The notes below the pieces were generated by a model. It ran no database searches, was not told the origin of the DNA, and saw only the letters and a list, made by a program, of their open reading frames with translations. A program made the position numbers and the translations under genes. A stretch of 64,000 nucleotides of DNA, from assembly GCF_964355755.1 (NCBI RefSeq), contig NC_092674.1, positions 7,812,001 to 7,876,000 of the forward strand. Reading direction: 5' to 3'. Below are positions 1 through 64,000 of the stretch, piece after piece (positions within the stretch are counted from its first letter, which is position 1; every line of letters begins with the position of its first letter). This stretch comes from Antedon mediterranea. Its lineage: Eukaryota; Animalia; Echinodermata.

Positions 1-608
1 CTTTTTGTATGGGTTTCTGTCCTCGTACTTGAAAACTTGAAGATAATTCTATTACTAAACTTTTTGGTAAAAAACTTGCTTATGTTGAGAAAGGTCATAT
101 TCTTATGTGTGATTGCAGTGATGAGGCTGACATTCAAAGTCAGTACAGATCTTTATGTATTAGAAGCAACTCACTCAATCGCAAATTTATGAAATGCTCT
201 ACCAATGTTAAATGTTGTCTCTTTAGATCTTACTGTATTAATATGTATTGTGCAGCCCTTTGGTGTAACTATCGTATGAAGAATATTAGATCTCTTAATG
301 TATGTTACAATAATGCTCTGCGCCGTATACTTAATGAATCTAGAAATAGTAGTGCCAGTTTATTGAACATGGTGTCCCTTCCTTTAATGAGTACATGTGA
401 AAATCTACCTATGGTTTTATGCAACGTATGTTGAATAGTGGTAACATCCTTGAATATGCTCCATAACTCCAAATGTATTGTAGATGGAGAAGCATTCTAT
501 ATACTTAAGTTTAGAGTTTACGATTTTTTATTTATTTTTTTTTTCTGTTTATACGTGTATTAATATGGATGATATTTCCGAAATAAAAAGAAATTGAATT
601 GAATTGAA
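1..608 (+). mobile_element. 3' end of a non-LTR retrotransposon (LINE), post-RT C-terminal region
   Basis: ORF 105-434 (LFRSYCINMYCAALW...VCYNNALRRIL...SSAS) resembles LINE ORF2 C-termini. It ends in AATAAA plus an (ATTGA)n tail at about 581-608, abutting the BEL gag. Confidence 0.7.
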
Positions 609-3600
609 TATGGATGCTATGGCCGCATTCAAATTAGCCCTAGAACTTCCAAAAGCGGAAGTGATAGAATTCCTTGGGGATCCAGGAAACTATTGGGCTT
701 TTGTACAACATTTTGAGATAAATGTAGCAAGTAAGTTAACATCAAATAATGCAAAATTACAATACCTTCTACAGTTATGTAAAAATAAGGCAAAGGAAAG
801 TATAGTAAGTTGTCCTCTATTAGGAGAAGAAGGTTATAAGCAGGCTTTAGAGATTCAGTTTGGGGCAGCCTGTTGAACCCACAAATGTGAAAACGCCCAC
901 AAATGTGAAAACAACCACAAATGTGAAAACGTATCACCCACAAATGTGAAACAACCACAAACGTGAAAACGCATCACCCACAAATGTGAAAACAACCACA
1001 ATTGTAAAAACGCATCACCCACAAATGTGAAAACAGCGCCCACAAATGTGAAAAAAAGAGAGATCTTGTCGCCCACAAATGTAAAAAAGAATCCAAATCA
1101 AATTTAGTGCTAGACCCAAACAATTTTGATCGAGTTAATGTTAATGTATATACATTGTATTGAGTTGTTTCAATAATTGTGTGTTCACGATACGTCTGTT
1201 AGGGTCGTCGTTAACGCGTTGGATTATTACAATTTACTGCTCGTGCGCGCGATATTTGCATGTTAACTCGTTGGTGGTTTAATGTACGTATAGTTCAAGA
1301 CGATATTTGCTGCGCGCTGCACGATACTTCCTTCCAGATCAAGGCCATGTTATATCATTGTTGCTTGTAGTTGTGTAGTTGTTAACTGGTTGACTTACTA
1401 TTATGTACGTATAGTTCCAAGTCGATGCAAAAAACATCGAACATGGTAATATTCCAACGCGTTAATGACGACCCTAACAGACGTATCGTGAACACACAAT
1501 TATTGAAACAACTCAATACACATGATATAATGTATTAACTTGATCAAACTTGTTTGAGTCTAGCACTAAATTTGATTTGATTTTTTTTTTACATTTGTGG
1601 GCGATGGTCGTTTTCACATTTGTGGGCGCGGTTTTATTACATTTGTGGGTGATGCGTTTTCACATTTGTAGTTATTTTCACATTTGTGGGTGATGCGTTT
1701 TCACATTTGTGGTTGTTTTCACATTTGTGGTTGTTTTCACATTTGTGGGCGTTTTCACATTTGTGGGTTCAACACAGCCCCATCTAGTTTTAAACACATT
1801 GATGCTTAAGTTAACCAACAGAAAAGAGATTAATGCAGGAAACCATGAAGAGTTATGGGGACTAGTCAGTGACATGAAAAAATGTCAGCTAACACTTACA
1901 AAAATGGGGTACACAAATGATTTAAACAGTACCTCCAACCTATTAAAAATTCAAGGGCTATTACCTAGATTTATGCAAGCTAAATGGGCTAATGCTGCAC
2001 AATCAATACTTAGTGAAAGGGAACCAAGTTTCATTTACATTTGTAGAGAGTCAAGCTGCAGTAAACATCAATATGTTTGGAAGAAATATTAGCACTACAG
2101 CTAATGAAAATAAGAGTAGTAAATTTCGAGTAGTAAACACAGATTTTAGAGGTAAAAAGGCTTACAGTCATAGTTGTGCACCCACAGAGGAAAAGCCTAG
2201 TGAATCACCTTTGTTCACGTGTGTATGTTGTAAGAAAAACCATAAGTGATGGGAATGTGTAAAATTCAGACAACTATCCATCAATGAAAGATGGAATATT
2301 GCTAGCCAAGAAAAATGTTGCTTTAAGTGTCTATGTAAACATAGGGCAGTTGATTGTAAACGGGTTATGTCCTGGGGTATAAATGGGTTTAAGAGTGACC
2401 ATAATAGGTTGTTACATAGAGAAAAAGTAAAAAAAGAAAGTAATTTGGAAACTGTAGAGGTAAGAGTTGCCAGGGAAGGGGAGCGTAAAGTAACTAAAAC
2501 AGAAACAGGGACAACACTACTTTGTTAAGTAAAAAACAATCTATTGCTTTGCGAACCATACCAATCATAGTTAGTAATGGAAAGAAAAGAGTAGAGGTGA
2601 ATGCATTATTAGATGATGGTAGTACTCAGACATATGTTAATGAAGAGTTATGTGGAGAGTTGGGTATCAGTGGAGTAACAGAAGAGATGGTTCTGAGTTT
2701 GTTAAATGGTAAGGAGGAAAGATTTGTGACTAAGCCAGTTGAGATATTTGTATTACCGTTGGATGGATCTAAGAAATTTAAAGTGAATGCAGTGACTATA
2801 AGTGATGTTACTGGTAGACTAGAAGCGTCAGATTGGAGTAGTGTTAGTAAGGATTGGAGTCATTTGAGAGACATAGAATTTCCTGTGATAAGTAGTGAGA
2901 GAAAAGAGATAGATTTACTAATTGGAGTGGATTGTCCAGAGTTGCATACAGCAATGTAAGTAAGTAAGAGAAATGTGGAGGTCCCGGAGAACCTGTTGCG
3001 AGAAGAACACCGTTAGGTTGGACGTGTGTTGGTCCTTTGAGTAGAAGTTGGCGAACAACATCACTACATGTGAATACTTACAAAACCAGTAGGGAACGAA
3101 GTAATGATGTGGACGAGTTGATGGGGAAGTTTTGGGAAGTAGATAGTTATGGAGTAAGTGATTTGAAAATATATAAAGCTGAAGATGAAAGAGTGATTCA
3201 AAAAGTGTCAGAGTCATTGGCAGCTGTTGATGGGCGATACAGTGTGAATATTCTGTGGCGGGAAGAAGGATTAAATATGGATAACAATTATGAGATGGCC
3301 TTTAGGAGATTAGAGTGTCTAGAAAGAAAATTAACTAGAGACAATATGTTAGGCGATAGTTATCAGAACGTTTTAGATAATTACAGATCTAAAGGCTATG
3401 TCAGAAAAATAGACCCATCCCTAACAGAACTAAATCAATGGTTTCTACCACATTTCCCAGGAGTTAAACCCGATAGGGAAACAACGAAAGTTAGGTTAGT
3501 GTTCGACGCCGCGGCGCGTTATGGGGGAAGATGTTTGAATGATATGATCTACCCCGGGCCTAAATTGCAGAACGATTTATTCGATGTGTTATTAAGATTT

Positions 3601-6600
3601 AGAAAGGAGAAGGTAGCGATTATTTGCGATATTGCAGACATGTATCTCCAGATTGGAGTGCAACCAGAAGATAGGAAAATGCTTAGGTTTTTATGGCGAG
3701 ATTTAGATACAGAGCGGATGCCAGAAATGTATGAGTTCAATCGACTAGTGTTTGGTCTTAATGTTGCGCCATTCTTAGCTCAATTTGTAACTCAGGAACA
3801 TGCACGAAATAATTCTAAAGAGTATCCCCTAGCACGGGCTGTTTTAAACTCTACCTACATGGATGATACCATGACCTCGGTTAAAAATGAGCAAGAGGCA
3901 GTAGAGTTATATAGAGAGCTGAAAGAATTATGGGGAAACGCGGGTATGAGTGCTAGAAAATGGGTTTCAAATTCAAAAGCGGTACTGGAAAAAAATACCA
4001 GAAGCAGATAGAGCTAAAGAAATCAAATTAAGTGGGAACGAGTTACCTTCTGCAAAAACCTTAGGTTTAATATGGAAAGCCGAGGAAGATACATTTAAGT
4101 TTCAAGGAGGTTCTGGTCCTTCTAATGTCTGTAAGTTAACCAAGAGATTAGCTTTGAGTAGAATCGCTTCTATATTTGATCCACTAGGGATTTTGGCTCC
4201 TGTAGTAGTCGCAGGCAAGATAATTATGCAGGAGATTTGGGCAAATGGATTAGACTGGGATGAAGAGTTGTCCCCTGATGTAGGTCAGAAATTAGAACGA
4301 TGGATAGCAAATTTGGGCGAATTAAAAGATATAGAAATAGAAAGATGTATAAACCCAGATGAGCGCGAGAATCAAGAGTTGCATACATTTTGTTGACGCG
4401 TCAAATGACGCATATGTGGCGGTTGTGTATTCAGTGTCACAGAATGATAACGATGTTAAAAAAAGAAATGTAGGATTAGTTCGCGTCAAAAACGAAAGTA
4501 GCTCCTCTTAAATCCATGATTAAATCATGGATATCCCGAGACATCACGAGTTGATGGCAGCTATGTTAGATTTAAAGCTTGCTAAATATGTTGTAAATCC
4601 GTTACAACGTCAACTAAAGGAAGTGAAATTTTGGGGTGACAGTATGAATTTATTTTGGTGGATTTGAGGTCATAGTAGAGATTTTAAGCCGTTCGTTGCT
4701 AATCGAATTGGTGAAATACAAGGTCAAACAAACCATAGTCAATGGAGATGTATACCCACTAAATTAAACCCTGCGGATGTGGCTTCGCGAGGATGTACTG
4801 TTATAGAGTTGCAGCAGAATGAACTTTGGTGGCGAGGTCCTGAATTCTTGAGTGATTGTGAGATGCAATGGCAAGAGAATAAGATTGAGAAAGCGATAGA
4901 TGAAATAAAGATTAAGAAAAGAACGAAAACGTTATTGAGTAAAGTGGTACCAAGAGTGGAAAGTGATAACTGGAGATTAAACCCAATAAGGTAACTCTAG
5001 TTGGAATAAGTTAGTGTGTGTATTTGCGTATGTGATGCGTTTTATAAATAACTGTAGGTTAAAAGACAAAGTCAGAGGACCATTAAATGTAGATGAGGTT
5101 AAGGACTCGGAAATTGCCATAATTCAAAAGGCACATGGTGATGAGTTCTCAGACGAAATTAAGAGATTAAGTAAGGGTGAAATACTAAGTACAAAGAGTA
5201 ATATAAGTGGATTGAATCCTCGAATGGATGCCGATTATTTGCTTAGAGCAAATGGACGTTTAAGTCTAAATGAGGCGATATCATATGATGTAAGATATCC
5301 CATTATATTACCGAGGAAACATCATGTCACTAAATTAATTGTAAAAATGTATCATGAGTTAGGAAATCATGTAATAGGTACAAATCATACATTGTCATTA
5401 TTATCTGAGAAGTACTGGGTACAAGCGGCTAGAGAAGAAATGAGAGAATGTGAAAAAAAATGTATGGGATGTAGGCGTAGATTAGCTAAACAATGGGAGC
5501 AAATAATGGCTCCATTACCTAAGAATAGAACTAGAAATGAGAGTTTAAAGGCGTTTACTAGAGTCGCAGTAGACTATGCAGGTCCCTTCCTTACTAAGCA
5601 GGGTAGAGGAAAGGTACAAACAAAACGTTATTTGTGTTTGTTCACATGTTTATCCTCTAGAGCCGTGCACTTGGAAATGGCGTACGGTTTAGACACAGAT
5701 ACGTTTCTAAATGCTTTTCATAGATTTGTCAGTAGAATGGGTAAACCCGAGGAAATGATGTCTGATAACGGGACAAGTTTTGTAGGAGCTGACAAGGGAG
5801 TGTTAAAATCCTTAAATAAAGATAAAATTCAAAGTGTGACAGTAGTCACTGGTATAAAGTGGAGTTTTATTCCACCTATGACCCCACATTTTGGTGGAGT
5901 ACATGAAAGTCTTATAAAATCTGCTAAAAGGGCTATATATGGAGTATTAAGAAATGCCGACATAACGGATGAAGAGTTACATTCTGCATTTGTAGGAGCA
6001 GAGGGTATATTAAACTCACGTCCATTAACATATCAATCTGCCTCAGTAGAGGATGTAATTCCATTAACTCCAAACCATTTTTTACATGGTCAAATGGGAG
6101 GTAATCTAGCTCCAGAGAGCATATTAGACACAGCAGTTGTTAATCCTAGGAAACGATGGAGACGTGTCCAAGAATTAATGCGACACTTTTGGAATAGGTG
6201 GTTAAGTGAGTGGTTACCAGCATTGAACCAACGAAAAAAGTGGAGAGAACCCAAGAGGGTTCTTAGGGTTGATGAAGTGGTATTAGTAGTTCAGAAAGGT
6301 ACGGTACGTGGTCAATGGCCATTGGGTAGAATAAGAGAAATATATAAAGGACCAGACGGTCATGTAAGGGTAGTTAAGGTGAAAACTAACAATGGAGATG
6401 TAATTCGAGGTATTACAATAATTTGTCCACTAGAGATATACTTGATTAAAAGAATGTTAAATATCAAGATACAGAAAGGTGTTATATTAAGAAGCACAAC
6501 TGTTTAAGTTTTAGTGTTAATAAGTTTAGAGTTGAATTATGGTAGATTGTAAAAATTGATCATATAATTGTTATACATTGTTGGATAATGTTTAAATAAG

Positions 6601-6975
6601 GACAGTGATTTTAAATGAGTTATCAACAAGTTCAATGTGAATACTATCAGTGATGTTAAATAATTAAAGTGAATATAAGTGATAGGGTTTTTTGTTGATA
6701 ATGATGTTTCATGTTATTTATTATTATGTTAAAAAAAAATGTAATTTGAGATTGTAAAGGGATCGACAAACAACTGTATTGTCTGTCGAGGAAGGGGAGA
6801 ATGTTCTGAAGAACAACAAAAGAATAATGAGGGCGCTTATGTATAGTGTGTAAAAGGCCGTTTTGGCGTGTCATAGAAAAAAAAAGAAAAGAAAAACAAA
6901 TACCGATAGCGTGGATGGTAAGAAGTGTGCAAATAAATGATAATAAAAATCAGAAAGTTCTTGCGTTTATATTAT
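609..6975 (+). mobile_element. Degenerate BEL/Pao LTR retrotransposon (gag-PR-RT-RNaseH-IN) with the start of its 3' LTR
   Basis: Gag-like LELPKAEVIEFLGDP...KLQYLLQ; Cys/His knuckles at about 2215-2420; protease ALLDDGS (2522-2959); RT with YMDD (3037-4011); Pao-type TKRLALSRIASIFDPLG and WWRGPEFL; integrase with HHCC and DYAGP/SDNGT/E (5014-6507). Polypurine tract GAGGAAGGGGAGAA at 6788-6801, then TGT at 6802. Many stops and frameshifts. Confidence 0.93.
871..1774. mobile_element. Non-autonomous foldback/TIR DNA element (TGT...ACA ends, 5-bp TSD; Ginger-like)
   Basis: Begins TGTTGAACCCACAAATGTG and ends CACATTTGTGGGTTCAACA. TSD CAGCC at 866-870 and 1775-1779. Inverted arms of about 350 bp carry tandem CACAAATGTGAAAA units. 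Confidence 0.88.
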
Positions 6976-9230
6976 TTATGGGCCTTTCTTCAGTACATAT
7001 AGTTAAGTTTGTTCATGACCAAATTAACGGCAAACCACCACATCAAAAAATGGAATACTTTTATTTAATTACACATAATGCTAGTAGCAGATTTAGTAAT
7101 AGATATAATTTTGCAATTCCGAAAGCTCGCACAGATGCTGGTAAATTTATAATTTCTTTTAATGGAGCTCAACTTTGGAATAATTTACCCTTAGTTATAA
7201 AATGTACCTCTTCTATATTTAAATTCATAAATGAAGTTATAATTTCAATGTTAACCATGATATCTGTAATTGTGTTCACCCAGATATTGTTCCCCTTAAT
7301 AACATTACTGAAAAAAACTATTTTCGAGGCTCTATTGTCCTTGAAACCCAACAAATCCCCTGGACCTGACGGGATTACACCTAAAATGTTATCCATGTCA
7401 GCTCCAATTATTGCCCCAGTGTTGTGCAAAATGTTTAACAAGTTCTTAACGGATGGCTTTGTACCAAAAGATTGGAAACTCGCGAATGTCACTCCTATTT
7501 TTAAGTCAGGTAATCGTAACGATGTTAATAATTATCGACCCATATCGCTATGTTCTATTATAGGTAAGGTTTTTGAACGTATTATAGCAGATAACATTCT
7601 TTTTCATCTTCAACTTTTTGGATTTATAAGTCCCACGCAACACGGGTTTTATCCTCAGCGTTATATCATGATTGGTCACAAACAATGGATGTTAGACAAC
7701 CTCCTGTAATTGATGCAATATTCCTTGATTGGGAGAAGGCCTTTGACCGTGTTCCTCATGATTTTGTAATCAAGAAACTTCACAACATGGGAGTATGTGG
7801 ATCTCTCCTAAAGTGTCTTCACTCCTTTCTCAGTGACAGATTCCAACGTGTTGTTCTCAATAAGGAGCATTCTGATTGGGATAGAGTGGGCTCGGGTGTT
7901 ACTCAGGGATCAGTGTTAGGCCCGCTTCTATTCAATCTCTTTGTTTATGACATACCTCTAAATACCTCTTCTGTTATGAAGCAGTATGCAGATGATACTG
8001 TAATTTATAAACCTGTATTCAGTCGTCATGATGCACTTACCTTACAACAGGATCTTTGTAAAATTTCCAAATGGTGTGAGGATAATAAAATGAAATTAAA
8101 TGCAAATAAGTTTAAAGTCATGCACATAACTAGAAAACATAATTATATCCCTCATTTTATTTATAAAATCGAATCCAATCCCCTTGAAGCTGTTAATTCA
8201 CATACATATCTTGGTATTAACTTCTCACGTGATTTAACATGGTGGCCTGCTCACGTTAATGATGTATCGATGAAATCTATGAGAATGCTTGGGTTTATCA
8301 AACGGTTTGTAAGTTTCAATGACACCGAAATCTTACTACGACTTTTTAATGCACTATGTCGACCTGTTATTGAATACGGTGCTCCTTTGTGGGATCCACA
8401 TCAAAAACAACATAATATAGCTATTAACAAGTCATTAAGACGGGTTACTAAATTGTGTGTTGAAGGCGATTTCACTGACAGGCTTAAGACACTAAATTTA
8501 CCAGATTTGGTTCAAAGAATGAAATTTCATAGTATAATTTTTGTAGTTAAGTGTTTGCATAAGTTAATTGATTTTGATATATTTGAATACCTTACAATTA
8601 ATTCTCGGTATCCAGAGTCCCTCACCTATAAACACATGTATGCTAGAACTAATGCATTTAAATACTCCCTGTTTGTTAATTTCCCTCGAATATGGGAATG
8701 TATCCCGCATGAAGTTCGTAACAAAGTCCTGTTTAACTTTGGGGGGTTTAGAAGGGATTTGAAAAAGTGTATTACTGATATCGAATTCATCTAGACTATC
8801 TCTGTGTTTTTATGTCTATTGCGTTTTGTGTACTATTAGTTGGGAAAGCCACTCGACAGTGCAGTTCTTTTGAACTGATCCACTTTTGGTTACCCGCAGG
8901 TGCTGATAGTACTTTGTTCTGTTTTTTTAATGATGCCGTACCTTGTTTATGATTTGTGTATGTTACCTGGAAATTGAATAAAATAAAAAAAAAATAAAAA
9001 ATAAATGTTTACTTTTACACAAATATTAATGTTAAGCCCTTGTTTACGTTATTTCTTTCATATAGTTGCTATTTCCTTCTTATTGAATTATTGTTGATAG
9101 ATGAAAATGTATGCATTATGACTAATTTATTTTTGTGACAGGAGTCAAACCTTGATTAGCTAAAGCTTTTCACACACACACATATTGTATTGTATTGTAC
9201 TATTTATGTATTATGATGTGAATAAAGTTG
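6975..9230 (+). mobile_element. Older LINE 3' fragment, split by a younger LINE
   Basis: About 6990-7230 encodes THNASSRFSNRYNFAIPKARTDAGKFIISFNGAQLWNNLP, typical of LINE ORF2 C-termini. It resumes after 9007 with a UTR-like sequence and AATAAA at about 9221. Confidence 0.6.
7234..9000 (+). mobile_element. 5'-truncated CR1/L2-group LINE (RT domain to A-rich tail)
   Basis: KSPGPDGI, WKLANVTPIFKSG, NYRPISL, QHGF, KAFDRVPH, QGSVLGPLLF and YADD motifs in frameshifted ORFs. A-rich tail at about 8977-9000. Candidate TSD ATAAATG at 7227-7233 and 9001-9007. Confidence 0.88.
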
Positions 9231-9235
9231 GTATA

Positions 9236-9385
9236 ATATGATTACAAACGTGATTTTGTTAAATCGTGCGTAGACCGCGTAATGTTTGATTGCGCACTGT
9301 GAAAACATAATCACATAGATTCCTGGCCATAAGGAATATACTCTGAAAAATTGACTTAGCTAGATGAAACTGATATCAAGATAAT
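9236..9385 (-). mobile_element. Internal fragment of the HINE family seen at 50611-51407
   Basis: Near-identical reverse complement of about 50752-50901. Confidence 0.75.
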
Positions 9386-9478
9386 TGACGGACAAAATAA
9401 TGCTAAGGAAAGAATAAATAAAGATTCTGACAGAATCAATAAGAGTAGGCCTACAGTACTGAACTATAATGTATTAAC

Positions 9479-12400
9479 CTGTATTACAATCGTTTCCCCC
9501 AAAACCATTTTGACAAGCACAGCCGACTGGATCAGGTGGACATAAAAGAGCTCCTTGGCAATTTCCACTAGAAGAACACACGACGTTGCAGTCACGACCC
9601 CAGTTGTTATTTCCACAACCTATAGCAAATGAAATAGGCTTAATGTTCAATAACATGTCATCTTTTTTGTTTACATTGTTATAATATGTACATAATGTAG
9701 CAATATTTATTTATTACCCTGTTTGCAAAAAGTTCCTTTAAATCCTGCTGGACAAATACAAACTCCTGTCTTATCGTCACACACTCCACCATTATAACAT
9801 ACAGGACAGTCCATTTCACAGTTTGGAGGATTCCATTTTGGCGAAGGACAAGCTAATAGACAACGATTTACAAAATGTAAATACATGGAATTGTATTGGT
9901 CAGTTTATAATACATCTTTATGTGAGCTATAGAACAAAACGTAACTTAAATTTGGCATTAAAGTAATTTCAGGCAGTTTCAATTACGTTGTAAAATCACA
10001 CAATTTATCAATAAATTGATTATTTGGATCCAAATATAATTGTTTCAAAATATAAACTAGTTTATTTTGGAAATAAAAACCTAACTTTAATTGTTTATTC
10101 GCCACTAAAAACTTTTAAATAATATTGAAATCAAATGTCTGTAGTAGTCTGACGTGTTATACATTTTACAGAATTTCTTGTATTCATCAATGTAGTTGAA
10201 AATCAAAACAATGATTGATTTTTAATAACTGTTTAAACTTACCTCTAACAATAAGTCTCATGATGCCATGGTCACCATCAGGACTATCACCTGTATAACA
10301 TTCATATACGCCATCATCTTTTCTTCGTATGTTTTCAATCACAGCAGAATTAAACCCCATCAGATTTTCAAATTCATTGTAATTATGTCTCCAACGTAAA
10401 TCGTGAAGATCACCGCCTTTACTGAGATTGATAGTGACAGACTCTCCAACACTGACCGTTATCGTTCTATACTCCATTTCAACATTTGCTATAACATTTT
10501 ACGAATATAAACTAACTGTTTAATATTTTTTATTTAATAATCACCTCTTTTAAAAAACAACGTTATATATTTGTTATACTTTAGGGATGTATTGTCCCAC
10601 TGAAAAACTAATTCTTAACCAAATTTTTGCTTAATATGCCGTTCTAATGTAACATAATAGTTATCCACTTTGACCAAATATTGGATATGAAAAAATAAAT
10701 TTACCTAAATAAAGCTGTAATGTAAAGCAAAAATGGTCAAATTGACTGGCAGCCAATGGGATTTTTATTGAAGTTAACCATTTATTTTGTCATTTTATAA
10801 GTGAAAACATAATTTTGTGAATTGATTCATTTTTGTATACAAAATAAAATAATAAAATATTTATCATGTTTTGGGGGAAAATACAGGTACATCTTTAATA
10901 TTTCACTAATAAATTTGATATATGATAATTTAAAACAAACTCCGAAAAAAGTAAGGCAAGCCATTGTGATTCAAAATTTAAACTTTATTTGTTTATCTTC
11001 AGTAATAAATCATATTTCCACATTGTGACATAAGTACACCGAGTGTTGAGATAGAAAATTAATTGACTATTAAAATAATAAATAAATTATGAACCAATAA
11101 AGAAATAAGCAATAAAAATAAGCAAATAACAGAACAAGATGTAATTTCGAAATATTGAATTTTTACAAAATAAGATACATCATGTCATTACTCACCAGAA
11201 ACGGATATCAGTACAATAGCTGAGTTGGTGACTTCAACATTTGTTTTGGCTTCGAATGAAAATACACCAACTCTATCTGCAGCCTGTAATCCACTAACAC
11301 CGAGATACGAAAAATAATTTTCTCTATTGCGTATTCGGTATGTAACTAAGCTTTCGGTGGGAAATATTTTACCGTCAGGCATATCTCTTATGGCGTCTTT
11401 AGTGTTTTGACCTGGAAAACCATCTGTATCAGCCCAAGTCACATTATCTTTCCCAATAATTTTCTTGTATAAAATTCCAACTGATAAATCTCTGATGCCT
11501 TTATCACTTTCAACTGTGTATCCTCTAAAATAACCATTTTGGTCAAACGATGGTTTTCCAGAAAATGCTGTTATATCTAATGGATCTTGAAAAAAATAAA
11601 ATGAAGATAATATAATTACTGCACTGCAATTAGGTCTAATTAATAAGAGAATAGCATTGCCCTAGAAGAGTAGGACGGGAATGGAACATCCCAAGCTGCT
11701 GCTTGTGACTCTCGTCAACTGACGTTCTTCCGTCACTCCGAAGAACCAGTAGTAGACCCACAAACACTATACTATACTTATTACTATTATTGTCAACGAG
11801 TAAAATAAAATCTATATTATGAACATTTACACAAAACACGAAGCGAACGGGCGCTTGATAGGAAATCCTGTCTACCAGATACGCATTTTACATATAGGAC
11901 AAGCTACGCGGTTCTCCGCTTACCGTTCCTGCTCGTCTGTCCAAATTGGCTTTAACAAAGAATGAAACGCCAAAATACAGTAGGGACGTTGTAACCAGTT
12001 TTACGACGAAAATGTGTTAAAAGCTGAATACCGCAAAATGTACTACCAAGGTACTTCTTAGGTTTAATTTAATTATTAAATTAACAACGTGACATTCTAA
12101 AACAGATATATCATCAGTGACAATAAAGTGTGTGCAAAGTCTCCCCTCGCACACCAGCGAATCTTTCGAATCCCCCGCGCCTTCTGTGCCACGTGATTGA
12201 TCCAATCAAGAAAGAGATAATACTGGTAAGTATTTCCTTAATGATCCAATCAGTGGAGCAATGTTCTCACTTAATCCTTGCTGTACTATATTATGTGAGG
12301 GCGTGTGGCGCTGTGTATTGGACGTTCGACTACTGATCGTTAGACCGAGGTTCGAATCCAACTCTCACCACATTGCTTGTATCGTTAGGCAAGATACTTT

Positions 12401-13979
12401 ACTTACGTTTGCCTCTCACCACCCAGGTATATAATTGGGAACCCGGTTAGATCAAGACACCACTTTGCGCTGATTACTAGCTGCATATATGGGAGTATGT
12501 TTCTATAGGTGTTTGATCAGGAAATGACTGGGGAAATAATGTTCAGCTCATTGAGAGCTTGATTATGCGCTATATAAAAATGAAGTATTATTATTATTAT
12601 TTATACCGAAACCGTCAAAGCAAATGCTCGTATTGTAAGCATATTCTACAAAAAGTCTGAAAATTAAGCAACACAATTAAGATTATTGAAGTCGGTTTGA
12701 AAATTCATTTCGCATACTGAATATACACATTTAAACCACGCTATATCTAATAAAATAGTGATACATTTGAAACATTTCAACCACCAGCACCACCACCACC
12801 ATCATTGTCATCATTGTGTTTGTATGCAGAGGAATTTCCACTATTTAGAAAAGAATAACAAATGGAATATTGCTTTGTAATCGACATGTTTTATGACACT
12901 TTAAAAACTTCCACGTAGAAAGAAATTTGGAAGATGGAAACATGGAAAGGCAAGCGCATTAGTCAACGCTTTCGATTTGCAAAAACAAATTCACCTGGAA
13001 AACATCTGTAAAGAAAACATTTTAGCTAGCCCACATTATAATTACACGCTATGAAATATTTTTTAGATTAGTGGATATTACGTTCCTTTCATAAATATAT
13101 TGTTTGTAGAGTCATGGAAAGGGTATCAAGTGTTATAGTAAACAGTTATTATAACTCATCATGACCTTAGCCATTGATTGCCAGCATACGCTGTTATGGT
13201 CACCCTCTATAACTAATTAGGTTGAATAAAAAAATTAATAAAAACAAATAAGACAAAATTCTTCAATATATTTTGCATCGACAAATGTGCGACTTTGTTG
13301 AATAGTTGCTAATAAAATTATATTCGTTTAGGCTAAGTTAACCAGAACATGTGCTGTATTTAGCAAAATGGCACCCTTACTCTATTTAATTTAATTATAT
13401 GTGGCCATAATTGCTATTAAAACATACATAGCTTCCTTACAATATGTATTATTTTATCTTATTGTGTTTTGGAAACAGTCTGAAATATTGAATATTGAAA
13501 TATCTTATTTATACTGGGCGATCGCTTCAGTCAAAGATTAGTCTCCCAGAGAGCCCAGTTATGATCAGCGACTGTGATGTACTAGTACACCGGTGTAACC
13601 CCCTACTCGTCTCGAAAGATATACTGATTCTTTAAAGTACACATGAGCTAGATGTGTACACTGGACTCAGGGTTTATAGTCCTTATCCTAGACGACTCGT
13701 TCTACCACCAGAACCACGGAGCAAGTGAGCCTCGACCCTTTGCCAATGCTATGGCTAGTTCCACTGTTTTAACCGCTCGGCCACTCACTCGTGTATCCCT
13801 CATGTCAAGTACCACGTTTATTCGAATAAAACTAAAAACTCCAATTTCAGATAAAGTCGGCCTGAGCAAGATTTTACAATTATACAAAACATAATTATAA
13901 ACATACCTGATCTTGAATGCAATGCCAAAGAGAAAGATATAACCAGAAGAAACAAGTTTACAAAACGTTTAGCCAACAT
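9479..13979 (-). CDS. Gene A: Tie-like ectodomain receptor, first 5 exons (SP, Ig1, Ig2, EGF1, EGF2); 3' part not in window
   Basis: GT-AG exons 13979-13907 (MLAKRFVNLFLLVISFSLALHSRS), 11585-11196, 10488-10243, 9852-9718 and 9619-9479, all phase 1 and paralogous to genes B-D. RLIVR-ACPSPKW...CPPDPVGC matches the Tie Ig2-EGF signature. Confidence 0.85.
10583..10898. mobile_element. Degenerate Kolobok-like MITE
   Basis: Left end GATGTATTGTCCC and right end GGGAAAATACA...CATCTTTAA resemble the TIRs of 49362-49913. Confidence 0.55.
12294..12603 (+). mobile_element. tRNA-derived SINE with CORE-like centre and (ATT)n tail
   Basis: A-box-like TGGCGCTGTG, B box GGTTCGAATCC, central TTAGGCAAGATACTTTA...CACCCAGGTATATAATTGGG, 3' GCGCTATATAAAAATGAAGT(ATT)n. 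Confidence 0.8.
13505..13792 (-). mobile_element. tRNA-derived SINE (second family)
   Basis: Minus strand has A box TGGCCGAGCGG and degenerate B box GGGTCGAGGC, followed by GGATAAGGACTATAAACC...TTAAAGAATC, resembling conserved invertebrate SINE central domains. Confidence 0.65.
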
Positions 13980-14167
13980 CTCCACTAATGTCTACACGTC
14001 ATCCATGTTCATTAAGTAGCCAGTTATAATAGCAATGGTACGCTCATACACGTGTCTAGAACTTTTTATTTGGATAGAATGCTATATAATACAATGTTAT
14101 AGCAATGAATTAGTTAAATTAGCGAAACACAACAGACTTCTACAGCACTTAATATTAATATGAAGTG

Positions 14168-14218
14168 TTTCCTTGTTTATTTAGGTGTCTGTATATTAAC
14201 CCATGACCCTTTTATCTA
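14168..14218 (-). promoter_or_regulatory. Conserved upstream block of gene A
   Basis: TTCCTTGTTTATTTAGGTGTC.GTATATTAACCCATGACCCTTTTATCT recurs upstream of all four genes and contains forkhead-like and GATA-like motifs. Confidence 0.5.
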
Positions 14219-17200
14219 GTAATAATCCTATTTCCTCATACTTTAAAACCGGTACTATAAAAGCTGAATAGATATAACCCACAACAAAAACTATTGTCTA
14301 ATTTTAACATCGCGAAAGAAAAATAAATTTTATATAATGGTGTATTTGATTGATTCCTGTACTACATCAGAACTTTTCATCAGCAGTGAATTATTATTCA
14401 TAACAATGAGTTTGCTACTTTACACAACTCGTTTGGTAGGCTATATTAAGTCTTGGTAGTGTTTTTGTTTATTTATCACTACGTATATTCGCACAATAGG
14501 TTATACTTCAGGATCATAATTAGAATCTCTCCACAAAAGTTGAGCTTATTTTGAAAAGTGCACTGGCGATTTACAAAGCGTATAAGGAAATAATAATAAT
14601 ATTATTAACAATTATAAGTGGCGTGAATCGAACCATGGAGCGTACCCTTGTGTTTATAAAGAGATCCCTTTGTGTTTATTATAAGGAGATCCGTTTAAAA
14701 TTATTGACTTATGACGATATGCTTCAATGCATTTTGATAATATCTTTTAAACTATCACATAGGCTCATATTAAGAATCCTGATTGAATGCCGCTTGATAT
14801 CAAGAAACGATATTTTAACCAACAACATGTAACATTAATCCTAAGTAATAGAATAATTATAGCATGCACACAATATTTGTAAGGGTTATATTCACGAATA
14901 TTTCTAAAATAATTGCTACTATAAACATTTTGAGGCAGCTGATTACAAATCTAATACTGCTAAAATTATTGCATTAATGGTCTTATAAGGTTGAAGTTTG
15001 TTATGCTTATTTTGTTTATAATCATTAAATGTCCACAAAATACAGCATGTCTCAAAATGGTCTTTTAAAATATGCATTGAATTAATATTTTGTTTCTGTG
15101 TAAAATTCGTTAGTACAGTATGGCTTTCAAAATTCTACATCGATATATTCGTTGTCAAAACACAGGTGTGTAGGGACAAACCGGAATGTATGGATGTTTT
15201 TATATTATACATAGTCAACAGGTTTAGGAGAGTTATCCTACATTTTCGGCCTGAAATAATGTAACGTACCGTACTGCTTGAGTTTAACCGATAGAGAACG
15301 ATACATTTGTCAATGTTGTTACTTCTTCCGTCGTTGTAAAACGTTTCTTCTACCTGTCAGCCTCATTAATGTTCATGTTGTTGTTGTTACACTGTATAAA
15401 ACGTTTTTTTACACCTGTCAGCCTATTACGTTTCATGCTGTTGTTGCTACACTATATAAAAAGCTTCTTTATTTATTCATATCAGCCTCAGTAATTACTT
15501 TGCTTCGCTATTGCTTTGGATTGAGTGCTTGGTCCATTCATTTGCACAGTATGTGGTCAAACCAGGTTAGCATACTTGGTGACGGTTCTTGAATTGATGA
15601 TTACATTTTAATCTCCGACAACTCTCTTTTCAGAATAATTAGTGAATAATTGTGACTTGGAGTTTTGATTTGAAGTAATTTGAATGTTGTTTCAAATGAT
15701 AAAAGAAACATGATTGGTGATAATTTTATATAACATTTATTAAATAGTTATTTATGAAGATTGTAAGAAATAATTCAGTAGAAATTCTTCTCAAAATAAA
15801 TTCTTATTTGTATGTACACAGTTATAGGCCTACCAGTCTGGATTGCGAATGGTTTAAACTCTTAAAATATTTGAAAGTACATCTAACGAAGCATGTTTTT
15901 ATTATTAGTCCACAAAATTGTATAACATGTTCCGTTATTATTTCTTAATGTGCATCTTATTTTAACAGTAATGTCTTTCAAATGTTAGTCGTGAGAGTAT
16001 TGTTATTATACTGTACGAGTAGGCAACTGGTACGGTGACTGGTTGGAAAAAATCGGTTTTTAAAATAAAAATGTCCAGTTTTAAAAGAACGCTTACATGC
16101 GTATTTTAGTACTACTAATTTTAGTTTAAATTATTGTGGTATTTAGATCATCCTATGGCTAAATATTATATTTATTTATTTTTATTTTCTTTCAACTTAA
16201 ACTTCTGTACACGTGTCTGATCTATTTATTTCCGTAAAAATAGTTCAATTATAATTAAAAAATTGTGTTTATTAATAAAAAAAAGTGTTTCTTTTCTTTC
16301 GTATTGTATTGTTTTTGGTTTTTTTTTACACATTGGTTAAACATTTTTTGGAGAAGAGAACTTTAGAAAGAGCACTTTTAATCCAACTACCAGTTGTTTT
16401 TCAAAAATTCATACCGTATTTACTGGACCATGAGTAGGCTATAACCAACAATATAATAATACTGAAGACGTTATTTGATAATTTTGTTTTAAGTTACGCG
16501 ACCTATAAATAAGTTCAGGACAGTGATGTTGTGAAACTGTTGCTTACGAGTTCTTACGTTAGTTGGACGAAGTGTTGTTACCATCCACAACATATTTATA
16601 CAAGTATATACAAGTTTATAAGAAATACAACTCGCCCTTATTAATTAATAAAATACAAAGCCCAATGTATTGTGACTTTACTTAGACGGCATATAACATT
16701 ATTTGGAAAGACATATTCAACCGAATAAAGCGATTTCTTTCTTTATTCATCAAAAAATTAAAAACAAATATATAAATATAACATTACAATATATAATATA
16801 TAAAACATTTAAATAATTGATGTAAAACAAAAAAAAAACAAAAAAAAAATAAATAAATAAAATAAAATGAATAAATGAAGTACGAAAAATCTTAATCGTT
16901 GTGATTATGTAAATTAATACATTTTATACCTCGTGTTAACGGATAACAATTCACTGATGTTGATATTGGCCCATTATGTCGTCAATTGTGAAAACGTGTA
17001 GTGGCGACGCATGATTCACCATTGTAATTAGAAAATTATACTTATATACTTATACTAAATATAATATATTATTAAAATTATAATAACGAAATAAAGAATC
17101 ACAATATTAATACTTTATATTTATATTATATAAGTTATATTACAATAATAAACAGTATTAACGTGTTTGAATATGAAATTGATATATATAATGGCCATTG

Positions 17201-17693
17201 GAGTGAGACAATACGCATGGCCTAAACATCTTTCAATTGAAAATTAAGGGTGACCTAATTTAAAAAGAGTGTCAGGCAGTATGTAAGGTGAGGAACAGGT
17301 TGTATTACCTCTGAATGATGATGATTATGAGGTTTGGGGTGTTAGCCGATTTTAATTGTCAGTGTATGTGTATTACTGTACCTCCGAGTAACAGACTCGT
17401 TTTGGGCGTAGCATTCAATCGTGCGGTTTGTAAGAAAATCAGTATTCAACTTGTTACCTCTGACTACTGTGTAACGAGTGTTGTAATTGTTGGGATATTC
17501 AGCTAGTGTGTGAGTGTCTCAGCTAGTAGCACAAAACGTTGTGAGGTTTTAGTCTGTTAAATTTAAAGTAGGAAAAGGAAAAGGCTATCTGCATAGTCAA
17601 CCGTATGTATAACTTTTTTTTTGTTTTTCAATAGTAGTTATTACTTCTAGGTTTCTAGGTAATGAATATACGTATCAAGTATTAAGCACTCCT

Positions 17694-20600
17694 TTAAACA
17701 TTGACATATTCTTGATAATTCTGCAGGTAACATTTTGCTGCATCGTAGCAAAAGTTGTATTGAACCTACAAGTAAAACAGTCAATAAAATAATATAAGTA
17801 TGATATGTATGTGTAATTAGGCTTAAGTATAATAAGTATAGTATCGTATAATAACGTATGCAACAAATGTCTATGACTGAAAACAAATAATTTAAATACT
17901 TAACTGTAGACTTACTCGTGTTCGTGTAAGTATTTAACGAGGCTTGGTTGGTTATGAATTTGTTAAACTTAACTCAAAATATTGATAAAGGGAGTACAAA
18001 TCTCATGGAAGCAACCATTAAAACAGAAATACTCCGAAGCTATATCCTATCAATGTGAATCTTATCTTATCTAGGTGATCTTGGCGCTGATGAATGACGA
18101 TGGTGATACTAATAATGTATTATCTACAAGTTTATGACAATATTTAATAATAATTACAATACCTTAGTTTTCACCATAGTAGGACAGGTTGAACGCAGTG
18201 TTTTAAGTGTTTGGAATACATCCACCACCTTGTCATCTCTCATTTTCCCAATCATTGAATGAACTAGGCAGAATAATCCAGATCTGCAAACTCCATCCCT
18301 AATAGACAAAAAAAGCATTAATACAATGAAGCTAATTCTTCATGTAATTCGTTTTATTAAAAATATAAATATGGTTTGGTATGGTTGATAAAAATATCGT
18401 ACGCCATACAACCTAATAATTTAAAAGATGGTACGTGTAATAATCCTAAATGAATTTTTACATTCTTAAATTAAATTGACATTTCAATGTTGTAAAAACA
18501 TTTTTTTATTAAAAAATTATATTTTTGTCATTGAAACATTATATACTAAGATATCGAACTTACGCAATACAAACATAGTGAGTTTTTTAAATTTTGTTTG
18601 ATAAGCTCCAAATGGTTAGCCTAATTTATGTTAGTTCAATAATATCTTCTTTAAAACGAAACAGCTAATAAGGAAACATAATGACAATAATGTATTCTTA
18701 CAGACAGTGCACGATGGTTGGCTTGTTACTAGAAACAACGCCCTCTCCAATGTTTGTAATGAACCGCACAAACTGATCCACTTTGGGAACGGTCTTTCCG
18801 TTTGGCCATTGCCGGAACTCAAAGTGAGCAAATTCCCGTACGTTGTTTTCCTTAAAGACGAAACATAGCAATAGACTTAAAATTCAAGAAATGTTATTTT
18901 TCTACTTTGAAATGGAAATTTGTTTTGCTAGGCATAATTAAGACAATAAAACAACAAAGAAAAACTGTTTCAAAAACTTTAAAAAATGCAGATTTTAAAA
19001 ATGCCATAGGCCCTGTAAAATACTGTTCAATTCAAAAGTAAAATTACAGCAAAGAGTTATCTTCGAACGTTAGAATTGTACATATTAATGATATTTACAA
19101 CAAAAGACTTCCTAGTTCTACATAGATTATCATATAACAATATTCATATAAACTTCCTTATATTTATTGTTCTATAGTAATACCTTTACTAGACATAACA
19201 TTTATTCTATTCTTCGTATTGTTTTAATTACTGTAGAAATTACATCAATCTGTAATAATAATCAACAAAAGGTTACCTTTTCTAATGATATTTTTCTTTC
19301 GATCATAAAGTCATTCTTCATTGCAGATTTTACAGTGACAATATATTTCCCGAATTTCATTGGTTGTTTTATTTGCTTGGGAATGTACGCGCCACAACTT
19401 CTGTCCATGTCATTCAGCTGCACAATGACGTCAGATTTATAGTCAAACACCAAACGCCAGAAATCGTCGGTAGTATTTGCTGGGTCAGCCAAGGGAGCCT
19501 GTGTCACAATGTACGCGTTGCGCTTCTTGTAAACCTAGACATAGAAATAGAAAACAACACTCTACCTTTGCAACAACACAAGATATACAATGTTTATATT
19601 GCAATAACCATAACCATATCGTGTTTTATGGAAAAATTGAAGCATATTAACTGCAAAAAAAAGACGGCAAGGGGGTGGGGGTTGTTAGAGAAAAACTACA
19701 CCATTGATATCAAGACAATGATGTATTTGTTTGTTATGTAATAATATGTAAACTTGTAATTGTTTGTGTTAAAAAAATTAAATATCCTTACGTCACAGAA
19801 GGATGCATTTATATAATCAGTACCACGATCGGATTGTGACATCAATATCGGACGAGCTTTATTGACTGCAAAAAATAAAAAATTATATTAATTTGAATTA
19901 TTCCATCCAATCCAATAATTGCAACGCGATAAAGCTAATTTTTCCAGCAGAAAGAAGTAATTTATGAGTTATTAATAGGCCAGCAACAGCAAAACTACTA
20001 CTACAAAAAAAATTATGACGAGGCCTACTATGTTTTTAAGTGACTAGATTTAGATGCTAGTTTTAGTAAGGCCTTGTTTATACTGAGCATAACTCGATTA
20101 AAATATGTTTTCTTTTTGTAGTAGACACAGGCATCAGAACTTACGTGGTACTACGTCATCGAATCTATTTTTAAAAACATTCTCTGGTAGTCTAGCATGT
20201 GACGTAAGATCATCAACAGGAAGTGGAAACAAACAGTTCAAAGTCTAAATAAACAAAAAGTGTTGAAAGGGAGTTTCAAACTGGGGAAAGATTTTCTTTT
20301 AGAGAATAAGTGAAGCAAACGTGTTTTTAAAGATGTCACAAAAAAACATGAAAAATGCCTGAATAGGTTATTTTGTTGTTTAATAAAATCACTTCCGTAG
20401 ACTAAAAACAAACAAAAAATATTTTCACTTATAAATTAATTAATAAAAATGGTTTAAATCAACAAAAACACGTTGGCTGGCAGCTAATCTGACTTTTTGT
20501 TTTAAAGTTTTTCAGCTAAATACATTTTGTTTTGATCAAATTAAAAGTACTGTGACATTATAATGGCAAAAACAATGTTTAAGAATTATTTTTCAGGGGG

Positions 20601-23600
20601 ACAATACATCTATTATTAAAACAAATGATTGTTAGAAAAAAATGCTTACTTTGAGTTGATAATCAAAATGTGATGGCGTTTGTTGTGTTTGCCGCTGTAT
20701 TTCGTTTTGCAATTCAGTTACAGGAATTACAGTCTCTCCACAAAACAATTCCTCAAGTATAACGGCATAGATAAACTTATATTGTTCCTGTAGATAAAAT
20801 ACATAGTTTAACAATGCAATATTAATGTTTGAAGTGCGAGAAACGGATGCCTAATGCTTGTCGGATGTGGCGCTGAGTGCCAAATAACGACGGGATGCGA
20901 ACAATATTGTAGGTCTGATAACATCTGTAATCTGGAAAAGTAAGGTAATCCAAGATTGTTATATTGTTATAGTAACATAACCGTACCGTAATGTATGTAG
21001 GTCTACACTTTATAGCTTATCGAGTTCACTATTTAAAAAAAAGTAGTATTTGGTAACACAGGTCATCCGTATAATCTGGGTACACTTTAGAATACAGATG
21101 AGCTTATAGTCGCGTGCAAACGCGACTCTATCTCACTATGTCGGTCGGTTGGTCGGTCGGTAAATACTAACTAAAATTTGAGCACGCGACTGCAGTCATG
21201 TATATGGCCTTGTTGTTTATTGAAGTTTCTGATTAAGCCAAAATAAACAAAATGTTTGTGTGTGTGTGTTATTGTAACTTTTCTTAATTGTGTTCATTTC
21301 TATGGTGCCAGTTATGGGTTCAACTTCACGTTCAACAAAAGGAAACAATAGATCAACTGATTTACGTCTAACCTCTGTTTGAACCATTTGGATACGTTTC
21401 TGCCTCATACTTCGTACAAAATTAAACACGTCCACTTTGCCTTGGTCCTTCGACATATCCAACATGGCGGCTATAGCGATTACAGTTCCAGTCCTACCAG
21501 CTCCCGCACTAACCGATTTTAAATATAATAATACAAAAATAATAATTACAAATTGTTTTGTTAGTCTCAACACATTTCTTTTTTTTCAATATATGTCTTT
21601 CCTTAACGTACAAAAAGGTATTGTGCTTAGAAAAATATCTAAATGTTTTTGGATACAATCAATTAACTAATCAACAATATTGAAAACGAAGATAAACTTT
21701 ATCAAATTACCTGCAATGTACAATAACTGGTCCACTACTAGACACTTTCTGCTGAGTTTTTCTAAATGTTTGGATAAAGTCGATTAACTGCGGAACGGCG
21801 TTGGAAACACTCTTGTCAGGCCATTCAGTAAAGTGATACTGGTATACAACGTTATAGATACTGTCTTCATCCCCTACCTATTAAAACAAAATTATTAAAA
21901 GTAGTCACAGCAGTAACTTCATTTGTTTTCCTCTTCCTGTTTTCAATTCACAGAATAAATGTAGAATTGAACTTGTGTCTGTACAACCCACTTAATTTAG
22001 TGTATAATTTGAATGAACGGAATGAACAAGTCATAAATTTAATATAAACCAATGCGGTCATTCTAAAACATATAAGCTCTTTCAAAGTATCTATATATAA
22101 ATTCACGTAAGGGCAAAATTCGGTAAATCGCGCCTTACTTCTAGAATGTTTACTCGATGGTATATAAAGTTGGTTCGTACTTTCGATACTGATTTTAACC
22201 ACCTGATGTAACCATGTTTACTAATGAAATGGAGTTCGATAATTAGTTATTGACGATTAAAACGAATTTAGGTTCAACGATTTGCCCCAAATAGGGGTGT
22301 TTTCCGATCGTGGTATACACTGTCCAATGCATGTCTATCTTGAAAAATACCCGCATACAATAATACGAGGATGCTTCGCATTTTCCTATCTCCTCCTACG
22401 ATAATTGTTTTTAATGGATGAAAACCGGTTGAACAGCTCGAGTACAGCATCATAATGTTGAAGACAGACCTATTTTCTTAAAAAAATACTATTTTGATAG
22501 ATTTGATATACATTTATACAAATGTATTGATTTCCGATGAATGGAACATTCCAATAATAACTCTTTGCTTTAACACAAGTACCACCAGCTGTAGGTAAAT
22601 TTATTGGCCCTTGGGGAATTAACCTAAAACGTATATATAGATATAGTATTGCAATAAATACGTATTAACATTTGTGGTCGCCATTGAATTTACTGTGAGT
22701 GTGGGTACTGTTAGATGTATAACACAATCATGTACAAATAAACGTATTACTGTGAGAGTAGGCCCTACTGTTATATAGAACGTACAATATTCAAATAAAC
22801 TGTAGTACTGACAGTTGCTTCTCAACGTTTGTATTAATTAATAATTACAAAGAATATAAACGTTGTAGTGGTACGTGTATCGTTACATGTACTACCGTAT
22901 TCTATTTCAATCGACTATGACAGTGACAGTTTTAACAATAAAGTATTAAGTCGCAAATGTGTTACTGTATCAAGTGGTATATTATTTATAGGCCTGTGAG
23001 TAGGCCCTACTGTTATACAAAACGTACAATATACAAATAAACTGTACTACTGACAGTTGCTTCTCAATGTTTGTATTAATTAATAATTACAAAGAATATA
23101 AACGTTGTAGTGGTACGTGTATCGTTACATGTACTATGCTATTTCAATGGACTATAACAGTGACAGTTTTAACAAAGTATTAAATCGCAAATGTGTTACT
23201 GTATCAAGTGGTATATTATTTATAGGCCTATCAAACATGAAAAACATATTTCGTTACTGAGTAGATAAAGAATATATTAAAACATTGTTCTTCTTTGTAC
23301 CCATATCCTCTTCCCCATCCCTCAACCCTAATGTTACACACAAAACACAAATTGGGTTTGTTTAAATGAGTCCAAATAACAAATTTGGACTCATTTTGTG
23401 ACAAGTTTCTCTTTCGGAAGTAATTTCCAGTGTGCTAATTTCAGTTTAATACATAAATCATCGTGTCTATTTATTCGTTTCTGTAAACAATAATAACTAT
23501 TATTATCCTGCAGTACGTACATTAAAAAAAAGCATTTTTTTACGCTGAAATTACTGTGTATTCGAGAACCATCTGTGGGCACGACCTAGATGGTACGCGA

Positions 23601-26600
23601 GCGAAGCGAGCGTACCATCTAGTACACACAATTGTAAGTATAATTATAGACAAAGATAATGATGAAACAGGATAAGGACCTAACTTAACTCATAATATAC
23701 CTTTTGAACTTGAAAAGTTCGGATGACATAATGACCGTAGTTGGTTTCACGTGCATTTGTAACAGATATACCTGCGTATTCCTGTCTATTATTTAAATCG
23801 GGCCAGTATTGTTCGCATTTTTTCTGAAAACAGATAAAAAACATTAATCAAATCATGGACCATGAACGTAATTGTAGGTCTAGCCATTTTTTTGTACTGG
23901 AGAATTCCACAAATTGACTGACTGAAATCAATCAACTCAATATTACTAATGCATACACATTTAGGTCATGTTTCCTACATTTTTCTCTATAACACAATCG
24001 CACAGTCATAATTACCCGTTTTCCCTCAACAAGATTCGTAACAACGACAATAACGCTAGATTTTTCTTTCCAGATCATTCTCCACATATCGTTCACTGAA
24101 GCAACATTCGGTCCTGAAAAATGGTGAATAAATAATATAAGTATCCTGTCTTATCAGGAAAGAGTGCGATTTCTTACCAAACGATTAGTTTTGTATAAGG
24201 TTAGATGTTGGCTATTAATTTGCGGTAAAATAAAATGTAATTCAGCAAAATAAAATGTAATTCAGCAAAATAATTTTTACCTTGACATGCGATGAATTCA
24301 TGCGGTATTGTATATCCCTGAAAAAAAGTTGTAAAACTACATTACATGCGATTGCATGACAAAATGTTAACTAATAACATACATTTAGGCCTACTATAAC
24401 TTAGCGATTACTAGCGACTAACAGATTAATATAATATTAATCTCATTCAAACGGCAACTGACGAGAAATGACTTAATGAATCTATGAATGTATTATAAAT
24501 GGCGATGGTTATTTTATTTAGTAAAATGTGTTTTCGACTGCAATTTTTTTTTGCTTCTAGTATGCGTAACCATGTCTCAATTTTAGTAGCCTAACTATTA
24601 CTTTTTAAAACTTACATCCAGATATGAAGCATTGATGTAGTCAGATCCCGGAACATTGTCAATCTTGTCAAGAACCACACGGGTATTGTCATCTGAAATT
24701 TAAATATTATAATCATTATAGTTGTAACTAAAATTGTAAGTTGAAGTTTAGCTGATAAAAAGAATAACAAATTAACACCATTACGTCATTACGTCATAAA
24801 TCTATACGTTTCTGCAGACCTTAATAATGATAGTGAACATGTTTGTGAAACTTACATGGTATTACGTTTGCATAGCGATTCTTTTTTTTATTTACTGAAG
24901 ATTTTGCGACTGTGCTCGGAAACAGGGGCTTGTTGCCAAGATCCTTCAGATAAAAGAACAATAAAATGGTGTATTATAGTGTTATGTAGTATTATATTAT
25001 CATCACAAGAATCAGACCACATGCATTCATACAAAAATACAATATTAAATGACCAAGTACAGTAAACATGACAAAGCTTAGTTCTAACTAGGACGAAATG
25101 CAATGACATAAGCGCAAGTGAGTTGACCAATCATAGTTGGCAGTTCAGATGATCCATCGCGTCGGGATTGGTCAAGATGAGCTTGCGCTGTACTTATTAC
25201 GAACCTCAAACTCTTTCTCAAAGCCACTTTCGAAACTTAATTGACGCTTCATCACATAGTCATGTAGTTTGGATAACTCAATGGGTTTGTACTCTTGGTT
25301 GTTCAACTGTGTGTTACCATACACTGGTTCCTGATCAATTTCAGTATCAGGCTGATATTCGGATTCAGACTCGACCTCGTCGTCAGTGTGTACTTGTTCT
25401 TTTGAAAAGTTTTCGACACCCCTCAATTCACCAGGGGCACCCTTCACTTCGTCATAGGCACTGTCTGTAAACACAAAACTTCAATTCAATTATTTTGTAA
25501 AATTTAATCGACCGGTACTTGTAAATCATAATACTACCAACAAGTATCACTCGCCAATGAGTACGGTACCTTTTTTACCCTATGATATTAGTATCTTACC
25601 TCCTATATCTTGTTCTTGTATAATTTGACGAGAGACATGACCACTAGTGGACACACAAGCACCGGATACACCACCAGCACTTTTATAACTTCTACGTCTA
25701 ATTTAAAGGAACAACATGTATGTGCATATTAAAGAAAGCGAGGTATTCTCCAAATAAAAAATAATCCCACTCAAGAATATTACTGGAAAGTATTCTAAAA
25801 CTTATTATAAAGTACAATTACGTAAGAGTAGGGAAAACCTCTGACCACAAAATAGTGATAAAAACCATTACAGGATTGGATTATAACAGACTATAAGAGC
25901 AACAAAAATGTCAATTACCGCTTAATTACAATCAACACCAGGAGAAGTATCACAAGCACTGGAATCAGGCATCCAATTATCACACCTATTGGAGCTCTAG
26001 AACCTTAAAATAAATAAGTATTGTGTAATTATTTAGTAATTTATTAAGTAAGTTGTTGGGAGAAGGGAGACATTTTACGTATAGTATAAGTATTATATTC
26101 TTTACTTAATCCAAAACGAGAATATAAATCAAGTGCGATATGTTTATAACATTGCTTACCCTGACTTCCAGATTCACAATCTGTCCCAAGCATAACTGCC
26201 GTTGTGTCAGATGTTCCTTCAACTTTTAAATATGACGCTAGTACTGTGAATGTATATTCTATACATAATTCAATTCCGTCAAAAAAAACTTCAGTTTCGT
26301 TAGTATTTCCTTGCTGAAATATTCCACCTGACAGTTTATAATGGTAAGTCAGCTGATAATCTGGGATGTCACATGTAGAAGTTTTCCACTTCATATGTAA
26401 ATGTGTTTCATTCGAGAATGGATTACTTTCTACCGATGGCTCTATTATAGAAACAGAGAATAAATAGACTATTGAACATAATTCGATTATTGAACATATA
26501 TATCTAATATAAATATCTTTAGAATAACAATACTGCAGTTCTCGTATAAGGACTCATTTTAACTCTATCTCTTTTATTATTTGTATTGATGTTGTACTAA

Positions 26601-29600
26601 ACCAGCCTAAATAGTTTATTGAATTGCTAACAATTACCTGATGGTGCTGTCTGTACCGTTATGTTCTCTCCCCAATTACCAGCAATCTCCATATTATTAA
26701 CAACTCGAGCGTTTATGATATAACCAGTACAACTTGATAATCCTGATAGTGTAACTTCTAAATGAGAGCTACTTGTTGTATTAACTACATCTTGTATATT
26801 TCCATTTATGTCATAGTATTGTACTTGATATCGAAGAATAGAATTACACTGGATTCGATCATAATCAGTAGAAACAGGCTGAAAATAAAATAAGAATAAT
26901 GTATGTCTTGTTTTAACAATTTTGTTCATTATTAAAAGGTAAACACCTACTTTAACAGAAATATGGCAGATAGATACAGATGAAAGCAATCTGTCTTTTA
27001 GAATCCACAAGCATCTAAATTTAACTCTGTCGATAAAATTCCAAATTAAATTATAATAAACATTTGCGCAAATATTTATGATTAATCAATTTATTAGTCG
27101 AGAAATATAAACTAGTTTCTCAATACAAGACGATTAAAAATTGACGAATACTCGGCATTTTCTCTGTGTTAAGGGATAGCTATACTGCTGGTGTCGTTTG
27201 TTTATCGTTAACCAGAATAAAAGTATATAGGCCTAACCATATTATAAATTGTATTGCTTTTTTCGATAAGATTGCCTAAAGAAAAAAAGTTTTATTTTGT
27301 TAACAAGTTATTTTGCAAACTTGTGATTACAAAATGTGATATATTATTTTAATCTTAAACGATAGCATGTTTAATATGTCTACAATAATATTAACGACAT
27401 TTTCAGAAGAAATGCATCAAAGAATACATTTAGGAAAACCTAGTGAAAGCTCTTACACGGCGTATAATTCAGAGCATAGATTAATACAGCAAACAATCAA
27501 ACCACGATGTACTATTTTTAAGACATGCATTAAGCAGATTTATGACAATAATAATTTGAAATTTACCATTAAACGTATGGAGACTTGGTGATCTTCAATG
27601 TTCTTTAACTCAATCTTGGGTTCTTCTAAAGGTTCTATATTATAGGTAATGCAATACTTGATTAGACTGAGAAACGAAATGGAATGTGTCACTAAAAGTA
27701 ATTATCAAACCCTGTATACAACAATGGAAGAGAGTCACTCCTCCCTAATAAAACAGTGTTCTTTTCTAAAAAATTACACATTGTTCTTCCGTGTATGGAA
27801 GAATAAATTGATATATTATCATAATCTTCCTTACTTTTTATTATATAATTTTAGACAAATTACAAATTATATACAAAATGCCATCATTTTCTTGTTGTAG
27901 TAACAAAGTAACTGGTAAGTTTTTCTTTTTTGGTAGGTTTTAATTTAGATCTCAAATTACTAAATTAGAGCTTACTTGTGCATATGGTGCTTGTTGATCC
28001 AAGTTCACTTCTTGGTCCATCTACCTCAGTACTACCAACCATCCTCGAAAATTGAGAGTAAAATTGAACTTGGGTATTTGGTATGAGATTATCAATGACA
28101 ATAAATACATCATTATCTGGTTCAGTTAGTGATATAAATGAATTCATTTGCGATGATTTATACGAAAGCTTCCGTTTTGTAATTGTTCCTGTTCCATAGT
28201 CTTCGCCGGGAATCCAAGTGACTTCAAACGTTAGAGTAGTTGCTGTCTGGTTTACAGTTGGAGAATCAGAGCGGTATGGTAAGGCTAATTACAAAAAAAA
28301 GACGCACTAAACATAATGTTATTCTGTTTAAAAAAATTTAAATCGAGAAGATATTAAAGAGTTTTTTGTGGAGAATGTTGTCGATAAGCAAATGTGACTG
28401 CATGGTATTAAAAGCTGAGGAAAGCAAATTTTTGCTGACATTTAAAAGCAATTCTAAATGAGAATACCAGAAATCCACTTTACACGTAACTGAAGCTTTA
28501 GTAATATGAATCGTGTACAAATGTACAGTATGCATGTTGGTTCAACATTTAGGATGTTAAATAAATTATATAACCTATAACTTTATGAGTATAACTTTAT
28601 GATATAATGTATTTTGTTACCTATGCTGCAATCAGTTCCTGCCCACGCCTCGTCACATCCATTAGGACAACTTCCATCGCTATTACAATCTGCAGAGTCT
28701 TTGCAGTGACATGGGAAATTACACAAATCACCAAAAAATCCAGGCGGACATGAAATAGGTTCTTTAAAAACAAAGTTAATGGTTTTGTGAAGTGAAACAT
28801 TTAAAAAGGCTCAATTAATGCACGTTATGCAACTCAAAAGTAAAGGAAGAAACATTTTTCTTGAAATATTTTTGTTTCTTTTTTATATTATGTTATTTAA
28901 ACTTTTTGACAAGATTTTTTCATTTGTATTAAAAGAATATTAATTAAGTAATAATTCTATTTCAGATTGTATACCGGACGGTTTATTTTGGATACTGTAC
29001 GCCGTTAAGTGTTATTTTATTGAATGATTTCGACTTCTGTGGAATTTCTATTAACTATTTTATTTTGAACGTTGGAGAAGGAAGAGTAGAATTCAATGTA
29101 ATATCAAAGAATGAAAAACAATGTGTTATGATATGATTGGTGTTTGGTATGTGGTAACTCATATTAAATAATGACAAATTTGGAAATCCAGTAAAACAAA
29201 TTAAGTAAAGATTTTAATAAATATTACTTTGATTTTAATAATTAGTTATTAATTAGGCCTAGATATCACTTTGATGTTACCGCAAGGAATGTATTTAATA
29301 ATATCGTGTTAATGCAGTGTCAATTGCAGTACCTAAACACATGTCTCCCGAGTAATCCTGCAAACATGTTGACCCGGAATTGCATCCTGTTTCATCATTA
29401 CAATCGTTAATGTCACAGTTACATTTTTGCCGACAATCTGCGCCATAGTATCCATCATCACATGCTTGAAATCATAAAATAAAATGGCAGATGAAAATAT
29501 TATCAATAAATAATACTGTAGATTGTGTTTTTTTTTTATGAATCATTTTTCTATATTTATTGTTGATATTTTTAGATATGTTATTGAAATGCTATATTTT

Positions 29601-32600
29601 ATCTTAATTTGCTACTCGGTAAGAGGGTAACACAGATGTTTAGCAATGGGGCTTTAGTTTTCTTTTGCGTTTCCTGCAACTTAGTTGTTTGCTGTTGTAT
29701 CGTTTAGTGTTGTTTACAATAAAGAATAATATACAGACGATACTGGGAATAATATTATATATTCAGAAAATGATAGTTGACCATAATATCACAATACTTT
29801 TAACAAATTAGACCTTTTGATAATATTAATTACGATATTATAAGTATATCAAAGTAACCTAATATTGTATACATTAATAGAAAACAACCAACCGTTTAAC
29901 TATACTATTCTATAATGTTCTCTTGACCTTCGCCTTGGACAAAAACATACTATTACATTCTAACCTGCCTTACAGTCTTTTCCTTTAAAACCATTAATGC
30001 ATGTACAGCCAACTGGATCAGGTGGACATAACAGAGCTCCATTGCAATTTGTTGAACCACACCTATTACTGCACTCATGACCCCAGTAATTTTTATCAAG
30101 ACAACCTTTAAACAAACAGTTTAAGATTTGGTATACAAATGTTGTATATACTAAATGCAAATGCAAATTCAAAAAGTAAGATCTACCAGAAATATTATTG
30201 TTCCATTGAAAATAATAGATAAAATGGGATATTCAAATATATAATATATCATTAAAAGTTGAATAAGTAACGCATACCTTGTTGTTTATCTATCAGTTGC
30301 ACTTATGTGACATGATGTTTGAATGTTGCCGCAATGGTCATAGATTAATATACGTTTTATAATGACGTACATTATTTTCGTATAAACGAATAATTCATCC
30401 AATTGCACTATGCAACATTTCTATAACTGTACTTTTTTTACTATTTTGTTTTGATGAAAATAGTCTTTTTGCAAACAACGTTGAACGAAATAACAGAAGT
30501 AAGCACTTCCGTCTGTATCATCTCTCATTTCTTTACATTATATATGCGCTATATAAGAATGAACTATTTTTATTATTATTCTATAGGACTTTTATTTGAA
30601 CCAACCAGAGAAGGTTTCATGTTCTATCAAATCCTGTTTCAGAATTTATTTATTTTTTACATTTGATATTTATACTGAAAGGCAACCAGCAATTTTTTTA
30701 ACATAAATTAACATCAACCAATCAAAAGTTATAGCAATACTATGCCTATGATTAATCATTTATTTTAACATTAATTATTGTTTGTGGTTACCAGTTTTAC
30801 AAGCATCGCCTTTGAATCCTGCTGGACAAATACAGACACCCGTCTTATCGTCACACACTCCGCCATTATAACATACCGGACAGTTCATTTCACAGTCTGG
30901 AGGATTCCATTTTGGTGAAGGACAAGCTATTAATTAGAATTAGTAAAATAAAATAATAACTTTTACGGTAAATATTTGCAGTGGTTAGGCTAATTTATGG
31001 GGTCAACGTTGTTATATTTATATACTTTGAAAAATATTCAGTATACACAAATTTATTTCTAAATGTTAACTTGATTGACATTGTGCAAGTCTTGAGTTTC
31101 ATCGATCAAATAGTTTACAATTAAATCTAGGCTTTTTATTGTATTCGGTCATTTGTTAAAGAGGTGGATAATTGCTGATTAACGAAAACAATTTCATAAA
31201 AAAAAATCTCTAGACATACCTCTAACAATAAGTCTCATGATACCATGGTTACCATCCGGACTATCACCTGTATAACATTCATATACGCCATCATCTTTTC
31301 TTCGTATGTTTTCAATCATAGCAGACGTATTACCCTTCAGATTGTGTATTTCCTCACCGTAATTATGTCTCCAACGTAAATCGTTAAGATTACCAACTTT
31401 ACTGAGGTTGATAGTGACAGACTCTCCAATGCTAACTGTTATCGTTCTATACTCCATTTCAATAATGGCTGAAGAATGATAATACATATATGAAAAAATA
31501 AAAGGAAAGCCCTCATAAAATCAATATTAAAAGGTGGTCTAAATATGGTACATTTTAACACAATGATTAATTCATTAAACCTTTGTTGGATTAAGCGATT
31601 ACTAAGCCCTGATCCGGGTAAATGTGTACCAAAACACTATATGTATTTAATTATACTATTAATACTAGTGAAAGGCATCTAGAACTGTTAAAATGTATGC
31701 CTGAATTTTATAAAGCAATGGTTCAAGTAGTAGAAGTGTATTTTAACAACATAAGTATGGCATACCCACAAAATGTAAACGAATTAGAAACACAACATTT
31801 GTGGGAAAATGCCTTTATAAAATGTAGTGGGAAAACATACTTCAAAAGTATAGGTTACAGACAGGTTATAAAACAATAAAAGATAAAAATAACATGGACT
31901 AATTTAATACTCCACACTTGTAAAGGCACTTCCCTCGAATTGGAAGAAAATAATTATAAGCAAAGTAAAAGTATTTAACAATTTTTTTATAAGCATTATA
32001 AATGATATATCTATTATTCCATCTTGTCAATCGAAATGGGAAACAGAATTTAGAAATATAAATTTTAAGTAGAAAGAACTATGGTATCAAAAAAGTATAT
32101 AGCATGAATCATGGAATAAAAGTAGATGTAAGCGTAAGCAACGCATGAATAAAATAAAAAAATCTTGATTTGTATGAACATTTCCAGAACGAAATTGAGA
32201 CAGATGAACACAATAATGCTTTTTAATGTAAAAGCATCCAATAAGTATTGACAAAATCAACAACATGATTGTAAAATGATAAATAAATCTAAAGGAAAAT
32301 AACTGGAAAAAATGACAAAAGATTATCAAATCAATCAAGTATTTTTGTTATTCATCATCATAAATATGAGAATAACATCGTGACCTAACTCACCAGAATC
32401 GGATGTCAATACAATTGCTGAATGTGTGATTACACCATTTTTCTTTGCTTCAAATGAAAATACACCAACTCGTTCAACCTGTGTTGGTAAGGAAACACCT
32501 AGCAACGCATGCAGACTGTGTACTCTGTATCTAATTGAGCAACTTGTTGGAAATATTTTATTGCTTGGCATATTTCTTGTTCTTTCATTTTTAGTATTGC

Positions 32601-33712
32601 CATCCGTATACGGTCCAGTATCATCCCAAGTCACGTTGTCTTTCCCATCGATATTCTTGTATAATATTCCAACTGACAAATCTCTAATGTCTTTGTCGTC
32701 GTCAAGAGTGTATCCTCGAAACTCACTATTGAGATTTCCAACCAGTGGTGTTCCAGAAAATGTTGTTATATCTAATGGCTCTTAAATAAAGAAAACAAAA
32801 TTAAGGATGATGTTATTAAGATATTGAAGTAGAATATGATGATAAATAACCGGCACACGGTGAATTTAATTTTTCTGATCTGCTATGGAATGTGCCCATC
32901 CGCTATTAATCACCAGTTTGTGCTACGCCCCCTTGACATGCTAAGAATACTGTGAAATAACATAAGTGAAATCAATTGGTTAACATTTATTCGTCTTCTC
33001 TATTTAAAACGATTAGTACACATGCAATTTTAGTGAAACCAAGATCTAAATTACGGAACTTCTGTAAAGAAAGAATTAGCCTAAGTAGCCTAAGTTGATT
33101 ACCGCGAGGATTAACTATTTATTAGTGTATAGAGTATGTTTCCTCATGCATGGCTTGACGTTGTATCAGTACAGTAAAATATATATCAGTGTACACTTAA
33201 CAATATAATCATAAAAGAACAAATAATACAGCTTATTCGATTGTGTTGGTACTGACGTATCTCAGCTGTATCGGAGTAGGCCTAAGACTTGAATAGGCTA
33301 TTATATATTCAGTAGAAACGCAATGAAGCACATTAAATTCTAAAGTTTTTTATTGTGATTTTTTAGACTTCAGTAGAAACACACCCTATACAATCTTTTA
33401 TATTTACCAGTAGAGTGACCACTTATTTTGGCTTCATTCAACACGCGCATCTCTCTCATTATGTTTGAAAAACATCGGTGGTATACCTTCCCATCCCTGA
33501 ACAACTAAATGTAAACTGTATGCTTGCGTACATTGTACGTCAACCTTTGTTTTATTCATGTAGGATCAACATAATATCAATGAATAAAATTACAGAACAC
33601 CGAATTTAAACAATGTATAAACTAAGTACATACCTGAGGAGAATCCGGAATGAAACGTCATAGACAGAGCTAGTATCAAGTAGAACGAGTTTGTAAAACG
33701 TTCAGCCAACAT
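17694..33712 (-). CDS. Gene B: receptor-type protein tyrosine phosphatase with Tie-like ectodomain (SP-Ig-Ig-EGFx4-FN3x3-TM-PTP D1-PTP D2), 28 exons
   Basis: Ectodomain exons: 33712-33634, 32780-32394, 31468-31220, 30926-30792, 30105-29965, 29464-29333, 28761-28621, 28284-27976, 27634-27567, 26878-26638, 26441-26160. TM: 26003-25919 ([24 protein letters not shown]). Juxtamembrane: 25697-25600, 25464-25205. D1: 24943-24856 (KNRY), 24692-24616 (DYINAS), 24317-24281, 24113-24016, 23823-23701 (KCEQYWP), 21877-21711 (WPD), 21508-21373 ([10 protein letters not shown]), 20787-20650. D2: 20244-20145, 19865-19792, 19534-19277, 18850-18702, 18298-18163 (HCLDGVCRSG), 17765-17694 (VQYNFCY...EYVNV*). Phases are compatible. 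Confidence 0.9.
20320..20610. mobile_element. Degenerate Kolobok-like MITE
   Basis: Right end GGGGACAATACATCT matches the TIR of 49362-49913; left end TTAAAGATGT is partial. Confidence 0.5.
21105..21218 (+). mobile_element. Short HINE (Helentron-associated element)
   Basis: Sub-terminal inverted repeats AGTCGCGTGC/GCACGCGACT, (GTCG)n microsatellite, 3' GGCCTTGTT; matches 41889-42007. Confidence 0.75.
22090..23622 (+). mobile_element. Non-autonomous Helitron in a PTP-D1 intron
   Basis: 5' end A|TCTATATATAAA; 3' hairpin CTAGATGGTACGC...GCGTACCATCTAG|T. Contains a tandem duplication of about 240 bp. A second inverted copy ends at 45911. Confidence 0.75.
22751..23229 (+). repeat. Two-copy tandem repeat (about 240 bp unit) inside the Helitron
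   Basis: GAGTAGGCCCTACTGTTATA...GTGGTATATTATTTTATAGGCCT occurs twice in tandem. Confidence 0.85.
31500..32338 (+). mobile_element. Degenerate LINE 3' fragment (L1/Tx1-like) in intron 2 of gene B
   Basis: [13 protein letters not shown]...PEFYKAM...LWENAFIK...KWE resembles the post-RT region of L1/Tx1 ORF2; the sequence is absent from paralogous introns. Confidence 0.55.
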
Positions 33713-33916
33713 CTCTCCACTAAAGTCCACACACCTTCTTGTGTACAGAGAATGAGAAGGTGGTTAGTTCTAGCAGTGGTACCTTATTAAGTGTCTGAAA
33801 TTCAATATTCGGTTGGTATGCCGTGGTATACTTAACAAGGTAAAGCAATGAAGTTAACAGTCGCATTAGTAAATCTATTCTTAACAACAACAGACCTATC
33901 TCTCCCAATACAAATT

Positions 33917-33968
33917 GTTTCCTTGTTTATTTAGGTGTCGGTATATTAACCCATGACCCCTTTATCTT
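33917..33968 (-). promoter_or_regulatory. Conserved upstream block of gene B
   Basis: Same block as 14168-14218, about 200 bp upstream of the ATG. Confidence 0.5.
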
Positions 33969-36342
33969 ATAGTAATCGTAACTATTTCCTCATAGGCTAA
34001 AACCGGTACTAAAAGTTGAATAGCTATACAATCTATTTTAAAAAACAACTCGTAGAGAACAGAAACATTATAATGAATAGCAGAGGAAGAAAAAGGAGGA
34101 CCAGGGAGTGAGGTGGGAAGGGGTAGACATGTACATTACATCCCAACTGTTCACGTTTGAAAGCACTGAATATTATATTGTTTTTTGCTTTATTCACCAA
34201 CATTATTTGGATAGGTAGTGCTGTTATGACAACGAATATCATAACACGATATCACTACTTCAGGCCCATCATAACCAGGAGTTTTATAAGGTGCTTAAGA
34301 CGGGTCTTTCCCAAAAGTTAGGGTTAATTTAAGAGTTATTCAGCGAAGCATATGAGGAAATAATTTTAATTTCAAAATTAAATGACGTGGATTGAACCTT
34401 GGTGTTTAAATAAAGAGATCCGTTTTGTATTGTTGACATTTGTGACGATATGCTTCAATGAATAATATATTATAATAGAAATAGACCTTCCTTTTAAACT
34501 ATCACAGGCCACAACTGAATCCTGATTGGTATCCTAGATGATAGAATAATTATAGGTAATTAATACAGTATGCAATATTTTTAGGGTTTATATTCATGAA
34601 TATTTCACATTTCATTGATATTAGGCCTATATACAAACTGCCAAACTTTTGGGATTACACCAATGTATCATTGTTCACTTCAAACCGTATGAACCTTGGT
34701 TTAAATAAATATGTTACAATTAAATTATTTCTATATGGTTGAAGTTGTTATGTTTTTTTAATTTGATAATACCAGGGTTCTGATAATCTTACTCATTAAT
34801 TTTCACAAAATATATTTCATAATGCTATCCAAGTGGTCTTTTAAAATATTGTATTTTAATAAACTGTTTAAAATACGTTGGTTCAAGAATAATAATAGAC
34901 CCACATAGTTTTCATCATTTTGTAGAGCTATTCATTGTCAAAGCACTTTACACGTGTAGGCACAGATAACAATTGATGTATGTTTTTGTATGATAATAGG
35001 CAAAAAAGTGTCGACGGTTCCTTTACGCGAGTTATCCGAGAGATTCAACAACCTGTATAAATAATGTAACTTAGGCCCTACCGTACTGTTCATGAGTTTC
35101 TTCTAACTGTTAGCATGGACCAACGATACATGTTGATAGTAGGCCTACTTCTTCCGTTTGTTGTTCTTGTTGTTACCACACGTTCATTCTATCCGTCAGT
35201 CTCATTATACAAACAGCTTCTTTTACCAGTCTGCATCATTACTTCTTGTTTTAGGCCTATATTGTATAAAACGTTTCACTACCTGTCATTACTGCTCCTG
35301 TTGTTGGTGACTGTTGAGTTGGCTTGAGTTCTTGATCCATTCATTTGCATATGTGGTCAAACCAGGTGATTGGTAAACGCCGAGAACACAACATGTTTTG
35401 CTTTGTGAAGATTTTGAATTGGTGGTTGATAACTCTTTCTGTATTTCCTTTTTTTTTCAGAATATAAATTATTGATTTTTGCAAGCAACACAAAATAATA
35501 GTTAAATCACTAATCAGACGAAGACGGATGCAAATAAAAACATATATTAAAGTAAACAAATATAGTATTTTTGAAACCCACGGATACAGAATAAATTATA
35601 AACCGCCCGGTGATATCTGAATATTAATTAATTAATACATTTGAAACATATATAATTACATATTTAATTTGCATAAATTTAAATTTAATTAAAAAGTAAA
35701 TTATGGTATGAAAAACAACATTCTCACATTCAAGCCAATTTAAAAGTGTATGAAATATACATTGTCACCCTGGAAAAAACCATTTAAATATATTAATTAT
35801 AATATTAATTTAAAGTTGAAAAAAATTGAATTAAAAAATAATTAAAGAGTCAATGGGTTTCAATGCAAAAATCAACTCAAAACGTAAAATTCAAAAAATA
35901 TTAAAAAACCTTAATACTAATTTTAAAACTCAATTACATAATTGTTAGTTAAAGTTGATGTACTGCTTTTAAATCACTATGTAATATTTAAGATGTTTTA
36001 TGAACTGAATAATTGTTGTATTAATGATATTTATAATAATCGGCATTTGCCTATTTCCTGATAATTTCTATTCTCTCTTTTAGATATTTAGTTAACAATT
36101 AATAAAAAAAAAGATTGATTTTCTCCAACTAGGACAATCAAAAACGAGTTGACTAATGATAAGTGACAGGTCGGATGATCTATCGCTTGTGATTGGTAAA
36201 CAAACAATGTATTTACAATCACATTTTTTTTTTAAATGATTAGTTATAACTGTCGACTTGATTAATTTTTTTGTTGGTACTGTATTTACATATTTTTTTT
36301 TCTCTACACAGAAAACTCAATTGTTTTATATTCTTATATTCT

Positions 36343-39300
36343 TCATTTTTGAAATGTATTATCATAAACATGATCCGGTACAGGTTGAGTGTCAGGCTGG
36401 GTGTTTGCGTACAAGTGTTCACCAGCACCTGTAACTGTAGGCTTAATACCTTCATATTCACTTTCTTTATATTTTTTAGACAAACTTTGATAATCTGTAT
36501 CTATGGCGCAAACATTTTGTTGAGTAGTAGATACTTTATCAACGTCTTTATCAACGTCTTTATCAACGTCTTTTTCTGACTGATTTCTAAATCTAAAATG
36601 AACAAATGTACCGTAGTTAATAATAGTCCATCATCGCAAAGGGCTTTTTTTCAGAAATGATTTGATCGTAATGTTCTGTATATATCATTGTCTAATTTCT
36701 TTACCATAGTAAGAGTATAACATTAAACACATAAATTACTTTACTTTAGAGTAATACTTTACCGTTTAGAAACCGTCAAGGTGACAGCAACTGTGATAAC
36801 TGTCCAAAGTATTGAGCCAATTACAACTCCTATGACGTAACCTGAAAATAGGATATTTTATCGTTTTTGAAATTATCATTTGAAATTGTTTTACTCATGT
36901 TGAATTTTCTAAACGAAACACTACATACAGTTTCTTTACGAAAGGTCTAGTTTCTAAGCAATTATTTCTTTAACATTTAACAGTTATAACATATCTATAA
37001 AGCTATTACGAAAGCCCAATCTTAATCCAAAAGCAAAATAGAAAAATACACACCTTGAATATTCTGGTTTTTGTTTGGTGATTCACAATATGTCCCTAAC
37101 CTAAATTTCGTTGTGTCAGATGTACCTTCAACGTTTAAATATGATGCTGATACTGTGAATGTATATTCTATATTACAGGACTCAATTCCGCCAAACACAA
37201 CTTCCGTTTCTGTTGTAGTTTCTTGCTGAAGTATTCCACCTGACAGTTCATAATGGTAGGTCACCTGATAGTCTGAGATGTCACATGTAGAAGCGTTCCA
37301 TTTTATCTGCAAATGTGTTCCATTTGTGAATGGATTGCTTTGTATCGATGGTTCTATTATTAGAACAGAGAATAAATATAACTATTTGAAATAATACTGA
37401 AAATGTTGTAGTGTAATGTTCTTTTTCAATTTAGATAAACACACTAAATATAGCATTTACTTTATATTTATAAGAAAATAGCATTTAAAATATAACATAA
37501 TATATAATTTCAAATAAAATGGACTATTGTAAGACATACTTAATCGGAACTTAAATATAGCTAATCGTTACCTGATGGCGATGTGTGTACCATCATATCT
37601 TTTCCCCAATTACCAGCAATCTCAAAGTCATTAACAACTCGAGCGTTTACGACATATTCAGTACAACTTGATAATCCTGATAGTTCAACTTCTAATTGAG
37701 AACTACTTGTTGTGTTGACAACATCTTGTATATTTCCATCTATTTCTGAGTATTGCACTTGATATTGAAGAATAGAGTTACACTGAATTCGTTCAGGAGC
37801 ACTAGAAACCGCCTGAATATAATTATAATCAAAATATTTATATCAATAAAAATTCTTTATCAGGAGGTTAAAGAAATAAATAAAAAAGAATAATTATGTT
37901 ATTTTCATTAATTTGGAAACTGTTTTTTTTTTAACTAATTCGTGTTATATCAAGGGAAGAGTAACAATTTCCATAGTCCCACCGGGCGGTTTAAGATTCC
38001 CGTTTCTGCTTGATCTCTGTTGCATCGGTATATTTCAGCAAAGCTGCGTAAGAAAAATGATCAAAAAATAAAATAAAAACATTTTGAAATTTACCGTTAA
38101 ACTTATAGTGACCTCGTGATCCACAATGTTCTTAAACGCAACCTTAGGTTCTTCTAACGGTTCTATATCATAATCAATGCAATAAATGATTAGAACTGAG
38201 CGCATAGAAACGAAATATAATTATACTGTCACTTCAAAACATAGGATTATAGATTAATCCATGTATAAAGAACAATTACACAATGTATCTACTTTCATCT
38301 ATAAACCATTTAAAGATTAAATTGATATTCATTAATATTTATTATTATTATAAATGTTTTGAAGTATATTTGCATATTGAAAATGTATTAGTAATACAAA
38401 ATGTATTTGAAAATATTTTTCAAAAATGAATCAATTGATGATATTAAAAAAAAACAACAAATATTGATGCTACATTTAAAAGCTTACACAAAATATTCTT
38501 AATTGGTTGATTGTTATAATATTTATTCGGTCATCAATGTAAAAATAACCAGGAATGAGAATAGGCTAAAGCCCAAACAGATTCTGCACTCACTCCATAC
38601 AGTACAATCAGTTAAAGATAAAACCATATACAAGAAAAATACAAATAAATTATACATAACATGAAATATAGTGTTTTGTTAGAGCAGCCTTAAATATTGA
38701 AATTGTTTGTGAATCTTTTATGTCATTTGGTATTTGCTCCCATAGTCTAGGAAAGGAAACAAATACAGAATTGTGAAAAGTATTGCCTTTCGAATTCCAA
38801 CGTAAAAGCCTACCCGGACATCTTTCACTAGTTTTAATATACTCATTGAAAGAATGGGGACAGTAACCTTTCAACACCTTAAATCTTAATGAAAGTCTAT
38901 GTAATTTAAACAAGTCATCAATAGATAATAATTCAAGCACTTTCAACCTATGAAAATAAAGATGTGTCCCAGGAAACAATTACTGATAAATGTGTTGGTA
39001 GGGTCTGAATTCGATCTGAAATGATACGTTACTACCGGTACTATACTTACTAGTACATATGGTGCTCGTTTGTCCAAGTGCACTTCTTGGTCCATCTACC
39101 TCAATACCACCAACCATTCTCGAAAATTTAGAGTAGAATTGAACTTGAGTATTTGGGATGAGATTATCAATAAAAATAAATAAATCATTATCTAGTTTAA
39201 CTATAGAGGTAAATGAATCCATCTCCGATGATTTATACAAAAGCTTCCGTTTTGTAATTGTTCCTGTTCCAGAGTCTTCGCCGGGAATCCAAGTGACGTC

Positions 39301-42300
39301 AAACGTTAAAGTAGTTGCTGTTTGGTTTACTCCAGTCGGTGGTTCAGAACGGTATGGCAATGCTATTATAAAAAAAAACGCATTCGAACTTTTTTTAAAT
39401 AACACATTGTGTTTGTTTTAAATATAAAATCAAGAATAATTAATTTATTAGAATACGCAAATGTGGCCATTTGTTTATATATGATAATACATATTTACAA
39501 AAAAATAAAACTACATGTTTAGTAATACGTGATCCTTATGTAAGCAAACTATATCGATGTCATGATATATGCAAGATACATAAAAAACTGTTCTGTTTTT
39601 AACAATTTCTATTCACAGCAGCAGATAGTAATAACTAACAGGCCTATTCTCCCTATTTTAAGAAAAGAGTTTATCTACAAAATGCTATATCTGAGTAATT
39701 TACCTAAACGCGGTAAAAGTATAGTATTTTATTTTCAAATGAATATATATTTTTTAGAAGTAGATTAAAACAATATTTCACATAGTTTTCAATTATTATT
39801 ATTATTTTTTGGGGGGTGGAAATGGCAGATAAAGCCTTTTCCCGAATTATTTTGTACTGTACTTTTTTTGGCAGACTAGCGGTAACGGTAAGCGGTAAAG
39901 TTGAGCGGAAAACGCAAAAATAGAATCTATGTTATTTCTTATGACCATTTACACAGAACGCGGAGCGGACGAGCGGTTGAGCGGAAATTCGCTCAGGATC
40001 GAAACATATTCGATTTTGTGAAAATACCGCGCGGTAATTATTGATTCTGGCCAACCAACGACATGATTGAAATGACGTCATCTATCAACAACTTTTTTTT
40101 TGCGTCCGTCGAGTGAAAGACGACAATAAATACGAGTGCCGTAGTAGGCCTAGCCTATAGTTTCTTCTTCTTTTTATTCAGAAATACAAACACCTACGAC
40201 GTGACTAATGTTCGTATAAGCATAGTGAAAAGAAAATATACATTTTAGTACGTTATTAGGCAACAATTCCCTCTAAAACGTAGGCCTGTGTGTGCTAGGC
40301 CTACTGACAGTCAGTCACATCCAGGCCAGCAGTGACTGTAACATGCATTAGCCTCGAGGCCTACACGCACCTACTTTCCACCTCTCTCTGTTCGAGAACC
40401 GCCGCGCGCTGTGTAAATGGGAAAAGCCACGCGGTGTTTCGCTTACAATTACCGCTTACCGTTACCGCTCGTCTGTGTAAATTGGCCTTTAGACAAACAT
40501 CGACATTAAAAAAAAATGTAGTAGCCTTTTTCAAAGTTGGGCAGTATTATTCTCTATCTCTATTATACATTCCTGACTAAAATTGTTGACATCTTAATGT
40601 GTGTCGTTACCTATGCTGCATTTTGGTCCAGCCCAAGCCTCATGACATCCATTAGTACAACTTCCATCTCGATTACAATCGTCAGAATCTTTGCAGTGAC
40701 ACGGAAAGTTACACAACACACCAAAGAATCCGGGTGAACATGACGTAGGTTCTTTGGAATCAAGCATATGTTTTTAATTATTAATTAGTCTATCAACTAG
40801 ATACGTGTGCTCGCAAATTATAAATTATTATAAAAATAATATTGTTAATATCTATACTAATATACAAAAATATGATGAAAACAATAGAAAATAGTATCTA
40901 ATTAATATATACCTAGACATTGGTCACCAGTGTAACCAGATGAACATGTTGACATTGATTCACATCCTGTTACTGGATTACAGTTGCTATTGGCACAGTT
41001 ACATTTTTGCTGACAATCAGCTCCAAAGTATCCATTTCCACACCCTTTAAAACAAAGTGGCTCTGGTAGTAACTATTCAAAAAAATGTGAACAACAATGA
41101 CGAAAACCGTAACAGCGATAGAAACAAAAAAAGAAACAACACGTGGAGCACAAGTACCGAAAGTTCTATCACCATAATATTTACGTGACGGAGAAGAAGG
41201 GAGCGTCGATTACGCTCAGGAACGTAAGACTCATCAGTTCCACACCGGTGTGTGAACTACATACGGTACCGTCGGTAACTGAATGGCGCTAATTTGCGCT
41301 TTGTGGCTGCACTATGCCAAATGAACGTTATCATGAGAAATGAACGTTATCATGAGTAATAAACGTTTTATTTCTTTATATATTAAGTGTATCATCGAAC
41401 ATCTAAATAATACATAATACAACTTATGAGGCAGATGGAAAGTAGGGCTACGTATCATAAGTAAAATTGTTTTTGAAACAATATTTTACGACATTATAAC
41501 GGATTTATTAATAATAATATATAATATCTTATCTAAATATTTCCATCATAGAAAAACATTACCAATAATAAGTATTAACCTGTTGTACAGTCTTTTCCTC
41601 CAAAACCATTGATGCATGCACAACCAACTGGATCAGGCGGACATAAGAGAAATCCTCTGCAATTTCCAATAGAAGAACACACAGATGTGCAGTCACGACC
41701 CCAGTTATTTCTGCTACAACCTATTATGTTATTACAGTGCAATATTTGATATTTCATAATTCAAACATTATACACTTGTTTGCAAAATACCAATTCTATA
41801 TTTCTTAGAATGCTTTTCAATCATTGTTTTAGTTCTTATATCTTTTTAAGCAGATGTGCCTATTATTCTCATAATCCAAGTTAAGAATGTTTTAGTCGCG
41901 TGCAACGTGACTCTACAGCTCACTATGTCGGTCAGTTTGTCGGTTTGTCGGTCTGTCGGTAAACACTAACTTGAGCACGCGACTGCAGTCATGTATATGG
42001 CCTTGTGTAAAGTTTTAAGTATAGTATAAGTTAGAAGGTTCAGATTACTATATCTCAACCAATTATATTTTTTTCGTAGCTATGTTATATTTACATTTTC
42101 TATATGTACAAGTATTTATATATATATATGGCCTACTCTGATTTTTTAAAGATAATATATTATATTTTCCCAAAGATAAAATAAATGTTTAACATTTTGT
42201 TTTTATAGTTTTTCATTTTGATGTCACATAATAGTTATTTACAAAAAATTGAATATAAAAAAAAAGTATTTACCTGAAAAAAACTGTAGCAAAAAATGGC

Positions 42301-45300
42301 CTATTCAAGGTATTATTCTATAATCTTTATTTGTCATATTTGGGGTGGGGGAAATACATCTTTTTAAATAAATGTTCACAGTTTTTCTTTTACTATGAAT
42401 AACATGTAGCTTCCAAAACCAGTAACGAATCCGAGTATATTTTGTAATAACCTATTTCAGAATTTTTATTTTGTATCTTTTAACAATAACTATTATCTGC
42501 ATACTTAAACCAATATAAACTATTGTATGTTTTAACAATATTATGTAATTACCGTGTTTACAAGCATCGCCGTCGAATCCTGCTGGGCAAATACAGACAC
42601 CCATCTTATCGTCACACACTCCGCCATTATAACATACTGGACAGTCCATTTCACAATCTGGAGGATTCCATTTTGGTGAAGGACAGGCTAAACAAAATTG
42701 ATTAAAATACAATAATAATAACTTAGGTTTACTGTCTCTCTGAAAGCCAAATTATGGTCAATGTATTTTTTTTTTTTTATAATCAATCGATATAATTTAG
42801 GCCTATACTTCAAAATTGAATCATACACATTCAAATTGATTTCAGAACTTGATTGATAGTGTGCAATTACAGAAGTGTACAAAGGTATATACAGTGGTCT
42901 TTTCATTGCATTCAGCCATAGTAAAAAGGTAAATAATTGCTGATAAAAGATTTTAATAGAACATATTAAAAACAAAAATTAAGACTTACATCTAACAATA
43001 AGTCTCATGATACCATGGTTACCATTAGGACTATCACCTGTATAACATTCATATACGCCATCATCTTTTCTTCGTATTTTCTGAATCACAGCAGACGTAC
43101 TACCTCTCAGATTGTGTATTTCCTTTCCATAATTATGTCTCCAGCGTAAATCGTTGAGATCACCACCTTTACTGAGATTGATAGTGACAGACTCTCCAAT
43201 ACCGACCGTTATTGTTCTGTGCTCCATTTCAATAGTGGCTGTAAAACCATTATACAAATATTAATAATAAAAGTTAGGTTTGCGGTATAACGATGTGTTT
43301 CCAAACAGGAAGTATAATATTATTAAGAATGTCTTGACGTTTCGGTTGTTATGCTTCAGTCTTCTGGAGAAAGCTAGACAATGAAAGATGAGCAAGTGAG
43401 GTCATGAGAATGCAAATAATAGTACATGACGTATTGATATATAGACTTTGTTTTATGTTTTTTAATAAGCTATCAAACAGATATACATTTTTTTTAAATA
43501 AAAAGATGTATGAATAACACCATGACCTTACTCACCAAAAGCGGATGTCAAGACAATTGCCGAATTTGTGACTACTCCATTTTTCTTAGCTTCAAATGAA
43601 AAGACACCAACTCGTTCAGCCTGTGTTGGTAAGGTAACGCCTAGATACGTGTAATCAATGTGTACTCGGTATCTAATTGAGCAACTTGTTGGGAATATTT
43701 TATTATTTGGCATACTTCGAGATAGTTCAGAACCAGTACCGGTATTGGCACCCATATACGGCCCAGTATCATCCCAAGTTACGTTGTCTTTACCCTCAAT
43801 ATTCTTGTACAATATTCCAACTGATAAACCTCTAATTTCTTTGTCGCCGTCAATTGTAAATCCTCGAAAATAACTATTACCATTATTTTGAACCAGTGGT
43901 GTTCCAGAAAATGTTGTTATATCTAATGGACCTTTAAAGAAAATTTTATTTTATGATTAACTTATTATTAACATTATTGCAGTTATGTGAAGTAAGTGAA
44001 AGAGTAAATCAAGAGGTATTAGGCCTATTTGCCTTAGAATGTTTATAGAAAATAGAATGTAATACACAGTAATAAATTTGAAAGACAATATAATTTATTG
44101 TTTGACTTAACTGTATTTAGAGACCGCAAGGTTTTACATTAGAATACAGATCGGGTGAATGCACATTTTTAAAATTTGAATTAAAAAAATTAAATGTCAT
44201 ACTCATGTTTATTTATTTATTTTATTTATTTATTTCATTTTCCAACCAACAGTGAACTCATGGTTCACCACTTACAGGAGGGAACACAGACAAATACGTA
44301 CACAAACAATAAAAAAAGATTAAACTAAGCTACTAACAATGTTACGAAACTTACTGAGATTATTACTGAAGATATCTAACTCAGGATTTCTTAAAGTTCA
44401 TATTCCCCTTTAGACTTAGCACTCGCATTCATATTTAATAAATCACATACTCAGCCCGTGAATATATTAAACGTAACAAAACATGATATCTACTACTACT
44501 TTTATATTTAATAAATAAAAACATCATATTAGGGTTACTCTCCTCAAAAAGAGAGAACACGTGATATGTTTGAACATACGAGATGTTTACAAAATGAAAT
44601 ATAATTGTAATTTTGTAGATTTCCAACCATAATGCACCAGTGTGTTGTAAAAGCATTCAAACAGACATTTGCGAAAGAACGTCAGACATAAATTTGTTGT
44701 CACTATAATTTGTTTAGGGTATATTGAAATAGAAATTATTAACCGACATACGATCAGTTTCTCTATAGCTATAGAATGGTTTTCATGTTCCCATCCTCTA
44801 TCGCCAGCCTCCTACGCCATCTATGACAAGCGAACACGATTACGTAACATTAATTGGTTGAACACTAAACACAGTAAAACATTGCGATGTAATACTTTGT
44901 TGAAACTATCACCGTCCTAGTCGATTGAAATAGTACAGTAGGCCTTACATGTAACGATACATCACTACGACGTGTATAGGTTTATATAATGTAAAACAAT
45001 TTGTGAAAACCACCTCTATTCGGGAAAATCATAAATTCGATTTAATCGTCAATAAATATTAAATTATCTAACTCAACTTAATTAGTAGGCCTAATGGTTT
45101 TTAATTGTTTCTTAGAGCCAATTCATACTTAAGTTGGTTCCTACCCTACCCACCAAAGTTGTTCTGCGTTTAGGGCATGTGATGTACCGTAGGCCTATCC
45201 TCTACTGGTTTTACAACGCTACTCATGCCAGTGAGGGAAGGGTGATGATGTGGGTGATTTAACTGCAATAATAAAGATTTATACATAATATTCGGCGAGT

Positions 45301-46502
45301 GAAAACGCTAGCTCTTTATCCGTTTAAAAAAAATTTATATCCAACCTCTGCAGCACAGATTGAAAAAAAATGGATCGAATTTCTGTTATGAGTATACAGT
45401 ACTTGCCTTTACGACGCCTGAGGGAATATACACTTGTGGAACAGAGATTGGAATGTTCCATTCATCGCAAATCAATACATTTGTATAAACGTATATTAAA
45501 TCTATCAAAATAGTATTTTTTTTTTAAAATCGGCCGGTCTTCAACATTATGATGCTGTACTCGAGCTGTTCAACCGGCTTTCAGCCATTAAAAACAATTA
45601 TCGTAGGAGGAGATAGGAAAATGCGAAGCCTCCTCGTATTATCGTCTGCGGGTACTTTTCAAGACGGACATCCATTAGACAGTGTATACCACGACCAAAA
45701 ACACCCCTATTTGGGGAAAATCGTTGAACCTAAATTCGTTTTAATCGTCAATAACTAATTATCGAACTCAATTTAATTAGTAAACAGGGTTACATCAGGC
45801 GGTTAAAATCAGTACCGAAAGTACGAACCAACTTTATATACCATCGAGTAAACATTCTAGAAATAACGCGCGATTTACCGAATTTTGCCCTTACGTAAAT
45901 TTATATATAGATATGTTCCCTCATGCATGTCTAGACGTAACTAGTGTCAGTACAATAAAATAAATATCAGTCCTTAACAATTTATTCATACAAGAAAAAA
46001 ATAATACAGCTTATTCAATTGTTTTGGTACTATAGTGTGTAGTGTAATGTTGATCTGCTGTCAGCTGTATCGGAGTAGGCCTACAGTAGGCTTGAATATT
46101 ATATATAACCGTTTCGTTAGAAACGCAATGCGAGGCGCACCAAATAAGTTTTATGGAGATTTTTAATCGTTGTTGAATAGAAACACACCCTATACAATCC
46201 TATATGTTATATTTACTAGTAGAGTGGCCACTTAGTTTGGCTTCCTTCTACACGCGCATCTCTCATTATGTTCGAAAAACATTGGTTTCCCATCTGTATG
46301 CTTGCGTACATTGTAGTTAAGGGGTAGGCCTTTGTTTTTTTCATGTAGGATTAACATAGGCTAATATAATTGAATACAATTACAGAACACCAAATTTAAA
46401 CAATGTATACACTGAGTACATACCCGAGGAGAATCCGGAATGAAACGTCATATACAGAGCTAGTATCAAGTAGAACGAGTTTGTAAAAAGTTTAGCCAAC
46501 AT
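36343..46502 (-). CDS. Gene C: Tie-like ectodomain receptor with short ITAM-bearing cytoplasmic tail, 13 exons
   Basis: Exons 46502-46424, 43931-43536, 43238-42990, 42687-42553, 41720-41580, 41044-40913, 40751-40611, 39362-39051, 38162-38095, 37812-37572, 37353-37054; TM 36841-36763 (GYVIGVVIGSILWTVITVAVTLTVSKR); tail 36592-36343 (...DTDYQSLSKKYKESEYEGIKPTVTGAGEHLYANTQPDTQPVPDHVYDNTFQK*). No stops seen in the exons read. Confidence 0.88.
38510..38979 (-). mobile_element. LINE 3' fragment in an intron of gene C
   Basis: ORF ...FHNSVFVSFPRLWEQIPNDIKDSQTISIFKAAL is a typical LINE ORF2 C-terminus; absent from the paralogous intron of gene D. Confidence 0.7.
39871..40490. mobile_element. MITE (PIF/Harbinger-like), left end truncated
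   Basis: Inverted repeats AGCGGTAACGGTAAGCGGTAA / TTACCGCTTACCGTTACCGCT; right end ...GGCCTTTA; absent from the gene D intron. Confidence 0.65.
41889..42007 (+). mobile_element. Short HINE
   Basis: TTTTAGTCGCGTGC...(GTCG/GTCT)n...GCACGCGACTGCAGTC...GGCCTTG. Confidence 0.75.
44205..44680 (-). mobile_element. Probable degenerate LINE 3' end
   Basis: (TAAA)n tail on the minus strand at about 44208-44235, preceded by interrupted coding-like sequence; unique to gene C intron 1. Confidence 0.4.
44890..45911 (-). mobile_element. Second, partial or rearranged copy of the Helitron family
   Basis: 45470-45911 is the reverse complement of 22090-22530, including the TCTATATATAAA 5' end; 44895-44975 matches about 22860-22940. 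Confidence 0.7.
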
Positions 46503-46705
46503 CTCCACTAAAGTCCACACACCTTCTTGTGTACAGAGAATGAGAAGGTGGTTAGTTCTAGCAGTAGTACCTTATTAAGTGTCTGAAACTCAATATTCGG
46601 TTGGTATGTCGTGGTATACTTAACAAAGTAAATCAATGAAGTTAACAGTCGCATTAATAAATCTATTCTTAGCAACAACAAACCTATCTCTCCCAATACA
46701 AATTG

Positions 46706-46757
46706 TTTCTTTATTTATTTAGGTATCGGTATATTAACCCATGACCCCTTTTACTTA
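46706..46757 (-). promoter_or_regulatory. Conserved upstream block of gene C
   Basis: Variant of the block at 33917-33968. Confidence 0.45.
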
Positions 46758-48261
46758 TAGTAATTGTCATTACTTCCTTAATACGCTAAACCCGGTACTA
46801 AAAGCTGAATAGATATACAATCTATTTTAAAAAACAACTCATAGAGAACAGAAACATTATAATGGAATATGAGGGAAATGTAGAAGAAAAGAAAAGTACA
46901 GTATGCTTCATGGACATAGTGAGCAGAAGTCTGAGCAGAGGAAGAAAACGGACGGCCAGGGAGTGAGTGGGAATTTGGGTAGATATGATTGATTACAACA
47001 TCCCAACAGTTCACGTCTGAAAGCACTGAATATTATAAGGTTTTTTGCTTTATTCACCAAAATTATTTGGATAGGTAGTGCTGTTATGCCAATGAATTTA
47101 TAACACGATATCACTACTTCAGGCGAAGGTGATTAAGACGGGTCTTTCCCAAAAGTTAAGCCTATTTTTGAAAAGAGTTTTCAGCAAAACGTATGAGGAA
47201 ATAATATTAATTTCAAAATTAAGTGACGTGGATTGGTGTAAATAAAAGAGATCCGTTTTTGTATTGTTGTCATTTGTGACGATATGCTTCAATGAATTTT
47301 TATAATAAAAATAAATCATTCTTTTAAACTATCACGTAGGCCACCACTGAATCCTGAATGGGTGCCGCTTGGTATCAAGAAACGATTCTTATTATTTATC
47401 CTAGATGATAGAATAATTACAGAACGTAATCAATACGGTATGCAATATTTGTAGAGTTTATATTCATGAATATTTCACATTTATTATTATCCTAAATATG
47501 CATGGGCAGCTGATTACAAACTGACACATCCTTTGTTTAATATAAATATGCTACAATTAAATTATGTCTATATAGTTGAAGTTGCTATGTTATGTTTATT
47601 TAATAACACTAGGATCCCTGGTAATACTCATTAATTTTTACAAAATATACTTCATAATGTTATCCCAATGGTATTTTAAAGTATTGTATTTAATAAACTG
47701 TTTAAAATACGTTGGTTCAGTAATAATATTACTGACAATAATAAACCCACATTATAGTTTTCATCATTTTGTAGAACTATTCATTGTCAAAGCACTATGT
47801 TGTATGTTTTTGTATATTTATAGGCAAAAAAGTGTCGATGGTTTCTTAACGAGAATTATCCGAGGAATTCAACAACCTGTATAAAGTATGTAACTCACCG
47901 TACTGTTCATGAGTTTCTTCTAACTGTTAGCATGGACCAACGATACATGTTTTGCTGTTAGTACTTCTTCCGTTTGTTGTTCTTGTTGCTGCTACCACAC
48001 GTTCATTCTACCTGCCAGTCTCAGTATACAAACATTTTCTTTTACCCGTCTGCCCCATTACTTCTTGTTGTAGGCTTATATTGCATAAAACGTTTCACTA
48101 CCTGTCATTACTCACCCTGTTGTTGTTGACTTGCGCTGGCTTGAGTTCTTGATCCATTCATTTGCATAATATGTGGTCAAACCAAGTTGGTGAACACAAC
48201 ATTTTTTACTTTGTGACGATTCTTAAATTGATGATACAACTCTCATTGTATTTCTTTTTTT

Positions 48262-48989
48262 TTTACTCGGGGTACCCGAGTCTAGGACTTACTCATTTTC
48301 TCCATCTGGACACTATTGAGTAAAAAGTGCGATTTTTAAAGTACTACTTCTCCCTTATTAGTTGTAGTATTGAGCTGGGATTTGGCATGAATATTCTACA
48401 GGGACATGTCCTCAAATCTATAGAGCCGGATTTTTAAATTTCAAACCGGATGCAGCCATATGTCGTTTCGAAGATGGTACAATATAGCCGTATTTGGTAG
48501 GTTATTGATGTGCATGTGACGTCACATCCCGTCTTATGACGTCATTACAGCTTCATTTGCTGTACCCCGAGTATCGCACATTCGTGCTTTTTTTAAGGTA
48601 CCTGGTTCGAGCCCGGGCGAAACTTTTTTTTTTTAACTTTATGGTGAAAAGTAGTGTATACGCAATATGATAATTATACACAGTACATCTTATTTTTATT
48701 ATTTTTTTTAATACTTATTTTGTGTAATCGGTAAATACTCCTCCCTTATTCGTTGTAGTATTGAGCTCGGATTTAGCATGAATATACTACAGGGACATGT
48801 CCTCAAAGCTATAGAGCCGGATTTGTTAATTTCATACCGGATGCAGCCATATCACGTCTCGAAGATGGTACCATATAGCCGTATTTGGTAGCGCGGTTAT
48901 TGATGTGTATGTGACGTTACATCCGGTCTTATGACGTCATTACAGCTTCTTTCGCTGTACCCCGAGTATTGCACATTCGTGCTTGTTTT
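48262..48989 (+). mobile_element. Helentron-type non-autonomous element with a duplicated 3' end
   Basis: T-run then subTIR TACTCGGGGTAC. The inverted GTACCCCGAGTA plus hairpin GCACATTCGTGC plus Ts occurs twice (about 48562-48594 and 48957-48989). Internal direct repeat of about 245 bp. Empty T-run site in the paralogous region at about 35449. Confidence 0.75.
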
Positions 48990-49361
48990 AAATAATTTAT
49001 TGATTTTGAGTTGTGATTTGAAGTGATTTTTATTTTTTTTTGCTAGCACGAGATAAACATATTATAGGTAAAGGCAAATGAAGACGGATACAAATAAAAA
49101 CACATATTAAAGTAAACAAATATATTCAAAAATATTTTTCGCACAGACACAGAACACATTCTAAACCGCCCGGTGATATCTGAATATTAATTAATTAATC
49201 AATTTGAAACATAAATTATATAATTACATATTTAATCTGCATAAATTTAAACTTAATTAAAAAGTTACATTCTCACATTCAAGCCAATTTAAAAGTTTAT
49301 GAAATATATATTGTCTCCCTGTAAAAAAACAATTTAAATATATGATTATATAATAATTTAA

Positions 49362-49913
49362 AGATGTATTGTCCCTTGAAACACAAACAAGTGAAGGTCA
49401 AAATATTCTAAATTTAAAGTTGCCATATCAAAGTAATATTAAAGTTATTCACTTTAAGTCGAAAATTCAAGCTAAAAACAACAAGTTTACGTAATAAACA
49501 GGTAAATTAGTTTGATTACATTTCATCTGGAAAATCATCGCGAGCGAAAGTAAACAAAGATTTCAAACCATGAGTACGATTTATGCATACGTTAATTAGG
49601 ATTGTTTACAACTTGTCACGGTTGAGAAGGTATTTTCACACGGATCATAAGGAAGTTTTATTATTATGGATACAGAGTAGCCTAACAAGCGCGTTTCATT
49701 ATGGGATATGTTTTTATCGAAAACCTTGACTGGAAGTCAAAGTTATTTTTTTAACCAAAAAAAAAAACATCTGTATTTCAGTTAAATGATTTTTTTTTTT
49801 CGAAAATTTGTTGGTGATAGTTAATAATTATTATGATACTTCAAAATGAGCCACCTTTTTTCGAAATCTTTTATCTTTATTTTTTGGGAATTAGTCAAAG
49901 GGACAATACATCT
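49362..49913. mobile_element. Kolobok-like MITE
   Basis: TIR AGATGTATTGTCCCTT / AAGGGACAATACATCT; TTAA TSD at 49358-49361 and 49914-49917; empty site in the paralogous region at about 35810. Confidence 0.85.
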
Positions 49914-50478
49914 TTAAAGTTGAAAAAATTTAATTAAAAAATAATTAAAGAGTCAATGGGTTTCAATGCAAAAATCAACGCAAAACGTAAAATTTTAAAA
50001 TATTAAAAACCTTAATACTAATTTAAAGACACGATTACATAATTATTAGTAAAACTTGATTTACTGCTTTTAAATCGACATGTAGTACTAAAAATGTTTT
50101 ATGAACTGAAGAATTATTGTATTAATAATATTTATAATAATTGAAATTTGCCTATTGCCTGAAATATTTATATTCTCTATTTTAGATATTTAGTTAACAA
50201 TTAATAAAAAAAGATTGGTTTTCTCTGCGTAAGCTTGGTTTCCACTAGGACATTCAAGGACGAGTTGACTAATGTTAAGTGACGGATGATCGGATGATCT
50301 ATCGTTTGTGATTAGTAAACAGACAATTTATGTACAATCACATTCTTTTGGAAATGATTAGTTATAACTGTCGACTTGATTAATTTTTGTGTCGGTACTG
50401 TATCTACATATTTTACATTACTACATTTAGGCCTACATTTGTTTCTCTACTACAGAAAACTCAATTGTTTTATATTCT

Positions 50479-53400
50479 TCACTTTTCAAATGTATTATCA
50501 TAAACATGATCCGGTACAGGTTGAGTGTCAGGTTGGGTGTTTGCGTACACGTGTTCACTAGAACCTGCAATGGTAGGCTTAATACCTTGATATTCACTTT
50601 CTTCATATTTTTAGTCGCGTGGAAGCGACTCTATAGTTCACTATGTCGGTCGGTCGGTCTGTCTGTCTGTCTGTCTGTCTGTCGGTCTGTCTGTCGGTCT
50701 GTCTGTCTGTCTGTCGGTCCGGTATCACTATGCGTTTTATCGCTTTATGACCTTATCTTGATATCAGTTTAATCTAGCTAAGTCAATTTTTCACAGAATA
50801 TTCCTTATGGCCAGGAATCGATGTGGTTATGTTTTCACGGTGCGCAATAAAAAATTACGCGGTCTATGCACGATTTAACGAAATCACGTTTGTAATCATA
50901 TCTTAACAACCATGAATCACAATTAAATAAAATTTGGTACTCATAAATTTCAGGGCATAAATCATCATATGGCAATACAATTACGTGCGTAGCCCATGTA
51001 ACGCATGCGTACGCGCGCTTAAAATTTTCAAAATTTATTTTCGATGAAATAAGAGTACGTTTCAGGCAATTTTAAGCGTTTACAAAATTGCCATGAGTGC
51101 GCAGATTTTGGCGCGCGCAGTGCGCGTTAAATGTTATTGCGCACTCTTTTTGCCCGATTTCTGTTTTCTTGACTTACTTTTTAACTCGAAATTACGTTAT
51201 ACGAGCACGTCAAAAGTGACAGGCTACGCACGTGTAAATTTAAAAAATATAACTGTTTTTAAACATTTCAACATTTTTAAACATGTTCAGTAATTTCGGT
51301 CAGTATAGTTCACTATGTCGGTCGGTCCGTTTGTCTGTCGGTCTGTCTGTCTGTCGGTCTGTTTGTCTGTCGGTCCTGTATCACTATGCATCACTGTTGG
51401 CCTTGTTTAGACAAACTTTGATAATCTGTATCTATGGCACAAACATTTTTTGGAGTAGCAGATGCTTTATCAACGTCTTTATCAACGTCTTTTTCTGACT
51501 GATTGCTAAATCTAAAATGAACAAATGTACCGAAGTTAACAAAAGTTCATAGTTCACCATCGTAAAGGTTGTCTTTCTAATTTTTTTCCAGAAATGATTT
51601 GATCGTAATGTTCTGTATTTATCATTGTCTAATTTCTTTACCATAGTAAGAGTATAACATTAAACACATAAATTACTTTACTTTAGAGTAATACTTTACC
51701 GTTTAGAAACCGTCAAGGTGACAGCAACTGTGATAACTGTCCAAAGTATTGAGCCAATTACAACTCCTATGACGTAACCTGAAAACAGGATATTTTATCG
51801 TTTTTAGAATTATCATTTGAAATTGTTTTTCTCATGTTGAATTTTCTAAACGAAATACTACATACAGCTTCTTCACGAAAGGTCTAGTTTCTAAGCAATT
51901 ATTTCTTTAACATTTAAAACATATCTATAAACTATTACGGGAAGCCCAATATTAATCTGAAAGCTAAATAGAAAAATACACACCTTGAATACTCTGGCTT
52001 TTGTTTGGTGAATCACAATTGGTCCCTAACCTAAATTTTGTTGTGTCAGATGTACCATTTACGTTTAAATATGAGGCTAATACTGTGAAAGTATATTCTA
52101 TACTTGGCTCAATTTCTCCACCAAATAATACAACTTCAGTTTTTTCCGTTCTTCCTTGCTGAAATATACCACTTGACAGTTCATAATGGTAGGTCACCTG
52201 ATAGTCTGGGATGTCGCACCAAGACGCGTTCCATTTCATCTCCAAATGCGTTCCATTTGTGAATGGATTACTTTCTAACGATGGCTCTATTTTTGGAACA
52301 GAGAATAAATAAACTATTGAAAAATATATAGTAGTTTATTCTTGGATTCTCCTTTTTATAAATTGTACAAATACTTGCCCTGAACACGCACAATTTATTA
52401 TAAACAATTACCTGATGGCGATGTTTGTACCATCATGTCCTCTCCCCAATTACCAGCTATCTCAAAGTCATTAACAACTCGAGCGTTTACGACATAAGCA
52501 GTACAACTTGATAATCCTGATAGTTCAACTTCTAATTGAGTACTGCTTGTTGTGTTGACAACATCTTGTATATTTCCATCAATGTCCGAGTATTTCACTT
52601 GATATCGAAGAATATAGTTACACTTAATTCGTTCAGGAGCACTGGAAAAAGGCTGAATATATATACAGTACAATCAAAATATTTATATCAAGTTAAAATA
52701 AATTCATTCTTTATCAGGAGGTTAAAAGAAAAAAAATAAAAAGGAATAATTATGTTATGTTCAATAATTTTAAAACTTTTTTATTTTTAGCAATTATCGT
52801 ATCGTTATATCGCAGGGCGGTTTAGCCTTTCTTCTTCTGCTTGATCTCTGTTGCGCGTACAATTGAGTGCAGTTGTTAAAGAAAATATGTAGTGAAAAAT
52901 CTAGTAAATGTTTGAGTATAAATCAATAATATGAAAAACAATGGCATTTTATTTTTAAAACATACATTCCGTATATTTATTTCGGCAAAGCTGCGTAGAA
53001 ACATGATTCCAAATTTAAAAAAAAAACATTTTTAAATTTACCATTAAACGTATAGTGACTTCGTGATCCTTAATGTTCCTAAACTCAATATTAGGTTCCT
53101 CTAAAGGTTCTATATCATAAGCAATGAAATAAATGAATAGAACTGAGCGAATAGAAATGAAATAAAATGTATCATGTCACTTCGAAATATAGATGAAACC
53201 AATTGCAACAATTTATGTACTTTCATCTATAAACCATACAAATATTAAATTGGTATTTATTAATATATATTATAGAATCTTAAAAATATATCTACACATC
53301 GAAAATGTATTAGTTCAAATAAAATATCAAATTAAAAAAAAAAATCAATCGATGATACCCAATTATTGTTGCTGCTAAAAGCCAACACAACATATTCTTA

Positions 53401-56400
53401 ATTGGTCGGTTGTTTCCATATTACTGATTTAATACTGATGTTGTTGGTACGGTGTTAGCTGAATTCAATCTCAAATTATTACGTTATTACTATACTTACT
53501 AGTACATATGGTGATAGTTTGTCCAAGTGTACTTCTTGGCCCATCTACCCCAATACCACAAACCATCCTCGAAAATTGAGAATAGAATTGATATTGAGTA
53601 TTTGGGATGAGATTATCAATAACAATAAATAAATCATTATCAGATTCAGTTATTGGTATAAATGAATCCATTTGCGTTGATTTATACGAAAGCTTCCGTC
53701 TTGTAATTGTTCCTGTTCCATAGTCTTCGCCGGGAATCCAAGTGACGTCAAACGTTAGAGTAGTTGCTGTTTGGTTTACAGTTGGTGGTTCAGAACGGTA
53801 CGGCAATGCTAATTATGAACAAGAAACTTTTTAAGAAGAACACGTTATGTTTTTTTTTTCTTAAAATATAAATCAATAATAATTTCTTAGAATATACATG
53901 TTTGGTTAATACATTCGGGCATAGTTGTCTTACACAAACAAAAAACTTAATTTTTAGTAATACGTGATCCTTATGTAGCAAACTGTATTGATGTCATGAT
54001 GTATATGCAAGATACAACAAAAATTATTGTTCTGTTCAACACTTTCTATTCATTGAAGCAGATATTACAGTAAAAAATGCGTAGGCACATTCGTCTCTAC
54101 TTTGAGAAAAGGGCTTTATCTACAAAATGCTACTTAATTTACCAAAATGGGGTTTTTTTTCATTAAAAAGGTTCAAGTAGTATTCTATTTTCAAAAGAAT
54201 ATATTTGTTTAAGAGTACATTAAAAAAAATATTTTACATAGTTTTCAATTTTTATAATGAACTTCATATTTATAGACATATTTTGGGGTAAATTTTCAAT
54301 TTAAGTAATAGTTTATACCGTCAATATTCAAATAAGACAACAATTTTTTTTTTTAAGTTGTGCAGTAATATTCTTTATCTCTATTATACATTCCTGAATA
54401 ATATTCTATGACATATCTTAATGTGTGTCGTTACCTATGCTGCATTTTGGTCCAGCCCAAGCCTCATGACATCCATTAGTACAACTTCCATCTCGATTAC
54501 AATCCTCAGAGTCTTTGCAGTGACATGGGAAATTACACAAAACACCGAAGAATCCAGGTGAACATGACATAGGTTCTTTGGAAGCAATCATGTGTTTTTA
54601 ATTAGTCTATCAACTATATACGTGTCATCGCAAATTATAATTATTTTAAAAATAATATTGATAATAAATACTACTGCAAAAATATGATGAAAACATTGAT
54701 AATAGTATCTAATTAATCTATACCTAGACATTGGTCACCAGTGTAACCAGATGAACATTCTGATGCTGAATTACATCCTGTTACTCGATTACAGTTGCTA
54801 TTGGCACAGTTACATTTTTGCTGACAATCAGCTCCATAGTATCCATTTCCACAATCTTTGAAAAAAGGTGGCTCTGGTAATAACTATTCATAACATTGTA
54901 ATTAAGAACATCAATGACGAAAACAGTAACAACATATAGAAACAAAAATAAAGAAATAACACGTGGAGCATAAGTGCTGACAGTCCTATCACCATCATAT
55001 TTATATATTACGTGAACAAGAAATAGAGAGCGTCGAAACGTAATGCTCATCAGTTCCGTCCACACCGGTGAACTACATCAGTCGAGCAGCAAAGTGCTCA
55101 TTTAACCGTTAAAACGCTGTTTTTTAACTGCGCAGGTCACTGAGCATCGCCAAGTTATAGTGACTTCCGGTTCGCTTTTCACTTCGCGGCAAGCATTTTG
55201 CATGGAAATACCCTTACAAATCTACTGCAATTTCCACCATCCGGGTTAAATTATATCTTTCTATATTTGGAAATTGTTACTCCTAATATGGATGATTATT
55301 CCCGCCACAAAATTTTGGTATAAATAGCTTAGGAAATGACGACAGAGCTTATTGAAGAAAAAAGTGCAGATGGAGGTGTTCGTTGAGGTAGGCTACATGA
55401 TTTATTTGTTTGGTTTCGTAGGGAATCCGGCACTTTTCTCATCAGCGCGGAACCTTTATAAAAACTTAGTGGTTGGTTATTAGGTTATTAATCTATCTTT
55501 TCTGAAAGTTTAAGCTTGGTTCAGCTTGTGGGACGGATTCAATATCCGTTCAAAGCTGGGGATATATTCTAAGCAGACTCCATCTTGGATTCGTATGTTT
55601 AGTACAGGCCGTGTGGTTGAGTAATTTCAATCCTTCAAAATCACTATGTGCAATCCGTTTTTAAACCAGTTAATATACCAAAATATGTTATTAGTAGCTT
55701 TATTATTTTGGATTTGGTGCTAGTTTGGTAAATATTGCAATATAATTGTAGATTATTTGGTTGTAAAAAAATTTACCCAACTTACTTGTATTTATTATCT
55801 AGGCCTAGGCTAGGCCTAGCCCATTTGCCGGAAACCCAGTGCTATTTGTAGAGGGATAGAGAGGGCTGCAGGCTAGTTTTTAGTGGCATATCGCCGACTT
55901 ATTATAATCAATGTGAAGCCATATTATGGTTAAAATGTTGAATCTATATCCACTGAATTATGGATATATATCGTCGGATATTTAAAGAAAGTCCTAGGCC
56001 TAGACCTTTTAATTTATTTAATTAATTTAGGACTATATTACGGGAAATTCTTTGCCAAAGAAAAGAAAATATGTTGTGGCTGTTGGAGGTTTGTAATGAC
56101 AATAATGTAGCCTAGGCTAGGAAGGACTGTAGGTAGGATGAGGTAATTTGGATGGTCGTACATAGTATGATATTTATATATACAGTATAGTAGTAGTGAT
56201 CATGGCGACACAATTTAGGATGACTAAAGTTGACATTAAAATTATTTAACTATAAATAGCTCATTATTGGTGTTTTTTTCTTTCAGGTTTCTAAGAATAA
56301 ACTATCCGACTTGTGATTCATCTTGATGTACGTAACAGATGTCTTTAAAAATAAAAAATAAAATAAAAATGTTTATTATCGCGATGATTTAACTCAAATA

Positions 56401-59400
56401 TTGACATATATAACTTGATATTTTAGCCTGAGCAAGATAGTTTGATAGGCATATTTTACTTCGATGTAAACAAGATATTACATGTTATACTGTATGTAAA
56501 ATACTTTTGTGTAAATAAAATTATTTAATGGTGGTTAATTTATTAACTTGTTAATTTGTTTGTTAGTTATATGATGTTATACTACTTACTGTATTAATTA
56601 TTTAGTTAGTAACCAAAGTGAAGTGGATTCGTGTCAGTTGCAACTTGACTGTAATATGCATATATATAATAATATAAATCGTGGTGAATTTAACGCAGAC
56701 CATGAAAGCGAAAGTGCTCGATACAAAATGTAGAGCCGAATATAAATAAATGAAAGACGCTAGTAAATTACCAACTGAACATTTTATTGCACTACAGGCT
56801 CTTTCATGAGTATGAACTCAATCTTCAGGTGCTTGGCTCTGATTCAGAGCCAAGCACCTGAAGATTGAGTTCATACTCATGAAACAGCCTGTAGTGCAAT
56901 AAAATGTTCAGTTGGTAATTTACTAGCGTCTTTCATTTATTTATATATATAATAATATGTACTTCTTGGATAAAGTTAAAGGAAAATAAGCAATAATAAA
57001 AATTAAATATTTATTTTGCCATAAAGAAAGCAAAAACTAAACATACAGTACTATATGTACAGTAATACCATGGACCTATAGGTCCATGGTAATACATACT
57101 GTAGTATTGAGCACCAGTAGCAGAGACGTCTGGACAATCGAATATAATCGTTATCAGCTGTCTGGGTACCCAAGGCTAGTGCTAGAAAATGGCGAAAATT
57201 CGTGTATTCATTCGCCGTCAGCGAAATGAATCCGGCACTTTTCTCATCAGAAGCAAATCAACAAATCCTTTTATCAGTTTGTTTTGATATATAATCTGGA
57301 TAATATATATTAAAATGGCCTTGGTTCAAGCATGTTTAACGGGTAAAATCAGATTTTTTCCTACCTAGGCCCCTTAGCACTGCGGTACCCTACGCCGTGT
57401 GGGGGAACCGATCTCGGCAGTATTTCTTAAGTAGCCTATCTTTCGTAAACTCCTTAGTTGAATTTTATTAATATAAATTTAATTGTATGAATATGCTATT
57501 TAAATGTTATTGAACATTTTTTTGCTGCATTTTGTAATTCCGCACTACTTGCTTTATCGCGATTCCAAGATGGCAGCAATTCAAATTTTGATTTGGTAAT
57601 AATTCGTGAGGTCAACCACTTTGCTGCCCGACTGTACATACGGCACCGTCGATCTGAATGAATGTTGGCGCTAATTTGCGCTTTGTGGCTGCACTCTGCC
57701 AAATGAACGTTATCATGAGAAATGAACGTTATCATGAGTAATAAACGTTTTATTTCTTTATATATTAAGTGTATCATCGAACATCTAAATAATACATAAT
57801 ACAACTTATGAAGCAGATGGAAAGTATGGCTACGTATCATAAGTAAAATTGTTTTTGAATATTTTAAGACATTATAACGGATTTATTAATCATGTAAATG
57901 TTCTTCTGATTTCCATAGAAAAACATTATCAATAATAATTATTAACCTGAAGTACAGTCTTTTCCTCCAAAACCATTGATACATGTACAACCAACTGGAT
58001 CAGGTGGACATAAAAGAGATCCTCTGCAATTTCCACTAGAAGAACACACAACATTGCAGTCACGACCCCAATTGTTATTTCCACAACCTATCGCAAATAA
58101 ACACGTTACATAGAATCCATTTAATATCTATTTGTTTACACAGATTTTAGCAGTTTATAATTAGCCCTACCGTTTTTACAAGAATCGCCGTTGAATCCTG
58201 CTGGACAAATACAGACACCCGTCTTATCCTCACACACTCCGCCATTATAACATACCGGACAGTTCATTTCACAGTCTGGAGGATTCCATTTTGGTGAAGG
58301 ACAAGCTAATAGATTTTCATTAAAATATAAAATACATGTAGTTGTATTACTCGACAGGTTTATAAATTATAGAACAGAAAGTAACTTTATGTTCGGCAAA
58401 TCTGAGTAATGGTTTAAATTACAGAAATATAAACTAATATATAATTAAATGTTTTTCAATATCAGAACAAAAATAACAACCGTACTATTATCTGTACTTA
58501 TTTATTTTCTCGCAGGTCTATTTTTATCAACAGAAGAGGAATTCATTATTTGGATCCAGATGAAATTAATTCAAAATATAAACTTTTGGAAACAAAAAAA
58601 TTACAGTATTCGGCATGAAAACCTTTAAACAAATGTGTACAGTAATAACATGCAGTTGTATTACTCGACAGGTTTATAAATTATAGAACAGAAAGTAACT
58701 TTATGTTCGGCAAATCTGAGTAATGGTTTAAATTACAGAAATATAAACTAATATATAATTAAATGTTTTTCAATATCAGAACAAAAATAACAACCGTACT
58801 ATTATCTGTACTTATTTATTTTCTCGCAGGTCTATTTTTATCAACAGAAGAGGAATTCATTATTTGGATCCAGATGAAATTAATTCAAAATATAAACTTT
58901 TGGAAACAAAAAAATTACAGTATTCGGCATGAAAACCTTTAAACAAATGTGTACAGTAATTATAATATTTGTGGTGGTTTGACGTGTTACACTTTTTACA
59001 TAATATTTTGTATTATTCATTTGTAACACTTACTTCTAACAATAAGTCTCATGATACCATGGGTGCCATTCGGGCTATCACCTGTATAACATTCATATAC
59101 GCCATCATCTTTTCTTCGTATGTTTTCAATCACAGCAGACGTATTACCCCTCAGATTGTGTATTTCCTCACCGTAGTTATGTCTCCAACGTAAATCGGTA
59201 AGATCACCACCTTTACTAAGATTGATAGTAACAGACTCTCCAATACCGACCGTTATTGTTCTGTACTCCATTTTCACATTAGCTGTAAAATTATACCAAT
59301 AAGCTAAGTAGTGTAATAGACTGGCTGATGTGTTATAATACCTATTAAAAATATAACATTAAAATGATACCATGCCATTACTCACCAGAAGCGGATGTCA

Positions 59401-60429
59401 GAACAATTGCTGAGTTTGTGACTACATCATTTTTCTTAGCTTCGAATGAAAAGACACCAACCCTGTCTGCGGCCTGTAAGCCACTAACACCTAGATATGT
59501 AAAATCTGCGTGTAATCGGTATATAACTTTACTTTCGGTGGGAAATATTTTACCGTCTTGCATATCCTTTGTCGTCGGTCTAGAAGAGGGACCGTTAAAA
59601 TTTCCAGTATCATCCCAAGTCACGTTATCTTTCCCATCAATATGTTTGTATAATACTCCAACTGATAAATCTCTAATGTTTCTGTCGTCTTGAAGTGTGA
59701 ATCCACTAAACCAACCAATACTATTATCGTCAACTAGTGGCGATCTAGAATGAATTGTTATATCTAATGGATCTATAAAAAATAAGATTGTATTAATGTA
59801 TATATTTAAATCTCACGAGGCAGATACAGAATGTCCGCACATACATACATACATGGCAGTCAATTTACGGCAGTTAAATTAATTCTGTAGGTCTAAAAGT
59901 AGACCATTTGCCTCAAAAGGTTTTGCCGAAATAATAGAGTCAGACGGAAATGCAATACATACAATAATTTAGGTAATGACGTATTATTATATCACAGTTC
60001 TACTTAACCGATGCTAATAATAATAGGACTATTTACAACAGATAGTTCATTTATCACATTGACAATGTGACACCCACTCCGTCTGGTATAGAGCGTATTT
60101 CAATCAGGGTGGGTTATAAAATAATAACAGCTTTACCGTTTCAGTTTTTATAAGACAGAGCATGGTGCGAACCGTCCCACGAAATTATTGTTTTCATACA
60201 CAAACACTTCAACAAGAATAACATTTGTATTACAAAGACTATTTTAATGAATACAATTAATTAGAACCATGAGTAAATAGTGAACAAGATAATATCTATA
60301 TTCTATATTATATACAATTATAATAATATGCCTGTAAAATTATAAAACACTACCTGCGAATCCAAAATGGAACGTCAAAGATAAAGCTATAACCAGCCGA
60401 AACAAGATTGGTAAACGTTCAGTCAACAT
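50479..60429 (-). CDS. Gene D: Tie-like ectodomain receptor; ITAM tail exon interrupted by a HINE (new stop at 51391)
   Basis: Exons 60429-60354, 59772-59386, 59282-59034, 58305-58171, 58087-57947, 54855-54724, 54575-54435, 53808-53500, 53109-53042, 52652-52412, 52286-51984; TM 51778-51700; tail from 51511 (...DTDYQSLSK then insertion-derived QGQQ*). The remainder (KYEESEYQGIKP...VYANTQ...VYDNTFEK*) lies at about 50610-50479. Confidence 0.85.
50611..51407 (+). mobile_element. Long HINE/DINE-1-like element inserted in a T-run of the gene D last exon
   Basis: Starts TTAGTCGCGTGG, has two (GTCT/GTCG)n tracts and ends GGCCTTGTT. No clear TSD. Empty site ATTTTTTAGAC in gene C at about 36471-36481. 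Confidence 0.85.
56789..56832 (-). ncRNA. Mirror-copy hammerhead ribozyme with a stem III mismatch
   Basis: Reverse complement of 56854-56897, but GAAAG replaces GAAAC. Confidence 0.6.
56854..56897 (+). ncRNA. Minimal type I hammerhead ribozyme
   Basis: GCAC-CTGAAGA-T-TGAGT-TCAT-ACTCA-T-GAAA-CAGCCT-GTA-GTGC: stem I GCAC/GTGC, CUGANGA core, stem II, GAAA, palindromic stem III, GUA cleavage triplet. Confidence 0.8.
58334..58960 (+). repeat. Near-perfect two-copy tandem duplication (314-bp unit) in gene D intron 3
   Basis: ACATG.AGTTGTATTACTCGACAGG...AAATGTGTACAGTAAT starts at both 58334 and 58648. Confidence 0.9.
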
Positions 60430-60577
60430 CTCCACTAAAGTCCAATTGTATGTGGCTAATAAGTTTAAGTGGTACGCTCATTTACGTGTCTAAACTCAAT
60501 ATTCGGTTAGTAAGTTGTATTATATTTAACAATGTAAAGCAATGAAATTAACCGAAATTATTAGATTACTCAATCTA

Positions 60578-61254
60578 AAGCCTGTTTTCCTGTCGACGTT
60601 GAAATACGTTGAGTTGCGTTGAGTTTAAAATCGTTAAAGTTGAAAATAAAATAGCGATGACGATGATCGAGTCGGACCGCTAATATTTACACATTTTTAC
60701 GCGATCGTTCATAGTTTCTTGGTTCTCTCGAGCGTTGCTGGGACACGCGGACGTGAAGTGTTGCAAAACTAAGGCCGGCCACGCGCAGCCGGGACCGCGT
60801 AAAAATTGAAAAAGTTACGGGTTTTGATGCTTAAACCCAGCCTAGGACATACTTTCGTTGATATCTTAATCTAGGCTTACACTAAAGACAAACATTAAAT
60901 TTAATTGGTTTAATATTATAATTTAATTTAACTTACACTTGTTTTTTTTAAATATCAGACCTTAAAAGTGTACAAAAAAGGTGAAAAACATCGTCGCGTT
61001 GTAAACATTCAAGAATTGTCAGCGCGTACCTATTTTTTCACAAACTGCAATGACGTAATTTGTGGACCATTTGATTGGTCAGTTTTAACGATCGTAACGA
61101 TCGTAATCTTTAAAGTTGAACCGAGTTCAACTTTAACGATTTAAGATTTTAACGATTTTCAACGTTAATTTTTACCCCCTTTTCCTGTTAAATCGTTGAA
61201 TATGTCAACTCAACGCAACTCAACGTAACTTAACGTCGACAGGAAAACAGGCTT
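60578..61254. mobile_element. MITE in the gene D proximal promoter
   Basis: TIR AAGCCTGTTTTCCTGTCGACGTT / AACGTCGACAGGAAAACAGGCTT, flanked by TA; absent upstream of genes A, B and C. Confidence 0.85.
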
Positions 61255-61294
61255 TAACAACATACCATAATAATACAAAGTACTGTACTGTATT

Positions 61295-61341
61295 TCCTTG
61301 TTTATTTAAGTGTTGTTATCAACCAATGACTCCTTTATCTA
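61295..61341 (-). promoter_or_regulatory. Conserved upstream block of gene D
   Basis: TTCCTTGTTTATTTAAGTGTTG...TTTATCT, displaced from the ATG by the MITE. Confidence 0.45.
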
Positions 61342-62249
61342 GAAATCGTCTTATTTCTCCGTACGCTAAACCCGTCCTAAAAGTTCAATAGATATGTATA
61401 CAGCATAGCAAATGAAAAAGAAATATATGTGAAAAATGGGAAGAATTGAAGATGGTATGCTAAATGGACAAGGTGAGAATATGTATGATCATATGAAGAA
61501 AATAAAGGGCCTAAAGAGAAGGGATGGGGTAGATGATGATTACAATAATAATATAGTCCTACTGTTTTGCTTCTTTATTCATCAAAATGATTTCCAACTT
61601 TACATAACAATGTTTTATATACAGTATATGTTTTTGAATACCATAACCTTTTATTACTACGTACAATAATTATTATTCATATATATATATATATATAGGT
61701 CTTGGGGCGAGGAAGGGGTTTTCCGTCAAAAGAAAACTCAGAAAAGCGTATAAGGAAATAAATAAAAATTTTAAAATAAGTGGCGTGGATCGAACATTGG
61801 TGTTTATAAAGAGATTCGTTTTGTATTTTTGACAATTGTGACGATATGCCTCAATGAATTTTTATAATAACAATAGACTATCAAGGTTAGCTATTACTTA
61901 AGGACTTATTTATTATTAACAATAATTATAGAACGTAAACATGTAATACTTAGGTGGTATGGGTTTATGTTCACTAGTATTTCTAAATCCATTGATAATC
62001 ATTATAAATATTATATTTGTGCAGCTGATCTAATACTGCCAAAACTTATTGGATTACACATAATTATTTATTACATTTTCTCATTTTCATTCGTCTGAAC
62101 TAAATAAATATTCTAAAATTAATTATCTTTAGAAGGTTGAAGCTATGTTAATTTTTATTGATAATCACTAATTTCCTCATAATGTTTCATAATGTTTCAT
62201 AATGTTTCATAGGTAATTTATATTTCATTATACAGACTTATTCGTTGTT

Positions 62250-62346
62250 AAAACAAGGCCACATAGGTGGCTGCAGTCGCGTGCATAAGTTAGTGTTTAC
62301 CGACCGACAAACCGACCGGCATAGTGAGCTGTAGAGTCGCGTTGCG
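62250..62346 (-). mobile_element. Short HINE
   Basis: Reverse complement of the family at 41889-42007. Confidence 0.7.
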
Positions 62347-64000
62347 TTTATCATACAAAACATACACAAATGCCGATTTACATATTTTAGTCAAAAAGCG
62401 CTAACGATCGTTTACGAGAAATGTCCGAAATAAAGGTAGATTCCATTTGTATAAAAATAAAAAATGATATATGATAGAGGGCTCTCGCATCCGGACGGTA
62501 AATGAAGCGAGCGTGACGGTTATTTGGAGACAAACACGACGGCGGTCAATATATCCCTCCCCTTCCTTCCTCTCCTAGACATAGTCCGCAGAGCCTGTAC
62601 ACGTTGGTTTATGGGCGTGGTTGACAAGTTTTTTAGTTAGCAAAGTTCAAATGGATGGACTTTAAAACCTCAAAAGAGGCGTACAAGGGATGCTTATTTT
62701 GTTTAATGAATCTATAGGATCAAAGTGAAGTTACAATCTACAGATAAATTAAATATATAAACAAAATGCTGTAGTGGGTATTATAGGTTGGCACTCCTGT
62801 ATTAATTACTACAACTAAATTGAAAAACCTGCCACGTGCATTCGCTTCGACCATTTACTGTTCCGATGAGAACTGAACGGAGTATACTGTCTACAAATGC
62901 GCAGATTAATATTTTGTATACATCATCGAATCCATTCATATCTATACCGCCCCCTTTCGCTTACCGTCCTGAAGTGAAAGCTCACTAGTGTTGTTGTTGC
63001 TGCTTGCACTGTATAAAACATTGATTTTACCTGTCAACTTCTCATGTTGTTGTACTGTATACAACTTTTCTTCTACTTGTCAGCCTCATAACTTTTCATG
63101 TTATTGACTGTTACTTGAGCTGTTCGTCCCTTGATTTGCATAGTATGTGGACAAACCAGGTTGGGACGGTTCTTGAACTGATGATGAAATTGTATTTCTG
63201 AAATACTAACTGTATTTCATTTTTTTTTTTTTGCAGAAGAGTTTTTATTTGAAGAATTCATTCTATTTTTGACTGCAACTTTATTTCCAATTTCGGTATT
63301 CGTGTTCCCGCCCGTAATTTAAAAAACAACAATATCCTTTGTGTTCCCTTTTGCAGAGTCAATGTTCTTAAAAATGGTTACATCAGTAGATTAAGTTTAT
63401 CTTATAATAGTTTAGTCCAGGCCCATCCCCATATCGACATTTTTAATTCCAATCTTTATCTGTTACGTCGTAATTTAAGTGTTTCTGAGTTGTTGTAATT
63501 GTCTTTGTATCTGTTAAACCAAGCTGTAAGTGGTGGATTTGTTTCTGCTGTTGTTTCTGGTTTTAAAAATAAAATAAAATAAAAATAAAAGGAATACAAA
63601 ATTAAAATTGTTTTAGATAGGCATAGACCTCAATTTAAATTATATTAAAAGAGGAGTCAACCAGCGTATTGAAAAGCAACATTCTTTATCATTCCCGACA
63701 ACTAAAAGTTTATTATATACTGCACCCCCTTTCCTTCACTCCTGAACAAATAATTTTTCAAAAGTTATTTGAGCCATTTTATTACTGTATAATATAGGTA
63801 TTTACTTGGACCGAAAATTGGAAAAAAATTATTTGCTGATTTGAAGATCTGATGAAGAAAAAAACTAGTCAATGGTCTGAAAGTCAATGGGTTTTGGTTC
63901 ATTTAATTGTTTATTTAATTTTTTCATAAGCGAAATCATTATTATCATTTTTTTTAGCAAAAGTGAAAAAATATTAAATTAAAAATGGCCTATTAAAAGA

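Follow-up and report, generated by a model that had tools for sequence, protein, structure and literature searches.

The window analysed here, a 64,000-nucleotide stretch of the genome of the crinoid Antedon mediterranea, carries four minus-strand tandem paralogs, A to D, whose Ig-Ig-EGF head is homologous to that of Tie2 (Table 1). Exon boundaries were placed at the AG/GT nearest to the reading, and a 68-nt micro-exon inside the second FN3 domain was included; all four models are open in frame, with AG/GT at every junction. They also agree with RefSeq: model P0001 is identical to gene C over residues 1-757, P0064, which lacks the 5' exons, is identical to the last 690 residues of gene B, and gene A lies wholly within P0005. 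The four tandem copies of one head proposed in the first-pass annotation are thus borne out. The EGF3 exon that P0005 adds to gene A was not found in the window, and gene A probably continues beyond it. The paralog data used below are automated RefSeq models, several of them visibly split or fused. In run X1, which is presumed to be RNA but also extends over introns and repeats, none of the 15 joints listed (of 231) joined exon to exon. In X2 the summed contig depth is about 2000-5000 at Ig2 sites versus about 30 on unique intron contigs, a value that would hint at numerous copies but is not a copy number and carries no weight here.

Table 1. Features of the Tie-head gene cluster in the window.
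Feature	Position	Strand	Basis or details
Gene A, first five exons (SP, Ig1, Ig2, EGF1, EGF2)	9479..13979	-	328 aa
Variable Ig1 exon of A	11196..11585	-	domain comparison
Gene B: SP, Ig1, Ig2, EGF x4, FN3 x3, TM, juxtamembrane, tandem PTP	17694..33712	-	28 exons, 1419 aa
D1 exons of B: WPD loop, HCSAGAGR P-loop, Q-loop	21373..21877	-	PF00102
SAYDEV, ITIM-like motif of B	25445..25462	-	aligns with distal ITAM half of paralogs
Variable Ig1 exon of B	32394..32780	-	domain comparison
ITAM-less alternative last exon of C	35357..35447	-	RefSeq isoform X2 (P0001)
Gene C: ectodomain organised as in B, TM, tail of 83 aa (ITAM, two YxN)	36343..46502	-	13 exons, 840 aa
ITAM of C, YQSL-x8-YEGI	36445..36492	-	motif search of tail
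Variable Ig1 exon of C	43536..43931	-	77% aa identity to B, 60% to D
300 nt upstream of C start codon	46503..46802	-	93% identical to B (33713-34012), 63% to D
Rest of D tail exon (second ITAM half, two YxN, stop)	50479..50610	-	RefSeq model P0011
795-nt microsatellite-bearing insertion splitting the ITAM of D	50611..51405	.	sequence comparison
Gene D: ectodomain and TM as in C, early stop	51390..60429	-	13 exons, 793 aa
Variable Ig1 exon of D	59386..59772	-	71% aa identity to PTP paralog P0004

The Tie-like nature of the ectodomain is confirmed by three lines of evidence: the best PDB sequence match of the head is Tie2 (E 1e-32), the family profile carries this match on into Ig1 of Tie2, and the predicted structure of A (pLDDT 87.5) has Tie2 as its top structural match (E 2e-24). 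A first fold, computed from 15 ragged alignment rows, reached a pLDDT of 40 and was discarded. Pfam yields no match for Ig1 in any of the four exons. The cluster genes share the homologous Ig1-Ig2-EGF head and the three FN3 domains with the Tie1/Tie2 receptor tyrosine kinases (PDB 2GY5, 4K0V, 9LV4) and with sea urchin SpTie1/2, but they have no cytoplasmic kinase, and a PTP or a short tail stands in its place. Further differences are that the position of Tie2 Ig3 is occupied by a fourth EGF exon, followed by FN3, that the Cys of the Tie2 YFC motif in Ig1 aligns with Ser, and that the Antedon family is multi-copy. The Tie head is also found on kinases, PTPs, an adhesion GPCR and fibrinogen-domain proteins, and Tie-head phosphatases have counterparts in amphioxus, a scorpion and further echinoderms, so that the combination of head and PTP is old. 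The first-pass annotation named fibrinogen-related proteins as possible ligands. According to the part of the source available to us, Ig2 is the Tie2 domain that binds the fibrinogen-like domain (PMC8560823); it is this domain that is conserved in the Antedon genes, while Ig1 is the variable one.

The tandem PTP domains reported for gene B stand, as the KNRY, WPD, HCSAGAGR and Q-loop motifs of D1 are all intact. D2 is degenerate, of the pseudophosphatase type, and gene B fits the classical tandem receptor PTP with a TM segment, an active-type D1 and a degenerate D2, its activity being predicted. In the sections available to us, the description of classical receptor PTPs has the same pairing of D1 and D2 (PMC7959691), but the Antedon family differs in its Tie-type ectodomain, its tandem expansion and its damaged, ITAM-bearing derivatives. 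On the other hand, the ITIM-like motif assigned to gene B has to be withdrawn: a motif of this kind turns up in 22% of shuffles, and SAYDEV is not conserved, as the nearest PTP paralog has NAYDEV instead and two Anneissia relatives lack it. Gene B need not be inhibitory, because its C-terminal YxN motif, kept across the family, resembles that of the Src-activating PTPalpha class. PTPalpha and CD45 prime Src-family kinases, and gene B could likewise be an activator that primes them for the ITAM of gene C, the two receptors cooperating; we regard this as quite improbable. The epsilon-like name of the RefSeq model, the conserved YxN and the want of a credible ITIM agree with such a role, but the consistent loss of catalytic motifs in cis in ITAM carriers, described below, fits a phosphatase that opposes the ITAM.

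The tail of gene C contains an ITAM and two YxN motifs; when this tail was shuffled 100,000 times, the ITAM pattern came up in 0.09% of cases, and by this motif gene C is a predicted activating-type member. The same tail had been ascribed to gene D, but in the present sequence D has the first ITAM half, then the 795-nt insertion and a stop, so that the claim holds for C and fails for D. The ends of the insertion recur at 21104-21161 and 41890-41960, no GT-AG ends were found for it in any register tried, and RefSeq model P0011 skips it. The first-pass annotation named splicing of C and D to other 3' exons as counter-evidence to its reading; isoform X2, the sole RefSeq model of C seen, does leave out the ITAM exon and ends in a different one, while P0011 keeps the tail exon of D. 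One might therefore regard C and D as decaying duplicates with non-functional remnants for tails, a view to which the insertion in D, the isoform X2 and the many truncated models of the family lend some weight. However, the frames are open across 13 exons, dN/dS between C and D is below 1 in every domain compared (0.20-0.47), and the ITAM residues are conserved in five further models, and we consider decay very improbable.

The follow-up proposed earlier, to class the relatives by tail type, was performed on RefSeq models, and it revealed a graded series of Antedon paralogs: at one end an intact PTP without ITAM, next an ITAM combined with a catalytic domain that is damaged, dead or deleted, and at the other end an ITAM only. 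The ITAM exon, seen in Antedon only, is present in seven gene models (C, P0011, P0055, P0213/P0054, P0024, P0215 and P0013), all of which retain the first YxxL/V and six the second Tyr. None of the seven has an intact KNRY loop, and every carrier seen shows a lesion or loss of the catalytic domain; conversely, the ITAM is missing from all four aligned relatives with an intact D1 (B, P0004, P0019 and P0051). A broader collection includes 19 Tie-head proteins that have both a TM segment and HCS[AT]GxGR, and none of them has the ITAM pattern upstream of the PTP domain; a loose match in P0067 was dropped, as it lies inside a kinase domain, and the 36 non-catalytic rows include many truncated models. 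The notion that the ITAM always accompanies a dead catalytic Cys was rejected on account of P0213 (and its fragment P0214), which lacks KNRY only and keeps CX5R, WPD and the Q-loop beside the ITAM, so that one receptor may combine an ITAM with catalysis. In the case of P0054, a split model is more probable than an ITAM-only gene, and its label in the FN3 tree is therefore wrong.

The tail of gene C aligns with the juxtamembrane region of the PTP-bearing paralogs and stops just short of the wedge segment. In the PTP trees P0024 and P0013, through their damaged domains, come out as sisters of B/P0004 within crinoids (SH-aLRT 91 and 94), and the D1 branch is long (0.49 vs 0.02-0.06). In the FN3 tree, from which 5 of 32 rows with short or no alignment were excluded, a single Antedon clade (support 100/99) contains ITAM members intermixed with PTP members. 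The graded series makes it likely that the ITAM tail is a truncated receptor-phosphatase tail. The seven carriers may descend from one event, and the correlation should not be counted as seven independent cases. ITAM-like tails on Tie heads also occur in a brittle star, a sea urchin and an acorn worm.

The N-terminal Ig, described in the annotation as hypervariable, is indeed more variable than its neighbour, with a mean identity of 60% for Ig1 vs 80% for Ig2 (55 pairs, 11 genes) and the variation concentrated in indel-rich patches; however, whole-domain dN/dS of Ig1 is 0.35-0.61 in all six pairs, and no positive selection was detected at this level. The mosaic structure is well founded. Gene C shares its promoter, signal exon and Ig1 with B and the remainder with D: over SP and Ig1, 98 sites unite B and C vs 29 for C and D, and from EGF2 to the third FN3 the counts are 58 vs 153 (Fisher p 2e-19 for the contrast between blocks). 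The exon of the putative ligand domain has thus been exchanged between tail classes, and Ig1 identity across classes (77% for B-PTP/C-ITAM, 71% for P0004-PTP/D) exceeds that within them (64% and 60%). The B-C exchange is not recent, as synonymous differences remain (dS 0.33). A rival view is that the receptors serve adhesion or growth and form a birth-and-death family without any paired immune logic, in which the copies that lack an enzyme are decoys or generic Tyr-docking scaffolds used during development or regeneration; unequal crossover makes tandem arrays mosaic without selection, and the dN/dS of Ig1 and the variety of proteins that bear the Tie head accord with it. We nonetheless find it unlikely, since both YxxL/I/V halves are retained in otherwise divergent tails, the ITAM pattern is rare by chance, and there are two cross-class Ig1 pairs.

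Literature searches, which covered the main texts of openly readable papers, turned up no account of a Tie-head PTP/ITAM family, in line with the annotation, which knew of no such pair. The comparisons that follow draw on the accessible portions of the papers cited. Vertebrate paired receptors (CEACAM1/CEACAM3 and the Xenopus ceacam pairs, PMC5112662; Siglec-5/14, PMC4042635) resemble the cluster in gene clustering, in an N-terminal Ig similar across tail classes and in an ITAM member. They differ in that the putative Antedon brake is an intrinsic PTP and not an ITIM, that the Antedon ITAM tail appears to derive from the PTP receptor's own tail, and that the cross-class Ig1 pairs of these candidate receptors are only 71-77% identical. 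Exchange of ligand domains is reported for the Xenopus ceacam pairs (PMC5112662), which the cross-class Ig1 pairs and the common upstream region of B and C recall.

In Biomphalaria, GWAS links clusters of EGF-RPTP genes to resistance against schistosomes (PMC12297450, PMC13712769). These SudRes1 MEGF/GBD-RPTPs (PMC12297450) and LG5R class F-like scavenger receptors of subgroups 1B and 1C (PMC13712769) likewise form clusters of EGF-rich single-pass proteins that mix tandem-PTP and short-tail members, but their heads are lectins rather than Ig-Ig, although signatures of the Tie2-ligand-binding superfamily are reported for LG5R proteins (PMC13712769). The word ITAM does not occur in the main texts of either paper, nor was a derivation series found in the passages available. 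Botryllus FcoR and Hydractinia Alr are likewise Ig receptors of invertebrates; their tails carry ITAM/hemITAM or ITIM motifs, which splicing can swap (PMC12065747), as the two last exons of C may allow. Their ectodomains are unrelated to those of Antedon and, in the part of that source available, they have no intrinsic phosphatase; allorecognition is shown for them (PMC12065747), whereas any such role of the Antedon receptors is putative.

We propose, as a reasonably likely reading of the sequences, that the Tie-head cluster encodes paired off/on receptors that have a built-in phosphatase for a brake and an ITAM tail cut down from a phosphatase receptor tail. The pairing is suggested by the same head being joined either to an intact-motif PTP or to an ITAM tail that appears to stem from the same receptor; of the paired-receptor idea first put forward, the cross-class Ig1 similarity and the catalytic lesions in ITAM carriers speak for it, while the ITIM is gone, the ITAM of D is broken and positive selection on Ig1 went undetected. 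P0213, with its ITAM and near-complete catalytic motifs, the state of D and the ITAM-less isoform X2 of C also run against pairing.

In the scenario we envisage, an ancestral Tie-head receptor phosphatase would have expanded in tandem and one Antedon copy lineage would have acquired an ITAM just inside the membrane, after which catalysis would have been lost stepwise in the ITAM copies (the pTyr-recognition loop, the catalytic Cys, the whole D1, both domains), and recombination would have moved promoter-Ig1 blocks between tail classes. A ligand that clusters C would lead a Src-family kinase to phosphorylate the ITAM, on which a Syk/SHARK-type tandem-SH2 kinase may dock, with Grb2 recruited to the YxN sites. 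Gene B, probably co-expressed and similar in Ig1, would be drawn to the ligand of C and remove the phosphates directly, a brake that needs neither ITIM nor SHP.

It is tantalizing to extend this, somewhat short of even confidence, to an immune system in which ITAM receptors evolve from phosphatases, with all intermediates in one genome, a phosphatase as brake, swapped Ig1 blocks, and recurrence across ambulacrarians. Such a system would offer a testable route to activating immune receptors, by gain of an ITAM in a phosphatase receptor tail and subsequent stepwise loss of catalysis, and would constitute a third design beside ITAM/ITIM pairing. The PTP and short-tail clusters mapped to snail parasite resistance would then be worth re-reading for on/off logic. 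It would also provide a candidate recognition family for crinoids, whose immune system is almost unstudied. The most likely setting, at about even chances, is a role of these receptors on coelomocytes, in immunity or self/non-self recognition. In the available parts of the respective studies, Syk and HTK16 transcripts are present in a sea star (PMC11593052), and Tie and Tie-like transcripts of the sea urchin are elevated in coelomocytes (PMC6494969).

The tandem paralogs A to D belong to a family of Antedon genes whose known tails grade from an intact tandem phosphatase (PTP) without an ITAM to an ITAM without a PTP. When the minus strand was read and exons were spliced by coordinates, the four annotated paralogs were recovered with a common head exon layout, in agreement with RefSeq models: P0001 is identical to residues 1-757 of C, P0064 to the last 690 residues of B, P0005 contains gene A, and the exons of D map onto P0011. 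A 68-nt micro-exon in FN3-2 is required for the open frame in B, C and D. Since the RefSeq model of B begins in FN3-2, the evidence for joining its head to its phosphatase is the open frame read here, together with P0004, a full-length paralog. The EGF3 exon of P0005 was not found in the window, and therefore gene A probably runs on past the retroelements (600-8800). The C model among the database matches is isoform X2, with a different last exon; isoform X1 was absent from the matches of all searches. Adjacent RefSeq accession numbers (P0004, P0011 and P0002; also P0024, P0064, P0005 and P0014) are a hint of further cluster members beyond either edge of the window and of P0004 as the neighbour of D.

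Coordinates of the paralogs and of repeats and elements in and around them
Feature	Position	Strand	Remark
Gene A	13979-9479	minus	5 exons seen in window
Gene B	33712-17694	minus	28 exons, 1419 aa
Gene C	46502-36343	minus	13 exons, 840 aa
Last exon of C isoform X2	35447-35357		
Gene D	60429-51390	minus	13 exons, early stop at 793 aa
Fragmented LTR-retrotransposon-type ORFs (RT, integrase, DUF5641)	598-6507	plus	3' of the EGF2 exon of A, probably intronic; Bel/Pao-like
LINE-type reverse transcriptase ORFs	6831-8794	plus	adjoin the LTR element
Short elements sharing ends and a GTCT/GTCG microsatellite	50611-51405, 41890-41960, 21104-21214, 62248-62345		first one splits D's ITAM; resemble DINE-1/HINE elements
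Near-perfect 103-bp palindrome, 1-nt spacer	56740-56946		D, EGF2-EGF3 intron
Exact 314-bp tandem duplication	58334-58947		D, Ig2-EGF1 intron; takes in acceptor approach
Common high-copy repeat	22088-22555, 45447-45913	opposite orientation	introns of B and C

The tandem PTP tail of B was confirmed, as KNRY, WPD, HCSAGAGR and the Q-loop are all present in D1; with HCLDGVCR as the P-loop of D2, B appears to match the usual receptor PTP layout of an active D1 and a pseudophosphatase D2, as outlined in PMC7959691. The ITIM-like motif assigned to B did not hold up: SAYDEV fits the consensus, as do 22% of shuffles, and is not conserved in aligned relatives. The annotated ITAM and YxN tail is intact in C (YQSL-x8-YEGI, 0.09% of shuffles, with two YxN motifs), but in D a 795-nt insertion cuts this exon behind the first ITAM half. 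GT-AG ends for the insertion were obtained in none of the nine registers tried, and the boundary letters show that the three exact-length registers are non-canonical as well. P0011, the RefSeq model of D, carries an intact ITAM despite the insertion in the window sequence, and our guess is that it reflects an insertion-free transcribed allele.

Juxtamembrane alignment shows that the tail of C corresponds to the TM-to-wedge region of PTP-bearing paralogs and ends after the second YxN. Further Antedon models, obtained by homolog searches and located on the same 31.9-Mb contig, bring the tails to five states: intact D1 without ITAM (B, P0004); ITAM with D1 missing only KNRY (P0213; fragments P0054, P0214); ITAM with a D1 that carries Cys-to-Ser and WSD and lacks KNRY (three isoforms of P0024); an ITAM-like motif where D1 is deleted (P0013, P0215); and ITAM without PTP (C, P0011, P0055). 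Intact KNRY occurs in none of the seven ITAM-exon carriers, and the ITAM in none of four aligned relatives with intact D1; P0213, which retains Cys, Asp and Gln of D1 alongside the ITAM, is a partial counter-example to the ITAM going with catalytic loss. Because the members of the series are related copies, this pattern may reflect one origin. Quick PTP trees (18 rows each) place the damaged domains beside B/P0004, with Anneissia active PTPs outside, at supports of 91 (D1) and 94 (D2), both under the star threshold of 95; this placement agrees with their having decayed from a B-like ancestor once Antedon and Anneissia had separated. In a tree of the FN3 domains, with 27 of the 32 rows used, tail types are interleaved within one Antedon clade (100/99).

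The suggestion that the genes are mosaic was upheld. In SP and Ig1, C shares 98 sites with B versus 29 with D, whereas in EGF2-FN3c it shares 153 with D versus 58 with B (p 2e-19 for the contrast). Over the 300 nt preceding the start, identity between B and C is 93%, versus 63-64% to D, and the TM exons of C and D are identical. A comparison of those full-length Ig1 domains whose tails are known puts C nearest to B (77%) and D nearest to P0004 (71%); the same-class pairs B-P0004 and C-D share 64% and 60%. Xenopus ceacam pairs likewise exchange the ligand-binding exon between classes (reported in PMC5112662); however, theirs is almost without synonymous differences, while here dS is 0.33.

The opposed ITAM and PTP tails and the Ig1 similarity across classes sustain part of the proposed paired activating/inhibitory scheme: by its sequences the cluster may work like paired receptors, but without an ITIM above chance level. 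Beyond the architectures, motifs, paralog series and mosaic, which are observed directly, we infer that the ITAM of C would be phosphorylated by a Src-family kinase and then signal via a Syk/SHARK-type kinase, and that B would counter this with its own D1. Less probably, B may have an activating role similar to that of PTPalpha, with which its conserved C-terminal YxN would be compatible. In a sea star, the egg is listed as containing transcripts of Syk and HTK16 (PMC11593052). For genes other than A-D, the sources describe elevated Tie and Tie-like transcripts in sea urchin coelomocytes (PMC6494969), a Tie-2-like kinase and an RPTP on the sea star coelomocyte surface (PMC13409769), and schistosome resistance of snails mapping to EGF-RPTP clusters (PMC12297450, PMC13712769). 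Invertebrate ITAM/ITIM receptors are already known (see PMC12065747); in the mostly open-access literature searched, neither a Tie-head PTP/ITAM family nor an origin of ITAM receptors from receptor phosphatases turned up.

The ectodomain (SP, Ig1, Ig2, four EGF exons, three FN3, TM) is Tie-like, as first annotated: Tie2 provides the best three of four PDB sequence matches to the head (E 1e-32), a 10-row profile carries the alignment on into Tie2 Ig1, and Tie2 is the first structural match (E 2e-24, TM 0.63) of a folded model of A (56 rows, pLDDT 87.5). The Ig-Ig-EGF head is homologous to that of Tie2, but Ig3 and the kinase are missing, and the cluster genes are thus bearers of a Tie head rather than Tie-family members. 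Hypervariability of Ig1 stands insofar as mean identity among 11 Antedon genes is 60%, versus 80% in Ig2 (77% in EGF1-2), with variation in indel-rich patches; its whole-domain dN/dS is, however, below 1 in all six pairs of A-D (0.35-0.61). Since Tie2 contacts the fibrinogen-like domain via Ig2 (as presented in PMC8560823), the conserved domain here, the variable Ig1 would point, by analogy, to a different or additional ligand.

A profile search yielded 239 representatives at E <= 1e-30, and outside Antedon the Tie head with tandem PTP was found in Anneissia, Apostichopus, Holothuria, Diadema, Amphiura, Patiria, Asterias, amphioxus and the scorpion Centruroides. In a census of 197 proteins, 68 with Tie motif and TM, the ITAM pattern occurs in 0/19 Tie-head TM proteins with active-type P-loop, 0/4 Tie-head damaged PTPs, 1/9 Tie-head kinases (loose) and 2/36 non-catalytic Tie-head proteins (strict; six loose, including the strict). 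One loose match among the 36 was dropped as a kinase hit. ITAM-like tails outside crinoids (P0129, Lytechinus, strict; P0038, Amphiura; P0086, Ptychodera) and that of Anneissia P0063 are recognized by motif. The Tie head is an old, swappable module, since it is carried by an adhesion GPCR (P0048, Holothuria) and a scorpion tandem PTP (P0083, Centruroides). Amphioxus P0039-P0043 and P0045 combine a Tie-like head and a fibrinogen domain (PF00147) in one protein, some with a kinase. The Tie-head RPTP P0188 of Apostichopus, in which the D1 P-loop is degenerate and the juxtamembrane region rich in Tyr, is possibly a parallel case in a sea cucumber.
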